Origin: Candidatus Helarchaeota archaeon
GTDB taxonomy: Archaea; Asgardarchaeota; Lokiarchaeia; Helarchaeales; RDOG01
Assembly (NCBI GenBank): GCA_019058315.1
Contig: JAHPZH010000001.1
Span: 1,265,432 to 1,329,431 of the forward strand
Direction: 5' to 3'
Length of the DNA: 64,000 bases
Made by a program: the position numbers and the translations under genes. The number at the start of each line of letters is the position of its first letter. Position 1 is the first letter of the stretch. Of this stretch, positions 1-64,000 are shown one piece after another. The notes beneath the pieces were generated by a model. It was not told where the DNA came from. It saw nothing but the letters and a program-made list of their open reading frames with translations, and made no database searches.

Positions 1-489
1 AGAAACACAGGTGATTTTATATATTTCACCATCAACTTTTAATTCTTCTCCAACTATAGTTGTATTTTCTCCAGTCATAGGAATTTCATTACGAAGTAAT
101 TTTGGAGTACCCATATCTACTTCGACATTTTCAACCAAATTATCTTTTAAAAATAATTTGAGAATTTTAATACCCGCTAAAGTTTCTATCCGAATTTCCG
201 TATTTTTTGTTAACTTATATTCAAATGCATATTTTACAATAGCTCTGATACCATTTCCACACATCTCGGCCTCTGAGCCATCAGAATTGAAGATTCGCAT
301 TTTAAAATCAGCATTTCGACTATTTTCTAATATTAGAATACCATCTGCACCTATGCTGAATCTTCTCCTACAAAGAGCTTTAGCTAAATCTGAAAATTTA
401 TTCTCGGGAATTTTTTCTTCAATATTATTAATTAAAATAAAGTCATTTCCTATTGAAGAGTATTTAAAGAAATGCATAAAGTTTTTCAT
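1..489 (-). CDS. dapF: Diaminopimelate epimerase (partial; runs off the window edge; absent from the ORF track)
   Basis: Manual minus-strand translation from ATG 489: MKNFMHFFKYSSIGNDFILI...LCRRRFSIGADGILI...MRIFNSDGSEAEMCGNGIR, the DapF signature motifs. Confidence 0.93.
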   Translation of the reverse strand, partial: MKNFMHFFKYSSIGNDFILINNIEEKIPENKFSDLAKALCRRRFSIGADGILILENSRNADFKMRIFNSDGSEAEMCGNGIRAIVKYAFEYKLTKNTEIRIETLAGIKILKLFLKDNLVENVEVDMGTPKLLRNEIPMTGENTTIVGEELKVDGEIYKITCVS

Positions 490-580
490 CTCAAATATAA
501 TTTGATTTAATTGATTTTTCTATATATCTAATTTTCGACTTTTTAAAAAATTTTATAATAATATTTAACTTTTATTAATT

Positions 581-802
581 ATGCTTAGTTTAATTATTTC
601 TCAATTTCGCTTATTTAAAAATTTGATTAATAGTACAGATGAAAGCGAAGCTGCAGTTTCAACGAAAGAAAAATTTGCTTTATTTTGGCTTTTAATAGGG
701 GGGTTGATAATGGGCATATTCTTTTTAATATTTATATACATTTTTGCTACCACATATGAGTTTAGAGAATTTTCATTAGATTTTGGTGGTCCCCCAGGAT
801 AA
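581..802 (+). CDS. Small single-pass membrane protein, hypothetical
   Basis: One long hydrophobic stretch (FALFWLLIGGLIMGIFFLIFIYIF); ends 20 bp before the GTPase gene. Confidence 0.5.
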   Translation: MLSLIISQFRLFKNLINSTDESEAAVSTKEKFALFWLLIGGLIMGIFFLIFIYIFATTYEFREFSLDFGGPPG

Positions 803-822
803 TAGATTGGAATGAGACGTTC

Positions 823-1692
823 ATGGAAAAGCTAAAGTTTAAAATTGCAATATTAGGGGAGCCAGAGGTTGGGAAAAGCACCTTAAACACATTCTGTCAA
901 CAAAGGTTTGATCAAAAATTAGAAGCTCTACATGAAAACATATTCGGTGTTTCCTTTGCAGTAAAAATATTAAAATCTATAGATGTTCAAATTACACTAG
1001 TTGTATGGTCATTTACTGGGCAAGATCGTTATCGATCTTTAAGACCACAGTATATTAAAGGTGTATCCGGCATTTTGCTCCTATTTGATATAACCAGGAG
1101 AGAAACTTTTGAAAAACTCTCAGATTGGATATCTTTTTTAAGAAAACATAATTCTAACGTTCCAATAATATTATTAGGAAATAAAGCAGATTTATTTGAA
1201 AAAAGGAAAGTAAAAGATGAAGAAATAGAGGATTTCATTAATGATAACATGCTCCAAGGATATTATGAGATTTCTTTAAAAACAGGCTTTAATGTGGAAC
1301 AATCAATTGTGCGTCTTGCGGAAATGGTATATCAATTTATGAAAACCGGAGTAAAGGTTCCTATTAAATTAAAAATTGAGAGAAAAGAAGAAAGACCATT
1401 AGAAATCGACAATAAGAAATTTTTTGATAGTTTTATAATTACTCTGAGGGAGATTAGCAGACAAATTTACAATGAAATTTCAAATAAGATAGCAAATTTA
1501 CCAGAAATTTCACACGTCACGACTATTAGTAAGATATTAGGAGAAATTAGCTCATATGATATAAAAATTAAAAAATTATTTGAAGATTTGCCTATATCAA
1601 TTGAAGTATCAGTTAAAAAGAATTTACTTAAAGATTGGGAATCTAAAAAAGATGAACTTCTTACTAATATTAAAAAAATAAAGACAATGTGA
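823..1692 (+). CDS. Rab/Ras-like small GTPase with C-terminal helical extension
   Basis: G1 GEPEVGKS, variant G3 WSFTGQ, G4 NKAD, G5 SLK; about 115 extra C-terminal residues. Confidence 0.85.
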   Translation: MEKLKFKIAILGEPEVGKSTLNTFCQQRFDQKLEALHENIFGVSFAVKILKSIDVQITLVVWSFTGQDRYRSLRPQYIKGVSGILLLFDITRRETFEKLSDWISFLRKHNSNVPIILLGNKADLFEKRKVKDEEIEDFINDNMLQGYYEISLKTGFNVEQSIVRLAEMVYQFMKTGVKVPIKLKIERKEERPLEIDNKKFFDSFIITLREISRQIYNEISNKIANLPEISHVTTISKILGEISSYDIKIKKLFEDLPISIEVSVKKNLLKDWESKKDELLTNIKKIKTM

Positions 1693-1722
1693 CTTTAATT
1701 AAATCTATTTTTATAGAAAATA

Positions 1723-3294
1723 TCACTTCTCTATGCGGAACTGGAGAGAAGTTATTGAATGAGGGGGAAATTCATGTGAATATGGATTAGCTCCATTACT
1801 TAGAGTATTTTCTTTTAAATCAATCTCATTTGGCGATTTTTTACTGTTTGTTATAAATGGATTATCATGATATAATAAACACATTTCAATATTAGGATTA
1901 ATTTTTATATCAATTTCATTATTAAAATTAAATTTTGCTTGAACTGCTTCTTTATAATGCTTATTTATACAAAAGAAAGAGAATGTTTTACCATCTTCAG
2001 AAATTGTTGCTATAATATCAAGAACTGGTCGTTTCAAAGTAGGTATATTCTTTCCAAACGGTTTTGAAGTAATAATAGGGCAATCCATTTGTATAGGTAA
2101 AAAATTTGCCTGTATAGCTTTACTATACATTTTGAAAACATGAAAATGGGGATTTAAAACAACTTGATTATCATATGTTAGTATCATTCCAATACAATTT
2201 ACCATTTGGGCAAAGTTGGCCATTCCAATTGATTTTGCATGACGAATTAAAGTATTTAATACACCTGCAGTCCATAAACCATCTCTTAAAATATAGGGAG
2301 GTTTATCTGCCCTATATATTTGGCTATAATGATACCAAATATTCCATTCATCAAGTGCGATTTTGCATTTATCAAAACCATTAGGGCCTAAAGTTGCTAG
2401 AATATCTTCTTCAGTTTTGATAATTAGATCTTCTACACAATAAGAAGAATTGACAATACTATAATACACCCTTTCTGTAGCAGGAAGGGGGTTTTTTCTT
2501 AAAAGATTTGAAAGTATTCCAATCATTGGTAAATAAATATGAACAGAAAGATAATCTACATGATCTTTGATTTGCTCAAGAAGAGGACGATTCCAGTTTG
2601 AACGATTACATCCACAAGCGATAAATTTTATTGTAGGATCAACTTTTCGCATTGCTTTTGTAAATTCAATATATCTCCTTGCGTATTTTTGGGGAGTTTT
2701 ACAGTATCCTTTCTCCCAAAATCCGTATATTTCATTAGCAATCCCCCAATACTTAACGTTATATGGTTCTTTATGACCATTTTTTACTCTTAATTTTCCA
2801 TATTCAGAATTTTTATCACCATTGGTATATTCCACCCAATCCACAGCTTCTTCAATAGTACCAGAACCAAAGTTAATGTTAAGATACTTTTCTGCATTTA
2901 ATTTCTCGCATAATGTTAGAAATTCATCCGTTCCAAAATGATTCCTTTCTTTAGGACCCACATTATACAAGGCACTCTTAAGAAGTCCACCCCAAGCTTT
3001 ATTTCTACGCTTGGGACGTTTATCACGAGGTCCAATACCATCTTTCCAGTGATAAGTATCAGAAAAGCAGCCCCCTGGGTATCTTATTATTGGTGGTTTT
3101 AATTCTGCCATTTTTTGAAAGAGATCTGCAGGTACTCGCTCTAGTAGAAACTCATTTAATAAAAGGCGTTTAGTTTCTTTATACATCCATATCCCATTTT
3201 CGATACAACGCCCTAAATGTTCAATAAAATGACCCAAAATTAAGGTGGAAATTGGAATCCGTTCAACTTTAGGATCTAAATTTATATTTACCAT
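1723..3294 (-). CDS. Alpha-L-arabinofuranosidase, GH51
   Basis: GHFIEHLGRCI, RYPGGCFSDTYHWKDGIGP, WGIANE and DEWNIW catalytic-Glu motifs, ANFAQMVN. Confidence 0.92.
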   Translation of the reverse strand: MVNINLDPKVERIPISTLILGHFIEHLGRCIENGIWMYKETKRLLLNEFLLERVPADLFQKMAELKPPIIRYPGGCFSDTYHWKDGIGPRDKRPKRRNKAWGGLLKSALYNVGPKERNHFGTDEFLTLCEKLNAEKYLNINFGSGTIEEAVDWVEYTNGDKNSEYGKLRVKNGHKEPYNVKYWGIANEIYGFWEKGYCKTPQKYARRYIEFTKAMRKVDPTIKFIACGCNRSNWNRPLLEQIKDHVDYLSVHIYLPMIGILSNLLRKNPLPATERVYYSIVNSSYCVEDLIIKTEEDILATLGPNGFDKCKIALDEWNIWYHYSQIYRADKPPYILRDGLWTAGVLNTLIRHAKSIGMANFAQMVNCIGMILTYDNQVVLNPHFHVFKMYSKAIQANFLPIQMDCPIITSKPFGKNIPTLKRPVLDIIATISEDGKTFSFFCINKHYKEAVQAKFNFNNEIDIKINPNIEMCLLYHDNPFITNSKKSPNEIDLKENTLSNGANPYSHEFPPHSITSLQFRIEK

Positions 3295-3512
3295 CGCTTT
3301 TATTTTAATAACCTCATTTAAGCCTCTTTGAACAATATAAATTTATTTTGCATTAATTTTTATTTCTATAGTCAATTGACTCTCATTAATAATTTTTTAT
3401 ATAGTAAATTATTGGAATTAATTCGACAAAATTGCCAAACATTTTTAGATTCAGAATTAATTATTTGATTTTAGGCATAGAGTGTCAATTAATTACATTA
3501 ATGGTTTTATTA

Positions 3513-3797
3513 ATGAGTCCTTATTATGTTTATATTGTTAGATGTAAAGGCGGAACACTCTATACAGGTTATACTAATAATATAAAACGTCGATTAAAAG
3601 AACATAATAATGGACAAAGTAAGTATTGTAGGGGTAGACGCCCAGTTAAACTTCAATATTTTGAGATTTATAGGACTCAAAAGTCAGCAATGAGACGTGA
3701 ACTTGAAATTAAAAAATTAACAAGGAAAGACAAATTGAAATTAATAAAAAATAATTCAGATAGCAATATTAAAATCGAGAAAAATTATCCTAAATAA
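3513..3797 (+). CDS. GIY-YIG nuclease family protein (UPF0213-like)
   Basis: YYVYIVRC..LYTGYTNNIKRRLKEHN..AMRRELEIK; in-frame ATG 3513 is more likely than the track's TTG 3432. Confidence 0.88.
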   Translation: MSPYYVYIVRCKGGTLYTGYTNNIKRRLKEHNNGQSKYCRGRRPVKLQYFEIYRTQKSAMRRELEIKKLTRKDKLKLIKNNSDSNIKIEKNYPK

Positions 3798-3804
3798 GTA
3801 TTTT

Positions 3805-4653
3805 TTACCTTGGTTTTCCTATTACCGATAAATGGATTTGAAATACATTTAGGGGAACAAGGAGACTAAATTTTAGGTGTTCTTGATATTTTTTACGAAG
3901 ACCTATCCATGTTTTCAAAGCTTTAGGGCATACTTTAAGTTTTTTAAAATAATCGATAATTTCATTTATATTAGGACAATCATTATGAACATAATAATAT
4001 GAAGCAAGTAAGCTCCATTTGAAGCTCTCCATTTCGTAAAGTGTTGCTCTTTTATCAAACGGTACTGTAATCAATCCACCAATAGCTGTTAATCCATTCA
4101 TAATTGCACTTTTTAAGAGTTGAAATACCGAAACTTTTGGAAGTTTTGTAGTTTTAACTAAATTTTCTCCATAGAGTGTATGGGCTCTACCAATAACACT
4201 TCCCATAACAATATCGTTTGGTGCAAGTATAGCTGCCATAATTTTATTAACAGAAAAAACCTTTGAAAACTTTCCACTAAGAAAATCCTTCTCTCGACAA
4301 ATAAAGTGAGAGATAAACATACCAGTTGATTTATCTACGCAGTATAAGATTGATTGAATTATATTTTTTTTAGGTTTTAAATAACCGCACTTTATTTCAA
4401 ATGCCATAAGAACTCTATTTAAATATTTTATCTTTTTCTTTGAAACCTTGTTCGAAACGACAATTAGGATGTCTGCGTCGCTATCTTTAGTACAATATCC
4501 TTTTACAATTGATCCAAAGATAATAATTGAACGTAAATCTTCCCCAAGTGTTCTATGAAGAAATGGAACTATTGAATTTAAGTATTTATCTGCTTTTTGA
4601 GGAATATTTATACCGGTTTTATTTAACTGAGGACGTAAATTCTTTAACTGCAA
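3805..4653 (-). CDS. Pol-beta-type nucleotidyltransferase domain protein
   Basis: IIFGSIVKG...DSDADILIV motif followed by a helical C-terminal domain. Confidence 0.8.
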   Translation of the reverse strand: MQLKNLRPQLNKTGINIPQKADKYLNSIVPFLHRTLGEDLRSIIIFGSIVKGYCTKDSDADILIVVSNKVSKKKIKYLNRVLMAFEIKCGYLKPKKNIIQSILYCVDKSTGMFISHFICREKDFLSGKFSKVFSVNKIMAAILAPNDIVMGSVIGRAHTLYGENLVKTTKLPKVSVFQLLKSAIMNGLTAIGGLITVPFDKRATLYEMESFKWSLLASYYYVHNDCPNINEIIDYFKKLKVCPKALKTWIGLRKKYQEHLKFSLLVPLNVFQIHLSVIGKPR

Positions 4654-4808
4654 GATTACAACCAGCTCTTAAGATACTATATTCCTATTATTAAAGTTAA
4701 ACAATAATCGAGTTTTAATAAATAAAAAGGTTTGTATTATAAATTCAATTAGAATTTATTTCTTAAAATAATGAATAAACTTTATAAATTTAAGATAGGA
4801 ATATTCTT

Positions 4809-7169
4809 TTAAAATATTTTTATTTCGCTTATTTCAGAAGGCGATAAATTGTATAAATTAAATACTAAATCGTTTATTTTTTCTATAATTTCTTTTAACA
4901 CTTTATTATTAGCATTTAAATGAGCTTTTTCTGATAGGATGGCTAAATTTTCGTGAATTTCATTATTTTGATCAAATTTAGGGAGATTTAGGAATTTTAA
5001 AATTGAAGGAGGAGCAAATGATTTTCCTCCTTTTAAAGAAAATTTTTGTAGAAGAAATGAGCATAATTTTGAATTCATAATTGAACAGACATAATAAGCT
5101 TCATTTTTATCATTAAATGGGATAAATGTTAAAACATTATCAGGAATAACAACTCTTTTTCCTATATCATTAATTTTAATAGGTGACAATACAGAAGCAT
5201 TTAGCTTATTTCCCATACGATTCCATACTACCTTAAATGGAGCGAATGTATATGTTCCAATATTAAACATCGTAAAAAAAGGTGCTTTTGAACCTTGAAA
5301 ATATTTTTTAAACATTGGACGTTCTTTTAAAAAATTTTCAAAATTTTTCAAATATCGATAAGTTTTAGGAAATTTCTTTTCTAAATCTTTAAAACCACTT
5401 CTTTTTTCAGGATCTTGGACCATTAAAGTAAAAGTATAATCATCAATTGTTGTCCAAGGCCTCAAATTTTTACTTTTAACCAAGGGATAGATTATATCTT
5501 TTTCTATAAGATGTCTAATTCTTTTAATCTTTTTTTTACCTTCTTCAATTCTATTTTCAATAATTATGTAATCGCCATCTGGTTTCAATACATTTACCCA
5601 ATAAATTCCATTAGCCCCTCCTGTATTAAGTCCAAGATGTCCAACATAAGGAGATGGACCAATTAATCTTTTTAATTTTAATAATTTTTTTGTGGTAGTA
5701 AACCAAGGGGATGTAGGTTTTGCAATAGGTTCAGCATATAATTCTTTGGTTTTTAGCTTAATTACTTGATCCATACAATCTTCTTTGAAACTAGATTTTT
5801 CAATTTCAATTATCTTTGTATAGGGAATTGGATATTCAGTTTCTATTCCTTTTTTAATAATTAAGATAGATGTCATATTAGATGCATTTTGAAATGGTCT
5901 AACATCAACCAGATCTATTACTTCAATAACTTTCAGATGTTCTTCATTACCGATTTGAAACCTACGGAAGCCTTCACCCGCACCTAAAGTTTTGAATACT
6001 GTTTGGGTTATTAAAAATCCAAGTAACCCATTTTTTTTCAAATATTTATCCGCAACTGTGTAAGTAAAAAGCATTGAAATATCTTTTCTGCCCCCTCCCA
6101 ATCTTGCTTCATGTCCTTTTAACGAAAAAAGACCATAATTTTTCCATAAATTAATTGTAGATTCCCTATAAACATTATCTAGATCTTCCCAATTGATCCA
6201 TGGTGGATTTCCAATTATAAGATCAAATTTAAAGGTTAAAGGAGAAGCACTAATAACATCATAGGAGTAAATTGGAATTTCTATTAGTTCTTTAATAAAA
6301 GGAATTAATGTGTGGATCGCAAATAAATAATTTGTTTTAGCAGTGATGATTGCCAATGGATTAATTTCGAAGCCAATTATAGTTTCCAAAATGCTCGATA
6401 ATAAATTTGTTTTATTAATTGTTGATTTGTAATATTTTTTTAATATTTTCTTTATCTCCAAACTAAGAAATATACCCGAGCCACAACTGGGGTCTAATAT
6501 TTTATTATTTAATTCCCCATTAAACCCAATTTTATCAATTAAGAAGTTTGCAAGCCAGACTGGAGTATAATATTCTCCTAACTGGTGTCTTATACCTTTC
6601 GGGATAATGTTTTGGTATAATATTTGGAGATGATCAATATTTTCTTCTTTTAATATTTCCTCATAATCAATTTCGGATATTTTAATAATTAATCCTCGAA
6701 AAAATGTTTCAATTTCTTCATTCCAACTAGAAAGATACCAAGAGAATATATTTTCATTTGAAAAATTCGAGACTCCTAGATTTTCAAATAAATTTCCATT
6801 TTCTAATTTCTCTAAATTTTTATGTAAATCATTTAGAATTGAATTAAATGCGGAAATTTGAGGCGTTTTCTTTTTTTCAATTAATAATCCATAAGCTAAT
6901 AATTTTATTATAATACTAAAATATGTTTGGATAGCAAATAAGAAGTATCCTAAATTATTTTTAGAAATATCATACTCATTTTCTAATTTCTTATCAATTC
7001 TTTGAATTTTGGAAAGTTTACCATAAATTTTTTCAAAAATTGATTGCCATCTTTTATAAAAAGTCTTCATATTTTGTTTTTTAATATTTTCAAAAAAATA
7101 TAGAATAATTTCTTTTGCAATCGGCTCATTAAGACCAAAATTTTGGAATAAAAACTCATTTTTTGGCAT
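4809..7169 (-). CDS. Gamma-class N6-adenine DNA methyltransferase with C-terminal TRD (Eco57I/TaqI-like)
   Basis: GEYYTP, LDPSCGSGIFL (motif I), IIGNPPW (motif IV), C-terminal KVVW TRD-like region. Confidence 0.88.
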   Translation of the reverse strand: MPKNEFLFQNFGLNEPIAKEIILYFFENIKKQNMKTFYKRWQSIFEKIYGKLSKIQRIDKKLENEYDISKNNLGYFLFAIQTYFSIIIKLLAYGLLIEKKKTPQISAFNSILNDLHKNLEKLENGNLFENLGVSNFSNENIFSWYLSSWNEEIETFFRGLIIKISEIDYEEILKEENIDHLQILYQNIIPKGIRHQLGEYYTPVWLANFLIDKIGFNGELNNKILDPSCGSGIFLSLEIKKILKKYYKSTINKTNLLSSILETIIGFEINPLAIITAKTNYLFAIHTLIPFIKELIEIPIYSYDVISASPLTFKFDLIIGNPPWINWEDLDNVYRESTINLWKNYGLFSLKGHEARLGGGRKDISMLFTYTVADKYLKKNGLLGFLITQTVFKTLGAGEGFRRFQIGNEEHLKVIEVIDLVDVRPFQNASNMTSILIIKKGIETEYPIPYTKIIEIEKSSFKEDCMDQVIKLKTKELYAEPIAKPTSPWFTTTKKLLKLKRLIGPSPYVGHLGLNTGGANGIYWVNVLKPDGDYIIIENRIEEGKKKIKRIRHLIEKDIIYPLVKSKNLRPWTTIDDYTFTLMVQDPEKRSGFKDLEKKFPKTYRYLKNFENFLKERPMFKKYFQGSKAPFFTMFNIGTYTFAPFKVVWNRMGNKLNASVLSPIKINDIGKRVVIPDNVLTFIPFNDKNEAYYVCSIMNSKLCSFLLQKFSLKGGKSFAPPSILKFLNLPKFDQNNEIHENLAILSEKAHLNANNKVLKEIIEKINDLVFNLYNLSPSEISEIKIF

Positions 7170-8049
7170 TTTCAGCCTTCGGTTTTCTGAAAATTAATAT
7201 AAACTGGTGGACAATTGAAGGAATCCAACTATAATTAATACCATACAGGTGTAATTTCTTTGCAACATCATACCAGATGATCTCTCCTTTAAGAACAAAT
7301 CCGATATTCTCAAGAATTTGAGTCAAATCAGAAGTCAATAAATGATATTTTTTCTTATAATACATATTACCAATGAAAACAGCACAGTATTTTTTAGGTT
7401 TTAAAACTCTATAACATTCAATAAAAACATTATGAAGAAGTTTTCTCCATTCATCTTTTGTTTTAGGAGCATTTTCATTGAATGATTTCAGTTTAGATTT
7501 TTCGGAGTATATTCCTTTTGCCTTTTCTCCAAATTTTTTATATGTTCCTTTAGATTTTTCCACTTTATCCATTAACCAATATGGAACATCAGTTAAAATA
7601 AAATCTACTTCGTTTGTATATGTTTTAAGATATATCTGGGAGTCTCCAACAATTATTTCTTCTTCTTTTATATTTTCTAATTTACACACTTTTTTATAGA
7701 TATTAACCCATTTGGGATTGATCTCAATTCCAATTCCACGTCTTTTTATTAAAGTGCATCCTATTAGGGTTCCGCCAACTCCTGCAAGGGGATCTAGAAC
7801 TAGTTGTCCCTCTTTTGTAAAAGTACTTATTAACTGTGCACATAATTCTGGCGGTTTTTGTCCCCCATGTTGGTTTCTTAGCTTTTGGAGTTGGAATGAA
7901 GGAGGATATGACTTTGGTATAACGCTTTTAGTGGAAAATATCCATTCTTTTCCCGTAAAATCGTTAATTTTATTCCTCTTATCATAAAAGCCGCGAGATT
8001 CTCCCAATTCATCAAATAATTCTATTTTATTATTATTTGTGTTATCCAA
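7156..8049 (-). CDS. N4/N6 amino-DNA methyltransferase with permuted motif order
   Basis: HGGQKPPEL...VLDPLAGVGGT precedes ILTDVPYW and ECYRVLKPKKY; overlaps the downstream MTase by 14 bp. Confidence 0.8.
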   Translation of the reverse strand: MDNTNNNKIELFDELGESRGFYDKRNKINDFTGKEWIFSTKSVIPKSYPPSFQLQKLRNQHGGQKPPELCAQLISTFTKEGQLVLDPLAGVGGTLIGCTLIKRRGIGIEINPKWVNIYKKVCKLENIKEEEIIVGDSQIYLKTYTNEVDFILTDVPYWLMDKVEKSKGTYKKFGEKAKGIYSEKSKLKSFNENAPKTKDEWRKLLHNVFIECYRVLKPKKYCAVFIGNMYYKKKYHLLTSDLTQILENIGFVLKGEIIWYDVAKKLHLYGINYSWIPSIVHQFILIFRKPKAENAKK

Positions 8050-8111
8050 ATTTACGTCCCCTAGAATTTTATAAATTTCATTGAGATTCAGTATTATAAA
8101 GGAGTAAAACT

Positions 8112-8816
8112 TTATTTTGGGTTAAATTTGGCAGAAACTAGCGCATGATCACTGGAATATGGATCTAATTTTAGGACTTGAATTATTTCAAAATTATTTT
8201 TTTTCAAAATAGAAATTTGTTTGTCATAAATTTCTTCTGGTTTTTTTGTTACGTCTACACTTCGGGATTTTACACAAAGCAGGCTAAGACCACCATTTTT
8301 TAAAAACCAATTTGCATTATTCACAAGTATTTGGGCTTGTTCGGGCTGGGCAATATCACAATAAATCAAATCTACTTGATCTATAAGTAGCGAATATTTT
8401 TCTGGAAATCTAGCATCTCCAAAAATTGGAATTAGATTTGATCGAACTTTACAATGCTCTACAAATTCCCTTATTACACGTTGTGCAAATTCAAGACAAT
8501 ATATCGTTCCACCAGCTCCCATTATATCGGAAATATGGCTAGCAGTAGTGCCGGAAGCAGATCCTAAATATAATAATTTATCTTCTGTATTCGATTTGAT
8601 TGGTAAGTTTTTAAGATTTTTTAGTATAGCTGCTGCTAATTTACTCCTTCTAGCATTCCATAAACGATATTCTATCCCATTTATAGAAACTAAACGTTCA
8701 TCATATACTGTTTTTCCTGGAGTTAAATTTTTAGTAGCCAATCTATCTATTTCATCTTCTAATGTTATCCAGTAAATTCCAGGAAATTTTTCATGTGGTT
8801 TTATTTTTATCTTCAC
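8112..8816 (-). CDS. flpA: Fibrillarin-like rRNA/tRNA 2'-O-methyltransferase
   Basis: YRLWNARRSKLAAAI, LYLGSASGTTASHISD, DIAQPEQ; overlaps nop5 by 4 bp. Confidence 0.97.
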   Translation of the reverse strand: MKIKIKPHEKFPGIYWITLEDEIDRLATKNLTPGKTVYDERLVSINGIEYRLWNARRSKLAAAILKNLKNLPIKSNTEDKLLYLGSASGTTASHISDIMGAGGTIYCLEFAQRVIREFVEHCKVRSNLIPIFGDARFPEKYSLLIDQVDLIYCDIAQPEQAQILVNNANWFLKNGGLSLLCVKSRSVDVTKKPEEIYDKQISILKKNNFEIIQVLKLDPYSSDHALVSAKFNPK

Positions 8817-10084
8817 TTTTTACCCTTTTTTTGCTTTTTTTTATCGGACTTATTCCATTTCTTTCTTCTTTTTTTATCTCTCTTTTTCTTTTTTTCTTTT
8901 TTCTCTTTGATAACTTCTTTTTTCTTCTTTGGTGGTTCTTTATACTTAGCATTTAGCGCATTAATCGTTGAATTTAAGCTATCTAAAAGATCATCAGCTA
9001 CATATTCGCCTGAAAAGGCATCTACCCTAGCTGCAATAGATAATTTGCTTGCAGTGGCTCTTGCTATTTTTCCACGGAGCCACCACTTCGCATTATAAAT
9101 AGGTTCCCATTGAAAAATAATTCCATGTTTTGGAGGTTTTGCTCCGGTTTTAAGAGAACGGAATAAAGCTCGCTCTGCTCCTAATACCTGTACAGTTGAA
9201 GAAGGTTTTTGCGCTAGCTCCATTATACCACCAGCTGCGCTTATCAAACGTGCTCCTAGCATAGCCCCTACCATGCCACGAAGATTTGGAGCAACTTCCA
9301 ACATTGCCTCATCTATATATTTTGCAAGAGTATCTCTTAATTTATATAGAACTACTCCTTCGGAAGCAAAATGTTGTAATGGTAGCAGATCAATCTCTTG
9401 GATTTGTGATCCCATAGAGTTTTTTGCTAAACTAGAAATTTTTTTGGCTTTCTCTTGCGTATAATTCATAATTTCAGTTAATTCATTAACTTTATATTTG
9501 GTTCTGAATCCAAATTGAGAAATTAGTTTTAAAAATGTCGTATGATTTGATATCTCTTTATCTAATTCAGGAAAATGAAGACCATACCATTCCCTCATAC
9601 GGGCAGAAAAAATATTTAGAGCCTTATCGATATCATCAACTGATTCTATTGCTTGAATAATTAATTTATCCTTTCTCTCAGATGCTTTTTTTACCTTTTT
9701 TCTAGTTAATTGAATATTTATTTCTTGGAGATATTTTTTAAATTCGTCCTCAGTTTTAAAAACATTTAAACTCTTGCCTAATTCGAAAAGTTTAGCTCTA
9801 ACTTTTTTCCCAACGGGACTTGGTTTCTCGATTTGAATCTTAAATTTAAATTTTTCCTTAATCTCTTGAGCCAATTCATTATCTTCTAATAGTAATTCAT
9901 TAACTTCTTTTTCTTTAATGTCATTTAATAATTCAATAAATTCAGGAATTAATTTATTCGCTTGAACAGAATAAAGCTTTTCAGCAACATCATCTCTTTT
10001 TACAAATAATTTCTTGCTGAATATTTCTCCATTTTCATTAAATGCGAAAATTCCCATTATATTAGGCAAAATCGTAACTGTCAA
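8813..10084 (-). CDS. nop5: C/D box RNP subunit Nop5 (Nop56/58)
   Basis: REWYGLHFPEL, APNL, SSTVQVLGAERALF, PKHGIIF, RGKIAR; Lys-rich tail. Confidence 0.97.
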   Translation of the reverse strand: MTVTILPNIMGIFAFNENGEIFSKKLFVKRDDVAEKLYSVQANKLIPEFIELLNDIKEKEVNELLLEDNELAQEIKEKFKFKIQIEKPSPVGKKVRAKLFELGKSLNVFKTEDEFKKYLQEINIQLTRKKVKKASERKDKLIIQAIESVDDIDKALNIFSARMREWYGLHFPELDKEISNHTTFLKLISQFGFRTKYKVNELTEIMNYTQEKAKKISSLAKNSMGSQIQEIDLLPLQHFASEGVVLYKLRDTLAKYIDEAMLEVAPNLRGMVGAMLGARLISAAGGIMELAQKPSSTVQVLGAERALFRSLKTGAKPPKHGIIFQWEPIYNAKWWLRGKIARATASKLSIAARVDAFSGEYVADDLLDSLNSTINALNAKYKEPPKKKKEVIKEKKEKKKKRDKKRRKKWNKSDKKKQKKGKK

Positions 10085-10331
10085 TTAGGAATTCCTCTTG
10101 ATAAATTTTGTATTTAATATCCTTAATCTAATAATTAAAATTATTGTGCAAGAAATAATTTATCAATCTTATTAATCCAAAATAAATTTTAAAAAAAGTA
10201 AATTAATCCAATAAATTACATTAGATAGTAGTAATTTACCCCCACTTCCCGACATTCCATTTTTAAATTAACCTAATTTTATTTTTAAATAGAGATGGTG
10301 CAATTTTATGCCTTAAATTAAATACTCATTT

Positions 10332-11522
10332 CTATTTTGAATTTTTTTTAGTCTTAAGTAATTTAATAAGTTGTTGTTCCAAAATTTGAGCTGGAACATC
10401 ATGCAAAGTAATTTTTAAAGGTTTTTTATGTATAATTTTTGATTGATTATATAATTGAATAATTAATCCTAAGTCTATAAGCTGTTTGATTGATTTTGTG
10501 AACATATTCTGTGTTTTAGGTTTCATACCAAATTCTTCACAGACAATTTTGAAATAAGAATATGCTTCCTTAATGCTCACATCTGGACAATCTTCAATTA
10601 AAAGGCATCTTGCTAAAGCTAAAATGGCAAATAATTCATTTTTTTTCAGAGTCTTTAGAATTTTTGATGAAGTCTCTGGAAAAATATAATTTTTAGCTTC
10701 CCGGACCATTTCTGCAGTTATTATATTTTTGTCATTTTTGCTACAATCTGCGATTTTGCCTGCATGATATAAGATTTCTATAGCATGTCGAGCATTCTGA
10801 GTGTTTGAAGCCACATCAGCGATCATTTCTATTATTTCACGATTAATTACTCCTTGTTTAAAAGCTTCAACCCTAGAATTTAATATTTGAATTAGATCGT
10901 CCTTTGAATACCCTTCTAATTTAATATGATCATTAATTCTTCCAGAGAGATTAACGTTTAGTATTTTCTTAAAGAAATAATCCCTTGAAATTAGGATATA
11001 ATAAATATTTGGTTCTGTAAATTGTAGAAAAAATAGGATTTCATCAGTATTAAGAACATGAATCTCATCTAAAATTAATAAAAGCTTTTTACTGTCCCTT
11101 TTTAATCGATTGTGCAGGTCTAGTAATAAATTTTCAGGTTCAAAACCTCGACTAGTGGCATCATAAAGTTTCGATAATAAATGATATAAAATAGCAGATT
11201 TAGATCTATAAGTATAACAATTACAATATTGATATTCTATCTTCTTATTTAAGGATTTAGATAAATCTACAAGTCTTTCGCAGAAATATTTTGCAAGAAC
11301 AGTTTTTCCTACTCCTGATTTTCCACTTAGTGCTATATTGACTGGAAAATTTACCTTATCTTTAAAAATAGGTCTAAAATCTCGACTTATTCTTTCTAAT
11401 TCCTTTTCTCTTCTTGGTAGTTGTTCAGGTATATATTCTCGAAAAAGTTTTGTTTCATCTTTAAAGACCGAAGTCCCAAAAAGGGTATTTCTAAAGATTT
11501 CATCAAAAATATCTGATGTCAT
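10332..11522 (-). CDS. cdc6: Cdc6/Orc1 family AAA+ replication initiator
   Basis: YIPEQLPRREKE, Walker A GKSGVGKT, Walker B LILDE, NARHAIEIL, C-terminal winged-helix region. Confidence 0.9.
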   Translation of the reverse strand: MTSDIFDEIFRNTLFGTSVFKDETKLFREYIPEQLPRREKELERISRDFRPIFKDKVNFPVNIALSGKSGVGKTVLAKYFCERLVDLSKSLNKKIEYQYCNCYTYRSKSAILYHLLSKLYDATSRGFEPENLLLDLHNRLKRDSKKLLLILDEIHVLNTDEILFFLQFTEPNIYYILISRDYFFKKILNVNLSGRINDHIKLEGYSKDDLIQILNSRVEAFKQGVINREIIEMIADVASNTQNARHAIEILYHAGKIADCSKNDKNIITAEMVREAKNYIFPETSSKILKTLKKNELFAILALARCLLIEDCPDVSIKEAYSYFKIVCEEFGMKPKTQNMFTKSIKQLIDLGLIIQLYNQSKIIHKKPLKITLHDVPAQILEQQLIKLLKTKKNSK

Positions 11523-11550
11523 TAAATTTCAACATAAAAAAAGAAATTGT

Positions 11551-12690
11551 CTATGGGTCTTTAATCCCATTTTCGTAAATCATGAATACTGCTTCTCTCT
11601 CCGGTAGACATGGGGAGTCGACCATTCTTGCGATCCGCTTTTCGCCTTTGGACTTTCGAAGATAAATTCTATATGTCGAAGCATGTGCTAGAACATGACC
11701 TCCAACTGGTTGGGTCGGATCTCCAAAGAATATTCCTGGTGCAGCCATAACTTGATTAGTTATAAAAACCGCAAGATTATAAGCCTCTCCAATTTGAAGA
11801 AGTTTATGAATGAATTTATTGAGTTTTTGTTGTCTATCAGCGAGTGTTCCTCTTCCAATATATTCAGAGCGAAAATGACTAATTATAGAATCAACTACAA
11901 TTAGTTTAATATTATTTTCTTTAATTATAGCAGGTAATTTATCGACTATTAATTGTTGATGGGCGGAATTATAAGATCTTGCGTAAATAACATTGTCCAA
12001 CATAGTTTTTGGGTCTAATTCAGGATATTTTTCTGCTATTTCTAATAATCTTTCCGGTCTAAAGGTCCCTTCAGCATCAATATATACAGCCTTAGCTTCT
12101 AAACCACCTTTTTCTTTTGGTAATTGAACTGTCACACATAATTGGTGAGCTATTTGTGTTTTCCCAGTTCTAAATTCTCCATAAACCTCAATCAATGAAC
12201 GTGTTTCAACTCCTCCACCAATCATTTCGTCGAATTGTTCGCACCCAGTTGTAAATCTATCCATAGCTTTTCTATTATCTAGGACTTCTGCAGCTGTAGA
12301 AAAACCTATTTCTAATTTGTCTCTTGCAGCTTGAATTATTTTTCCCATAGTTGATTCACCAATTGAGGTCAAAGAACTCACTTCGTTTGGCGATGCAACT
12401 GCAAGGGCTTCAACTGAACCATAACCTGCTTCTTTTAACTTATCCGCAATAGCAGGTCCAACTCCATTAAGATCTTCTATATTAATTTCTTCTTCCAGAC
12501 TAACTTCTATTTTTTTCTTTACTTTAGAATTTTTTTTGTCAGATTTTTTACTTTTTTTTGTTTTTTTAATTTCGCTAGTTTCATCTTCTTCCGAATCAAT
12601 TGTATCTAATTCTTCTAGAGCTTCATCCTCTTCTTCGGTTTTAGTATTCTTTTTTGTAGTAGTTTTAGTTGTTGCCAATTTTTTTTTCAC
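11551..12690 (-). CDS. radA: DNA repair and recombination protein RadA
   Basis: HhH LNGVGPAIADKL, GEFRTGKTQ, YIDAEGTFRPER, GGHVLAHASTYR. Confidence 0.97.
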   Translation of the reverse strand: MKKKLATTKTTTKKNTKTEEEDEALEELDTIDSEEDETSEIKKTKKSKKSDKKNSKVKKKIEVSLEEEINIEDLNGVGPAIADKLKEAGYGSVEALAVASPNEVSSLTSIGESTMGKIIQAARDKLEIGFSTAAEVLDNRKAMDRFTTGCEQFDEMIGGGVETRSLIEVYGEFRTGKTQIAHQLCVTVQLPKEKGGLEAKAVYIDAEGTFRPERLLEIAEKYPELDPKTMLDNVIYARSYNSAHQQLIVDKLPAIIKENNIKLIVVDSIISHFRSEYIGRGTLADRQQKLNKFIHKLLQIGEAYNLAVFITNQVMAAPGIFFGDPTQPVGGHVLAHASTYRIYLRKSKGEKRIARMVDSPCLPEREAVFMIYENGIKDP

Positions 12691-12807
12691 CTTATTACTA
12701 TGACATTAATTACAATATTATAAAGGGAAATAGAGAGAGACAGAGAAGTATGAAAAATAAAAAAAGTAAAAGTATTTATGTTTCTAAATTAAAAAAATAG
12801 CATTTAA

Positions 12808-13632
12808 TTATTCAATTTTTATTTTAGAGCCATTTTTAGTTAATTTTAACCTACCAAAATCTGATAATTCTTTTAACTGTGATGAATCAATTACCGGTCC
12901 ATCTAAGCAAACTCTAAATTTGCCATTCAAAACACATTTTCCACAAATCCCTATTCCACAACCAATATATCTTTCAAGTGAAAACTGTGCATTAATATTA
13001 TGCTCGATGGCAAATTCAAGTACTTTAAACATCATAAGTTCTGGACCACAACAATAGATTTGATCAATTTTGTGCTCCTCAAAAATATAATCTAATTGAT
13101 CCGTGCAATATTTACTTTTAATTCCCATACAGCCATCTTCAGTTGTAATATGAAGATTGCTATATTTTTCAAAGATATCGAGGAAAAAAATGTCCGATTC
13201 GGTTTTAAAGCCCAATAAACTGGTTATATTTAATTTATTTTTAAGTAATTCCTTAAGCAAATATCTTAAAGGTGCTAATCCAAATCCTCCTCCAACAAGA
13301 AGAACATTATTCCCTTGAATAGTAAAACCCTTACCTAGAGGCCCCATTAATCCTATTTTATCACCAATTTTTAGTTTCTCATACATGTAAGTTGTAGTTT
13401 TTCCGATTTTTTTTACTGTAAAAGATAGAAGGTCATTTTCAAAATCAGAAATGCTAAAAGGTTTCATATTGAACTTTGGAATCCAAATATTGCAAAATTT
13501 ACCAGGAGCAATATTTTCAAATTTATAACCTTCGATATAACTTCCTAATTTAAAAGTTTTAACATAAGCAGATTCTTCTTTAATTTCCTTAATTATAACC
13601 GGTTTTGGGATTTTTTCATTGGAAAAATTCAT
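12808..13632 (-). CDS. pyrK: Dihydroorotate dehydrogenase electron transfer subunit
   Basis: KPFSIS, GPLGKGF, VGGGFGLAP, CGPELM, CGIGICGKC...VCLDGPV [2Fe-2S] motif; adjacent to pyrD. Confidence 0.92.
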   Translation of the reverse strand: MNFSNEKIPKPVIIKEIKEESAYVKTFKLGSYIEGYKFENIAPGKFCNIWIPKFNMKPFSISDFENDLLSFTVKKIGKTTTYMYEKLKIGDKIGLMGPLGKGFTIQGNNVLLVGGGFGLAPLRYLLKELLKNKLNITSLLGFKTESDIFFLDIFEKYSNLHITTEDGCMGIKSKYCTDQLDYIFEEHKIDQIYCCGPELMMFKVLEFAIEHNINAQFSLERYIGCGIGICGKCVLNGKFRVCLDGPVIDSSQLKELSDFGRLKLTKNGSKIKIE

Positions 13633-13649
13633 AAATCAAGCCTTAATTT

Positions 13650-14672
13650 TTATTTATAACGTTCTTCAATAACCTTTATTACTTTACCTCTAAATTCTGA
13701 AATCTTATTATATCCTTGTTTATACATTATCTTTTTTAATTCATTGGATATACTATTAAAGCATTCTACAGGATTTTTATAATAAGAAATTGCAGAACCT
13801 ATTTGTACACACTCTACACCTAATAATAAAAATCTCATTACGTCCTCTGCATTTCGAATTCCGCCTACACCTATAACGGGAATATTTGACCTGTTATTTT
13901 TTCGTAAATATAGAATAATATCAGCTAATTTCTTTTGAGCAATACACCTAATCGAAGGTCCAGATTGTCCCCCAAAATAATTAGCAAGAACTGGCATTTC
14001 TAAATAGGGATCAATTTCAAGAGCTTGAACTGTATTTATAGCAGATATTCCATCAATTCCGTTGGATATAGCTATTTTAACAAATTCAGTAATGTCTGTG
14101 ACATTAGGAGATAATTTAATAATAAATTTTGTATTGTTCTTCTTAATTTTCTTCAAATCTTTTAAAATCTGATCTGTTTTGTCTGGCATTTGACCAATTA
14201 TTAATTTGCGTGATTTAGGATCAGAGTGAGGACATGAGATATTTAATTCAAATATTTTTACACCTACATCTTGAAAACTACCGATAATTGTGCTAAATTC
14301 TTCTTCGTTTCCACCCCAAACACTGATTATTAACGGAATTTTATTAAAATCAATATTATATTCTTTTATATTTTTAACAAATTTCTGGTAACCTGGATTT
14401 GGAAGACCCACTGCATTAACAAAAACATTTTCCATTGGTTTTATGACAATAGGATTTACATAACCTTCTTTCGGTTTAAAACCAATGGATTTCGAAATTA
14501 CAGCACCTGCACCTGCTTTAAGTATTTGCATTAATGATTCAAGTGAAACTCCTAAAATTCCAGAAGCTAATATTAGTGGATTCTTTAATTTCAAATCAAA
14601 TAAGTCTATTGAAGTATCTATAGCCTTAATTTCTTTAGCATCATCTTTTTTTTGAAATTGAATTTTAATCAT
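13650..14672 (-). CDS. pyrD: Dihydroorotate dehydrogenase family 1B catalytic subunit
   Basis: NPLILASG, NAVGLPNPG, ELNISCPH, KLSPNVTDI, AINT, GVGGI, VQIGS. Confidence 0.93.
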   Translation of the reverse strand: MIKIQFQKKDDAKEIKAIDTSIDLFDLKLKNPLILASGILGVSLESLMQILKAGAGAVISKSIGFKPKEGYVNPIVIKPMENVFVNAVGLPNPGYQKFVKNIKEYNIDFNKIPLIISVWGGNEEEFSTIIGSFQDVGVKIFELNISCPHSDPKSRKLIIGQMPDKTDQILKDLKKIKKNNTKFIIKLSPNVTDITEFVKIAISNGIDGISAINTVQALEIDPYLEMPVLANYFGGQSGPSIRCIAQKKLADIILYLRKNNRSNIPVIGVGGIRNAEDVMRFLLLGVECVQIGSAISYYKNPVECFNSISNELKKIMYKQGYNKISEFRGKVIKVIEERYK

Positions 14673-14769
14673 CTAAATATTTTTTAATAATTTGTTGAAC
14701 TTTCAGATATTAATTTTATCAGTATTAATTTTCAAAAAATTTATAATATTATTGAAGGAAGTGAATAAT

Positions 14770-15126
14770 ATGTTAAAGATTCTAATTAACGTATGGTATC
14801 CAATTGAGAAAAGTAATGAAGTTGTGGAAAAATTCATTGAAGTTGAAAAGTTTTATCCTATAAATTCGCCTTTAATAAAACCTTTAACAACATGGGAATC
14901 ATGGGCAACTAAAACTGGTATAAAGGGAACAGGTATATTTAAAGTGATAAAAGGGAAATTTAAGGATACTTTAAATTTTTTTATTAGACGCTTGAGCATG
15001 TACGCGCAAGATATCGAGGGATATACCTTTGAAATAGCCGCATCATTACCGAGTAAGAAAGGAAAAACATTAATAGGGAAAGATTTATCTGAATTTTTAA
15101 TTCCGGAGGATAAAAATGGAACTTAA
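14770..15126 (+). CDS. Hypothetical protein
   Basis: Open frame; ATG 14770 preceded by RBS-like GGAAGTGA; overlaps the next gene. Confidence 0.6.
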   Translation: MLKILINVWYPIEKSNEVVEKFIEVEKFYPINSPLIKPLTTWESWATKTGIKGTGIFKVIKGKFKDTLNFFIRRLSMYAQDIEGYTFEIAASLPSKKGKTLIGKDLSEFLIPEDKNGT

Positions 15127-16066
15127 AGAGATAGCAAAGGATATATATGCTTGTTTGCAGGAAGATAGGGGATTTGGATGGAATAACGCTGGGTTCGTGA
15201 ATCTAGGTGGAGGGTTGGCTATTGACACATTTTATGATTTGAACCTTACTAGGCAGATGATCAAGCTCTATAAAACTATATCACCTGAACCAGCACAACG
15301 ACTCGTGAATACCCATCACAATGGAGATCATACTTGGGGTAATCAGCTTTTTAAAGACGCTGAGATTATCGCACACCGCCTCTGTGCTGAAAAAATGAAA
15401 GAAGAAAAGAAGATTAACTTACCAGCATTCTTACTGTCAGGGCAACAAAACCCTAAGGCTTTTCCATCAAAATTGAAGCCGTTTATAGATGCTATGAGTG
15501 AGTTTGACTTTTCTGGGATTGAAATTACACTGCCAAATCACTTATTCGAAGATAAGTTAGATCTTGATCTAGATGGCTATCCTTGCCAACTCATTTATGT
15601 TGGCCCAGCACACACTCCAGGTGATATAATTGTATATCTTCCCGAGCATAGTATCATCTTTGCCGGTGATATTGTCTTCAGGCAATGCACGCCAGTTGGT
15701 TGGGAAGGCACACATGCTAAGTGGATTGAAGCGTTAGATCTTGTGTTATCCTTTGAGCCCGAGGTTGTTGTCCCTGGACATGGCCCACTCTGTGGTGTCG
15801 AAGGAGTGAAGGAGCTACGAGGGTACTTTGAGTTCGTCTATTCCGAGGCTAAGCGTTTCTTTGATGAGGGCCTTGACCCTCTTGAGGCATCGAAGAAAAT
15901 CGATCTTGGATCTTATACAAAATGGAATGAACCCGAACGACTATTCTTTAATGTTAATAGAGCTTATCGCGAGTTCCGGAATGTAGAACCATGGGATGCA
16001 CCCTATAACGCAATAAATCTTTTCCTTAAATGTCAGGAGTTGCGGGTTCACTGGGATGGAAAATAA
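15116..16066 (+). CDS. Metallo-beta-lactamase fold hydrolase (cyclase-like)
   Basis: NTHHNGDHTWGN, AHTPGD, FAGD, VPGHG. Confidence 0.9.
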   Translation: MELKEIAKDIYACLQEDRGFGWNNAGFVNLGGGLAIDTFYDLNLTRQMIKLYKTISPEPAQRLVNTHHNGDHTWGNQLFKDAEIIAHRLCAEKMKEEKKINLPAFLLSGQQNPKAFPSKLKPFIDAMSEFDFSGIEITLPNHLFEDKLDLDLDGYPCQLIYVGPAHTPGDIIVYLPEHSIIFAGDIVFRQCTPVGWEGTHAKWIEALDLVLSFEPEVVVPGHGPLCGVEGVKELRGYFEFVYSEAKRFFDEGLDPLEASKKIDLGSYTKWNEPERLFFNVNRAYREFRNVEPWDAPYNAINLFLKCQELRVHWDGK

Positions 16067-16179
16067 AATGATTTACATTATAACAATAAAATAATAATAA
16101 GGATTTTCTTATTTTTTGTAATTAGAGGATTTAGTTGAAAAAAATTTAAAAATTATCTATACTTTGTCGAAACGGTTTA

Positions 16180-16851
16180 ATGAAAATGATGCTTTTTGAT
16201 TTTCATATACATAGTGAATGGTCAGACGGGGACAATAGTTTAGAGGAAATTATGAAAGCAGCTAAGGATAAAGGATTAGAAATTATTGGAATTAATGACC
16301 ATTTGTCCAGTATAAAAGCATCCATACCACTGGAATCAGAAGCTTTACAAGATTATTTACTAGATATTCGAGAAATTAGTCAAACAATCGGAATAAAAGC
16401 TTTAGCGGGTTTAGAAATTGATATTTATCCACCAGATGATTTAGATATTGAAGTATTAAACAAGTATGATTATCTAATATTTGAAAATATTATGGGATTA
16501 CCAAAAATCAAAGCAATTTGTGAATTTTCTAAAAAAATTCAAGGACCTCTTATAGGTTTAGCACATACAGAATTGAGATATCCAGAGCCAATCTTTCGTA
16601 AAGTAATAAAACTTTTAGAAGATAACAATATATTCATCGAATTAAATGCAAATTACACACAAAATTATGAAGCTTCACATGATTTATTTAAAATAATCGC
16701 AGAATCTAAAATTGGGATTTCAATTGGATCTGATTCTCATTCAATAAAAACTCTTGGATTATTTAATTATGCTATTGAATTTTTAGAAAATTTTAAAATA
16801 AATATAGAAGATCGGCTTGTGCTTTTAAAAAAATTTAAAACAGGTCCTTAA
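16180..16851 (+). CDS. PHP domain metallophosphoesterase
   Basis: DFHIHSEWSDG, INDH, GLEID, LAH, GSDSH. Confidence 0.9.
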   Translation: MKMMLFDFHIHSEWSDGDNSLEEIMKAAKDKGLEIIGINDHLSSIKASIPLESEALQDYLLDIREISQTIGIKALAGLEIDIYPPDDLDIEVLNKYDYLIFENIMGLPKIKAICEFSKKIQGPLIGLAHTELRYPEPIFRKVIKLLEDNNIFIELNANYTQNYEASHDLFKIIAESKIGISIGSDSHSIKTLGLFNYAIEFLENFKINIEDRLVLLKKFKTGP

Positions 16852-16853
16852 AA

Positions 16854-17978
16854 GTGCCTAAGAAAAAAAAGAAACGAATGAGTCTTGAAAATCTAAAGGA
16901 TTTAGAAGCTGAGCCAGAAAAAATTCCAAAAGTTAATAAAATACCTCAAAAACCCACTGAATCCAAATCTATAATTCAAGAAAAATCACCTTCTAATGAA
17001 CTGGTAAATGAAGAATTAGAGAAGCTATTTGAACAATTGAATAAATGGAAAATTGCGCGTCGAGTTAATTCTGATATGCAGATGCAATATAGAGATACGG
17101 TGCGCGAATGTAAAGAAATAAGAGAAGATCTAAAAAAGGAAATTGCAGATATCAGAACAGTTGCGAATACTGCGAAAAATCAGCGGGATAAGATAAATGA
17201 AAAAGTAAATGAACTAAAAAAGCAAAGAAGCGAGGCAAATGAGAAAATAAAGGAATACAAAAATAAACGAGATGAAAAATGGACTGAAGTTAAACAAATT
17301 AGAGAACAATTTCGAAATATGATCAATCAAAAAAAGGACTTACGTGAAAAATTATTCAAAGCTAAACAATTATCCCAAATCATTGAATCATTAGATTGGG
17401 AATTACAGACTGTTTCTATGGATTGGGAAAAAGAGTGCGAATTAATGGATCAAATTGAAGATATGTTTCACCAATTTGAACAAATTAAAGAGGTTAAAAA
17501 ATTTAAAGATATATCAAACATATTGGATAATTATTCAAGTCAACTTGATAAATTAAGAACGGAAGCAAATCAATATCACCAATTAATGTTAGATTTTGTT
17601 GAAGAATCAAATTTCATTCATAATCAAATTTTAGAGTCAGTTAACGAGTCCGATCAATATCATTCGGAAATGATTACAAATTTTGAAAAGACTAGCAAGC
17701 TTCAGATTCAAGAAGAAGAAGCACATCAAAACATGATGAATGCAGTTCAAGAATTAAATCTATTGAAAAAAGGAGAACAAGAAATCGAAAAGGAACTCCA
17801 AATAGTAAGAAAAAAGCTTGGTAAATTACGAGAAAAAGAGGAGGCATTGAAATCTAAAGAAACCAAAAAAATTCTAGATGAGAAAGCCCAAAAAATATTA
17901 AAGAAATATAAAGCTGGTCAAAAATTAACGATTAATGAATTTCGAATTTTGATGAGAACTGATAAATTGAAAGAATAA
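16854..17978 (+). CDS. Archaeal long coiled-coil protein (COG1340-like)
   Basis: Heptad-rich; LDWELQT, EANQYHQ, YKAGQKLTINEF motifs typical of this family. Confidence 0.7.
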   Translation: MPKKKKKRMSLENLKDLEAEPEKIPKVNKIPQKPTESKSIIQEKSPSNELVNEELEKLFEQLNKWKIARRVNSDMQMQYRDTVRECKEIREDLKKEIADIRTVANTAKNQRDKINEKVNELKKQRSEANEKIKEYKNKRDEKWTEVKQIREQFRNMINQKKDLREKLFKAKQLSQIIESLDWELQTVSMDWEKECELMDQIEDMFHQFEQIKEVKKFKDISNILDNYSSQLDKLRTEANQYHQLMLDFVEESNFIHNQILESVNESDQYHSEMITNFEKTSKLQIQEEEAHQNMMNAVQELNLLKKGEQEIEKELQIVRKKLGKLREKEEALKSKETKKILDEKAQKILKKYKAGQKLTINEFRILMRTDKLKE

Positions 17979-18096
17979 ATAATTTCTTATTAAATACTAA
18001 TAAGATTTAGTTTTTTTATTACTCAAAGTCAAATAATGTTAAAAGTTTTTATTTTCGTACATTACTAAAGTCTTGATTACCTTTCGGTGAACTTGA

Positions 18097-19680
18097 GTGG
18101 AAAATTTTGCCAGAATGATAATAGATGAAATAAAAAGTGGAAGAATAAAAAATAAAAAAGATTTAGAAAGGCGAAAGAGGAATATATGCCATAAAAATAA
18201 GCTTTCTAAAGTTTTTAGTAATGCTGATATATTAAATTTTGCTAATGATGAAGAACGAGAAGAAATAATACACTTATTATTGAAACGACCTATCCGCACA
18301 ATTAGTGGAGTTGCTGTTGTAGCAATTATGAGCAAACCACAACCATGTCCGCATGGTAAATGTTTATATTGTCCAGGAGGTCCAGAATTTGGCAGCCCAC
18401 AAAGCTATACAGGTCTAGAACCTGCAGCTTTACGTTCCATTCAAAATGATTTTGATCCTTATAAACAAGTTTCTGCACGTCTTCGACAATTAAGTGCTAT
18501 TGGTCACCCAATTGATAAAATTGATCTTATTATTATGGGAGGAACATTTCCAAGTTTCCCAGAAGCTTATCAAAATTGGTTTATTAAAAGATCATTAGAT
18601 GCAATTAATCAAATCGATTCAAAAAATTTGCAACATGCTCTTAAAATAGCTGAAACTGCAAAAAACCGTCTAATTGGTATGACCATCGAAACTAGACCAG
18701 ATTATTGTTCACAAGATCAAATAAATATGTTATTAGAATATGGTACTACTCGAGTTGAAATTGGTGTACAAAATTTAGATGACCAAATATATAAGAAAGT
18801 AAAAAGAGGACATACAGTAAAAGATGTTGAAAATGCTTTCCAATTATTAAGAGATAATTCTTTGAAAATTACTGCTCATATGATGCCATTTTTACCCGGA
18901 TCTTCTTTTGAGAAAGATTTAGCTGCATTTAATACTTTATTTTATGATGATCGTTTCAAACCTGACGAATTAAAGATTTATCCTACACAAGTAATTGAAG
19001 GGACGGAATTATATGATATGTGGAAAAATGGGGATTATAAAGCTGCTACTGATGAAGAAGTCATTGATCTCCTTGTCGAAGTTAAAAAAATTATTCCACC
19101 ATATGTAAGAATAAAGAGAATAATTAGAGACATCCCTGCATATAAAATTGTAGCAGGACCTAAAAAAAGTAATTTGCGAGAATTAGTCAAAAAAGAATTA
19201 GATAAAAAGGGTCTCAAGTGTAATTGTATACGTTGTAGAGAAGTCGGACATATGGAATATAAATATGGAATAAGACCAGATATAAAAAATATTAAATTAA
19301 AAAAATATGAATATAACGCATCAAATGGGAAGGAATTTTTCCTCTCATTTGAAGATATAGAACAAAATATTATCATAGGATTCCTAAGACTAAGGATTCC
19401 ATCAGAAGAGACTAAACGCAAAGAAATTAATGAAATCCCAACCGCTCTAGTAAGAGAACTTCATATCTATGGACCAATGTTAAAAATTGGAGAAAAATCA
19501 CTAGATGGATGGCAACATCAAGGATACGGACAAAATTTATTAAAAGAAGCTGAAGAAATAGCAAAAAACGAATTTGATCGTAATAAACTATTAGTTATAA
19601 GTGGAGCTGGAGCAAGAGAATATTATTATAAATTCGGATTTAAAAAAGATGGTCCCTTTGTATCTAAATTATTGAATTAA
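18097..19680 (+). CDS. elp3: Elongator protein 3, tRNA uridine(34) acetyltransferase (radical SAM + KAT)
   Basis: RTISGVAVVAIM, CPHGKCLYCPGG, QSYTG, ETRPD, KIYPT, VRELHIYG, WQHQGYG. Confidence 0.97.
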   Translation: MENFARMIIDEIKSGRIKNKKDLERRKRNICHKNKLSKVFSNADILNFANDEEREEIIHLLLKRPIRTISGVAVVAIMSKPQPCPHGKCLYCPGGPEFGSPQSYTGLEPAALRSIQNDFDPYKQVSARLRQLSAIGHPIDKIDLIIMGGTFPSFPEAYQNWFIKRSLDAINQIDSKNLQHALKIAETAKNRLIGMTIETRPDYCSQDQINMLLEYGTTRVEIGVQNLDDQIYKKVKRGHTVKDVENAFQLLRDNSLKITAHMMPFLPGSSFEKDLAAFNTLFYDDRFKPDELKIYPTQVIEGTELYDMWKNGDYKAATDEEVIDLLVEVKKIIPPYVRIKRIIRDIPAYKIVAGPKKSNLRELVKKELDKKGLKCNCIRCREVGHMEYKYGIRPDIKNIKLKKYEYNASNGKEFFLSFEDIEQNIIIGFLRLRIPSEETKRKEINEIPTALVRELHIYGPMLKIGEKSLDGWQHQGYGQNLLKEAEEIAKNEFDRNKLLVISGAGAREYYYKFGFKKDGPFVSKLLN

Positions 19681-20042
19681 TCGAATTCGATGGTTCCTGT
19701 TTTTAGATATCCTTGTTTTTGTAGCCAACGTGCTTGTGTCTTAGTATATCTTGTAATGATTTCTCCTCTTTCATCGCTTTGCATGTCAATCCAAGGTTCT
19801 ACAAGGACAACATCATCGATTCTAATCCACATTCGTTTGCGTATTTTCCCTCTAATCCGACAATTTCTAACTTTATCATCTTCACATTGAACTTTTAGCC
19901 AACCCCCACCTAATATTTGAATTACCCTTCCTAGAACTTGGCCCTCCACGGGGGTTTGAATTCGTCTAAAATAAGTAGTTTGGTCTGTTGGACCTGATGT
20001 TTTTTTCTTTTTTTTTGAACGTGCTTTCTTTTTTGGGGGCAA
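19677..20042 (-). CDS. eif1a: Translation initiation factor aIF-1A
   Basis: GRVIQILGGG, RNCRIRGKIRKRMWIRIDDVVLVEPW, RYT. Confidence 0.95.
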   Translation of the reverse strand: MPPKKKARSKKKKKTSGPTDQTTYFRRIQTPVEGQVLGRVIQILGGGWLKVQCEDDKVRNCRIRGKIRKRMWIRIDDVVLVEPWIDMQSDERGEIITRYTKTQARWLQKQGYLKTGTIEFD

Positions 20043-20234
20043 GATAACTTCTCATTAAATATATTTTATATTGAATTTATTATATTAAAAAAATCTATAC
20101 TTAAAAATATGTAGGTGAATTGGGAATTTTGATTTGTAAATTTATAAAATATTTTTAATCTTTGATTTCTATAACTTTAATAGAAGACTAAATAGAGAAA
20201 TATATTCTCGTTTTGAGGATATAAATAATATATT

Positions 20235-20810
20235 TTAACCAATTCTTCCATCGAAATGGATATTGATTTCTAAAGTATTGTCTTCCCTTAAATTTGTATC
20301 TACTTTTGAAGTAAATAAACGATACCTTATATTCATTATATTAGATAGAAATTTGGTTAATGATTTTGTACAATTTGATAACAATATTTTTGCTATTTCG
20401 TTTTCATCAGTAATATGGTCAATTCTGTATTTTTCTTTTAAATATCTTAGAACATTTAATTCTTCAGCGTCAAAAATATAATATAAATCAATATCGGCAT
20501 CTACATTACTTTTACCTTTTTTAACTTCAACTTTCAAGTTTGAATCAAATGAAAATATTTCAGTCAAGAATTCTGTAAAAATATAAGACCCAGCGAATTC
20601 TAGAAAAGGTGAGATTAAATATGATCCCTTAATACTAACCCATTTCTGCCATATCGGGTGAAAACGTTCTAAATATGATTTTACTGCTATTTGATTATAA
20701 TTTGCCTCATTAACAATGGCTTTTTCTAGTCTACCTCCGGAAATTTCTAGGTTGCTTTCACTAATTATTCTTTCAACCATCGGAGAAAAATTTTGATGCA
20801 ATAAAATCAC
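20235..20810 (-). CDS. Hypothetical protein
   Basis: 191-aa ORF with host-like composition; no motif recognised. Confidence 0.6.
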   Translation of the reverse strand: MILLHQNFSPMVERIISESNLEISGGRLEKAIVNEANYNQIAVKSYLERFHPIWQKWVSIKGSYLISPFLEFAGSYIFTEFLTEIFSFDSNLKVEVKKGKSNVDADIDLYYIFDAEELNVLRYLKEKYRIDHITDENEIAKILLSNCTKSLTKFLSNIMNIRYRLFTSKVDTNLREDNTLEINIHFDGRIG

Positions 20811-20956
20811 ATTTCAATTTCTACAATTGATAATCATAACTTGAATAAAATTATTATCTTTTATTATTTCATTTCAATATTTACTTAATTAATTGTAGGT
20901 GCGAATATAATTTTCAATTCATTAAATATAAGCAAAAAATTAATATTTAAAAAAGA

Positions 20957-21448
20957 ATGTGTGAAAAAATGACTCAAATTGGCGTTATTGGTTCTGGATT
21001 TTTAGAAGATAAATCAATTTATAAAATTGCTTATGAGATTGGAAGAGAAATTGCACTTAATAATTTTATTCTAATTTGTGGTGGGAAAGGAGGTGTTATG
21101 GAAGCAGTTTGTAAAGGTGTCAAGGAAGTTAATGGATTAAGTGTAGGAATATTACCAAGTATTAATAAAAATGAGGCAAATGAATTTGTAACCATAAAAA
21201 TTCCTACAAATTTAGGAGAAGATAGAAATTATTTAGTTGTTCAGTCTTCAGAAATTGTTATTTGTATTGCAGGACAAGTAGGTACGAAAATGGAAGCTGA
21301 ATATACATTAAAACTAAAGAAACCCTTGATTACAATACCAAAAACAGGTGGTATTTCACTAAATATTACTAAAAAATATCCAGAATCTGTATATCCTGTA
21401 AAAAATGCTAAGGATGCTATTAAAAAAATTTTAGATTTGATTAAATAA
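20957..21448 (+). CDS. LOG/TIGR00725-family Rossmann-fold protein
   Basis: IGVIGS, CGGKGGVMEAV, VGILP, RNYLVV, GQVGTKME. Confidence 0.88.
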   Translation: MCEKMTQIGVIGSGFLEDKSIYKIAYEIGREIALNNFILICGGKGGVMEAVCKGVKEVNGLSVGILPSINKNEANEFVTIKIPTNLGEDRNYLVVQSSEIVICIAGQVGTKMEAEYTLKLKKPLITIPKTGGISLNITKKYPESVYPVKNAKDAIKKILDLIK

Positions 21449-21550
21449 AATTAAATTATAGATAATTTTAATTAGGAATTATTAAAACTATTAATTTACA
21501 ATATTTTAGAATTTGTAATATTTTAGAAAAACATTTATGAGGTGGCTGAT

Positions 21551-21880
21551 ATGGGTAAAAAAAAGACATTATTTAAAGGAGTAATGGAAGGAACGGCAAC
21601 AACATATTGGTATGGTTCCAATTTTGTTATCAAATTAGATAATCCTATAGAAGGCATTCCAGAGGAATTTGTTGTATATTCAAGTGCGATGGCAGGTAGT
21701 GGTGGAGGTTTTGGAGCTATGAAATCAATGAGAAAAATTATGGCAACTAATATTCGACCAGGAGACAAGATGATTGTTGAAGGAGAACTTATTGTAGAGT
21801 ATGAGGGAAAGGAACAACTTGAATTTGTTCGAATGGCAGCAGATCATATTTACAATGGAACTTTAAAATGTGGATTCTAA
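21551..21880 (+). CDS. Hypothetical protein (possible OB-fold)
   Basis: ATG 21551 with GAGGTG RBS; IRPGDKMIVEGEL resembles an OB-fold strand pattern. Confidence 0.6.
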   Translation: MGKKKTLFKGVMEGTATTYWYGSNFVIKLDNPIEGIPEEFVVYSSAMAGSGGGFGAMKSMRKIMATNIRPGDKMIVEGELIVEYEGKEQLEFVRMAADHIYNGTLKCGF

Positions 21881-21938
21881 GTTAAAAAGAATTTCCCTTA
21901 TTTTTTTATTTTAGGTAGGTTTCATTATATATTTATAA

Positions 21939-21992
21939 ATCATTCGTATAAAGACTGACCATGTCTCTAATGAGACCTTAAAATGTGGATAT
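21939..21992 (+). pseudogene. Decayed copy of the 3' end of the preceding gene
   Basis: Translates IIRIKTDHVSNETLKCGY versus FVRMAADHIYNGTLKCGF; preceded in frame by TAA, no start codon. Confidence 0.6.
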
Positions 21993-22053
21993 TTAGAACC
22001 GGTAGAATTTGAAAAAATTTTCCTTAAACACAACTCTGTTTAAAAAATATATT

Positions 22054-22413
22054 TTAATTAAAATTTTTACGCCCACAGTATTCGCATACGGCTTCTTTTA
22101 GAGGAGCTTTGCAGAATTGACAAGTATAGTTTAATTCTTTAAGTGGATCTTTCTTTTTCCTTCTCCTAAATCTCGAAGTATAATATGTAGGAGTACTATA
22201 TGATTGAGAGGAGAAAGGTCTTGAAAAACTACTACCAAATTTAATTTTTAATATTATAATCGTTATAAAAACACCCGCCATTATTGCTGCAATAGTTATA
22301 AACGTTGTAGTTCCCCTATTGACATTATCTCTAAACCAAATTTCACTCAGTAAAGCAAATAGCCAAAATGCTCTGTCCATTTCATCTGGATCCATAAATA
22401 AAAAAAATAACAT
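22054..22413 (-). CDS. Membrane protein with C-terminal zinc ribbon
   Basis: Hydrophobic helix followed by CQFC...CEYCG. Confidence 0.65.
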   Translation of the reverse strand: MLFFLFMDPDEMDRAFWLFALLSEIWFRDNVNRGTTTFITIAAIMAGVFITIIILKIKFGSSFSRPFSSQSYSTPTYYTSRFRRRKKKDPLKELNYTCQFCKAPLKEAVCEYCGRKNFN

Positions 22414-22549
22414 ACTCCCACCTTTTGAAAAGGTTAACTAATTGTAATATAGATAATATAGAGTAAATACTACTATAAAATGATTTTTATCATTTTTTAG
22501 AATTTAGATGTTTTTATCGATAAAATTAAAAATAAAAATAAGAAATAAA

Positions 22550-23356
22550 TTATTTTCCAACAAAATTTGATTCTCTTTTTTCTTTCAGAGCTTTTAAAGA
22601 TTCGCTAAAGTCTTTAGATGCTGCTGTTTTTCGTAACCCTTTATTTTCCATATCTAAAGCATCGGATATAAATTGTGTAAGAGGTTTATGTAGTGCTCTT
22701 TTCATCATTTTTAAAGCAAGACTTGGACCTTTCGGAGGTACTAATTTAAGTGCTTGTTCTCTTGTATATGGAATTAGTTCTTCAGGTTTACAGACTTTAT
22801 TTATAAGTCCAAAGTCATACATTTGTTGAGCAGAGATTTTGTCTCCAAAAAACATCAGTTCTTTTGTTTTTGGATATCCGATCAGACGAGGGAGGATGAA
22901 ACTGGATGCAAATTCGGGAATTATAGCCCTTTTAACAAACATGAAGCTTGCATAGGCATTTTCAGACATGTAGATTAAGTCGCAACAAGTCAGAGGCATT
23001 GTTATGCCAGCGCCGAGTGCTAATCCATTAATAGCTGCAATTATGGGTTTTTCAAATTCCCACATTTTTAAACATAGCTTTTTTTGTGCAATATCATTCA
23101 GATCTATTTCTTTTTTAATTTCAGGAGGAATCTGTTCTAATATTTTCATATTAAAATAACCACCAGATGAAAATGCATCCCCAGCTCCAGTCATTATTAT
23201 GACACGTGCCTTTTTATCTTTTTGAGCTTGATCAAATGCTTGCCAAAGTTCCCAAAATGTCAATTGAGATAGCGCATTTTTTCTTTCTGGTTTGTTTAAT
23301 GTAATAGTTACAATTCCGTTCTCTTCTTGGTCAAAAATTATATCTTCAAATTCCAA
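22550..23356 (-). CDS. Enoyl-CoA hydratase/isomerase (crotonase) family protein
   Basis: ITLNKPERKNAL, AFSSGG, KPIIAAINGLALGAG, LPRLIG. Confidence 0.92.
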   Translation of the reverse strand: MEFEDIIFDQEENGIVTITLNKPERKNALSQLTFWELWQAFDQAQKDKKARVIIMTGAGDAFSSGGYFNMKILEQIPPEIKKEIDLNDIAQKKLCLKMWEFEKPIIAAINGLALGAGITMPLTCCDLIYMSENAYASFMFVKRAIIPEFASSFILPRLIGYPKTKELMFFGDKISAQQMYDFGLINKVCKPEELIPYTREQALKLVPPKGPSLALKMMKRALHKPLTQFISDALDMENKGLRKTAASKDFSESLKALKEKRESNFVGK

Positions 23357-23449
23357 ATTAATAACCCTATTAATTTATTCTTTTTAAAATGGTTAAATTA
23401 AAGTTCACAAAACATCTTTTAAATTTTTCAAAAAGATTCTAATAACAAA

Positions 23450-24730
23450 CTAAAAAAAAGTTTTAATTTTTTCGAGTTCAACACCCGATTTTGATATTCT
23501 TAAACTCCCAAATTGAATTTGATCTATTATTTCTTTTACAGGGGTGAAAATTTTAATAATATTTTCTTCATAGTCAATCTCCTCAATTATGCCTGTACCA
23601 TAATGTATATTATTTCCTACTAAACCTACAAGAATCCCCTTTTCAATATCTAATTGGACTATATGAATATATTGAACATTATATTTTTCTTTTAACAAAT
23701 TTAAGTTGTCAAGTTTCCAAAATTTCTCTTCATCTTGGACAAAAAATATACCATCTTTACTAATTTCACAATATTTTGATTTTAAATCTAAAATTTCCTC
23801 AATTGATTTTAAAGTAGATTCATCAGGTTTGTTTCCAGTTTTAAATAAACAATACGCAAAATTAATTTCATTACAATTGAAAGATCTAGATGTAGCATTT
23901 AGGAAATAGTCTCGAAAGGATACTTCTCGTAAGAATCTTCTATCATTAAAATTTCGTATATGAATATTTTTTGAAACAGATAATCTATGAATAGGGATAA
24001 TTTCATAAAAAGGTTTTAATAAGTGTTCAATTTCAGATTCTTTTTGAATTCCTACGATTAAATTTGGTTTAATTAATTCAATTTTTGATGTTTTATAACT
24101 TCTTGCTGCATTTCCTTTTATCCAGCCACTTGTATCGATTAATATTACATCATTTTTAAGTGCTTCTTCTAACAATCTTCCTATTCCTGCCAAACATCTA
24201 ATCATATGTCCTGAAGGAGAAGTATTACCTACAAAAAAGAGACTTTCAATTGGAACATCTTTAAGATCATAAACAGATTCTTTTAAAATTCCTAATCCAA
24301 TTGTACAGGGAGGACCTATATCATGTTGACCTACATCTAAATCAAGCACTGCTGTTTTATAACCATTTTCAAAACTTTTATTAGCGAGATAAGTAATGAG
24401 TGAAGTTTTTCCCGTATCTCCACCTCCCATTAGGAGAATTTTACATGGTTTTGCAAGTTCCAAAATTTTTTTTGCTAATTTCCTTTTATCTTCAGAAATT
24501 GCAGGTCCTTCTATTTTCTCTATGTTGTTTGAAGAATCAGTATTAATTTGTAAAATTGAAAGCTTATTAGCTTCGATGGGTAATGATTTACCTTTTTTAA
24601 CGATTAAAGATTCACTACTATAAATTTTCTTACCAAAGATTTCAATTTCTCCATCATCCACTTGAATTTTAGAAGGTCCAATTATTTTCCTTACTTCATT
24701 TTTTTTGAGTTTGATTTCCATTTGGTCCAC
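23450..24730 (-). CDS. Clp1/Grc3/Nol9-family polynucleotide 5'-kinase
   Basis: GGGDTGKTS, DLDVGQHDIGPPCTIG, FVGNTSP, IDTSGW, R..LRE lid. Confidence 0.9.
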   Translation of the reverse strand: MDQMEIKLKKNEVRKIIGPSKIQVDDGEIEIFGKKIYSSESLIVKKGKSLPIEANKLSILQINTDSSNNIEKIEGPAISEDKRKLAKKILELAKPCKILLMGGGDTGKTSLITYLANKSFENGYKTAVLDLDVGQHDIGPPCTIGLGILKESVYDLKDVPIESLFFVGNTSPSGHMIRCLAGIGRLLEEALKNDVILIDTSGWIKGNAARSYKTSKIELIKPNLIVGIQKESEIEHLLKPFYEIIPIHRLSVSKNIHIRNFNDRRFLREVSFRDYFLNATSRSFNCNEINFAYCLFKTGNKPDESTLKSIEEILDLKSKYCEISKDGIFFVQDEEKFWKLDNLNLLKEKYNVQYIHIVQLDIEKGILVGLVGNNIHYGTGIIEEIDYEENIIKIFTPVKEIIDQIQFGSLRISKSGVELEKIKTFF

Positions 24731-25072
24731 TTAAATATAGAATTTGTCTTTGGGCCTAGAAGGTGATTTAACTGTTAAAATTTTAGCATAATCCGATAGA
24801 ACTCTTAAAGAATGGGTCTCATTGGGTTCAAAATAGATTGCTGTTCCCTTACCAAGATTTATTTTTTTATGGTTAACATCAAATTCTATCAAACCTTCAA
24901 TAATGTACAAAATTTCTTGTACTTCCAAGTGGAAATGAGCTCTAAATGACTCTCCTTTATTAAATTCAGCAACTCCCAACTCCACTTCATTTATTGACGC
25001 ATTCCATGGTCCAATTAACCATTTCGAAATTTTTTCCCCTTTCTCTACCTCTTTTTCATTAATTATAAACAA
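24731..25072 (-). CDS. Cupin domain protein
   Basis: AHFHLEVQEILYIIEG...FEPNETH. Confidence 0.88.
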   Translation of the reverse strand: MFIINEKEVEKGEKISKWLIGPWNASINEVELGVAEFNKGESFRAHFHLEVQEILYIIEGLIEFDVNHKKINLGKGTAIYFEPNETHSLRVLSDYAKILTVKSPSRPKDKFYI

Positions 25073-25106
25073 AATATAACCTCATTATCTTTTGGGTTTA
25101 AGAAAA

Positions 25107-26021
25107 TTAACCCCCAATTTTCACTTTTAAACCATAAGATTCTAGAATTTTTTTTATTTCCTCTAACCGATCTATCTCAGGAGGTTTAACATCATGCATA
25201 GTCCATTCCATATCTAACTTTTCGTATTTTGATTCTCCTAATCGGTGGAAAGGAATAATATTAATTTCATTGACACCTTCTAACATCTTTACAAATTCCC
25301 CAGTTTGTTTAATATTTTTATTGGAATCATTGTAGCCGGGTATTAAAGGGAACCTAATTATCATTAGCTTCTTTGACTTTGAAATTTTTTTAATATTTTC
25401 AATGATAATATTATTATTTTTTCCTGTAAACTCCTCATGGCTATTGGAATCCATGTGTTTAAGATCAAATAAGACTAAATCAATATATTCTAAAACTTCA
25501 TTAAAAGTTTTCCAACTTACATACCCACAAGTTTCAATAGCGGTATTAATATTTCTATTTTTACATTCTTTTAATAATTCTATTAAAAATTTTGGTTGCA
25601 TCAATGGTTCTCCCCCAGAAACCGTGATTCCACCACCACTTTTTTCATAAAATGGTCTATCTTTTTCCACTTCTTTAATAACTTCTTCTACAGTCATTTT
25701 TTTTCCTGCTACTTCTAAAGCTTCAGCATAGCATGTTTCAATACATTTCAAACATCGATTACACTTATCACGATCAATTCTTTTATCAGCAGATTTAATT
25801 ATTGCATCTTCAGAACAGACTTCTGAACATTTTCCGCAACCTATACATTTAACTTTTGAAAATAGGATCTCAGGGTACGTATTTTGAGATTCTGGATTAC
25901 TACACCATAAACAACGTAATGGACATCCTTTAAAAAATACTAAAGTTCTAATACCTGGTCCATCATGGATGGAATAGCGTTGAATGTTGAAAATCGTTCC
26001 AACAGTTTCCATTTTTTTCAC
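25107..26021 (-). CDS. Glycyl-radical enzyme activating enzyme (radical SAM with ferredoxin insert)
   Basis: HDGPGIRTLVFFKGCPLRCLWCSNPESQ, two CxxCxxCxxxC motifs, SGGEP. Confidence 0.93.
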   Translation of the reverse strand: MKKMETVGTIFNIQRYSIHDGPGIRTLVFFKGCPLRCLWCSNPESQNTYPEILFSKVKCIGCGKCSEVCSEDAIIKSADKRIDRDKCNRCLKCIETCYAEALEVAGKKMTVEEVIKEVEKDRPFYEKSGGGITVSGGEPLMQPKFLIELLKECKNRNINTAIETCGYVSWKTFNEVLEYIDLVLFDLKHMDSNSHEEFTGKNNNIIIENIKKISKSKKLMIIRFPLIPGYNDSNKNIKQTGEFVKMLEGVNEINIIPFHRLGESKYEKLDMEWTMHDVKPPEIDRLEEIKKILESYGLKVKIGG

Positions 26022-26122
26022 AAAAAAAGTAAAGTTGAAATTGCTTTTAGAAATTGCTCTTTAAAATATTGGAATATAATGAGTTTTGAATTAATACAAT
26101 TGATATAAATTATAAAGGTTCA

Positions 26123-26671
26123 TTATTTAATGAGCTTTTCTGCAATTTTATAAAAGGCTTTTTCCACTTGTTCACCAGTCTTAGCGGATGTTTCGAAGAA
26201 CGCAATAGATTTTATAATTTTGGACATTTCTTCGCCTTTTTCAGTCGAAACAGGAGCTAGATCATCTTTTATTAAGCTCCTTGATAGCCCTTTCATCTCA
26301 CTTCTTAAGTCTACCTTGTTACCAACAAGAATTAAAGGAACATCCTCAATATCACGTAAATCTTGAACAAAGTCGGGAACTTCCAGGTATGTGCTGGGTT
26401 TAGTGACGTCATAAACTACTAGAGCAGCACTTGAGCCCCTATAATACATCTGTCTTACACGGCCGAACTTTTCCTGACCTGCAACATCCCAACATAACAG
26501 TTGAACATTTTTATTATCCACTTTAAGATCTTTAATTAATATATTCACACCGATTGTTTCTTTATATGATTCAGAGAATGAATTTTCCACATATTTTTTG
26601 ATTAAAGATGTCTTACCTACAGCAGGGGCGCCCACAAGAATTATTTTGAAATTATATGTTTCCTCACTCAT
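26123..26671 (-). CDS. Rab-like small GTPase
   Basis: GAPAVGKT, ETIGV, WDVAGQE, NKVD, ETSAKTG; no C-terminal Cys prenylation motif. Confidence 0.93.
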   Translation of the reverse strand: MSEETYNFKIILVGAPAVGKTSLIKKYVENSFSESYKETIGVNILIKDLKVDNKNVQLLCWDVAGQEKFGRVRQMYYRGSSAALVVYDVTKPSTYLEVPDFVQDLRDIEDVPLILVGNKVDLRSEMKGLSRSLIKDDLAPVSTEKGEEMSKIIKSIAFFETSAKTGEQVEKAFYKIAEKLIK

Positions 26672-26771
26672 TTTTCTACCATACCATATTTTTAGATTTA
26701 TTAATTAAATTATTAAAAAATCAGCCAATTCATAAAAAAATTTTTTGATTATTTCTTTTTAAATAAATTTA

Positions 26772-27269
26772 TCACTCAAATAAACTTGGATAAATTTTTT
26801 TTACCAAAGGATATTGTTCTTCTAAAGCCTTAAGCCATAGGTCTTTCTCCCACATCTCTTTTAATTCTTCATTATTCATTATATATTTTAACCTTTCTTT
26901 AAGTTGTTCACAAGTTGGTTTTGAGGGTATATATATCAATGTATTTAACTTTTTTCCATCAGAAAGAACAACTTTGCATGTAGTTCTTTGAAATAGATGT
27001 GGAACTCCCTCATAAAAGTCTAATTCTTTTAAACCATCAACTGAAATATCATATACCAACGCTTTTACTGTAGAATTTTTTTTAGTTGGAACTGCAAAAG
27101 GATAAAAAATACCCAATTCTTCAAATTTAGGATGATAAATTCTTACAAAATTCTCAATTGAACCAGTTCCAATTACTTTAAAAAGACTTTCACCAGATGC
27201 GGAACGAATTATAAAAGTACCATACCCTATCATTTTGACTTGCTTTTCGGACTCTTCACTTTTTTCCAT
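26772..27269 (-). CDS. Gamma-glutamylcyclotransferase/AIG2-like protein
   Basis: GYGT near the N-terminus; LDFYEG..LFQR. Confidence 0.75.
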   Translation of the reverse strand: MEKSEESEKQVKMIGYGTFIIRSASGESLFKVIGTGSIENFVRIYHPKFEELGIFYPFAVPTKKNSTVKALVYDISVDGLKELDFYEGVPHLFQRTTCKVVLSDGKKLNTLIYIPSKPTCEQLKERLKYIMNNEELKEMWEKDLWLKALEEQYPLVKKIYPSLFE

Positions 27270-27390
27270 TTATTATCGGTCCATAATAAATAATCATTAT
27301 TTTATCTTATTTTTGAATAATTACTATTAATAAATTAACTTGAAAAAATATTAAATGTTTGATTAAACTATTAAACTTATCATTTATAAG

Positions 27391-28257
27391 ATGGGACTTC
27401 TAATGAATGAAAAACGATTTACTAACTTAATAATAACCTATTTAATATTATGGGCAGTATCAGTATTTGTTCCAGATATTCTTTTTAGAAATTCTTCTAA
27501 TATTTTTGCCAAAATGATAAGAATTCAAGTCCCAGTTGCCGAATACGGAATTTTTTCTACTAATCTTCATCTAAGTACTTTATTTGAATTTATTCTACCA
27601 TTTGTAATCAATCCCATCTTCATCTTTCTTTTATATAGAGAGCTTAAAAGTTCTCCTCCACGAGATACAGATAATAGATTGACGATCTGGACTAAATATG
27701 GAATTATAAGTGCAATGTTGATTTTTTCTTTGGGCTATGGCTTTCATTATGTAGGAGATGCACTTGATACAATCATCCCATTTGATTGGATATCAATCAG
27801 TTTAATCACGGGTCATATAAATGAGGCCCTAATATTTATGTATGTGAAGATTCCAGCTTATTATTTTGATGAAGTGATAGCTCATAAATTAGTACAATTT
27901 GGACTATATGGTTCTTATTCAGGATTAGCTATTATACAATATTTGCATCCAATAGAAATTGAATTAAATGAATTAGAGTATTATGGAAAAGCTATTTTAG
28001 GTGGTGCCTTTGGGGGTGCAACAGCAATCGCATTAGCAGAAGGTCAATGTGCCTTTGAATTTTTATTTTTTAATCTCTTTACACTAATATTTATTGTAAT
28101 CCAAATAAAAAAATTAGAAATTAATCTGCGTAAGCTGCCTTTTTTAACTTTCTTCTTATTCTATTTATTAATAATGATAATTGTAACTCTAATTTGGGGC
28201 CTAGTAACTGGATTCAAACCCTTCTACCCATTCTTTTATCAAATGAGCGAATTATAA
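27391..28257 (+). CDS. Polytopic membrane protein, unknown function
   Basis: About 7 hydrophobic segments with polar HYVGD and DEVIAH motifs. Confidence 0.7.
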   Translation: MGLLMNEKRFTNLIITYLILWAVSVFVPDILFRNSSNIFAKMIRIQVPVAEYGIFSTNLHLSTLFEFILPFVINPIFIFLLYRELKSSPPRDTDNRLTIWTKYGIISAMLIFSLGYGFHYVGDALDTIIPFDWISISLITGHINEALIFMYVKIPAYYFDEVIAHKLVQFGLYGSYSGLAIIQYLHPIEIELNELEYYGKAILGGAFGGATAIALAEGQCAFEFLFFNLFTLIFIVIQIKKLEINLRKLPFLTFFLFYLLIMIIVTLIWGLVTGFKPFYPFFYQMSEL

Positions 28258-28376
28258 CGGTAAATACTAAATATTTCAAAGTTTAAATTAAAATACATAA
28301 GTCTCTCACCATTTCATCTCAAATGAAGGAGAATATAATATTAATTTTAAAAAAATTATCAAATTTTTGAATGAAA

Positions 28377-29153
28377 TTAATCCGCCCATCCAATTCTACG
28401 TTTAAACCAATCTGGCATAGCGAAACAGACATAGAAAATAATTGCGGCAGGAATAAATAACACTTGGATGGTTGAAAGCTCTCTTGAAATTGATGTAAAG
28501 ACAATAGCTATAACAAATAATAAAATACCAATTCCAAACCAAATTGAACGGTTACTATTAGCTTTATTTTCATTTCGGACTTTTTTAGCAAAATAGAAAA
28601 AAACTCCAACTGGAATCGCACCAAATGGTATTAAAAGAATTATACGTATTAAGATAATTTCAATAGAGAAGAAAATTGCAAAATCAACAATTTTAGTGTG
28701 TGGAGGACCTTGAATAATTGCCCAACTTTGAGTCCCTAGTAAAATACCTGATAATACTAATAAAAATATAAATATGACGTTAAAACGTTTAGGATAAGTA
28801 ACACGAATTGCAAATGCATTAACAAATAAATAACATATTTGAGCGGAAAGGTACATATTTATTGTTAAAAGTTCTCCTAGCCCTGGTAAACCCCAAGTTG
28901 CGTAACATAATCTTGAAAATACAACTAGTACATTACTAATTATTAAAAATATCATTCCTAATAAAAAGAGCAAAGTTTCTGTTAATTTGTCTCTTCTATA
29001 ATCCTTATATAATTCATAAATTATAAGAAATAAGAATAGCCCAGCAACACCATAGATCACAATTCCAAAAATTTCGAATAGTAGATTAGTAGTATTAAGA
29101 CCAAGTAGTTGATAAATAATATACTGAAAAGGATAATCCCACGACGCAACCAT
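28377..29153 (-). CDS. 7TM membrane protein, paralog 1 (MPDWFKRRIGW family)
   Basis: Seven hydrophobic segments; clear similarity to 52710-53486 and 62232-63029. Confidence 0.8.
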   Translation of the reverse strand: MVASWDYPFQYIIYQLLGLNTTNLLFEIFGIVIYGVAGLFLFLIIYELYKDYRRDKLTETLLFLLGMIFLIISNVLVVFSRLCYATWGLPGLGELLTINMYLSAQICYLFVNAFAIRVTYPKRFNVIFIFLLVLSGILLGTQSWAIIQGPPHTKIVDFAIFFSIEIILIRIILLIPFGAIPVGVFFYFAKKVRNENKANSNRSIWFGIGILLFVIAIVFTSISRELSTIQVLFIPAAIIFYVCFAMPDWFKRRIGWAD

Positions 29154-29387
29154 TTTCTATCTTCCTTTTTTTAAAATAGTCTTATTTTACATATAATGAT
29201 TTTTATTAGATATATTGAGCATATTAATTAATCTTTTCTTTTGGTAATTATAGCTTATTTTTTAAAAATATAATAATTCATCAGATATTAGAATTTAGAA
29301 CTCAAAGAAATTAATCAAATTTGTTTAATTTTATATTCTCAAAATATTAATGATATAATAAAATCATCAAATAAGGAAAATAATTAT

Positions 29388-32300
29388 ATGGTCGATTTAT
29401 TAAATAATGAGCTTTCAGATCAGATTAATAATTTAAGCCACAAAGCCGAAGAGGAGGAATTAAAATACAATTGGCTTAAAGAAATTGAAATTTTAAAAAA
29501 AGCAGAAAAAATAAGTTCAGAGGAAAATTTCAAGTTAAAAAATGGAGAAATTAATTTTAAATTGGGCGAAATTTATTTAATGGCTGCAAATTTTGGAAAA
29601 ACTGAAGAAAATGTAATAATAAACTTTCAATTATCTAAGAATCATTTTCTAAAGAGTTTGGAGATATTTAAAGACCTTAATATTGAAGAAAAAATATATG
29701 CTACATTAGGTTTCATTGATTATCTAGATTACATATTAGAAACTGAAGCAATTGAAGAAAATATATTAGATAGGGCAAAAAATGAATTCAAAAAAGCGAA
29801 ATTAATTAATTTTAATAAAGGGGATTTAATTGAATCTTTAAAATCGGCAATTTTTGAAAGTAGATTCATAAATCTAATTATGTGTGAAAAACTTATTTGC
29901 ATAGACCCAAATATAGATTTCATCGAATTAGCTTCAGATTATGAAAATCTGGTTGCAAAAATTTGGGTAGATATTAAAAATCAACAACAAGATTTACCCG
30001 AATTTTATTACTATTTCTTTTTGAAAAATATCGTCCATTTTGTAACTTTAATTTTTTATTTCTTACCAGTTAAAGTATCAGTTAAAAGACAGCTTCTAAT
30101 CAATAATTTGAATATTATTTCGGAATTTATAGATAAAATCGAAAATTCAAAGAAAGAATTAAGTTCATTTTATGCTTATTCAATATGCTCTTCATTTAAC
30201 ATGGTATATTCAATATTTTATGTCGAAAGTCAATTTGAGCAGAAAAAATATTTAAAATCTGCACAAAAATGGTTACGAAAAGCAGAAATTTTATTACCTA
30301 ATATCACTGCGAATTCAGCATTGAGAACATTCTATTTCACACGATTTACAGTGTCTATTTTTTTAATTAGACTAGGTTTTTTTGCTAGAGATTTTAAACA
30401 TGTAATGGAAGATTTAAATGAATGTGTTAATCTACTTTTTATTCTTTTTCCCAGAATATTTGGTATAGTTATTACTTTCCTTTCTGTAAATGTTTTTTTA
30501 GCAGCAGCTAATAATCCTTCAGCTCCAGAAGTTCAAAGATTTGATTTTGCTGAAAAAGCTATGGATTTGATTAATTCTAAAATAAATAAATTTTCATTAC
30601 TAAACAATCCAAATTATAAACTCTTTACTATAACAAAAGATGTTCAACTATGTATGGCATTTGGGATATTAGGGGATTTAAGTAAAAATAAAGAAGAGAG
30701 AGATAGATATATTAAGAATTCAAAAACTCTTTTTGATAATTTGTCAAAATTTGATAATCCTTTTATAACAGACAATTATCTTTACTTAACTATAGTTCCT
30801 AGGATTGGAAAAACATTAGCTAGTCATTCAAAAGAGAAAAATAACAAAGTATATTATGACCAAAAGGTAATAGATATATTATTACGTGGTAGAGAAATGG
30901 CAATGGCTTATTTCGATGTCGAGAACCAATTTTTAATTGGAGAAACATATTTTGAAATGGCAACACTAACCAATGATGATAAAATACTAAAAAAAGCTTA
31001 TTCATCATATATGAATACCATTAAATTCTGCAAAGATAAAGGGTATTTTAATTTAGTGGGAACTGCATATATTAATCTTGCCCAAATTGAAGATAGATTA
31101 GAAAATTATTTATCTGCATCAGATAATTATAAAAAAGCCATAGATTCATTCGATCAGGCAATTATGACTCTTACATACACAAAATTGAGTAAAAAGATTG
31201 AGAAGCTAAAAAAATATGTAGAAGCCTGGAGTATAATTGAAATAGCTAAATCATACCATGTAAAAGAGGAACATCATGAAGCACAATTAAATTATGAGCA
31301 AGCTAGCAGAATATTAAATGATTTACGTGATTATAAATTCGAATCACCTTTTTATTCTGCATGGGGTGTGCTAGAAAAAGCAGAAGATTTAAGTAAAATA
31401 AATAAACATCAAGAAGCTGCAGCTACATATTTAGTATCAAAAAATAAATTCCACGATGCTTTAGAAACCCTCAATTCTTACTTGAAAAAAAGAAAATCTC
31501 TTGAGGATATAGATCGAATTTCCAAGTTAACTCAAGTTGCAATGATACGTGAAACATATTGCGACGCTAGATACGAGATTGAAACCGCAAGAATAGAAAG
31601 TAGAAAGGGAAATCATTTAATCGCAGCTGAACTTTATAATAAAGCAAGTGTCGCTTTTGAAAATATATGTCAAAAATTTAAAATTCGACATGAAAGGGAT
31701 GAGTTATCAGCGATTTACTATCTCTGTAAGGCTTGGGAGAAGATGGAACAAGCAGAAGGAGAACAAAAACCAAATCTTTATGATGTGGCCTCACAACTCT
31801 TTGAAAAGGCGAGTAAAATATTTCCGGAAAGTCGTATGAAAAAATTATCTATAGGGAATTCACTTTTTTGTTCCGCTCTTGAACAAGGGAGTTACTTTGA
31901 TAAAACCACTGAATTGGATGAAAAGATTAAACATTATAAAAAAATAAAGATGTATTTACGAGAATCGTCAAAAAACTATCAATTGGGTGGATTCAAACAG
32001 GATGCACAATGGGCTTTAGCAACTTCTACCTTTTTTGACGGTATATGGCATTTAATTCAATCAGATAATGAGATGAATTTCTCTAAAAGGAATGAATTTT
32101 TGAATATAGCAATAAATTATCTAAAGAATGCTTTACAAATCTTTGAAAAAGCGGGTTATGAACAAAAAAGGGATGAAATTCTAAATTATTTAGAAATGAT
32201 TAAAGACGAAAAAGAAATTCTTGCTTCTGCACTTAATATTATAGAAAAACCTGAAATTTCGAAAAGCACCGTTGGAATTTCAGCACCATCGTGTCCCATT

Positions 32301-32756
32301 GAAATAAGTTCATCAGTAAATATAGAAGAAATGCAAGAAACGGATATGAAAACAGAATCTGAATTAAATTGGGCGAAAAGAATTCATCATATTTATTTTC
32401 TTTTACCAAATGGTGTCTGTATTTATGACCAATCCTTTAAAAAAGAAAAAGAGATTGAACCACATTTAGTTACTGGATCTTTAGCTGGTATTTCATCTTT
32501 AATTCAAGAGTTAACACAAAATAAAACCAAAATAAAAATCGTTGAACAAGAAGAAATGACAATCCTCCTCGAGCATGGAGAAAATTTGAGTGTTGCTTTA
32601 ATAACTGAAGAAAATCTAATCACCTTACAAAATAAATTAACACAATTAATTAATGATGTAGAAGATTTCTATCAAGAAGAATTGGTTGCATTTTCAGGAG
32701 ATATAAGCGTTTTTTCAAAAATTGGGAAATTTATTCAAAAGATATTTGAAAGCTAA
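29388..32756 (+). CDS. Large TPR-like solenoid protein with C-terminal longin/roadblock-like domain, copy 1
   Basis: Helical repeats (LAQIEDRLENYLSASDNYKKA); last ~125 aa show the beta-beta-alpha-beta-beta-beta-alpha-alpha pattern (IYFLLPNGVCIY...LVTGSLAGISSLIQE). Confidence 0.8.
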   Translation: MVDLLNNELSDQINNLSHKAEEEELKYNWLKEIEILKKAEKISSEENFKLKNGEINFKLGEIYLMAANFGKTEENVIINFQLSKNHFLKSLEIFKDLNIEEKIYATLGFIDYLDYILETEAIEENILDRAKNEFKKAKLINFNKGDLIESLKSAIFESRFINLIMCEKLICIDPNIDFIELASDYENLVAKIWVDIKNQQQDLPEFYYYFFLKNIVHFVTLIFYFLPVKVSVKRQLLINNLNIISEFIDKIENSKKELSSFYAYSICSSFNMVYSIFYVESQFEQKKYLKSAQKWLRKAEILLPNITANSALRTFYFTRFTVSIFLIRLGFFARDFKHVMEDLNECVNLLFILFPRIFGIVITFLSVNVFLAAANNPSAPEVQRFDFAEKAMDLINSKINKFSLLNNPNYKLFTITKDVQLCMAFGILGDLSKNKEERDRYIKNSKTLFDNLSKFDNPFITDNYLYLTIVPRIGKTLASHSKEKNNKVYYDQKVIDILLRGREMAMAYFDVENQFLIGETYFEMATLTNDDKILKKAYSSYMNTIKFCKDKGYFNLVGTAYINLAQIEDRLENYLSASDNYKKAIDSFDQAIMTLTYTKLSKKIEKLKKYVEAWSIIEIAKSYHVKEEHHEAQLNYEQASRILNDLRDYKFESPFYSAWGVLEKAEDLSKINKHQEAAATYLVSKNKFHDALETLNSYLKKRKSLEDIDRISKLTQVAMIRETYCDARYEIETARIESRKGNHLIAAELYNKASVAFENICQKFKIRHERDELSAIYYLCKAWEKMEQAEGEQKPNLYDVASQLFEKASKIFPESRMKKLSIGNSLFCSALEQGSYFDKTTELDEKIKHYKKIKMYLRESSKNYQLGGFKQDAQWALATSTFFDGIWHLIQSDNEMNFSKRNEFLNIAINYLKNALQIFEKAGYEQKRDEILNYLEMIKDEKEILASALNIIEKPEISKSTVGISAPSCPIEISSSVNIEEMQETDMKTESELNWAKRIHHIYFLLPNGVCIYDQSFKKEKEIEPHLVTGSLAGISSLIQELTQNKTKIKIVEQEEMTILLEHGENLSVALITEENLITLQNKLTQLINDVEDFYQEELVAFSGDISVFSKIGKFIQKIFES

Positions 32757-32815
32757 ATAGGAAGCGATTAAAAAATAATTTAATAATAAATCTATATTTA
32801 GCTTTTTTTTAATAA

Positions 32816-32868
32816 TACTTTCAGTGTACTCTCTCTGTGGATTATCTGTTTAATCAGAATACTCATTT
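32816..32868. repeat. Imperfect direct repeat, copy 1
   Basis: TACTTTCAGT-N3-CTCTC-N15-TTTAATCaGAaTAcTCaTTT; matches 33939-33988. Confidence 0.55.
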
Positions 32869-32960
32869 GGGGAATACTTTTTAAGTTTAAATACTAAAGA
32901 TATTATGAGGTAGTCTCGATAGTTCTATCAAATCCATTTGCTAATCAAAAGAAAATTAAA

Positions 32961-33875
32961 TTGGTCTTAGATCCACTATCTGAATCATATAATTTCCAAA
33001 GTTCCCAGTTCCTTTCTGATCCCGAAATTGAACCTAAGATGTTGGAAATGATTAATTCGGCCACCGAAGAACTTCTTTTAATTTCTCCTTGGATTTATAA
33101 AGACGTTATTTTGGAATCATTAATAATAGCTCGTAATAGAGGAATTATAGCTAAAATTATTGTCCGTAAGTTTAAGATTAATCGGGATAACATGAATCAT
33201 CTTATTTCAATTCAAAAATTGGATATGAATGGGATTCAAATTGCATTTACAGATAATATTCATGCAAAAATTTTGATAAAAGATGGGAAGGAACTCCTAC
33301 TCTCTTCTAAAAATATGATTGATTCTAATGCAATTGATATGGGAATTTGGAACAGGATTAAGAACGAAGTTAAAAAAGCTAGAGATGAGTTTTACTTGTT
33401 ATACAATCAACGATTTTATGATTCAAACTACATTGATTTTTCCAGTTTAAATCTTAACCTCGATACTTTTAATGATGATATTGTAATGGATATTTATGGA
33501 AAAAAGTTTGGGAAACTGTTTGGGAGGTTTAAAATCGTAATGTATGAGGGAAATAAAATTTTTGTTTCTAAAGAAAATATAATTTTCTGTGTTCATGCTA
33601 TAGCTAATAAGATATTGGAGAATCTTGGAATAAAATTTAAAAGAATTTCAACAGATCAGCTATGGAGGCTAAGGATTGATGGTCATTGGCACCTAATTTC
33701 TGAATATCCAGGTTCTATAAAAGAAGAACATATCATGAAAGCTAAATTATTACTAAATTATGACAGAAAATTGCATTTATTTTGGTCAAATGATGATGAT
33801 AGACAGTGTGTCGTTATTACTGATGGAAAAATAGCTTTATTTATCAATAATATTAATTATTTACACATTTTTTAA
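32961..33875 (+). CDS. Phospholipase D-like (single HKD) nuclease-domain protein
   Basis: LISPWI, HAKILIKD (HxKxxxxD), LLSSKN. Confidence 0.8.
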   Translation: MVLDPLSESYNFQSSQFLSDPEIEPKMLEMINSATEELLLISPWIYKDVILESLIIARNRGIIAKIIVRKFKINRDNMNHLISIQKLDMNGIQIAFTDNIHAKILIKDGKELLLSSKNMIDSNAIDMGIWNRIKNEVKKARDEFYLLYNQRFYDSNYIDFSSLNLNLDTFNDDIVMDIYGKKFGKLFGRFKIVMYEGNKIFVSKENIIFCVHAIANKILENLGIKFKRISTDQLWRLRIDGHWHLISEYPGSIKEEHIMKAKLLLNYDRKLHLFWSNDDDRQCVVITDGKIALFINNINYLHIF

Positions 33876-33938
33876 TCAGTTGATATTTATTTAAAAATTA
33901 AATTTTCGCATAAATGATGCGCATTTTTTGCCTATTAT

Positions 33939-33988
33939 TACTTTCAGTCACCTCTCCGTCTGAAGTCATTTTAATCTGATTAATCTTT
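33939..33988. repeat. Imperfect direct repeat, copy 2
   Basis: TACTTTCAGT-N3-CTCTC-N13-TTTAATCtGAtTAaTCtTTT. Confidence 0.55.
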
Positions 33989-34038
33989 TTAAAAATCCAT
34001 TTAAAGGATATTCCTAGAAAGAAATTTGAGGAATATTT

Positions 34039-34233
34039 ATGGCAACTACTCAAATCCAAAAGGAAAAAATGACAAAGTTATGGACACCAAAATCTACGAC
34101 GCAAGAAAAAATCGATTTCTTAAAGGAATATTTTGGATCCTCATTAGATAAGGTTCCTTTCTGGAAACTCTATAAAGCAGTTAAAAGATTAAATTCACAT
34201 TTTTTTATCATAATCTTTAATGAGGAGACATAA
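34039..34233 (+). CDS. Small hypothetical protein
   Basis: GAGG RBS upstream; TAATG stop/start coupling with the next ORF. Confidence 0.55.
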   Translation: MATTQIQKEKMTKLWTPKSTTQEKIDFLKEYFGSSLDKVPFWKLYKAVKRLNSHFFIIIFNEET

Positions 34234-34502
34234 TGGAATTTTGTATAAAATGTGGCAATATTATCGATATAAATGATGACCCACTATTTCGAAGACATTG
34301 TAAAAAATGTACCGAGAGTTCTGGATCATTTATTGAATGTATTTTCTGTACAAATTTGGATCTATTAAAATCCCCCCCTTGTAAACTTGATTTTATCTTT
34401 TTTAAAAATGGTAAATGCCTAAATTTTACTAAAAAAACTTCTATTAATGATTTAATTTCGTTAATCAAAAAGCATCCACACATCTTTGATTTAGTAAATT
34501 AA
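34233..34502 (+). CDS. Small Cys-rich (zinc-binding) protein
   Basis: CIKC, CKKC, CIFC plus two more Cys; GAGGAG RBS. Confidence 0.65.
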   Translation: MEFCIKCGNIIDINDDPLFRRHCKKCTESSGSFIECIFCTNLDLLKSPPCKLDFIFFKNGKCLNFTKKTSINDLISLIKKHPHIFDLVN

Positions 34503-34521
34503 TTTAATTGAGATATCCTAG

Positions 34522-35043
34522 ATGTATGTTGGGGATTATTCAAAGAATTTTTTAAGTTTTTTTTTGAAGATAACAAAAGTTAGAAGAAAATATAAGAAGT
34601 TGGATTCACTTGGTATGGGAATAAGTGGATCTTGGATAGTCGATATAAGAAAATTGGTTGGTAAAATCCCTCAATATTACTACTTCCAAGATCAAGAAAC
34701 TTATTTCATGGTTTTAATCGATATTATTTTAATCGTAATACTAGAAGAAATTATACACAGCGAAGCAGGAGTTTATCATGATAAATTTGACTTTAATGCC
34801 CATTTTTATTACAAATTAATAAAAACCGAGGAAGAATTGAAAGAAATTGAAGAAACAGATATATTTCGGTATATATCTTTTATGAATTCGCTAATAAATT
34901 TAAGAAAATATAGGAATAAGAAATATGTATCAAGAATTAAGGGAGAAATCGATAATATAAATAACATATTAAATAATAGCTCCATATTTGAACGTGAAAA
35001 TTTAGCTCAAATTTTAAAAAGGTTAGGAATCCAGGATCTTTAA
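34522..35043 (+). CDS. Hypothetical protein
   Basis: 173-aa ORF; EEIIH may be a degenerate HExxH. Confidence 0.55.
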   Translation: MYVGDYSKNFLSFFLKITKVRRKYKKLDSLGMGISGSWIVDIRKLVGKIPQYYYFQDQETYFMVLIDIILIVILEEIIHSEAGVYHDKFDFNAHFYYKLIKTEEELKEIEETDIFRYISFMNSLINLRKYRNKKYVSRIKGEIDNINNILNNSSIFERENLAQILKRLGIQDL

Positions 35044-35082
35044 CTAATTTTTATCTTTATATTGATATTATTTATATTGGGT

Positions 35083-35168
35083 GAGCCCTACCCTCGCGGT
35101 AAAAGGGGAATGTAGGGAGGAGGGGGGTTAAAAAGTAAGGTGCGAGGTTTGGGCTCTTTTTTTTAACC
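35083..35168 (+). other. GC-rich stem-loop with purine-rich loop and T8 tail (terminator or small structured RNA)
   Basis: GAGCCCTACCCTCGC (35083-35097) pairs with GCGAGGTTTGGGCTC (35142-35156) at 13 of 15 positions; followed by T8. Confidence 0.65.
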
Positions 35169-35347
35169 TGCATCTTCCTAATTATATCTAGAAAAAATTA
35201 GTATTTAAACTTAGTACGGAGTAGTTGATAACTAATAGCATTCTAATACTTTCTTTATCAGTTCTAATTTTTTAAAAAGAAAATACGATCCTTTTATAAT
35301 TTATTCTTACCTAATAAATAAGGAAATCTAGATGGGGAAATAAATTG

Positions 35348-38300
35348 ATGACACATCCAAATAAAAAAGAAATTTTAGAGCAAATTAATGATTTATTTCT
35401 TCAAACAGAAAATGAAATATTGAAATATAATTGGATCGGGGCAATAGAACTTTTAAAAAAAGTCGAAAAGATTATTTTAAATGAAAAATTAAGCGTAAAA
35501 GAAATTGAGTGTGAATTATATTATAAATTGGGGGAATTATACCAAGTAAATGCAAATTTCGAAAAAAAAGAAGATGATGTCTTAAAAAATTTTCAATTAT
35601 CTATTCTAAATTTTCAAAAAGCATACGATATATATGAAAAATTAGAAAATGAAGAAAAAATTAATGAACTTTCAGGTTCTATTAATTTCATAACATATTT
35701 ATTGGGATCTAATGAAGGAAACGAAGAATCTCTATTAAAAAATGCGAAGGACTATTTCAACAGAGCAAAACAAATTAATTTAAAAAAAAGTAATTTTCCT
35801 GATTTCTTAAAAATGGCTTTATTAGAAAGTAGGGCATTAAATTTGCTCCTTGGAGAAAAAATTATACGTATTGATGAAAAAACAGATTCCATAGCATTAG
35901 CTTCAGAATATGAAAATTTAATGGCAGATATTTGGGAAAAAATTAAAAAAGGGCAAAATTTTCCCGAAATTTGTCACTATCATTTTTTTACAAGCACTAT
36001 GGAGTTCTGTCAATGGGCATTATCTTATTTACCTGCTGAAAATTCAATAAATAAGCAACATATTATGAACAATTATGATAGAATAAAAGAATTTATAGAT
36101 ATCTTTGAAAAAAAATCAAATGCACCCAGTTTATTTGTAGCTTATACATTCATCGCCTGGTTTAATACGATTCTTGCTTCTTATTTTGTAGATAGTCAAT
36201 TTGAGCAAAAAAAACATTTAAAAATTGCAGAAAAATGGCTTAAAAAAGCAGACCAGCTATTAACTAAAAATAATACTAATAAAGCTTTGGTTTTATTTTA
36301 TTATACCCGCTTCGCCGTTTCTATACTACTAATTTCTCTAGGTTTTTTTGCAAAAGATTTTAAACATGTTATGGGAGATTTAGACGAATGTACTAATTTA
36401 TTATACGTTTATTTTCCTAGAATATTACTTGCCCATTCGGTATTTTATGCAGCATCAACATTTGCAGTTGGTGCTTTAAGTCTTTCAATTCCGGATGTTA
36501 ATACACGCATCAATCTTGCTAATATTGCTTTGGATTTACTTGAATCTGCAATTCCGAAGATTTCAATCATAACAAATCCAGATTATAAAATATATGATTT
36601 ATTTAGAAAGGGTGTCTTATGTGTAATCAATGCGTTATTAGGAGATTTAATTAAAGATAGAAAAGAAAGCTCTACTCATTTACAAATAGCATTAAATCTT
36701 TTCAATGAAATATCGAAATTTAGCAATCCAAAAATAGAAAACACATTTCTTCATTTTAATTATTTATTTGGTGTAGCTAGAACGGGAATTATATTTGCCA
36801 AAATTTCAGCAAATGAATCCGAAAAGGTTAGTTATTACTTAAAGGCAATAGATTTACTTTTAAAGAGCAAAAAGATATCAATTTCACTGTTCAGCATTGA
36901 AAATCTATTTTTAATAGGCGATCTTTATTATGAAGTAGGAGAACTAACAAATGATGATAAGATATTTAAAAATTCTTACTCATCGTATATAGAAGCAATA
37001 GAATATTGTAAAGATAAGGGTTATTCCAATTTGGTAGGTTCAGGTTATGTAAAACTTGCACAAATCGAGGATAGACTTGGAAATTATCTTTCAGCAGCAG
37101 AGAATTATAAAAAAGCAATTAATTCATTTAATAAAGCAATTTTTACCCTTACTTATTCTAGGGCGAGTAAAAAAATTGAGAAATTAAAAAATTATATAGA
37201 AGCTTGGGAACTTATAGAATCCGCAAAATCGTTTCATTTACAAGAGGATCATAACAAAGCACAGCTTAACTATGAACATGCAAGTCAAATATTAAAAGAT
37301 ATTCGTGAATATAATTTCGAGTCTCCTTTTTATTCCGCATGGGCACTTTTGGAAAAAGCAGAGTCATTAAGTAAAATAAATAAGCATCAGGAAGCTGCTG
37401 CAACTTATATTGTGAGTAAAGGAAATTTTGAAGATGCAGTTGAAACTTTTAATTCATACATAAGTAAAAGAAAATCTTCTAAAGAGACTGAGAGAATTTC
37501 AAAATTAATTCAAGTAGCAAAAATTAGAATAACTTATTGTTCAGCACGTTATCATATTGAAACTGCAAGAGTTGAAAGTAAGAATGGAAACCATTTAATC
37601 GCTTCTGAACTTTATAATAAAGCTGGTACTCTTTTTTATAAGATATGCCAATCATTTAGATTAAAAAGAGAAAAAGATGAATTAACTGCTATATATTACT
37701 TATGTAAAGCTTGGGAAAATATGGAACGGGCGGATCAAGATACAACACTTTATGCAATTGCTTCAGGATTATTTGAAAAAGCTAGCAACATTTTTCCAGA
37801 AAGTAGAATGAAAAAATTGTCCACTGGAAATTCTCTATATTGCTCAGCCTTACATTATGGTGCTTTATTTGATGAATCCACTGAATTAGAAAAGAAGATT
37901 AATTATTATAAAAGAATAAAAATGAATTTAAGGGAAGCAGCAAAAAATTATAAAGTAGGTGGCTTCGATCAAGATGCACAATGGGCCTTAGGAACGTCAA
38001 CATTCTTTGATGGTATCTGGCATTTAATACAAGCAGATAATGAGATAGATTTTACTAAAAAGAACCAATATTTAAATATCGCGACAAATTATATGAATAA
38101 TTCATTAACTATCTTTAAAGAAGCGGAATATGAGCAAAAGCAGGAGGAAATAAGGAATTATCTCGAAATGATTAGTGATGAGAAATCCATATTAACCTCC
38201 GCTTTGAATGTGATTGAAAAGCCAGAAATTTCTGCGAGTAGCATCGGTATATCAGCTCCTGCTAGTCCTGCTGAGATAAGCTCTTCAGTGAATATCGAGG

Positions 38301-38758
38301 AGATGCAAGAAACTGACCTAAAAACGGAGTCTGAATTAAATTGGAGAAAAAGAATACATTATTTATGTATATTTTTAAAAAATGGGATCTCTATTTATGA
38401 TTATACTTTTAAGTCAAAAAGTGAAATCCCACGACAATTAATTGCAAAGGAAGATCTTGAACCGCATCTAGTTGCTGGGGGGCTGTCAGGCATTTCTGCA
38501 TTAATTAAAGAATTGACACACAGTAATACTAAGATAAAGATAGTCGAACAAGAAGAAATGACCATCCTTCTCGAAGATGGAAAATATTTAACAGCTGCTT
38601 TAATAACAGAAGAAAACCTTATAACTTTGAGAAATAAGTTAATGCAATTAATTCTAGATGTGGAAGATTTCTTTCAAGAAGAATTAGAAGATTTTACTGG
38701 TGATTTAGATACTTTTAAGAAAATAGGTAAATTTGTTCAAAAAATATTTGAAATATGA
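35348..38758 (+). CDS. Large TPR-like solenoid + longin-like protein, copy 2
   Basis: Full-length paralog of 29388-32756; ATG at 35348. Confidence 0.8.
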   Translation: MTHPNKKEILEQINDLFLQTENEILKYNWIGAIELLKKVEKIILNEKLSVKEIECELYYKLGELYQVNANFEKKEDDVLKNFQLSILNFQKAYDIYEKLENEEKINELSGSINFITYLLGSNEGNEESLLKNAKDYFNRAKQINLKKSNFPDFLKMALLESRALNLLLGEKIIRIDEKTDSIALASEYENLMADIWEKIKKGQNFPEICHYHFFTSTMEFCQWALSYLPAENSINKQHIMNNYDRIKEFIDIFEKKSNAPSLFVAYTFIAWFNTILASYFVDSQFEQKKHLKIAEKWLKKADQLLTKNNTNKALVLFYYTRFAVSILLISLGFFAKDFKHVMGDLDECTNLLYVYFPRILLAHSVFYAASTFAVGALSLSIPDVNTRINLANIALDLLESAIPKISIITNPDYKIYDLFRKGVLCVINALLGDLIKDRKESSTHLQIALNLFNEISKFSNPKIENTFLHFNYLFGVARTGIIFAKISANESEKVSYYLKAIDLLLKSKKISISLFSIENLFLIGDLYYEVGELTNDDKIFKNSYSSYIEAIEYCKDKGYSNLVGSGYVKLAQIEDRLGNYLSAAENYKKAINSFNKAIFTLTYSRASKKIEKLKNYIEAWELIESAKSFHLQEDHNKAQLNYEHASQILKDIREYNFESPFYSAWALLEKAESLSKINKHQEAAATYIVSKGNFEDAVETFNSYISKRKSSKETERISKLIQVAKIRITYCSARYHIETARVESKNGNHLIASELYNKAGTLFYKICQSFRLKREKDELTAIYYLCKAWENMERADQDTTLYAIASGLFEKASNIFPESRMKKLSTGNSLYCSALHYGALFDESTELEKKINYYKRIKMNLREAAKNYKVGGFDQDAQWALGTSTFFDGIWHLIQADNEIDFTKKNQYLNIATNYMNNSLTIFKEAEYEQKQEEIRNYLEMISDEKSILTSALNVIEKPEISASSIGISAPASPAEISSSVNIEEMQETDLKTESELNWRKRIHYLCIFLKNGISIYDYTFKSKSEIPRQLIAKEDLEPHLVAGGLSGISALIKELTHSNTKIKIVEQEEMTILLEDGKYLTAALITEENLITLRNKLMQLILDVEDFFQEELEDFTGDLDTFKKIGKFVQKIFEI

Positions 38759-38993
38759 TTATTTTGTAAAATCTCATTTACTTTTAGATTTTTTAATTAA
38801 AATTTATATCCACCTATTAATTAACATTTTAAAACTTCGAAAAATCGATTTATTTCCAATAAGATTAAAAGATTGTTTTTAGTTTACCTAAATTCCCTTT
38901 TTTTTAAGCCATTTGAACTATTTAAACGTGACCATTTATTTATATTATACCAAAATCAAATAAAACTAAGATAAATAAGTGGGATATTCATAT

Positions 38994-41900
38994 ATGTCTG
39001 ATTTATCACATAAAGATACTCTTAATCAAATTAATGAATTAATTTATGAAGCTGAAGAGGAAGAACGTAAATATAATTGGATAAAAGTTATAGATTTATT
39101 AAAGAAAGTAAGAAGAATAAGTTCGGAAAATAATATAAAAGAATTTGAGGGAGAGGCTTATTTCCGGCTAGGGGAAGTGTATCAGATTGCTGCAGACTTT
39201 GAAAAAGAAGAAATCGAGGTCTCCAATAAATTTCAACTTGCAATAACAAATTTTCAAAAAGCATTTTATATTTTCCACGATTTACAGAACGAAGAGAAGG
39301 AAAGTGCATCAATAGCCTTTCTTAATTATTTAAAATATGTATCTGAAACTGAAAAAGTAGAGGGATCAATTTTATTAGAATCAGCAAGACTTAACTTCAT
39401 TAAATCGAAAATTTTGTTTCAAATTAAGGGCAAATTAAAAGATTCACTGAAAATGGCTATTTTTGAAAGTAGGGCTTTAAATTTACTGATAGGGGAAAAA
39501 CTTGTTCGCCTTGAAAAAACTATAAATTTAGATGAAATGGTTTTAGAACATGAAAATTTAATTATGAACATATCAGAGGAAATAAAGAAACTCCCAGTTT
39601 TTTCTGAAATTTACCTCTTTCATCTTTTTGTTGGAATGACGGATTTTGCCATTTGGTCTTCAATTTTTTTACCAATTGATAATCTACGAAAAACTCAATA
39701 TGTTAAAAGTAATCTTAACATAGTTAAAGAATTAAGTAAGATTTTCGAAAAATCTGGGGGAACATTATCAACTTTTATGGTCTATGGTTTGTGTTCGTTA
39801 TTTAATTTAATTATTTCAGCATTTATTGTTGAAGATAGGTTTGAACAAAAACGACACTTGAAATTATCCGAAAGATGGCTTAAGAAAGCTGAGAAATTAC
39901 TACCAATAATAAGAGCTGGTGGGGGATCAAATTATTCATTAGAATTTTTCTTCTTCATGCGATTCACTAATGCAATATTTCTAATATATCTTGGTTTTTT
40001 TTCAAGGAGTTTTAAACTTGCGATAGCTGATCTAACTCTTATGTTTCATTTAATGTCCTCATTCTTTCCTAGAATAACAAATGCTACTGTAGCTTTTTAT
40101 ACACTTATCGTCTTTTTGCTTGGTGCACTTGTTAGAGCTATTCCTGCTGCTCAAAGGATTGATTTTAGTAAAAAGGCATTAGACTTTATTGATTTAATGA
40201 CAATTTATATTCCACTGATTAATAATCCGAGTTATAAGACTTTCTCTGTATTTAAAAATTTTCAAACATGCATAGCTAACGCTTTATTGGGAGATTTAAT
40301 TCAAGATAGAAAGGAAAGCAAAAAATATTTAGAAACAGCTACAAAAACATTTGATAATCTTTCAAACTTAAAAATTGAACAAGATAATTTTTTCAACCGC
40401 TATTTTTTAATTTTTATGGCAAATTCGGCAAATTTAATAGCTGAAAATATGGAAGAAAAATCAGAAAAAATCAAGTACTATGATCTAGCAATTACATATT
40501 TCTCAAAGAGTGTTAAATTTGGAGGTACATTTTTAGACATCGAAAACATGTTTAGCCTTGGGACTATTCAATATAAATTAGCTAGATTAATGAATGACGA
40601 CGAAATCTTTAAAAAATCCTACGAATCATATAAAAATGCAATTGAATATTGCTCAGGAAAGGGTTATTATAATCTAGTAGGATCAGGGTTTGTAAAGCTT
40701 GCTCAAATTGAAGATAGATTGGGTAACTATCTTTCAGCTGCTGAAAATTATAAGAAAGCATTAGAATCATTTGATAGGGCTCTTATAACCTTCACTTATC
40801 TTAAATTAGGTAAAAAAATTGAAAAGTTAAAGAATTATATGAATGCATGGCAATTGATAGAAATTGCTAAATCTCATCATATAAAAGAAGATCACACAAA
40901 TGCTCAATTAAATTACGAACAAGCCAGTCATATTTTGAGTGGGATTAAGGAATACAATTTTGAAGCTTCATTCTATTCGGCTTGGGCACTTTTAGAAAAA
41001 GCTGAGTTTTTAAGCAAGCACAATAAACATCAAGAAGCTGCGGCAACCTATTTAGTCTCTAAAACTAAGTTCGACGATGCGATCGAGGCTTTAAATTTGA
41101 AATTATCTAAAAAAATAGGTATAAGAATCAAAGAGAGAGTCTCAAAATTAATTCAAGTCGCAGAAGTTCGAGAAACCTATTGTTCTGCACGATATCAAAT
41201 AGAAACTGCGAGAATTGAATCTAAGAAAGGAAATCATATACTTGCTGCTGAGTTATATAACAAAGCTAGTACTTTATTTGAAAAATTATGTCAGACCTAT
41301 AGAATTAGAAGGGAAAAGGATGAATTAGAAGCAATATTTTACTTGTGCAAAGCATGGGAGAGTATGGAGCGGGCTAGTATACAACAGGATCCATCTTTAT
41401 TCACTATTGCTTCAGACTTATTTAAACAAGCAAGCCATATCTTTCCTGATAGTAGATTAAAAAAATTATCAATAGGTAATTCACTTTATTGTACTGCATT
41501 AGAATGCTCAGCCAAATTTGACAAAACACCTGAAATAACCGAAAAAATTAGTCATTATAAAAAGATCAAAATGGTTCTTCGAGAATCATCAAAAAATTAT
41601 AAATTAGGAGGTTTCGAACAAGACGCTAAGTGGGCATTAGCTACCTCGACGTTTTTTGATGCTATTTGGCATTTAATGAAATCGGATAATGAAATCGACT
41701 TTTCAAAAAAAAGAGAATATTTGAGCATAGCATCGAATTATCTTAATGAAGCTTTAAATATTTTGAAAGATACTGAATATGAACAAAAAAAGGAAGATAT
41801 TTTAAATCATTTAAAAATGATTAAGGATGAAAAAACGATTCTAACTTCAGCGTTAAATGTTATTGAAAAGCCCGAAATTTCAGAAAGTAGTATTGGAATT

Positions 41901-42383
41901 TCGGCTCCAGCTTGTCCTATTGAGATTAGCTCTTCAGTCAGTATAGGAGAAATGCAGCAATCCGATTTAAAATCAGAGTCAGAAATGAATTGGCATAAAA
42001 AAATTCATCATATTTACATGTTTTTGCCGAAAGGAATTTGTATATATGACCAATCGTTTATGCCTACTGAACAAGAAGAATTTGAACCCCAATTGGTCGC
42101 AGGAGGATTAACAGGCATCTCGGGATTAATTCAAGAGTTAACCCAAAGTAAAACTAAGGTTAAAATAGTTGAACAAGAAGAAATGACTCTACTTCTCGAA
42201 CACGGTAAATATATGACAACTGCTTTGGTTGCAGAAGAGAATCTAATTATATTACGAAATAAATTAATTCAGTTAGTTGAGGATGTAGAGGATTTATTTC
42301 AAGAAGAATTTGAGTCGTTTTATGGAAATTTAAACGTTTTTTCAAAGGTTGGTAAATTAGTTAACAAAATATTTAAGAAATAA
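38994..42383 (+). CDS. Large TPR-like solenoid + longin-like protein, copy 3
   Basis: Full-length paralog; ATG 38994 aligns with the starts of the other copies. Confidence 0.8.
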   Translation: MSDLSHKDTLNQINELIYEAEEEERKYNWIKVIDLLKKVRRISSENNIKEFEGEAYFRLGEVYQIAADFEKEEIEVSNKFQLAITNFQKAFYIFHDLQNEEKESASIAFLNYLKYVSETEKVEGSILLESARLNFIKSKILFQIKGKLKDSLKMAIFESRALNLLIGEKLVRLEKTINLDEMVLEHENLIMNISEEIKKLPVFSEIYLFHLFVGMTDFAIWSSIFLPIDNLRKTQYVKSNLNIVKELSKIFEKSGGTLSTFMVYGLCSLFNLIISAFIVEDRFEQKRHLKLSERWLKKAEKLLPIIRAGGGSNYSLEFFFFMRFTNAIFLIYLGFFSRSFKLAIADLTLMFHLMSSFFPRITNATVAFYTLIVFLLGALVRAIPAAQRIDFSKKALDFIDLMTIYIPLINNPSYKTFSVFKNFQTCIANALLGDLIQDRKESKKYLETATKTFDNLSNLKIEQDNFFNRYFLIFMANSANLIAENMEEKSEKIKYYDLAITYFSKSVKFGGTFLDIENMFSLGTIQYKLARLMNDDEIFKKSYESYKNAIEYCSGKGYYNLVGSGFVKLAQIEDRLGNYLSAAENYKKALESFDRALITFTYLKLGKKIEKLKNYMNAWQLIEIAKSHHIKEDHTNAQLNYEQASHILSGIKEYNFEASFYSAWALLEKAEFLSKHNKHQEAAATYLVSKTKFDDAIEALNLKLSKKIGIRIKERVSKLIQVAEVRETYCSARYQIETARIESKKGNHILAAELYNKASTLFEKLCQTYRIRREKDELEAIFYLCKAWESMERASIQQDPSLFTIASDLFKQASHIFPDSRLKKLSIGNSLYCTALECSAKFDKTPEITEKISHYKKIKMVLRESSKNYKLGGFEQDAKWALATSTFFDAIWHLMKSDNEIDFSKKREYLSIASNYLNEALNILKDTEYEQKKEDILNHLKMIKDEKTILTSALNVIEKPEISESSIGISAPACPIEISSSVSIGEMQQSDLKSESEMNWHKKIHHIYMFLPKGICIYDQSFMPTEQEEFEPQLVAGGLTGISGLIQELTQSKTKVKIVEQEEMTLLLEHGKYMTTALVAEENLIILRNKLIQLVEDVEDLFQEEFESFYGNLNVFSKVGKLVNKIFKK

Positions 42384-42458
42384 TTTTTTTAAACATTTTT
42401 ATTATACTTTAATTTCTTTATTCCATTTATAGATAAGACAGTTTAAGAAGGTGTTTTT

Positions 42459-45233
42459 TTGGAAGAGAATGAGTCACATATTGGAGATATAAAGCCTATC
42501 TTTTTAAAATGTGAGTATTTAATCAATCCATTAGGTATAGATATTGTTGATCCGCGTTTGAGTTGGGTATTAGAATCCGATAAACGTAATAAGAAACAAA
42601 CCGCATATCATATTTTAGTGGCGAGTAATGAGGAAATTCTAAATGAAGACAGGGGAGACTTGTGGGATAGCGGTAAAGTAATAACTGATGAATCTACCCA
42701 TATAATTTATCAGGGGAAAGAACTAAAATCACAAATATTTTGTTATTGGAAAGTTCGTGTTTGGGATGGTAATGATAAACCTTCTGATTGGAGCAAGAAT
42801 GCTAAATGGAGTATGGGTTTATTAAAGGATGATGATTGGAAAGCTAAATGGATAGGAACTTCGTCTAAAAGTATATTTTGGATTAATAAAGTCTTACCAA
42901 AAAAAGATAATCCTTGTCCATTATTACGTAAATCATTTCAATTCGCGAATAAAGCTAAACGTGCCATTGTTTATGTTACTGCTTTGGGTGAGTATGAATT
43001 ATATCTTAATGGAAAACGTGTTAGTGATCATATTTTAGCTCCAGAATGGACAGATTATGATAAAAGAGTACAATATCAAACTTATGACGTTACCGATCTG
43101 CTTGTTGAGGGAGAGAATGTAATTGGAGCTATATTAGCAGATGGATGGTATATTGGAAACCTAGGACCAGGTATGCCACCATACCTCCATCATTTTTACG
43201 GAGAAAACAGACGCTTATTATTACAAATGGAAATAGAGCAATTTGATGGAACTATAAAAGAAATTGTTAGTGATTCAGATTGGAAAATTCTTGAAGATGG
43301 ACCTATTGAAGTAGCAGATCATTTCACAGGGGAGACTTATAACGTTCAAAAAGAAATCGTAAATTGGGATAAATCCGGCTTTGATGATTCAGAGTGGTCC
43401 CATGTAACTATTGATTCTACAATAGATAATAAAATTGTTGCACAGATGAATGAGCCAATTCGAATTGTAAAAGAAATTAAACCTATTGAGGTTACAGAAC
43501 CAAATCCTGGAGAATTTGTTTTTAATTTAGGTCAAAATATTGCTGGTTGGTGTAGAATCTCGCTTGACAAATCCATATGTGACGCTAATGCTATAATAAC
43601 GCTACGTCATGGGGAAATGCTTAATCCAGATGGAACTCTTTATACAAAAAATTTAAGAAATGCAAAGGCGACTGATACATACATACTTAAAGGGATAGAA
43701 AAACGAGAGTATCAACCTCATTTTACTTATCATGGCTTTCAATATGTTGAAGTGAAAGGGTTAAAACCAGGTATTAAGCCAAATCTCGATATGATAACTG
43801 GTTGTGTAGTTGCATCAGATGCACGATTAGTAGGTGGATTTGAAAGTTCTGATCCCACGGTAAATAAGCTCTGGAACAATATATTATGGACACAACGAGA
43901 TAATATGATAAGTGTGCCTACTGATTGTCACCAACGTAATGAGCGAATGGGTTGGATGGGTGATGCACTAGTTTTTTGTCAAATGTCGATTTTTAATATG
44001 GATATGGCTGCCTTTTACACAAAATGGATTCAAGATATAAGAGATGCCCAATCCGATGAGGGAAGATATACAGATATGTCTCCTACTCCTTATAGAATAA
44101 AAGGCCTTTTTAAACTGGTTTTTCTAGGTGCTCCAGCGTGGGCTGATTGTGGTATTCATCTCCCATGGGACGTATATTTGAATTATGGTGATAAAAGATT
44201 AATTGAACAACATTTCGATTCAGCAAAAAAATATATCGATTATGTACATTCTAAAAATCAAAATTTAATTTGGATAAGGAGAAGAGGAAATAATTACGGG
44301 GATTGGCTTAATGGTAATGAAATCAAATCAGAAGATTATCCAAAAAAAGGTGGAGAAGTTCCCAAAGAAGTTCTTTCAACAGCCTTTTTCGCTCACTCTA
44401 CAGAAATCCTTTCTAAGATGGCTGAAATAATTGGTTTAAAAGATAAATTTGAATATTATGACAATTTAGCAAGACAAATAAGAGAAAAATTCACTGAACG
44501 GTTTGTTAAAAATGATGGTAAAATCAAAGGTGATACACAAGCTGGTTATGCTATTGCTCTACACTTCAATTTATTACCCGAAGAATTACGCCCTAAAGCT
44601 GTTAAACACATGTTAAATGCAATAGAAAGATATGATGGACGTATTTCGACAGGATTCCTTTGCACATTACCTATGATGTTAGAATTAACTCGTTGGGGCC
44701 ATAATGATACCGCATATCAATTACTCTTGAGTCGAAAATTCCCATCTTGGTTTTATATGATTGATCAAGGGGCAACTACCATGTGGGAAAGGTGGGACGG
44801 ATATGTAAAGGGAAGAGGCTTTCAAAATAAATCAATGAATTCTTTTTGTCATTATGCATTTGGTTCTGTAGGTGAATGGATTATTAAAGTTATTCTAGGT
44901 ATTGATTTGGACGAAAATCAGCCCGGATATAAACATATAATTGTTAGACCAAGACCTAATGGGGCTATAACATGGGCAAAAGGATACTATGATTCAATTC
45001 GAGGTAAAATAGACGTTGATTGGAGTCTTCAAGGGAAAAAATTTAATCTCGAAATAAAAATTCCCCCAAATACTACCGCAACAGTTTATTTACCTGCAAG
45101 TAATTTAGAAAATATTACAGAAAATGATAAATCAATTCATGAATCTGATGATATAGAATTAAAAAAGTATGAAGCTAATTTGGCTATTTTAAAAATTAAT
45201 TCTGGTAAATACTCTTTTATATCTTCCATGTAA
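42459..45233 (+). CDS. Alpha-L-rhamnosidase, GH78
   Basis: CEYLINPLGID..PRLSW, DLWDSGKV, FTYHGFQYVE, PTDCHQRNERMGWMGDA, GATTMWERWD; no signal peptide. Confidence 0.93.
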   Translation: MEENESHIGDIKPIFLKCEYLINPLGIDIVDPRLSWVLESDKRNKKQTAYHILVASNEEILNEDRGDLWDSGKVITDESTHIIYQGKELKSQIFCYWKVRVWDGNDKPSDWSKNAKWSMGLLKDDDWKAKWIGTSSKSIFWINKVLPKKDNPCPLLRKSFQFANKAKRAIVYVTALGEYELYLNGKRVSDHILAPEWTDYDKRVQYQTYDVTDLLVEGENVIGAILADGWYIGNLGPGMPPYLHHFYGENRRLLLQMEIEQFDGTIKEIVSDSDWKILEDGPIEVADHFTGETYNVQKEIVNWDKSGFDDSEWSHVTIDSTIDNKIVAQMNEPIRIVKEIKPIEVTEPNPGEFVFNLGQNIAGWCRISLDKSICDANAIITLRHGEMLNPDGTLYTKNLRNAKATDTYILKGIEKREYQPHFTYHGFQYVEVKGLKPGIKPNLDMITGCVVASDARLVGGFESSDPTVNKLWNNILWTQRDNMISVPTDCHQRNERMGWMGDALVFCQMSIFNMDMAAFYTKWIQDIRDAQSDEGRYTDMSPTPYRIKGLFKLVFLGAPAWADCGIHLPWDVYLNYGDKRLIEQHFDSAKKYIDYVHSKNQNLIWIRRRGNNYGDWLNGNEIKSEDYPKKGGEVPKEVLSTAFFAHSTEILSKMAEIIGLKDKFEYYDNLARQIREKFTERFVKNDGKIKGDTQAGYAIALHFNLLPEELRPKAVKHMLNAIERYDGRISTGFLCTLPMMLELTRWGHNDTAYQLLLSRKFPSWFYMIDQGATTMWERWDGYVKGRGFQNKSMNSFCHYAFGSVGEWIIKVILGIDLDENQPGYKHIIVRPRPNGAITWAKGYYDSIRGKIDVDWSLQGKKFNLEIKIPPNTTATVYLPASNLENITENDKSIHESDDIELKKYEANLAILKINSGKYSFISSM

Positions 45234-45246
45234 AAAATATCGTAAT

Positions 45247-46401
45247 GTGGTAGAAGTGAACTCGAAAGACCGTGTTTTAACTACTTTTAATCATGAAGAG
45301 CCAGATCGAGTTCCCATTTTCGAACTTTCAATTGAGAGTCCAGATGTTGCGAATGGTTATGGAATAGATAGGATGTCTTCAATTTATAGCTTAGATGTAG
45401 AAAATGCGATCACACTATACCAAAGAATTGGATTAGATCTTTCCATAGTTCCTGTTTGTGGCTTCCCTATTGGAAAAGGGACGGGTTTTGGAAAGAAAAA
45501 GCCAGGTTTAAAAACCCCACGCTCAACAAATATGGTAGAGGAGTTTGGTAGAGTGATAACATACTCTATTAAAGATCTACCGACTTATGTAGGTGGTTGG
45601 TTTGATTCAGAAACTGGCGATTTAGATGAAATAATAGAAAAATATGAAAAATTTTCCCCACTAGACCCAAACGCAAAGTTAAGGTATATCCCTTTTGAAA
45701 GAGCAGTAAAAACTGCAGGAACATCAGAAACAAAAAGCCCATACATTATACCTATGATGCAAGGTTTTTTTGAGAATTCATGGCAGCCTTTTGGGTTTGA
45801 AAATTATACCCGATTATTATTTGAGCGTTCCGATTTTGTTGAAACAGTTTTGAACAATATTGATATTTTTTTAACAGAATTAATAGAAAATCTTGCTGAC
45901 CGTTATTCAATTGAACTAATATGTTACGGAGATGATCTAGGTTATAAAACGGGACCTTTAATAAATCCTAGAAATTTTCAAAAACTTATTTATCCTAAAA
46001 TGAAAAAGTTTGTAGAGTTTTGTCATAAAAAAAATATGAAAGTACTTTATCATTCTTGTGGAAATTTAAATAAAATATTAGATAAAGTGATAGAAACAGG
46101 AATTGATGGATTACATCCTCTTGAACCTAGTGCGGCGATGGATATATTCGCAACACATCGGAGTTATGGTGATAGATTAACATTGATAGGAAATGTTGAT
46201 ACAATTGATTTGTTAGCAAAGGGAACAACCGCACAAGTTAGTGAATACGTGAAAAAAGAAATTAAATATATCGCCCCTAATGGAGGATTAATCATTTCAT
46301 CATCACATTCAATTAATCCACAAATTTCATTTGAAAATTATAATGCTATGATAGAAACAACTAAAAAATATGGTAAGTATCCAATTTCGATAAATGATTA
46401 A
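45247..46401 (+). CDS. MtaA/CmuA/UroD-family protein (putative corrinoid methyltransferase)
   Basis: HEEPDRVP, GDDLG, YHSCG, LIGNVD, GGLIISSSHSI. Confidence 0.85.
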   Translation: MVEVNSKDRVLTTFNHEEPDRVPIFELSIESPDVANGYGIDRMSSIYSLDVENAITLYQRIGLDLSIVPVCGFPIGKGTGFGKKKPGLKTPRSTNMVEEFGRVITYSIKDLPTYVGGWFDSETGDLDEIIEKYEKFSPLDPNAKLRYIPFERAVKTAGTSETKSPYIIPMMQGFFENSWQPFGFENYTRLLFERSDFVETVLNNIDIFLTELIENLADRYSIELICYGDDLGYKTGPLINPRNFQKLIYPKMKKFVEFCHKKNMKVLYHSCGNLNKILDKVIETGIDGLHPLEPSAAMDIFATHRSYGDRLTLIGNVDTIDLLAKGTTAQVSEYVKKEIKYIAPNGGLIISSSHSINPQISFENYNAMIETTKKYGKYPISIND

Positions 46402-46414
46402 TATTGGTGATTTA

Positions 46415-47062
46415 ATGGAAGATTTAAAAAAATTAGAAGATTCAATTACAAATTTAGATAAAAAAGGAGCAGTAGATACAACAAATAAAATTATTTCTGA
46501 AAAAAAAGTTACTGTAAAACAGGGGATAGATGCGGTAACTAAGGCATTACAAAATATCGGTGAACTTTATGAAAAGGAGGAATATTATCTTGCAGAACTC
46601 GTTTATGCTGGTGACATATCGAAGACTATTTTAGGTCTTTTAGAACCGCATTTACCAAAAACTGCTGATAAAGATTTTGCCAAAAGGATTGTCATAGGGA
46701 CTGTAAAAGGAGACATGCATGATTTAGGAAAGAATATTGTGCAAGCATTTGGACGCGGAGCAGGTTATGAAATAATTGATTTAGGAAATGATGTTTCAGT
46801 TGAAGCTTTTATAAAAGAACTTATGGAAAATAATATCAAAATTCTAGGTATATCATGCCTTTTAACTGCCTGTGATTCCGAGTTACCAAAAATCCTAACT
46901 GCTTTAAAAGATAAAGGGTTAATTGACGTAAAAGTTGTTATTGGTGGAGCTGCAATGACCGAAAAATTAGCGGCAGACTTAGAAAATAAATTCAATATAA
47001 CCGTTAAATTTGCTCCTGATGCAATTAATGGAATTAAAATTTTTAACGAGTTGATAGATTAA
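46415..47062 (+). CDS. Methyltransferase corrinoid (B12-binding) protein
   Basis: Cap domain plus GTVKGDMHDLGKNIV (DxHxxG), IDLG, ISCLL, IGGAA; ATG 46415 with GGTGA RBS. Confidence 0.92.
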   Translation: MEDLKKLEDSITNLDKKGAVDTTNKIISEKKVTVKQGIDAVTKALQNIGELYEKEEYYLAELVYAGDISKTILGLLEPHLPKTADKDFAKRIVIGTVKGDMHDLGKNIVQAFGRGAGYEIIDLGNDVSVEAFIKELMENNIKILGISCLLTACDSELPKILTALKDKGLIDVKVVIGGAAMTEKLAADLENKFNITVKFAPDAINGIKIFNELID

Positions 47063-47083
47063 AATACACAAAAGAGGATATTC

Positions 47084-48262
47084 ATGAACTCGAAAGAAAG
47101 AATATTAGCAACAATTAATCATGAAGAACCGGACAGAGTTCCAATTTTCCTTTCGGGAATAGATAGTCGAGATGTGTATGAAGGTTATTTGAAATCTAAA
47201 GGAAAAAAACCAGATAAGAGCGGAAAAATTAGAATAAGGAGTATTCTACCTGGGGGTCGGGGTTGGCTTAAATTTATGGTTGATCTCGGCATTGATTTAC
47301 AGCATGCGCCCGTATGTCTTCTACCTATAGGCAAGGGCACCGGTTTTGGCGTGAAAAAACCAGGACTAAAAACTCCGCCAGAATCTACTTGGGCAGATGA
47401 ATATGGACGTATTTTTCATAGTTATAAGGCGGAGGATTCAGATTTACGTCTATGGAATTACGTAGGCGGTATCTTTGATTCTGAGACTGGTGATTTGGAA
47501 GAGATCATGAACAGATATGAAAAATGGGATCCGTTAAATGCAGATATTAAATGGAGATATTTTATTTATGAGGAGGCCCTTAAAACGGTAAAAAATGAAG
47601 GGCCTTTTGTAGTCCCGGGCATAGGTGGTTTCTTTGAGGTAACTTGGGAATCGTTCGGTTTCGAAAATTATACGAAACTCTTATTTGAACATCCTGACTT
47701 TATTGAGCAGGTCACAAAAAATAATGAAGAATTTTCTCGGCGATTAACTGAGATTTTGATAGAGAAATACAATATTGAGATGTTATGGGTCTGGGATGAT
47801 TTGGGATATAAAACAGGAACATTCTTGAATCCAAGACAATACATGAAATTAATATATCCACGGATGAAAAATCTCGTCGCATATTGTCATAAAAATGGTG
47901 TAAAGGTAGCATTACACTCTTGTGGTAATCTAAATAAAATACTAGATAAAGTGATTGATACTGGAATTGATGCTTTAAATCCAATTGAACCTTCAGCTCA
48001 TATGGACATTTTTCAACTAAAAAAAGATTATGGAAATAAATTGACATTAATAGGAAATGTAGATACTACTGATTTATTAGCAAGAGGAACTCCGGAACAA
48101 GTTGAAACCCACGTAAAGAAATTAATCAAATTCTGTGCACCTGGTGGAGGTTATATAGTGTCATCTGGGCACTCAATCAATCCTAGTATAACCTATGAAA
48201 ATTATAATTCCATGATTCAAACGACATTGAAATATGGAAAATATCCTATTGAACTACAATGA
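47084..48262 (+). CDS. MtaA/CmuA/UroD-family protein, paralog of 45247-46401
   Basis: HEEPDRVP, WDDLG, LHSCG, SSGHSI; shares PIGKGTGFGxKKPGLKTP with its paralog. Confidence 0.85.
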   Translation: MNSKERILATINHEEPDRVPIFLSGIDSRDVYEGYLKSKGKKPDKSGKIRIRSILPGGRGWLKFMVDLGIDLQHAPVCLLPIGKGTGFGVKKPGLKTPPESTWADEYGRIFHSYKAEDSDLRLWNYVGGIFDSETGDLEEIMNRYEKWDPLNADIKWRYFIYEEALKTVKNEGPFVVPGIGGFFEVTWESFGFENYTKLLFEHPDFIEQVTKNNEEFSRRLTEILIEKYNIEMLWVWDDLGYKTGTFLNPRQYMKLIYPRMKNLVAYCHKNGVKVALHSCGNLNKILDKVIDTGIDALNPIEPSAHMDIFQLKKDYGNKLTLIGNVDTTDLLARGTPEQVETHVKKLIKFCAPGGGYIVSSGHSINPSITYENYNSMIQTTLKYGKYPIELQ

Positions 48263-49473
48263 ATGAATTTCAATTATTAATCAAGCCAAGTTCTTATGAT
48301 TGTAATTTAAACTGTGAATATTGTTTTTATAAAAGAGTAGAAAAGCTCTATCCTGAAATTAAACACCCCAGAATGAGTGATAAGACATTAGAAGTCTTAA
48401 TAAAGAAATATCTTGGACTTAGGTTACAAAATTCTGTTTTTTGCTGGCAGGGGGGAGAACCCACTTTAATGGGTTTAGATTTTTATAAAAAGGTAGTACA
48501 ATTTCAGCAGAAATATGGCATAGGAGGACAACTCGTTGGTAATGTCCTTCAGACAAATGGGATATTAATTGACGAAGATTGGGCAAAATTTTTACATGAT
48601 TATAAAGTTTTTGTGGGTTTAAGCCTTGATGGTCCTGAGAATATACACGATCATTACAGAAGGACAATCAATGGGAAGGGAACATGGAAAAAAGTAATGA
48701 AGTGTGTGAAAATCTTACAAGATAATAAAGTAGAATTTAATATATTATGCGTACTGTCTAAAGCAAATGTTAACCATGTGAAAGAGCTTTATCAATTTTT
48801 TAGTGAAAATGATCTTAATTATTTACAATTTATCCCAGCGCTTGAATGTACAAATAATAAAATGGCACCATATTCTCCAACAGCAGAAGAATATGGGAAA
48901 TTTTTATGTGAAATTTTCGATTTATGGAAAAAGAACGGGGTTGAAAATGTTCATTTTCGAACGTTTGAAGATATTTTTTCATTATATCTAGGACTTTCCA
49001 CAAATTCTTGTCCATTTGGTAAAAATTGTTCTGATTATTTGGTAATAGAATGGAATGGTGATGTTTTTCCTTGTGACTTCTTTGTGAAATCAGACCTAAA
49101 ATTAGGAAATATCATAAATGATGATTTTTCGAATATTTTAAAAAATAGACCTGCAATTTTTAGTAATCGTAAAAAGAAACTCGGAAATGAATGTTTGAAT
49201 TGTCATTGGAAAAACATATGTCATGGTGGATGTTTAAAGGATAGGGATTTTTGCGAGAATACCGATAACAATAGAAGTTACTATTGTAAGGTATATAAGT
49301 TATTTTTTACATACTCTTATGAATGGTTTCTTCAAGCACAAACAAAATTTCAACAAGATAGGGGTATTACTTTAATTCCACAAATTAATAAAATAAACCG
49401 AAATGATTACTGTCCATGTGGATCTGGATTGAAATATAAAAAATGTCACGGAAAAAAACAAATTAGAGATTAG
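48259..49473 (+). CDS. Anaerobic sulfatase-maturating enzyme (radical SAM/SPASM) with C-terminal SEC-C motif
   Basis: CNLNCEYCFY, WQGGEPTL, QTNG, SLDGP, GDVFPCD, CHGGC, RNDYCPCGSGLKYKKCHG. Confidence 0.92.
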   Translation: MNEFQLLIKPSSYDCNLNCEYCFYKRVEKLYPEIKHPRMSDKTLEVLIKKYLGLRLQNSVFCWQGGEPTLMGLDFYKKVVQFQQKYGIGGQLVGNVLQTNGILIDEDWAKFLHDYKVFVGLSLDGPENIHDHYRRTINGKGTWKKVMKCVKILQDNKVEFNILCVLSKANVNHVKELYQFFSENDLNYLQFIPALECTNNKMAPYSPTAEEYGKFLCEIFDLWKKNGVENVHFRTFEDIFSLYLGLSTNSCPFGKNCSDYLVIEWNGDVFPCDFFVKSDLKLGNIINDDFSNILKNRPAIFSNRKKKLGNECLNCHWKNICHGGCLKDRDFCENTDNNRSYYCKVYKLFFTYSYEWFLQAQTKFQQDRGITLIPQINKINRNDYCPCGSGLKYKKCHGKKQIRD

Positions 49474-49620
49474 TTAATTTAATAGAAAAAAATTATTCCA
49501 TTATTAAATAATTGCCTTTATCTAAAAATATTTAAATCAAATATGCTATACCAAGAAATATAATACAGATATATACAATTATACAATTTTTTCAGTCAAC
49601 TTTAAAGGGATACTATTAAA

Positions 49621-51231
49621 ATGAAAAATAAGAAGTTATTTCTATTTTTTATTATGAATTTTATCTTAATTTCAACAATAATTATCAATAATTATTCTGC
49701 TACTTCAAATTCGTTGATATCTTGGACGAAAAACCATGAAATATGGATATCTATAAAAGAATCTTTTAAAAAATGGAATGATAATGGCATTGCGATTTGT
49801 ACATATAGTGAAGATCAAGATTATCCCCAAATTTGTAGCGATGGTGATGGCGGTGCAATTATTGTGTGGGAAGATTCTAGGAGCGGCGGTCCTAGTTATA
49901 TTTATGCACAGAATATAAATTCTGTTGGAGTCGTAGAATGGGCTTTAAATGGTACTAGAATATGTACAAATGACAGTAACCAAGATTATCCACAAATTTG
50001 TAGTGATGGTAATGGAGGTGCAATTATTACTTGGAGAGATGATAGAGTCCCAGGAAATGATATTTATGCACAGAGAATAAATTCTAGTGGAGAACTAGAA
50101 TGGAACACGAACGGTGTAGTAATTTGCAATGACTCTTCCAATCAAGATTATCCTAAGATTTGTAGTGATTTAGTTGGAGGTGCAATCATTACATGGATGG
50201 ATTATAGAAGTGGAACAAGCTATGATATCTATGCACAAAGAATAAATTCTGACGGAATCGTTCAGTGGACACCAAACGGCGAGGAGGTCTGCACAGCAAA
50301 TCGTACTCAACAACAACTTCAAATTTGTAGTGACAATGCCAGCGGAGCGATTATTACTTGGGAAGATACTAGAAATTGGCCAACTAATCGTGATATTTAC
50401 GCCCAAAGAATAAATAATAGCGGAGGGATTGAATGGCAAAACAACGGCACTGTGGTTAGTTCTCTAATCAGAAACCGATCTAATCCTCAAATTTGTAGCA
50501 GCGGTGAAGGAGGTGCGATTATCACGTGGGAAGAAACAATTACCGTGACAGAAATTGATATTTATGCACAAAAATTAAATTCTAGTGGAGATCTCGAATG
50601 GGGATTTGGTGCACACGGAGTTTGTGGAGCACCTTATCAGCAATATAATCCTCAACCTTGTAGTGACGGTGCTGGTGGCGTAATCATCACATGGAGAGAT
50701 TATAGAAATGGAACTCATTATGATATCTATGCACAAAGAATAAAATCAGGTGGAGGCTGTCAATGGACGACGAATGGCGTACCAATATGTACAGAGAGTT
50801 ATGATCAAATTTATCCTCAGATTTGTAGTGATGGTGTTGGTGGTGCAATAATCACGTGGGAAGATATTAGAAATTTTCCTGGACCTGCAGATATCTATGC
50901 ACAAATAATAAATTCAAACGGAATTTTGAAATTGACGACGAATGGTATGACAATATGTATAGAGAGTAATCAACAAGGCATTCCACAAATATGTAGTGAT
51001 AATGCTGGTGGTGCGTTCATAACTTGGGTTGATTTTAGAGGCGGGAGTAATTTTGACATATATGCACAGAGACTTATGAAATCTACTGCAATTAACTTAT
51101 TAGATTCGATCATACTCTTGTTAGCGAACCAAACAACGCCCATTAATTCGTTATTATTACCACTGATAATAGGGATAGCCGCAGTAATAGTGATTATAAT
51201 AATATTGATAATAATGAAAAAAAGAAAATAA
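49621..51231 (+). CDS. Membrane-anchored surface protein with 8 tandem ~55-aa repeats (predicted beta-propeller)
   Basis: N-terminal signal/anchor; 8x QxYPQICSDGxGGAIITWxDxR..DIYAQRIN; C-terminal TM plus MKKRK. Confidence 0.8.
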   Translation: MKNKKLFLFFIMNFILISTIIINNYSATSNSLISWTKNHEIWISIKESFKKWNDNGIAICTYSEDQDYPQICSDGDGGAIIVWEDSRSGGPSYIYAQNINSVGVVEWALNGTRICTNDSNQDYPQICSDGNGGAIITWRDDRVPGNDIYAQRINSSGELEWNTNGVVICNDSSNQDYPKICSDLVGGAIITWMDYRSGTSYDIYAQRINSDGIVQWTPNGEEVCTANRTQQQLQICSDNASGAIITWEDTRNWPTNRDIYAQRINNSGGIEWQNNGTVVSSLIRNRSNPQICSSGEGGAIITWEETITVTEIDIYAQKLNSSGDLEWGFGAHGVCGAPYQQYNPQPCSDGAGGVIITWRDYRNGTHYDIYAQRIKSGGGCQWTTNGVPICTESYDQIYPQICSDGVGGAIITWEDIRNFPGPADIYAQIINSNGILKLTTNGMTICIESNQQGIPQICSDNAGGAFITWVDFRGGSNFDIYAQRLMKSTAINLLDSIILLLANQTTPINSLLLPLIIGIAAVIVIIIILIIMKKRK

Positions 51232-51269
51232 AGAAATTCTTTATTCTTTTTTTAACAGTTGGATAGATA

Positions 51270-51433
51270 AAAAATCTTAAAATTTTATTAAAATATGGTG
51301 AATATGTCACTATAGCACTTATTGTAGAAGAAAATTTTAAAATCCTCTATTCAATATTATTCTACCAAAATGGAAAGGTGATATAGAGGTGTTTTTATAA
51401 GTAAAAATAATGGTTGAAAAAATTTTTACATAA
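51270..51433 (+). pseudogene. Decayed longin-domain 3' fragment paralogous to the downstream gene
   Basis: KNLKILLKYGEYVTIALIVEENFKIL, then deletion/frameshift, then ILPKWKGDIEVFL*VKIMVEKIFT*; compare KDVQILFKYGKFITAALIAVEDLEIL...ILPKWKGDLEIFSPVKVMVERIFT*. Confidence 0.8.
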
Positions 51434-51484
51434 ATTAATTCTTATTTAAAAGCAATAATTAGATCTAATAGGTGAGATTGGATA

Positions 51485-52570
51485 ATGGTATTTGAATTTT
51501 TACCTAATGTAATTATTATATTAAACATAGGAATTAATTTTATCGAAGTTGCATTAGAATTACAGATATTTATACTTTTTATATCAAATGCCAGAAAAGG
51601 TCTGAGTGAGAAAGGTATTCATGGACCATTGAATATAAGATTCGGTTTATCATCTCTATTTCTTACTTTAGGTCGTATTTCTTTTATTATATGGGATTAT
51701 ATTATTCAAAATTCTTTAGCTCGAATAACTGCTTGGATTTTTACATTTCTTGGTATAATTTTTATAGGGTTTGTTTTCTATCGTGTTTTTGACAAATATT
51801 TACCAAAACTAAAATTATACTTAACATTATCTGTGTTAATAGGAATAGCAATATTTTTCATTTATTTTATTTTTATTTTCTTATTAAAAATGACTTTACT
51901 CATCTATTTTATATTTGCAGTATTAACCGGTCTGCTTGTTTTTCCTTTAATCTATGCTTTTACTAAATGTTTTATAGAAATTGGGAGTGAATTCAGAAAA
52001 TATATTGTTGCTATAATGATTGGATTGTTTGCTTCAGTTACAGGTTATTTGATCGCTTCAATGCATCCGTTTATCAGCGTTGAACATAGTATGATTGTAA
52101 AATTCATAGGGCATATGATATTTGTATCAGGAATTATTTTTTTTGCTGTAGGTTTTTGGAGTCTTCCTTCACTTAAAGAATTGGAATGGAGAGACAAAAT
52201 AAAACATTTATATATAATACTTGAGGGGGGAGTAAATATTTATGACCATTCTTTTATAATCGAAGATACTTTTCAAAGTGATCTGATGGCTGGAGGTATT
52301 TCAGGAATAACTACCTTAATGCAAGAATTAACAAAAAGTAAGGAAAGAGCAGAAGTTATAAGACAGAAAGATGTTCAAATTTTATTTAAATATGGAAAAT
52401 TTATCACTGCAGCATTAATTGCTGTTGAAGATTTGGAAATTCTTCACTTTAAATTAAAAAAGTTAGTAGATGAATTTGAAATATTATTTCAATATATTCT
52501 ACCCAAATGGAAAGGAGATTTAGAAATATTTTCACCAGTCAAAGTAATGGTTGAGAGGATTTTTACATAA
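51485..52570 (+). CDS. 7TM membrane protein fused to a C-terminal longin/roadblock-like domain
   Basis: Seven hydrophobic segments, then ELEWRDKIKHLYIILEGGVNIY...LMAGGISGITTLMQE, matching the C-termini of the TPR-like proteins. Confidence 0.8.
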   Translation: MVFEFLPNVIIILNIGINFIEVALELQIFILFISNARKGLSEKGIHGPLNIRFGLSSLFLTLGRISFIIWDYIIQNSLARITAWIFTFLGIIFIGFVFYRVFDKYLPKLKLYLTLSVLIGIAIFFIYFIFIFLLKMTLLIYFIFAVLTGLLVFPLIYAFTKCFIEIGSEFRKYIVAIMIGLFASVTGYLIASMHPFISVEHSMIVKFIGHMIFVSGIIFFAVGFWSLPSLKELEWRDKIKHLYIILEGGVNIYDHSFIIEDTFQSDLMAGGISGITTLMQELTKSKERAEVIRQKDVQILFKYGKFITAALIAVEDLEILHFKLKKLVDEFEILFQYILPKWKGDLEIFSPVKVMVERIFT

Positions 52571-52709
52571 TTATATACTTTTAAACTTCAAGCGGAGGAA
52601 GCGGTGAAACAATAGTATCTTCACATTTTTCAACTGTGGGATAATTCCATCATTCTGGAGGTATCTGAAATGTCGATGAAATATGATATCGAAACTGGCT
52701 ATGAAGATT

Positions 52710-53486
52710 TCAATCAGGCCATCCAATTCTGCGTTTAAACCAATCTGGCATAGAAAAGCAGATATAATAAATAATTGCAGATACAATATATAAGACTTGG
52801 ATGATTCTAAACTCAGCTGTAACTGATGTAATAAGAACAGGTATAGCGAAAAATAAGATGCCTGTCCCTAACCATATGGATAGGTTACTTTGAGGTCTAT
52901 TTTCTTCCCGAATTTTTACAGCAAAATAATAGAAAACCCCTATTGGAATCACCGCAGTTGTACCAACACTGAGGAAACGAACTACTTGAATTTCAAAAGA
53001 ATAAACTGTTACAAAATTAAGGACATTAGAATACGGAGGGCCTTGAATAACTGCCCAGGATTGAGTTCCTATATAAATTGCTGATATAACTAACAAAATA
53101 GCTAATACAATTTTATATCGTTTTGGAAAAGTCATACGAATTGCAAATAAATTAACACATAAGTATGTAAATTGAGCTGGAAATAGAGTAATTATTGTTA
53201 AAAGTTCGCCTAGTCCAGGTAAACCAAAGGTTGAATAACATAAAGATTGTAAGGTCAAAAGAACATTAGCTGGGATTAGCGAGATCATCCCTAGTAAAAA
53301 TAATAACGTCTCAACAGATTCTCTTTTTTTGTAATTTTTATATAATCTATAAATTATGCCAGCTACTAAAATCCCAGCTGTTAGACTTATTGAGAGCATA
53401 AAAAGTTCAAACAATTGACTAGAAAGAGAGCTCCCAACAATCATATTCGACATATACTGAAGAGAGTATTCCCAAGAAACAGCCAT
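52710..53486 (-). CDS. 7TM membrane protein, paralog 2
   Basis: Shares GLPGLGELLTI, QGPP and MPDWFKRRIGW with 28377-29153. Confidence 0.8.
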   Translation of the reverse strand: MAVSWEYSLQYMSNMIVGSSLSSQLFELFMLSISLTAGILVAGIIYRLYKNYKKRESVETLLFLLGMISLIPANVLLTLQSLCYSTFGLPGLGELLTIITLFPAQFTYLCVNLFAIRMTFPKRYKIVLAILLVISAIYIGTQSWAVIQGPPYSNVLNFVTVYSFEIQVVRFLSVGTTAVIPIGVFYYFAVKIREENRPQSNLSIWLGTGILFFAIPVLITSVTAEFRIIQVLYIVSAIIYYICFSMPDWFKRRIGWPD

Positions 53487-53758
53487 AATTTTTTCCCTCT
53501 GTGTTTTTTAATTTTATTTTAAATGGTAATCCTATAATTCCAAAACTATCCATTACTTTTTACTAACTCATATAAATATTTTTTAGAAATGAAAAAATTG
53601 ATTTTGAGACAAATAAATAGAGATTATAGTTGATTATTGAATAAGGCTGTATATCTATGAAAAATATAAATCTTGAGGGTAAAATCTCACCCATCGTAAC
53701 AGTATATAATAGAAATAGAAACTACATCTAACTATATTTAGATTTTAATGAATGAGAC

Positions 53759-54952
53759 TTAATGTTTTAGATTTAATGGAGGTAAGGGTGGTACTTTATC
53801 ATTCCAGTTCTCTGAAACTGGATAATCCCACCATTCGGGAGGAATTTTTGAATAATCACCATATTTTTTTAGACCTCTTACAAAAGCCCTAATATTTTTT
53901 GATGGTACTTTGATATGCTCCGGCTGGGCATAAAAATAGGCACCAAATCCACCCTTTTTCGTACCAAGGTTTCTCATCATATGCCACACTTCACGTTCAC
54001 ATTCTTCTGGAGTCCCTTGGGTATATATTGATTGGATATTTACACATCCCCAGAACATAATCTTTCCACGAAACGGTTTCAAATCAGTATAACCACTCAT
54101 ACGAGGACTATCAAATTCTAATGCATCTAGCTTCCAATCAATAAAGTGTGGAACTAACTGATCGATTTTTCCACAAGAGTGTAAGTGAAATTCACAACCT
54201 AGATCATGTGCAGCTTCAAATAATGGACGGTAAAGAGGTTCATAGAACTCTTTAAACATTTTTAAGCTCATAAATGGACTATTTTGAGTTCCAAGGTCGT
54301 CAGCTATTATAAAACCATGGGGTTTTCCTCCAAGTTTTACCCACATTTTCATATTTTTTATGAACCAATCTTTTAGATAGTTAAGAAGGTATTTCACTTT
54401 ATCTGGATTAAGAATATGATCGGCCATGAAATTTTCAAATCCTCTAATATAGGTTGCAACTGAAAATGGTGCATGGGGGCCTAATAAGACCATTCGATAT
54501 TTATTTTTTCCAAATTCTTTAGTCATATTTATGAATAAGGAATATCGACTTTTATCTTCAGGATCGGGTGTATAACGTTCTAAATATTCATCCAATTTAT
54601 CCCAATTAGGAAGAGATGGTCTAGCAGGGTGTCCAATAGTTTGCATAGTTCCTTGTTGCCAAATACACCCCCATTCATCTATCTCTTCGTGTGGTAGTTT
54701 CCACCACTCTTTATATTTTGGATCCTTAGCCCATTCTGGAGGATTTTCTTGCCATTTTTTTGTTAATACTGAATAAGAAAAAGAATATGGAAACAATCCT
54801 TTTTCATCTTCGGCAAAACCCGGTCTCCAATTCTTTGATGGCATGGTCACTAGAGGCCATACATCGCTATTAGATTTTCCATAATTCATTATAGGAACTT
54901 TATCTGGACCTGAAAAATTTATAGCGGCTTTAACTCTTTCTAATGAATTCAT
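53759..54952 (-). CDS. MtaA/CmuA/UroD-family protein
   Basis: MNSLERVKAA..PDKVP, DEWGCIW, ADDLGTQ, HLHSCG. Confidence 0.85.
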   Translation of the reverse strand: MNSLERVKAAINFSGPDKVPIMNYGKSNSDVWPLVTMPSKNWRPGFAEDEKGLFPYSFSYSVLTKKWQENPPEWAKDPKYKEWWKLPHEEIDEWGCIWQQGTMQTIGHPARPSLPNWDKLDEYLERYTPDPEDKSRYSLFINMTKEFGKNKYRMVLLGPHAPFSVATYIRGFENFMADHILNPDKVKYLLNYLKDWFIKNMKMWVKLGGKPHGFIIADDLGTQNSPFMSLKMFKEFYEPLYRPLFEAAHDLGCEFHLHSCGKIDQLVPHFIDWKLDALEFDSPRMSGYTDLKPFRGKIMFWGCVNIQSIYTQGTPEECEREVWHMMRNLGTKKGGFGAYFYAQPEHIKVPSKNIRAFVRGLKKYGDYSKIPPEWWDYPVSENWNDKVPPLPPLNLKH

Positions 54953-54985
54953 ACAAATTCCAAATGTTTATTAATTTATTTTAAT

Positions 54986-56182
54986 CTATTCATTTTTTGG
55001 GATTAGAGGAAGTGGTGGGACAATATTATCTTTCCACACTTCAATTGTTGGTTGAACCCACCATTGAGGGGGTATTTTTGAATAATCCCCATATTTTTTA
55101 AGACCTTTTGTAAATGCTCTTACGTTTGCTGGAGGAACGCCAAGTTGTTCTGGCTCTGGATAAATATAGGCACCAAATCCGCCATCCTTGGTTCCAAGAT
55201 TTCGCATCATATGCCAGACTTCTCTTTCACAATCTTCAGGTGTCCCTTTGGGATATATTGTTTGGATATTAATACAACCCCAAAACATAATTTTTCCTCG
55301 GTATGGTTTTAAATCGGTATATCCGCTCATACGTGGGCTATCAAATTCAAAAGCATCTAGCTTCCAGTCTATAAAGTAAGGAAGTAGTTTATCTATTTTA
55401 CCACAGGTATGTTGGTGAAATTCACATCCAAGATCATGAGCAGTTTCATATAAAGTGTGGAATAATGGTTTATACAATTTTTCAAACATTTTTGGTTTAA
55501 TAAATGGACCTTGTTGGGTTCCTAAATCTTCAAATATCAAGAATCCATGGGGTTCACCACCGTATTTAACCCAACATTTCATGTTTTTAACAAACCAATC
55601 CTTAAGATAATTAAAGAGATATTCAAGCTTCTCGGGATGAATTGCATGATCAATCATAAAATTTTCAAAACCTCGCATATTAGACGCGATCCATTGTGGG
55701 GCTAAGGGTCCTAAAAGTGCCATTCTATATTGATTTTTACCAAATTGTTTACTTAATTTTAGAAAAAAAGAATATCGGCTCTTATCCTCGGGATCGGGAG
55801 TATAGCGATCTAAATATTCTTCAAGTTTAGACCAATCAGGTAGTGAAGGTCTTCCAGGGTGCCCCATGGTTTTTATAGTTCCATGTTCCCAAATGCATCC
55901 CCATTCATCTATTTCTTGGTGTGGTTTTTTCCACCAATTTTCATATTTCGGATCTTTTGCCCATTCTGGCATATTTTCATTCCATTTTTTTAAAAATTCA
56001 GGGAATGCATAATTATATGGAAAAAGGCCTTCTTCATCCTTTGCATAACCCGGTTTCCAATCTTCAGAAGGCATAGTAATGAGGGGAAACACATCACTAT
56101 TTGGCATTCCAAAATTCATTATTGGCACTTTATCGGGTCCTTCAAATTTCAATGCAGCTTTTACCCTTTCTATTGAATTCAT
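54986..56182 (-). CDS. MtaA/CmuA/UroD-family protein (tandem duplicate)
   Basis: Near co-linear paralog of 53759-54952; HQHTCG. Confidence 0.85.
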   Translation of the reverse strand: MNSIERVKAALKFEGPDKVPIMNFGMPNSDVFPLITMPSEDWKPGYAKDEEGLFPYNYAFPEFLKKWNENMPEWAKDPKYENWWKKPHQEIDEWGCIWEHGTIKTMGHPGRPSLPDWSKLEEYLDRYTPDPEDKSRYSFFLKLSKQFGKNQYRMALLGPLAPQWIASNMRGFENFMIDHAIHPEKLEYLFNYLKDWFVKNMKCWVKYGGEPHGFLIFEDLGTQQGPFIKPKMFEKLYKPLFHTLYETAHDLGCEFHQHTCGKIDKLLPYFIDWKLDAFEFDSPRMSGYTDLKPYRGKIMFWGCINIQTIYPKGTPEDCEREVWHMMRNLGTKDGGFGAYIYPEPEQLGVPPANVRAFTKGLKKYGDYSKIPPQWWVQPTIEVWKDNIVPPLPLIPKNE

Positions 56183-56206
56183 TCAATCTCCAACCAAGAT
56201 TTATAT

Positions 56207-57667
56207 CTAAATATACCTTTTTTTAACCCAATGGGGATTATCACTAGTATCAAGATACCACCTAAGTAATTGTTCTTTTAAATCTAATTTAATTTTCAAA
56301 AAATTATCTTCATCTATTAAGTTGAATAATTCTTGAGGATCATTTTTTAAATTATATAATTCTTCTTTAGAACCATTTCGAATAACTAGTTTCCATTTAT
56401 TAGTTCTAATCATAGCAGAACGGGTAACAGTAGATCGATCTTCAATAGGAATATTAGTTTTGTCGTAATAAATTCCTGCTAATGGTGTCTCTGGAGATTT
56501 GACAACACCTTCAAAAGCTTGTGGTTCACGTGGATTATAACCACCTTCAGAAAATACTGCTTTTCTATGGATTTCCTCTTCTCCTTTTAATAAAGGAATT
56601 ATTGATTTACCAAAATGAGTATAAGGGGTATTAACCTGAGCAATTTCTAATATTGTTGGAAAGATATCTATTGATTCAACTAATTGATTGAATATTTCAT
56701 TTTTAGGTTTAATATCAGGAATTTTACAAACAAAGGGAATATTAACAAGGCAATCTTGAAAAGCATTTGCCCATTTTTCTGTTAAGCCATAATTACCCGC
56801 ATAATCTCCATGGTCGGCAGTAAAGAATATAGCTGAATTATTAAAAGCTCCTATTTCTCTTAATTTGCTTAGAATTTGTCCAAATTGATAATCAACTCTT
56901 GATACCATCCCATAATAAGTTGCAATTATTTCTCTAAAATCACTTTCACTTAATTTATTCAATCCATACCGTTCATGCATTAAACGCATAAATTCTGGTT
57001 TATCTTCTAATTTTGATGGTATTAGAGCTGGAACTTTGGATCTATCATACATCGAAAAATAAGGCTCTTCAACGTTATACGGCGGATGTGGAAATGCTAA
57101 AGCAATATAAAGGCAAAAAGGGCTATTTGGCTTTGACTTTGAATCAAGATATTCTAATGCTTTTTTAATAACAATAGAATCAAAATCATAAGCTTGTTCT
57201 TCAGAACGTTTTCCATAATAAAATGATTTTCTCAAATGGTGGTCTATAGGATAGGGATTAGTTTTCATTTTAATTTTATATAATTCCTTAAAAATTGAAA
57301 TTCGTTTAGAAAAACTTCCTTTTATTGCATCTCTATTAATTAGATCATTTCTTCCAACCCAGACAACTTCGTAGCCGTTATTTTTCAATAATCTAAATAA
57401 ATTTTCTTCCTCTGGACGTAGTAATTGATATAAGCTCCTATGACCATTTGTGTGAGGATATAATCCAGTAAACATACAACATCTAGATGGACCACAAACG
57501 GGATTTACGGTGAAATATTGAGTAAATGCTGCACCTTCTTTTGTCAAACTATCGATATTCGGAGTTTTTATTACTTTATTATGCGTTCCTCCTAAAGAAA
57601 CAGTGTCGCCCCGCATCTCATCGGCAATAAAGATAACGATATTGGGAAGTTTTTTTATCTCTGCCAT
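56207..57667 (-). CDS. Cys-type sulfatase
   Basis: PNIVIFIADE, CGPSR (CxPxR formylglycine motif), FTADHGD, ELYNLKNDPQE. Confidence 0.92.
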   Translation of the reverse strand: MAEIKKLPNIVIFIADEMRGDTVSLGGTHNKVIKTPNIDSLTKEGAAFTQYFTVNPVCGPSRCCMFTGLYPHTNGHRSLYQLLRPEEENLFRLLKNNGYEVVWVGRNDLINRDAIKGSFSKRISIFKELYKIKMKTNPYPIDHHLRKSFYYGKRSEEQAYDFDSIVIKKALEYLDSKSKPNSPFCLYIALAFPHPPYNVEEPYFSMYDRSKVPALIPSKLEDKPEFMRLMHERYGLNKLSESDFREIIATYYGMVSRVDYQFGQILSKLREIGAFNNSAIFFTADHGDYAGNYGLTEKWANAFQDCLVNIPFVCKIPDIKPKNEIFNQLVESIDIFPTILEIAQVNTPYTHFGKSIIPLLKGEEEIHRKAVFSEGGYNPREPQAFEGVVKSPETPLAGIYYDKTNIPIEDRSTVTRSAMIRTNKWKLVIRNGSKEELYNLKNDPQELFNLIDEDNFLKIKLDLKEQLLRWYLDTSDNPHWVKKRYI

Positions 57668-57766
57668 ATTTTTTCATTAACCAATTGATTAAATAAATTT
57701 ATTTAATAAAGAAAATGAATTAATGAGATAAAAATTTAAAATAAAAAAATAGAAAAATTAAAGATT

Positions 57767-59278
57767 TCAACTTTTCCGGGAAATGATTATAAATGCAATA
57801 AGAATTCCAACGGCTATTAATGATATTATGGCAATCACCCAAGCTACCAAATCAGGTTCAGTAGAACTTATTGGAATTGGTATGGTTTTTTCACTTGGAC
57901 CACTTGGACCACTAGGTGCAGAGTAGGATAAATAAAATACTTCTTCATCCGTTCCCCAATCACCAGTCGCTTGAACAGCAAAGACTATATGTATATTATC
58001 GTTATTGTCTGTGGTTATGCAGGGATCTTCATCGTCATTATCATTCCAATTGGTAAAATCATCTCCAATTACAGTTATTTTGGACATACCTGTTGGATTA
58101 ACCCTTCTATATAAAATTTCGTAATCAGTTCCAAATATATCTTGGTCATCTATCCAGACAACATGTGCATTACCAGCATTATCTACAGTCAACCTAGGGT
58201 ATTCACTGGAATCGGTATTCCATTCAGGAACATAATCTGAAATCACAGTTGCATTAGACCAAACTGTTGTATTATAGTATGCGTATATAATTTCTTCATC
58301 CGTTCCCCACTCACCATCGGTATTGTCAGCCCAAACCACGTGTATATTTCCATTATTATCTGTATCAATGTCAGGGCTGGAACTCGCACCATCATTCCAC
58401 CCATATACATCCGAAATACACGTTGCGTTTGACCAGCCTGCTGAAGTACAATTTGTATACAGTATTTCTGTATCAATACCCCATTCACCATCCGTACCAT
58501 CATTCCAGACCACATGTAAATTTCCGTTATCATCCGTGCAGATTCGAGGGTCTAGACTAGAACCGGTATTCCAATCATTAACCGCTGAAATCGCAGTTGC
58601 ATTGGACCAGATGCCGGCAGTATAATTCGCATACATTATTTCTGCATCACTACCCCATTCACCAACCGTCCAATCCTCCCAGACTACATGTATATATCCA
58701 TTATTATCTATTGCGATCTGGGGGTACCGGCTAATACCATCATTCCACAATGTATAATCGTCTGAAATACAAGTTGCATTCGACCAGCCTGCCGAAGTAT
58801 AATTTGCATACAATATTTCTTGATCATTTCCCCATTCGCCATCAGTATCATCATACCAAACTACATGTATATTTCCATTATTATCAATAGCAATGCTGGG
58901 GCAATAACTTGCTCCAATATTCCATAATGTATAATCGTCTGAAATACAAGTTGCGTTCGACCAAGCTAAACCATTATAGAATGCATAAAATATTTCATCA
59001 TCTGTTCCCCATTCACCATCCGTAGAATCTTTCCAGACCACATGTATATTTCCATTATTATCTGTTATGATTTCGCAATCATAACTACTGCCTATATTCC
59101 AATCATTAACGGCTGAAATCGCTGTAACATCTGACCAATCAGTAGTTTTTAAAACGACTCCGTTGTTATTATAGATTGTTATAGGAACACTGAAAGAAAA
59201 GTTGGTTATTAGAATACTGAATAACGAAAAAGATATTATTGCAGATATTAAAATGGCAAATTTTGAACTTTTTTTCAA
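57767..59278 (-). CDS. Membrane-anchored surface glycoprotein with 7 tandem ~58-aa repeats (predicted beta-propeller)
   Basis: 7x WSNATxIS..WN..DNNGNIHVVWxDxTDGEWGxDxEI; N- and C-terminal hydrophobic helices; Pro/Ser linker. Confidence 0.8.
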   Translation of the reverse strand: MKKSSKFAILISAIISFSLFSILITNFSFSVPITIYNNNGVVLKTTDWSDVTAISAVNDWNIGSSYDCEIITDNNGNIHVVWKDSTDGEWGTDDEIFYAFYNGLAWSNATCISDDYTLWNIGASYCPSIAIDNNGNIHVVWYDDTDGEWGNDQEILYANYTSAGWSNATCISDDYTLWNDGISRYPQIAIDNNGYIHVVWEDWTVGEWGSDAEIMYANYTAGIWSNATAISAVNDWNTGSSLDPRICTDDNGNLHVVWNDGTDGEWGIDTEILYTNCTSAGWSNATCISDVYGWNDGASSSPDIDTDNNGNIHVVWADNTDGEWGTDEEIIYAYYNTTVWSNATVISDYVPEWNTDSSEYPRLTVDNAGNAHVVWIDDQDIFGTDYEILYRRVNPTGMSKITVIGDDFTNWNDNDDEDPCITTDNNDNIHIVFAVQATGDWGTDEEVFYLSYSAPSGPSGPSEKTIPIPISSTEPDLVAWVIAIISLIAVGILIAFIIISRKS

Positions 59279-59450
59279 ATTAAAACTCTCCGTCTCTTTT
59301 ATATTATGATTTTTGTAGATAATTTTAATCTACAATTTTTGACTTTTGTTAGAATTTATTTAAAAAGTCTTTTTCAATTTATTTTTGCTATTTGTTAACT
59401 AATATTTAAAAATTAACTAATATTTAAAAAAATCAAACAATTTATTCTAC

Positions 59451-60098
59451 TTATTTATTTAATTCATTCATACGTTTTTTTACATCTTCTAAAAGTTCTA
59501 TAAGGGGTTTTATATTTGGTTTAATTTCTAATGTCTTTTCTATAAATTCAATAGCTTTCTTATAATCGCCTATTTTATAATACGCTTCCCCTAACGTCCA
59601 CAATCCATAAAGATATCGGGGATCAATTTTAACTGCTTTTTCAGCGTATTCAATTGCCTTTTGATAATTCTCCATTTCAAAATATGTATTTCCAATAAGC
59701 CACCATGCTTTTTTATTATTAGGCGCAATTTCAATCGCTTTTTCCATGCATTTAATCTTTTTTTGTGAGTTTCCTAATCCACCATAGGCTCTTCCCATGT
59801 AAATGAATGCCTCATCAATTCTAATTTCGGAAGAATCCCAAGGTCTTTCATTCCGAATTTCTGGAGGAGCTTCATCATAAATAGCTATCCCTTTTTCATA
59901 ACATTCAATTGCCTTCTCATAATTTTCCATTTGATCATAAACTAAACCAAGATTCAACCAAGGTCTGTGGTTTTCTGGTTCAATTTTAATAAGATTTTCG
60001 AAACATTTAATTGCTTCGTCGTTATTTTCCATCGCTCTATTGAAAAGTCCATCCCTTCTCCATTGGTAAGCATTTTTTCCATCAATTTTTTTTGGCAT
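59451..60098 (-). CDS. Tetratricopeptide repeat protein
   Basis: Canonical TPRs (WLNLGLVYDQMENYEKAIECYEK; AIEIAP; AVKIDP). Confidence 0.9.
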   Translation of the reverse strand: MPKKIDGKNAYQWRRDGLFNRAMENNDEAIKCFENLIKIEPENHRPWLNLGLVYDQMENYEKAIECYEKGIAIYDEAPPEIRNERPWDSSEIRIDEAFIYMGRAYGGLGNSQKKIKCMEKAIEIAPNNKKAWWLIGNTYFEMENYQKAIEYAEKAVKIDPRYLYGLWTLGEAYYKIGDYKKAIEFIEKTLEIKPNIKPLIELLEDVKKRMNELNK

Positions 60099-60173
60099 GA
60101 GAGTATATCACTTTTATGCTTTTTATTCATTAGTATTATATTATTGACTTATTTCCAATTAAGCTGAATAAAA

Positions 60174-61505
60174 ATGGTTTTTTTAGACGAAAAATGCACA
60201 AGATGTGGAACTTGTCTACACAAATGTCCAATTTTAGAATTGGATATAGAGGAAGCAAAGGCAGAAATTGAACGTGCAATCAATTGTAGCAAAGGAGACC
60301 TTTCACAAATTCCGGAAAAAATCATGTCCAAATGTTGTTCATGCTGGTCATGTTATTCGCTATGTCCTCAAGATGCCCATCCTACTGAATTATTTATCAA
60401 ATTATTTCATGATCGTTATATTAGAAATAATGGAATGAACCCATTGATGAGGATGGTCTTATCTGGTCATCCTGAAAATCTCTACAGTCTCCTTCATGAG
60501 AGCAAATATTTTACAAAATCTGAATTAGAAGCAATAAATAATTGGAAACCAGAAAATATCCCCCAAACCAAAGAAATTTTACTAATGGGTTGTGGCAGTG
60601 AATTTGTTCCATATTTATTTGAAAATTCCAAATTGCTTTCTCCTTTTATTGGAAGAATTGGGGGTAAAGATTTTTGCTGTGGTGCGATGGATATTCAAAT
60701 GGGTCTAAAGGAATCCACAGAAAGCATATTAAAAAGAAGTTATAAAAGTCTGAAATGGTTAGGGGTCGAAAAAATCATTACTTGGTGTACAGGTTGTTAT
60801 GGTCAATTTAAAGAGGTTGCATTACAATATGAACCAGGCTTCAAAGATTTTGAAATTCAGCATATCTTAGAATATTTTAAAGAAAAATTTGATAAAGGAG
60901 AATTGATAGTTACCAACCCTTTGAATAATTTAACAGTTACTCTTCATGATCCTTGTTTTTCAAAACTATTAGGTCGTACTGGATTAGACATTCAAGAATT
61001 AGCTCGGGATTTAGTTAAGATTACAGGGGCTAAGATTGTTGAAATGAAACATAATCGAAAGACGGCCATGTGTTGTGGGTTGGCAAGTATTTCAAGTAGT
61101 AATGACATATCATCAGTTCAAACAGTCTATAGAAAGCGAATTAAAGAGGCAGATCAAGCATTGAATTATAATCCAAAAGACCCCGAGACCACGAAAAATA
61201 AAGCATTAATTTTGTATTGTTCAGCTTGTACTGGGACAATGATTACGATGGCTAATATGAGTAAGAAGGATGTTAAAAATGCACCTCCAATGTGGCAACT
61301 TTTTGAATTGATAGAGAAATCAATTGGAGATGAACGAGTTTATTTAGGGGAGAAAAAAAATCTTGATGGTAAATTTCATTATATGAGAGGAGCAAGAATG
61401 AAAGATTTATTAGTTGATGCAATGCAAAGATATGATCCCACAAAATTAGATCGTTTTGACAAAGTAAAAGAATTTATTCCTCCTATCAAAATTAAAACAA
61501 AATAA
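60174..61505 (+). CDS. HdrD/GlpC-like Fe-S oxidoreductase (2x[4Fe-4S] + CCG domains)
   Basis: CTRCGTCLHKCP, CCSCWSCYSLCP, FCCG, WCTGC, HDPC, MCCG, YCSAC. Confidence 0.88.
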   Translation: MVFLDEKCTRCGTCLHKCPILELDIEEAKAEIERAINCSKGDLSQIPEKIMSKCCSCWSCYSLCPQDAHPTELFIKLFHDRYIRNNGMNPLMRMVLSGHPENLYSLLHESKYFTKSELEAINNWKPENIPQTKEILLMGCGSEFVPYLFENSKLLSPFIGRIGGKDFCCGAMDIQMGLKESTESILKRSYKSLKWLGVEKIITWCTGCYGQFKEVALQYEPGFKDFEIQHILEYFKEKFDKGELIVTNPLNNLTVTLHDPCFSKLLGRTGLDIQELARDLVKITGAKIVEMKHNRKTAMCCGLASISSSNDISSVQTVYRKRIKEADQALNYNPKDPETTKNKALILYCSACTGTMITMANMSKKDVKNAPPMWQLFELIEKSIGDERVYLGEKKNLDGKFHYMRGARMKDLLVDAMQRYDPTKLDRFDKVKEFIPPIKIKTK

Positions 61506-61571
61506 AATTATAAGCTGTTGGGCTATTTAAGCTATTGTAGGAACTAATATATGTTTTAATATAAAACTAGA

Positions 61572-62024
61572 TTAAAATTTCGACATCCAATTACTTATAT
61601 TTTTATCTATTTCCTCTTCAAAAATATCTTTTAAAACTTCATGAAATCCTTGAAATTCTTGAGTATTATACGGTAATTTTTTAACTTGATGTTCGACCAA
61701 ATAGCTACCGTATTTTATGATGAATTGTTTTTGAATTTCTTCGATTTTCTTTTTTAAATATTTTTCTTTAATTTTACCCGAGCTTCTTAAAACAATAAAA
61801 ATATGGTATTCTTCTAGACTAGAAATTAATAATTTTGAACCTCCTAACTCGATTCTTTTGATTTTCTCTCCTTTGCTAATTGTTTCTAAAAAGGTCTGAA
61901 TACTGCTTAAGAACCCTGAGAATAGAGTCTCATCTACTGTTGTTTTCCCCTCTCTTCCTATAGAATGGTTGAATAAGCAGACTCCCGAGTCCTCGATTAT
62001 GTATACCTCGTCAATTTTTTCCAA
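61572..62024 (-). CDS. Stand-alone longin/roadblock-like domain protein
   Basis: VYIIEDSGVCLF...DETLFSGFLSSIQTFLETI...KIKRIELGGSKLLI pattern. Confidence 0.75.
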   Translation of the reverse strand: MEKIDEVYIIEDSGVCLFNHSIGREGKTTVDETLFSGFLSSIQTFLETISKGEKIKRIELGGSKLLISSLEEYHIFIVLRSSGKIKEKYLKKKIEEIQKQFIIKYGSYLVEHQVKKLPYNTQEFQGFHEVLKDIFEEEIDKNISNWMSKF

Positions 62025-62231
62025 TTTAGACCCATATTTTATTTTTAATTTAGAAATACCTTTTTATTGTTTATATTCATTTTTGTCTTAATTTAGCTCT
62101 AATACATTTTATAATTCTTAATTTCTTCTTTCTTTGATATAAACTTGATATGAATTATTAATTTATCCTTTGAGGTATCACAGAAAAAATTTAAATGATG
62201 GTAGTTATCTAAATTATAAAATTTCAAATTT

Positions 62232-63029
62232 GTGGGATATAAAATGTCGAGATTAACTTATGGATTTGAATTTACATGGAATAAATTAATGAATATATCT
62301 ATCTTAAATAATCCTATGGAAGTAGTTGGACTAGTATTTGTTCTGATATTGGAAGTTATAATGGTTTTATTAGTCTATCGAGCTTTTACGAGTTATAGGG
62401 AAACTAAAATGTTTGGAACTCTTTTATGGTTTTTAGCTTTTGTTACAATATTTGTCGGTGTTATTTTCTTAATTCTTGAAAAAGTTGCTTACTCGACTTT
62501 AGGTAATATGGGACTGGGAGACCTTATGACAATACTAGCATTGACCCTATCTGGTGCAGGCATTGTTTGCTTTGATATATTTTCTTTTCATACTGCATAT
62601 CCTGACTATGAAAAGGTACTATCAGTATTAGTAGCAGCACTAGCAGCAACATATATTGGTGCATTATCTTTTGCTATAGCGACTGGAAGTCCAAATTCAG
62701 AAATTATAAATAATGAACCAGTATATAGTCTAGGGTTTGATATAATTGCATACATTACACTTATTCCTCTATTGACGATAGCACCTCTGGTTTTTTTCTA
62801 TTTTTATTGGAGAAATCGTGATAAAGAAAGAGGTCAAGCACTAAGAGGTCTATGGATCGGTATCGCGTTCTCCTTTTTTGCAGTCGGGTATATTTCTGAA
62901 GCTGCCCCTTACTTTCCTGCGGGACTAGCAGCACCTCTTCGCATTTTACATCTTATTGCAGCGACAATACTATATATCTGCTTAACTATGCCAGATTGGT
63001 TCAAAAACAGAATCGGATGGATTGATTAA
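62232..63029 (+). CDS. 7TM membrane protein, paralog 3
   Basis: Seven hydrophobic segments; YSTLGNMGLGDL; ends YICLTMPDWFKNRIGWID; start may be ATG 62244. Confidence 0.8.
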   Translation: MGYKMSRLTYGFEFTWNKLMNISILNNPMEVVGLVFVLILEVIMVLLVYRAFTSYRETKMFGTLLWFLAFVTIFVGVIFLILEKVAYSTLGNMGLGDLMTILALTLSGAGIVCFDIFSFHTAYPDYEKVLSVLVAALAATYIGALSFAIATGSPNSEIINNEPVYSLGFDIIAYITLIPLLTIAPLVFFYFYWRNRDKERGQALRGLWIGIAFSFFAVGYISEAAPYFPAGLAAPLRILHLIAATILYICLTMPDWFKNRIGWID

Positions 63030-63158
63030 ACGAATTTTAAGATTATATCTATTTTTTCCTTTTTTTCTTTTATTTTTTAAGTTATATTAAACAATCAATT
63101 TTTAATTTAAAATAGAATTTTACATAGAATATTAATTTGAAACAGATTTTAATTAATA

Positions 63159-64000
63159 ATGGTGGAATATCTTGTCTCTAGTTCTAAAAAATGGTTCGGT
63201 TTTTGTTGAAAACGAATTTAAAAAAGTGGATGTATTTATAAAAGATGGTAAAATTGAGAAATTAACAAATGCAGAACCATTACACAATTATAAAATTATT
63301 AATATTGAGGGAAAATACGTAATTCCAGCTTGTATCGATCCGCATGTTCACATTTACAAAGGGAAGGAAGATTATTTAAGTGCATCAAAAGCTGCTTTAT
63401 GTGGAGGATATACCACAATTTTTTTAATGCCATTTGGAAATGGAGATTCCGCTACTTCACCTAATTTTTACGAAAAAAAGAAAAATTTTGCAAAAGATCT
63501 TTTAATAGATTTTAGCATTCATGCGGGTGCTACAGCTGTAAATCAACCAGAAATTAAAAAATTTGCTGAAAATGGAGTTTTGACGTTTAAAATTTTTCTT
63601 CCATTCAGCTCGCATGATTTTCCTACCCCAGAAAATGAATATGAATTAATAGATGTATTTAAATCAATTTCAAGTGTTGGTGGATTAGCACTTATTCATG
63701 CTGAAAATAGGGTAGCAATTGAATCTTTTAGAAATAAATTTTTAATGGAGGGAAAAACTGACCCTTTGGATTTCATGTATTCCAGACCTGTTCTTGCTGA
63801 AGTAGAAGCGGTCACAAATTGTATTTTATTCGCTAATTTAACAAATTGTCCAATATATTTCGTTCATATTAGTACAGGAACAGCATCTGAAATTATAGAT
63901 TATGCAAAAAAGCAAAATCAAATAGTATTTGCTGAAACATGTCCCCAATATCTGATGTTAAATGAAGAAATCTATAAAGAAAAAGGATCACTTGCACGAG
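63159..64000 (+). CDS. Cyclic amidohydrolase (dihydroorotase/allantoinase/hydantoinase family), partial; absent from the ORF track
   Basis: Manual translation: VIPACIDPHVH, SKAALCGGYTT, TFKIF, IHAEN, SRP..AE, VHIST, AETCPQYL. Confidence 0.9.

Follow-up and report, generated by a model that had tools for sequence, protein, structure and literature searches.

A 7TM-longin gene pair in Lokiarchaeia-class Asgard archaea and its possible connection to small GTPases

At the eukaryotic lysosome, a membrane sensor signals to a longin or roadblock platform, which in turn signals to a GTPase, and one such sensor, LYCHOS (GPR155), has a GPCR-like 7TM domain. Small GTPases number about a hundred in Asgard genomes, longin and roadblock proteins are equally numerous, and to our knowledge almost nothing ties any of them to an input or to the membrane. 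We also know of no MglA-MglB, TRAPP or Mon1-Ccz1-Ypt7 platform with a 7TM protein fused to it or encoded next to it. Published work on Asgard archaea already describes an expansion of longin and roadblock domains, fusions of longins with GTPases, and NPRL2-like longins joined to two-component signaling domains; these sources mention neither 7TM-longin fusions nor a 7TM/longin gene pair (Klinger 2016, via PMC4917890; Liu 2021, 10.1101/2020.10.19.343400; Tran 2024, PMC10933270). Genome layout is noted to be of little help in this respect in most cases (PMC10933270).

Here we analyze a window of 64,000 nucleotides from a Candidatus Helarchaeota archaeon (contig JAHPZH010000001.1, positions 1,265,432 to 1,329,431). 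We consider it probable that the window encodes a membrane module of Asgard archaea of the class Lokiarchaeia that is made of two parts, a GPCR-fold 7TM protein and a cytosolic longin, either fused or split; its only instances in the window are 61572/62232 (split) and 51485 (fused). An earlier note on this DNA had proposed a broader 7TM-longin-GTPase system, and that reading is partly supported. The module is reminiscent of LYCHOS-GATOR1-Rag and SLC38A9-Ragulator-Rag, in which a polytopic membrane protein engages a longin/roadblock platform controlling small GTPases. It shares no sequence homology with these systems, lacks the Rag heterodimer, the TOR kinase and the lysosome, and has as the partner a single longin of 137 to 157 amino acids with predicted tail docking rather than a multisubunit GAP or scaffold.

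The 7TM proteins, the longin domain and their predicted contact

The genes, which are simple longest-open-reading-frame calls, were found where the earlier note had placed them, with three 7TM paralogs of ~260 amino acids each adjoining a gene that carries a shared C-terminal domain. The first, 28377 (258 aa; 28377 to 29153, minus strand), is divergent from 29388 (29388 to 32756, plus strand) across a 234-bp spacer. The second, 52710 (258 aa; 52710 to 53486, minus strand), is convergent with the 7TM-longin fusion 51485 (361 aa; 51485 to 52570, plus strand) across a 139-bp gap. The third, 62232 (265 aa; 62232 to 63029, plus strand), is a divergent paralog recognized by its match to the family profile and provides the membrane component of the pair that the analysis supports. 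It is separated by a common 207-bp divergent spacer (62025 to 62231), which presumably holds the promoters of both genes, from the stand-alone longin 61572 (150 aa, TTG start; 61572 to 62024, minus strand). The proteins encoded by 52710 and 62232 are 52% and 28% identical to 28377, respectively, and all three share the C-terminal end MPDWFK(R/N)RIGW.D.

Structure prediction for 28377, modeled for the 7TM-only family, returned seven TM helices (pLDDT 86.7, pTM 0.82). When this model was compared with 48,161 chains using VIA-align, the best 50 matches were all GPCR 7TM domains (Z 15.9 to 12.1, rmsd ~4 Å, 206 to 239 residues), headed by ADGRL3 (Z 15.9, rmsd 3.8 Å over 212 residues); helical bundles often reach Z scores of ~13 to 14 from their arrangement alone, and the margin of the model is small. 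LYCHOS chains 8wr3_B and 9lhq_A were also among the matches (Z 12.6). Prediction and fold comparison thus agree with the 7TM region described earlier and support a 7TM bundle with a GPCR-like helix arrangement for the modeled protein. In Pfam searches, the 7TM proteins matched no GPCR family at E values up to 1 and did not match PF16927 (HisKA_7TM), the sole related match being 7TM-7TMR_HD (E 0.11). Against 7TM sensor modules that carry HisKA, GGDEF or EAL as fusion partners, Atlas TM-scores were 0.65 to 0.72. HisKA_7TM, 7TMR-DISM and the 7TM-GGDEF proteins of the Escherichia coli DgcT/CdgI type resemble the archaeal proteins in fold and in placing a 7TM input before a cytoplasmic output domain, but the archaeal output is a longin or nothing rather than a kinase or cyclase, and the split form needs a separate gene. 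The 7TM-only proteins stop 13 residues past TM7, without a fused enzymatic output domain.

The domain shared by the neighboring genes comprises ~128 homologous residues, corresponding to the C termini of 29388 and 51485 and to the whole of 61572. In the model of 51485, where it spans residues 235 to 361 and has a pLDDT of only 72, the order is that of the longin alpha-beta-alpha sandwich, strand-strand-helix-strand-strand-strand-helix-helix (strands 239-246, 251-256, 291-294, 297-303 and 307-313; helices 265-284, 318-334 and 346-360). Foldseek matches in the PDB were AP sigma/mu, zeta/delta-COP, BLOC-3, MON1-CCZ1 and Fuzzy-Inturned (E 9e-4 to 1e-2, TM-score by target up to 0.67 over ~125 residues), with the roadblocks MglB and LAMTOR ranking below the longins. 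At the sequence level, the domain stays below the Pfam gathering cutoff; the best longin-family match is that of 61572 to Sybindin (E 4e-5, 24.1 bits versus 25), and matches to other longin families, including Intu_longin_1 and Fuz_longin_1, are weak (E 3e-4 to 0.06). The predicted fold and its PDB matches support a longin fold, as had been claimed. MglA-MglB, TRAPP (Bet5/Trs23-Ypt1) and Mon1-Ccz1-Ypt7 are alike in fold class, and the archaeal longins are candidates for dimerizing GEF/GAP platforms.

The two parts also occur in one polypeptide. An exhaustive search with the 7TM-only profile matched six full-length proteins of 364 to 384 amino acids (P0087, P0094, P0095, P0097, P0098 and P0106) across nearly the whole 7TM region (E 4e-14 to 9e-6), and their C termini matched the longin profile (E 1e-33 to 1e-37). 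At the level of sequence profiles, some 7TM-longin fusions thus have a TM part homologous to the 7TM-only family. The fusion within the window consists of seven TM helices joined to a longin, as described earlier, and two clusters, of 313 and 65 Asgard proteins, match it over the entire architecture, but profile searches detected no homology between its TM part and the 7TM-only family.

Complex prediction for 62232 and 61572 gave an ipSAE of 0.64 (runs 0.64, 0.64 and 0.62), compared with 0.00 for the best of three controls. Among 80 solved complexes, 58 reach the mark used, as do 2 of 110 mismatched pairs; this calibration holds only roughly here because the alignments were self-made. The runs share at least 97% of contacts, with a partner pLDDT of at least 72. 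The predicted interface comprises residues 54-63, 120-124, 187-206 and 251 of 62232, which coincide with the most conserved columns of the family, and, on 61572, the amphipathic C-terminal tail (residues 137-150; EEEIDKNISNWMSKF). This tail is kept in 61572 orthologs that are 59 to 74% identical. For this pair, the 7TM-longin complex prediction thus passes its controls; the idea of a shared longin output serving as the docking surface was not supported, because the predicted contact runs through a tail present only on stand-alone longins.

In its helix arrangement, and in the predicted placement of a partner's C-terminal helix between ICL1, ICL2 and TM5-ICL3-TM6, the complex resembles animal GPCR-G-alpha pairs, which likewise combine many receptors with few transducers. 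Unlike in those pairs, there is no detectable sequence relationship, and the docked protein is a longin rather than a GTPase. Solved structures include many GPCR complexes in which a C-terminal helix occupies the cytoplasmic cleft, so the predictor may have reproduced the pose by likeness, and the resemblance may stem from this. Anchoring to the membrane is an equally possible role for the amphipathic tail.

The pairing, fusion and docking evidence would apply equally if the 7TM protein sensed nothing and simply tethered the longin platform and its GTPase to the membrane, much as LAMTOR1 or SLC38A9 tethers Ragulator-Rag. In line with such a role, the 7TM proteins showed no identifiable ligand-binding domain or pocket, and Asgard GTPases lack prenylation motifs (GTPase 26123 in the window has no C-terminal cysteine motif and ends in ...KIAEKLIK), so they need another route to the membrane. 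We nevertheless regard a pure anchor as unlikely. With topology (N terminus out) assigned by the positive-inside rule only, the outer parts of the family are variable (conservation 0.34), whereas the cytoplasmic halves, loops and tail are conserved (0.46; Mann-Whitney p 7e-10). In addition, the family has expanded to ~30 copies in the genome, many of them in tandem arrays, as is typical of sensors that diversify and not of one anchor, and its closest structural relatives are sensor modules and GPCRs.

Pairing of 7TM and longin genes across genomes

Since the 5.8-Mb genome holds 145 longin-domain genes and ~97 small GTPases besides the ~30 7TM genes, adjacency alone is weak evidence. In a post hoc and only marginal test of the narrow 7TM family, 3 of 16 loci adjoin a longin gene versus 0.79 expected (p ~0.04), and all three lie in the window. 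A wider, noncircular profile found 6 of 20 7TM-only loci beside a longin gene versus 0.98 expected (p ~1e-4). The neighborhood enrichment put forward in the earlier note is therefore above chance, and its signal lies in the stand-alone longins, which adjoin 4 of the 20 loci versus 0.16 expected (p ~5e-5), a 25-fold excess within this genome.

Among other genomes, which are related so that counts are not independent, a 7TM-family gene adjoins 12 (plus 2 weak) of 29 solo-longin loci, arranged either head to head or as an operon with the 7TM gene before the longin gene, and a solo longin adjoins 4 of 28 7TM loci. With further pairs recognized from gene coordinates, these span ~10 genera in 4 families of the Lokiarchaeia class. 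The head-to-head layout, with spacers of 173 to 350 bp, is also found at C11:332890/333481 and C11:352044/351046 of genome G000 and in other genomes. The 7TM/solo-longin gene pair is thus conserved both statistically and phylogenetically, and together with the fusions, it supports a functional link between the two proteins. Most 7TM loci nonetheless stand without a longin neighbor (14 of the 20 7TM-only loci here and, for the narrow family, 16 of 17 in related genomes), as would be expected if a few adaptors served many receptors or anchors. The 7TM-only loci lie among varied metabolic genes.

Expanded families and regional clustering of paralogs might also have produced all three adjacencies in the window by accident. 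The marginal result for the narrow family favors this explanation, as does the outcome for the other two longin classes: giant longins lie beside a 7TM-only gene at 1 of 15 loci (p 0.12), and 7TM-longin fusions do so at 1 of 36 (p 0.26). The 7TM gene is also missing at orthologous loci. Orthologs of 51485 in L050 and L051, which keep URO-D, radical-SAM and sulfatase neighbors, have no 7TM-only gene beside them, and 61572 orthologs in two other assemblies (59 to 63% identical) have no 7TM neighbor either, so the 62232/61572 pair itself is lineage specific; given the other pairs, the probability of one additional chance adjacency is roughly 0.2. Against coincidence stand the excess in this genome, the recurrence of the pair across genera, the longin fusions of relatives of the 7TM family and the 62232+61572 prediction that passed its controls. 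Coincidence is therefore refuted for the solo-longin class and, as an account of all three adjacencies, we judge it very unlikely. It stands for 28377/29388 and 52710/51485, which are compatible with chance and lend no support to a functional link; 28377 and 52710 are orphan paralogs whose position next to a longin gene is due to chance or to expanded families clustering in the region. The claim that each 7TM gene is paired with its longin neighbor is thus supported for 62232/61572 and not for the other two. This corrects the original reading, and neither those two adjacencies nor GTPase 26123 should serve as evidence.

The giant longins differ from their earlier description in a further respect. 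The protein encoded by 29388 (1122 aa; longin domain 995-1122, longin profile E 9e-38) is one of 16 such proteins in the genome, and two paralogs follow it, 35345 (1137 aa; 35345 to 38758, plus strand; E 3e-34, with weak TPR_12 and MIT matches) and 38979 (1134 aa; 38979 to 42383, plus strand; E 1e-36). They had been taken for a soluble TPR input. When the three were tested as TPR proteins, TPR_12 scored 26.0 bits (29388) and 25.2 bits, below the Pfam cutoff of 30.1, and most paralogs contain strongly hydrophobic stretches (residues 210-233 and 343-376 in 29388), so this description is not supported; they are likely helical solenoids.

Small GTPases and the proposed relay

Of 83 GTPase loci in this genome, 22 adjoin a longin gene versus 3.8 expected, a ~6-fold enrichment, in contrast to MK-D1, where GTPases and longins are reported not to share operons as a rule (Tran 2024, PMC10933270). 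By class, a GTPase gene lies next to 5 of 20 solo longins (p 4e-4) and 5 of 36 7TM-longin fusions (p 0.005), and there are 7 longin-GTPase fusions; this linkage resembles the mglA-mglB operon. The GTPase of the window, 26123 (182 aa; 26123 to 26671, minus strand), is Rab-like as previously described, with a Ras-superfamily G domain (Pfam Ras E 6e-50; motifs GAPAVGKT, DVAGQE, NKVD and SAK), and ends 1.7 kb from 28377 and three genes from 29388. The specific role assigned to it is not supported, as two unrelated genes lie between and one gene in 52 of the genome encodes a small GTPase. The proposal of a system without heterotrimeric G proteins agrees with the genome (94% complete), in which no G-alpha scored above the cutoff (best 25.6 bits versus 48.8).

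We envisage that in the split form, typified by the neighbors 62232 and 61572, the stand-alone longin would dock its amphipathic, W/F-ended C-terminal tail in the cytoplasmic cleft of the 7TM protein (ICL1, ICL2 and TM5-ICL3-TM6), whereas in the fused form, as in 51485, both parts lie in one polypeptide. The membrane-held longin might then act on one of the many small GTPases as a GEF, a GAP or a recruiter, a role that we infer only tentatively, and heterotrimeric G proteins would thereby not be required for the 7TM family to relay or localize a signal to GTPases. That Asgard GPCR-fold receptors signal to Ras-superfamily GTPases through a longin adaptor, its C-terminal helix plugged into the cleft like alpha-5 of G-alpha, is a more doubtful proposition. 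Were such a relay real, membrane receptor-to-GTPase signaling would be older than eukaryotes and independent of heterotrimeric G proteins, and the module could be a forerunner of the sensor, longin/roadblock and GTPase logic of LYCHOS-GATOR1-Rag and SLC38A9-Ragulator-Rag. The conserved 7TM-longin module, fused and split, offers a concrete entry point, with a defined pair, a predicted interface of ~14 residues and candidate GTPases from sister operons.

It is barely plausible that the 7TM protein has another primary function (transport, enzyme activity or membrane remodeling) with the longin as its chaperone or sorting factor and small GTPases uninvolved: longin domains do occur in SNARE, AP sigma and SRP receptor contexts, the top longin structure matches (AP sigma/mu and COPI zeta/delta) are not GEFs, varied metabolic genes surround the 7TM-only loci, and the 51485 orthologs keep their URO-D, radical-SAM and sulfatase neighbors, but the 7TM proteins match no transporter or enzyme family in Pfam searches or VIA-align comparisons, and in this genome longins are strongly linked to GTPases by adjacency as well as by fusion. 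A GTPase connection for the 7TM-longin module also agrees with the closest paralog of 61572, which has the same tail and sits in a GTPase operon, overlapping the stop codon of the GTPase gene. The best matches to the 61572 profile in genomes G123 and G124 likewise come directly after a GTPase gene.

Gene families and predicted folds

Every gene described in the earlier note was found in the window at its position and in its orientation. The nearest homologs of the window proteins are Promethearchaeota, Helarchaeota or Hodarchaeota MAG proteins, and the window DNA occurs in sediment metagenomes, which places the source among Asgard archaea in a class of Lokiarchaeia type. No RNA data set was among those listed for the 62232/61572 pair. 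Genes 28377, 52710 and 62232 (named by their start coordinate in the window) encode three paralogous membrane proteins of ~260 aa, with 52% and 28% identity to the first and a common ending, MPDWFK(R/N)RIGW.D. One domain is shared by the C-termini of the giant solenoid-longin 29388 and the 7TM-longin fusion 51485 and by the entire stand-alone longin 61572. Gene 26123 encodes a Ras-family GTPase (E 6e-50) that lacks a C-terminal Cys.

Simple ORF calls gave 5,090 genes in the source genome (G000; 5.79 Mb, 12 contigs, roughly 30% GC). In this census, a longin-like domain was present in 145 genes, compared with a published longin-domain count of 41 for Lokiarchaeum: 48 TM-longin fusions, 16 giant solenoid-longins (950 aa or more), 21 stand-alone longins (under 210 aa), 35 proteins with an N-terminal longin plus an extension and 25 with other C-terminal or internal longin architectures. 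The genome also encodes about 97 small GTPases and, under a narrow definition, 26 close 7TM-only paralogs at 16 loci, many of them in tandem arrays. In a 14-kb super-locus outside the window (C5:1284350-1298550), members of all three families are neighbours: six tandem TM-longin fusions and five tandem 7TM-only genes occur together with two small GTPases and one 378-aa gene.

The model of 28377 (20 homologs; pLDDT 86.7, pTM 0.82) contains seven long helices; a short hairpin links helices 4 and 5, and helix 7 is followed by a short helix. In a wide, exhaustive VIA-align search, the top 50 matches were all GPCR 7TM domains, the best being ADGRL3 (Z 15.9, rmsd 3.8 A over 212 residues), with a small margin over the scores that helical bundles reach through arrangement alone. 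Foldseek against the PDB returned only weak GPCR matches (E 0.01-0.1), and no Pfam family matched the 7TM-only protein. Among predicted structures, the matches were hypothetical Asgard proteins and 7TM sensor modules from bacteria (TM-score 0.65-0.72), the latter with fused HisKA, GGDEF or EAL domains, and a feature-based atlas search yielded nothing beyond a weak HisKA_7TM lead (score 0.87).

The moderate-confidence model of 51485 (pLDDT 72) has seven TM helices followed by a C-terminal domain of the order strand-strand-helix-strand-strand-strand-helix-helix. The top PDB matches of this domain were longins (AP sigma/mu, zeta/delta-COP, BLOC-3, MON1-CCZ1 and Fuzzy-Inturned), with roadblocks scoring lower, and sub-threshold matches to Sybindin, Intu_longin_1 and Fuz_longin_1 and one TRAPPC1 match were concordant. 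The longin fold that the earlier note had assigned to the C-terminal domain is thus confirmed in the predicted structure. The solenoid-longins 29388, 35345 and 38979 (~1130 aa) each carry one to three strongly hydrophobic stretches within residues 210-392 (Kyte-Doolittle 19-residue window mean above 1.6; peaks 1.6-2.4); judged by sequence, they may be membrane-embedded instead of soluble. A PLD-like gene (32961-33875; PLDc_2, E 4e-9) lies in a 2.3-kb stretch that breaks this paralog array.

Split and fused forms of a 7TM-longin module

Adjacency is cheap in G000 because the families are large (~30 7TM, 145 longin and ~97 GTPase genes). With the narrow profile, 3 of 16 7TM-only loci were beside a longin gene (0.79 expected; p about 0.04, post hoc), and these were the three window cases only. 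Of 17 loci found with the same profile in six related genomes, one had a longin gene within 7 kb. Orthologs of 61572 (L001, L002) and of 51485 (L050, L051) had no 7TM neighbour. The refutation of a 7TM-longin link that the narrow profile suggested was overturned by an exhaustive search and a wider profile, made solely from database representatives. This wider profile added three more distant 7TM-only genes in G000, every one beside a stand-alone longin: C11:333481(+) with C11:332890(-), head-to-head across a 178-bp spacer; C11:351046(-) with C11:352044(+), head-to-head across 213 bp; and C3:263365(+) followed by C3:263827(+) after a 15-bp gap. Both C11 pairs have the head-to-head layout of the window pair 62232/61572.

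With the wider profile, 6/20 7TM-only loci had a longin gene of any class as neighbour (0.98 expected; p about 1e-4), and at 4/20 a stand-alone longin was the neighbour (0.16 expected; p about 5e-5), so that neighbourhood enrichment is above chance for stand-alone longins. Giant solenoid-longins (1/15, p 0.12) and TM-longin fusions (1/36, p 0.26) were not significantly associated with 7TM-only genes, and the adjacency signal therefore belongs to the stand-alone class. The proposal that each 7TM gene is paired with its longin neighbour accordingly is supported for 62232/61572, while 28377/29388 and 52710/51485 are not individually supported. The proximity of the two orphan 7TM paralogs and the three solenoid-longins in the window is not informative.

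In the exhaustive profile search, which covered 1.84 billion representatives, 78 clusters belonged to the 7TM family. Six full-length proteins of 364-384 aa aligned over almost the entire 7TM (E 4e-14 to 9e-6) and had the same longin domain C-terminally (E 1e-33 to 1e-37). A truncated protein and a fragment showed this combination too. Since full-length database proteins join the two parts, the 7TM-only family is, as read from these alignments, a 7TM-longin fusion family in split form. When the 7TM-only family was compared by hhalign with the TM parts of the 48 TM-longin fusions of G000, the best match had a probability of 80% over 96 columns and the rest were below 21%. Three 369-aa fusions from G000, matched only by a profile containing sequences from that genome, were left out. 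The 7TM tail MPDWFKRRIGW looks like the fusion linker ELEWPKKIRHLY; the profile alignment ends before the tail.

The wider 7TM family is present in 96/161 genomes of the class and 24/30 genera. In other genomes, 12 (plus 2 weak) of the 29 loci found with the solo-longin profile had a 7TM-family immediate neighbour, arranged head-to-head or as a 7TM-then-longin operon, a gene order that equals the domain order of the fusions. From the 7TM side, 4/28 loci had a head-to-head solo longin. Further pairs were located by coordinates on G123:C110, G124:C109, G125:C31, G126:C48, G205:C328, G237:C24, G239:C49, G244:C279, G249:C28 and G268:C19, and altogether the pairs span about 10 genera and 4 families. 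Related genomes are not independent, but where a genome has only a few such 7TM genes, this recurrence goes far beyond what chance would give. We conclude that 61572/62232 (split) and 51485 (fused) are the window's instances of a conserved Asgard 7TM-longin module, whose two parts are probably functionally coupled. The searchable literature already covers the expansion of longins and their fusions to GTPases and to two-component domains; we found in it no description of this module, either as a 7TM-longin pair or as a fusion.

At four loci of one genus (L057, L058, L059, L080), two ORFs of ~100-113 aa, with overlapping stops and starts, precede the stand-alone longin; each has about three TM helices and matches the TM1-TM2 region of the 7TM profile, and the two may represent the membrane partner in split form or at half size. 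The 51485 orthologs at L050 and L051 (72% and 62% identical; two assemblies) keep URO-D-type methyltransferase, radical-SAM/SPASM and sulfatase neighbours. In the window (42459-57667), 7TM-only 52710 sits inserted between 51485 and the URO-D genes, and the fusion may belong functionally to this glycan/demethylation locus. No recurrent single neighbour family was found at 7TM loci; a sulfatase, considered for the ~480-aa genes beside them, occurred at 0/16.

Predicted contact between 62232 and 61572

Complex prediction for 62232 and 61572, with alignments for both, gave an ipSAE of 0.64 (runs 0.64, 0.64 and 0.62), compared with 0.00 for the best of three controls. This passes the mark, which 58/80 solved complexes and 2/110 mismatched pairs reached, a calibration that is only rough here, the alignments being self-made. 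Contact agreement between runs was at least 97%, and partner pLDDT at least 72. On the longin side, the predicted contact involves only residues 137-150 of 61572, i.e., the tail. On the 7TM side, it involves residues 54-63, 120-124, 187-206 and 251 of 62232, corresponding to ICL1, ICL2, the TM5-ICL3-TM6 turn and the post-TM7 helix under a topology based on the positive-inside rule. This interface coincides with the most conserved columns of the family. Across 86 sequences, conservation was higher in the cytoplasmic halves, loops and tail (0.46) than in the outer halves (0.34; p 7e-10). The modelled pose resembles the many solved GPCR-transducer complexes, and the predictor may have reproduced it from them.

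Nearly all paired stand-alone longins carry a short amphipathic tail in which the last residue, or one close to it, is W or F (..ALW, ..AFW, ..FWNGF, ..KGLW, ..NWMSKF). The 61572 tail could instead be a membrane anchor, and we give coupling by tail docking a nearly even chance. Both 29388 and 51485 lack this tail; therefore, the surface predicted to make the contact differs from the shared longin output that had been proposed for membrane and soluble inputs. Four database fusions homologous to the 7TM-only family (P0087, P0094, P0097, P0098) have short terminal extensions whose last few residues include an aromatic one (..YEDIFS, ..KEKSRF, ..DRAIFR, ..YEKIF), which might dock in cis as the stand-alone tail is predicted to do in trans.

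Small GTPases

As the earlier note had supposed of a GPCR-like system without heterotrimeric G proteins, G000 contains no G-alpha. Longin genes flank 22/83 GTPase loci in this genome (3.8 expected; 0/5,000 permutations); for MK-D1, by contrast, GTPase genes are reported as generally lying outside longin operons (PMC10933270). By class, adjacency to a GTPase was found for 5/20 stand-alone longins (p 4e-4), 5/36 7TM-longin fusions (p 0.005) and 6/19 N-terminal longins plus extension (p <1e-4), and seven genes combine longin and GTPase domains. The paralog most similar to 61572 is C3:220873 (tail ..NISSWLKSI), which overlaps GTPase gene C3:220322 at the latter's stop codon, and the genes that match the 61572 profile best in G123 and in G124 lie directly downstream of a GTPase gene. 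We tentatively propose that the 7TM-longin module feeds a small GTPase, at somewhat less than an even chance. The role suggested for 26123 itself found no specific support: two genes separate it from 7TM gene 28377, a GGACT-like gene and another membrane protein (27391-28257; 288 aa, polytopic, no Pfam match).

A putative GTPase beside a 7TM-longin operon at L115 (G276) is 601 aa long with a weak match (E 2e-4) and was not counted as a small GTPase. At L116 (G196:C129:3001-11733), two small GTPase genes (181 and 176 aa) share a strand with a 7TM-family gene (251 aa) at 4462-6508, separated by gaps of 137 and 79 bp, in a direct GTPase-7TM cluster that has no longin gene.

Follow-up and report, generated by a model that had tools for sequence, protein, structure and literature searches.

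The window analysed here is a 64,000-nucleotide stretch of a Candidatus Helarchaeota genome (5.8 Mb, about 30% GC), and the gene at its centre of interest, P0001, occupies positions 51485-52570 of the plus strand. The open reading frame listing and translation give a protein of 361 aa with an ATG start codon, whose position is the same in the orthologues; the protein joins seven transmembrane (7TM) helices to a longin domain. Just upstream, at 51267-51430 on the same strand, lies the relic of another copy of the P0001 longin domain, reduced to its 3' half and disrupted by a frameshift and a stop codon. A 30-aa stretch of this relic is 67% identical to the end of the longin module and carries a TAA, and combining two reading frames recovers the strand 4-5 region together with the last helices. 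On the other side, convergent with P0001 and 140 bp away, is P0003 (52710-53486, minus strand), a 7TM gene of what we call the MPDWFK family. Two more members of that family are found in the window: P0002 (28377-29153, minus strand), 53% identical to P0003 and separated by 235 bp from the giant gene at 29388-32756, with which it is divergent, and the gene at 62232-63029 (plus strand; family HMM E 4e-84). The latter is the divergent partner, across a spacer of 208 bp, of a stand-alone longin gene of 150 aa (61572-62024, minus strand; module HMM E 2.8e-25), which begins directly at strand 1 of the longin fold. The closest named relatives of the window's proteins come from metagenome-assembled genomes (MAGs) labelled Helarchaeota, Promethearchaeota and Hodarchaeota.

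The close relatives of P0001 recovered number six: four full-length proteins and a truncated one share 57-72% identity with it, and a sixth shares 31%. They keep both halves of the protein. The orthologues at 57-72% identity come from Helarchaeota/Promethearchaeota MAGs. Searching a P0001 profile against 1.84 billion cluster representatives returned 1518 matches at E<=1e-3, most of the top-scoring ones being collinear with the full length of the protein. The AlphaFold2 model, based on an alignment of 67 sequences, reached a pLDDT of 90.6 and a pTM of 0.83. It predicts a seven-helix membrane domain with its N-terminus outside (residues 9-226; 51509-52162, plus strand), made up of helices 9-38, 48-73, 77-105, 107-132, 138-166, 168-192 and 199-226, and a manual reading of the hydropathy is consistent with these seven. 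Lysines and arginines are distributed unevenly, numbering 3, 4, 3 and at least 4 in the cytoplasmic loops and tail and 0, 1, 1 and 0 in the outer segments. By the positive-inside rule, this distribution places the N-terminus outside and the C-terminus inside, and the longin domain is therefore predicted to face the cytoplasm.

The junction LPSLKELEWRDKI leads in the model into an interfacial linker or "entry" helix of nine residues (ELEWRDKIK, residues 230-238; 52172-52198, plus strand), and from there into the C-terminal domain (residues 239-361; 52199-52567, plus strand). The near-invariant Trp235 of this helix is at least 90% conserved across the 67 family members. The elements of the C-terminal domain follow the longin order, strand-strand-helix-strand-strand-strand-helix-helix (strands 239-246 and 251-256, helix 265-283, strands 291-294, 297-303 and 307-313, helices 318-334 and 346-360), and strand 1 is preceded only by the nine-residue linker helix, with no long N-terminal helix ahead of it. 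Since a Foldseek search of the whole P0001 model against the PDB gave no row at E<=1e-3, VIA-align was needed for the structural comparison. In the model, the entire domain superposes on solved longin domains, and the best Foldseek rows are longin or roadblock chains without exception. Roadblock structures cover only the core of the domain, about 100 residues (235-337), as the Foldseek rows also indicate; P0001 would differ from the MglB and Roadblock-LC7 platforms in the two extra C-terminal longin helices of its model. A longin-V4R cluster matches the P0001 module with an rmsd of 1.7 A over 122 residues. The sequence-only reading of this locus had proposed that seven helices lead through a linker into a longin-like domain, oriented N-out and C-in; the helix count (by both AlphaFold2 and hydropathy), the charge distribution and the modelled fold all bear this out, the longin domain being predicted on the cytoplasmic side.

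Profile searches hint at the kind of longin. When a 32-sequence profile of the module was compared with PDB sequences, the top four rows were occupied by TRAPPC1 (E 0.0075), Trs23 (E 0.037) and MON1 (E 0.04), all at marginal E-values. P0001 itself exceeds no Pfam gathering threshold, and neither Sybindin (PF04099) nor Fuz_longin_1 (PF19036) matches it at E<=1. Among the 67 relatives, Sybindin matches three (best E 1.3e-3) and Fuz_longin_1 one, all below threshold, and the window's stand-alone longin (61572-62024) reaches Sybindin at E 4.1e-5 with 24.1 bits, the cut-off being 25. A weak match of the C-terminal region to cNMP_binding (E 0.0014-0.028, under the cut-off) was dropped, because that region folds as a longin domain. 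Overall, the C-terminal domain of P0001 is a longin, probably of the TRAPP/Mon1/Fuzzy kind, with the same fold and element order as TRAPPC1/Bet5, TRAPPC4/Trs23 and the first longin of Mon1, Fuzzy and HPS1. The longins of TRAPP and Mon1 belong to soluble proteins within multi-subunit Rab GEFs, whereas that of P0001 is covalently tied to a 7TM domain. Unlike them, too, the module found here is joined through a Trp-bearing linker helix to a 7TM domain or to a solenoid giant.

We surveyed the module across the host genome by running an iterated HMM profile over its open reading frames (ORFs). It is present in 141 ORFs, comprising 53 transmembrane fusions, 13 giants of about 1110-1260 aa, 24 stand-alone copies, 28 N-terminal modules and 23 further ORFs, for other proteins that have it at their C-terminus or close to it. 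The 53 transmembrane fusions have an N-terminal hydrophobic region, mostly clearly polytopic, and the module at the C-terminus. Three of the giants, each about 1130 aa long, lie in the window, all on the plus strand and all ending in the module: P0004 (29388-32756; module at 32370-32753, HMM residues 995-1120), P0005 (35345-38758; module at 38342-38755, residues 1000-1135) and P0006 (38979-42383; module at 41991-42380, residues 1005-1132). Residues 225-361 of P0001 are 36% identical to the P0004 tail (BLASTP E 1e-32), and the modules of P0005 and P0006 are 40% and 43% identical to that of P0001. The entry motif, a Trp three residues ahead of a Lys or Arg and strand 1, was found in 11 of the 13 giants and 23 of the 53 transmembrane fusions, and in none of the 24 stand-alone or 28 N-terminal modules; 61572-62024, for example, lacks the entry helix. 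Junctions of another type occur in the other clusters of transmembrane fusions.

A tree of the host genome's longin modules of at least 90 residues yielded a clade of 37 members (support 0.97), made up of 11 giants, all 19 fusions of the largest transmembrane-fusion cluster (cluster 1), P0001 and a few others; branching within this clade is poorly supported. The confinement of the motif to one clade fits a single module that moved, together with its linker helix, between N-terminal parts. This pattern supports a longin module that moves about as a unit of output; a single clade of it ends both the giants and many of the 7TM proteins. The membrane parts are far more diverse. The transmembrane regions of the 53 fusions fall into 13 sequence clusters, seven of them singletons, and that of P0001 is a singleton by phmmer, while a profile of its orthologues matches cluster 1 at 97.8% (E 7e-13). 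The shared entry motif of P0001 and the three giants in the window, and the swapping of one output module onto different inputs, had both been suggested from the sequence alone, and the 36-43% module identities and the module tree agree with them. The same reading had described P0001 as a "Rosetta stone" fusion. The fusion is real, but it is not rare, being one of about 53 transmembrane-longin fusions among 141 module ORFs, and P0001 is an ordinary member of a big, so far unnamed family.

The family is widespread among Asgard archaea. A P0001-type match at E<=1e-20 was obtained in 122 of the 151 genomes sampled from the phylum, and full-length 7TM-longin matches are present in many of its families. 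Searching the ESM Atlas by features and shape recovered the whole architecture only in "hypothetical protein" clusters of Promethearchaeota and Thorarchaeota. The 7TM-longin family thus appears to be restricted to Asgard archaea. According to Tran et al. 2024 (PMC10933270) and the preprint of Liu et al. (10.1101/2020.10.19.343400), Asgard longin/roadblock proteins have undergone a superfamily expansion with extensive shuffling of longin modules, and their known fusion partners include GTPase, TRAPPC3/V4R and two-component domains. P0001 belongs to the same superfamily expansion, and differs from those fusions in that its longin is joined to a 7TM domain. Neither a 7TM-longin fusion nor a pair of 7TM and longin genes appears in the accessible text of either paper. 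Full-text literature searches returned no paper on a 7TM-longin protein; one 2026 preprint mentions "7TM proteins" in a list of ESP families from earlier work and gives no details.

What might such a protein do? Our preferred reading, to which we assign a probability of roughly 0.6, is that P0001 is a membrane sensor or adaptor that docks a partner by means of its cytoplasmic longin platform. The 7TM bundle would respond to a ligand or a lipid, or to the condition of the membrane, and relay this via the linker helix to the longin domain, which would then, most likely in dimeric form, dock or regulate a cytoplasmic partner at the membrane. To our knowledge, all longin/roadblock platforms described so far act as dimers. 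The "receptor" and "sensory" parts of this description are what we infer from the architecture. As for the class of the partner, one of the genome's Ras-superfamily GTPases would be the most likely candidate by analogy, at odds somewhat short of even. Eukaryotes use the longin fold to dock and switch small GTPases. The GTPase-platform reading rests on the known roles of longin dimers, on the affinities of the module to the TRAPP/Mon1 type and on the approximately 120 Ras-superfamily small GTPases of the host genome. Longin dimers work in TRAPP, Mon1-Ccz1, CPLANE and related complexes, as reviewed in PMC10933270.

Gene context says little about GTPases. The nearest small-GTPase gene lies 24.8 kb from P0001. 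Across the genome, six transmembrane-longin genes were found within 1 kb of a GTPase gene, where 3.7 are expected at random, and 12 within 3 kb, where 6.9 are expected. Both counts fall inside the random range, and neither the transmembrane-longin genes nor the giants, stand-alone longins or MPDWFK genes are significantly nearer to GTPase genes than random placements genome-wide. The orthologues are consistently located between a gene for an anSME-like radical SAM enzyme and genes of the URO-D type, in the vicinity of a sulfatase gene. These neighbours are uninformative on GTPases, and at 57-72% identity their conservation may be plain synteny. Operons do not reveal GTPase-regulator pairs in Asgard archaea, as Tran et al. 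2024 (PMC10933270) emphasize. In another genome, one 7TM gene resembling the MPDWFK family (locus L093) adjoins two GTPase genes.

Other partners have to be weighed as well. SNARE longin domains and the AP sigma subunits have binding partners that are not GTPases, and the longin domain of P0001 could likewise have nothing to do with GTPases, acting instead in dimerisation or as an adaptor that would cluster the 7TM proteins or tie them to a coat, a cytoskeletal element or another scaffold. This would suit the lack of a GTPase gene near P0001, the weak genome-wide enrichment and the occurrence of the same module at the ends of the solenoid (TPR-like) giants, which look like typical scaffolds. 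We nonetheless consider it unlikely: the closest solved relatives by sequence are the Rab-GEF longins TRAPPC1, Trs23 and MON1, the Pfam near-matches are Sybindin and Fuz_longin_1, the genome is rich in small GTPases, and the L093 7TM gene sits beside two of them.

The membrane half can be compared with several known systems. The prokaryotic sensors 7TMR-DISM, 7TM-7TMR_HD and HisKA_7TM likewise consist of a seven-helix module followed by a cytoplasmic output domain, and they too come as many paralogues with divergent membrane parts. Their outputs are kinases, cyclases and HD hydrolases, whereas the output of P0001 is a longin. P0001 matches neither 7TMR-DISM_7TM nor 7TM-7TMR_HD in Pfam; one of its 67 relatives reaches 7TMR-DISM_7TM at E 1.1e-3, far under the cut-off, and P0002 reaches the prokaryotic 7TM sensor families at E 0.12 and 1.4, also far under the cut-offs. 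At the level of the fold, P0001 resembles eukaryotic GPCRs and microbial rhodopsins in its seven helices and its N-out/C-in orientation, and its short cytoplasmic helix behind TM7 has the position of GPCR helix 8. Direct reading of the sequence found neither a DRY motif at the end of TM3 nor an NPxxY motif in TM7, and the heterotrimeric G protein that characterizes eukaryotic GPCRs is presumably not involved here. A rhodopsin reading was rejected as well, with no conserved retinal-binding Lys in TM7: the sole TM7 Lys of P0001, K206, lies near the outer end of the helix, is replaced by Arg in P0012 and is not conserved in the 67-member alignment. Since the structural likeness of the membrane half is just above the chance level of helical bundles, we claim only the 7TM arrangement and not membership in any of these families.

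The seven helices could also have a transport, channel or enzymatic function, for example as a PAQR-like hydrolase or a pump, with the longin domain only regulating or localizing them. The gene run in which the orthologues stay, with glycan, sulfatase and corrinoid-methyltransferase genes, would be in keeping with this. We regard this as improbable, however, given that TM7 has no conserved retinal Lys, that no catalytic or transport family was matched in Pfam, and that 53 transmembrane-longin copies in 13 clusters, seven of them singletons, an extreme number and divergence, look more like a diversified repertoire of receptors than like a single enzyme or carrier.

We also examined how the membrane domain of P0001 relates to the MPDWFK family. 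The host genome encodes 28 paralogues of this family, 243-271 aa long, none of which carries the longin module, and a word-indexed search of 5.8 billion proteins recovered MPDWFK forms only as stand-alone proteins of 180-277 aa. The AlphaFold2 model of P0003 (pLDDT 89.7) has seven transmembrane helices and a short terminal helix at residues 248-254, and the models of P0001 and P0003 match the same 7TM structures. Pairwise methods did not connect the two: BLASTP gave no similarity between the transmembrane part of P0001 and P0003, and phmmer and an iterated HMM, run with the transmembrane part of P0001 against the ORFs of the host genome, matched P0001 only. A profile of seven orthologues reached 64% against the MPDWFK family, over merely 37 off-register columns. 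Run with the 67-sequence profile built from the fused 7TM regions, hhalign gave a probability of 97.1% (E 5.8e-11) and a score of 75, at 15% identity, for 211 collinear columns that span all seven helices, and the cluster 1 profile matched the MPDWFK family at 93.5%; it takes the 67-sequence profile, or the route through cluster 1, to reveal the homology. Reversed alignments, which preserve composition and hydrophobic periodicity, scored 27-28 against 75 with the 67-sequence profile (13-17% probability), and no more than 25 against 54-87 in another set of controls. We take the fused and the MPDWFK 7TM types to be distant homologues.

The ends of the two types coincide as well. The products of all three MPDWFK genes in the window (28377-29153, 52710-53486 and 62232-63029) terminate in MPDWFK..IGWxD right behind TM7, and hhalign placed MPDWFKRRIGWxE onto the LPSL--KELEWRD junction of the fusion. 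In this alignment the MPDWFK bundle stops precisely at the linker helix, the point of entry into the longin domain in the fusion. This correspondence, with the hint of split and fused versions of one architecture, had been proposed in the sequence-only reading. The tail was present in each of the three window genes, the profile-profile comparison detected the homology, and the idea of split versions gains from the many Asgard genomes in which a longin gene lies next to the 7TM gene.

Such pairs were surveyed on two scales. Within the window's own order, the stand-alone longin of the window served as the query against 40 relatives, and the loci that it recovered were scanned; an MPDWFK-like gene lies directly beside a stand-alone longin gene in five of seven genomes, and a divergent pair of an MPDWFK-like 7TM gene and a 137-aa longin gene recurs at six loci in five genomes. 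Across the phylum, the MPDWFK-family alignment found matches in 39 of 151 genomes, usually as one copy, and we inspected 20 loci, each in a different genome outside the window's own family and selected solely by its 7TM match. A stand-alone longin gene of 138-151 aa is directly adjacent in nine of these, in seven cases co-directionally, the longin gene preceding the 7TM gene and either overlapping it or separated from it by no more than 12 nt, and in two cases divergently. The nine loci stem from three families of the phylum; a fourth family contributed none of its four. The stand-alone longins begin at strand 1, without the entry helix, and most of them end in a conserved Ala/Ser-Leu/Phe-Trp. 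Longin-less 7TM proteins thus stand beside free-standing longins, so that the 7TM and longin parts occur either in one chain or as two genes.

A predicted complex of one conserved pair reached an ipSAE of 0.46, against 0.01 for the best control, which weakly supports an interaction; contacts agreed to at least 86% between runs, and the pLDDT of the partner was at least 71. In benchmarking, 58 of 80 solved complexes attained the ipSAE mark, as did 2 of 110 mismatched pairs, while at values of 0.60 or below only 7 of the 80 and both mismatches did so; these counts hold here only roughly, since the pair was run with alignments of our own. With the conserved operon as the prior, we read the prediction as mild additional support. 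The operon order, longin before 7TM, is opposite to that of the fusion, and the relation of the split and fused forms is therefore not a simple fission or fusion. The fused family occurs more widely in our phylum surveys than the stand-alone MPDWFK family, which suggests that the stand-alone 7TM forms are derived.

The pairs within the window itself are less conserved. A P0003-type neighbour is missing from both informative orthologous loci (L031 and L032), where the next gene, 10-21 bp behind the 7TM-longin gene, is a URO-D gene, and the adjacency of P0001 and 52710-53486 is not conserved among the orthologues. No 7TM gene lies within 1.5 kb of the closest relatives found of the longin at 61572-62024 (L035 and L036), so its pairing with 62232-63029 may be local. 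Throughout the host genome, 5 of the 28 MPDWFK genes adjoin a module gene, a modest excess over the approximately two expected, and 21 lie within 10 kb of one against 10 expected, a count in which the tandem arrays are not independent. That the similarity of the two 7TM types is convergence of composition and helix spacing, and the adjacencies a product of longin gene density, seems very improbable to us: BLASTP and phmmer are blind to the similarity, the seven-sequence profile ran off register, the identity is 15% and the host-genome excess is small, but the reversed controls scored far lower, the alignment runs collinearly through seven helices to finish on the junction, and the 9 adjacent loci among 20 chosen independently, 7 of them operonic, far exceed a rough guess of a few percent (not computed for those genomes).

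Taken further, the findings could describe a receptor system of Asgard archaea in which a GPCR-shaped 7TM bundle directly controls a longin platform, fused to it or encoded in the operon as a dissociable subunit, that switches or recruits Ras-superfamily GTPases at the membrane. We put this forward tentatively, as a model with the odds clearly against it. If it is true, it would constitute a prokaryotic receptor-to-small-GTPase pathway, diversified to dozens of paralogues in each genome, whose components eukaryotes went on to employ in TRAPP, Mon1-Ccz1 and CPLANE. Asgard genomes hold about 100 small GTPases and as many longin/roadblock proteins. A phylum-wide family that couples a longin to a receptor-shaped membrane domain offers a testable entry to how these GTPases are linked to the membrane or to a signal. 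The two-gene form of the 7TM and longin parts is an equally concrete entry point, its small proteins (about 250 aa and 140 aa) being suited to co-expression and structural work. Together, the fused and split forms bear on the origin of membrane-linked GTPase regulation before eukaryotes.

Separate genes for the two halves of the 7TM-longin architecture were found side by side in other Asgard genomes. At one locus (L090:1324-3288, genome G089), a single stand-alone longin gene precedes a tandem pair of 7TM genes resembling the MPDWFK family, the stand-alone 7TM proteins that lack a longin domain. Across these three genes the spacing consists of 7-nt gaps and an overlap, and the arrangement suggests two membrane partners per single longin. 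Throughout loci L037-L051 and L076-L091, nearly all stand-alone longins adjoining 7TM genes carry a conserved C-terminal Trp (..ALW, ..AFW, ..SLW), and P-x-W is invariant in the terminal helix of their 7TM partners. These residues may form an interface or act as membrane anchors.

The spacer immediately 5' of the 7TM-longin gene (51485-52570) holds a decayed, partial longin copy on the plus strand (51267-51430), corresponding to the 3' half of the gene's own longin domain. Its reading is split over two frames and contains stops, with ~67% identity to the intact domain across the final 30 residues. The relic looks like what is left after disruption of a duplicate or after a rearrangement. Further out, the neighbours common to the 7TM-longin orthologues (window 48259-57667 and loci L031 and L032) comprise an anSME-like radical SAM/SPASM/SEC-C gene, URO-D-type genes, and a sulfatase. 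The Helarchaeota genome carries an insertion on each side of the 7TM-longin gene: on one the MPDWFK gene (52710-53486), on the other the gene (49621-51231) for a BNR-like repeat surface protein of 536 aa. The radical SAM gene is preceded by a co-directional run (42459-48262) encoding a GH78 rhamnosidase, two URO-D-type proteins, and a B12-binding corrinoid protein, which has the appearance of a glycan-demethylation/desulfation locus.

Longin modules also form the tails of the three solenoid giants (~1130 aa each; 29388-42383), whose Pfam matches are weak and limited to TPR/MIT. Several strongly hydrophobic segments near residues 200-380 of these proteins may be membrane helices. The genome encodes 13 giants of this kind, as well as a stand-alone 136-aa module (G000:C11:780587-780997, plus strand). 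In the module tree this protein clusters with the tails of the giants, whose HHLY..PNGVCIY signature it bears, and it has the look of a giant tail that has become detached.

Within the window, the GTPase closest to any of these 7TM, longin, or giant genes is a 182-aa Ras-family protein (26123-26671, minus strand; Pfam Ras E 6e-50). Its gene lies ~1.7 kb from the MPDWFK gene at 28377-29153, itself divergently paired with the giant at 29388-32756. A 7TM gene adjoining GTPase genes was seen in a single case, with no longin gene present (L093:2531-5629, genome G028): a stand-alone MPDWFK-like gene with two genes for ~315-aa small-GTPase-domain proteins downstream of it on the same strand. Across the 5.8-Mb Helarchaeota genome, 141 ORFs contain the longin module and about 119 a small-GTPase domain, each a very large expansion.
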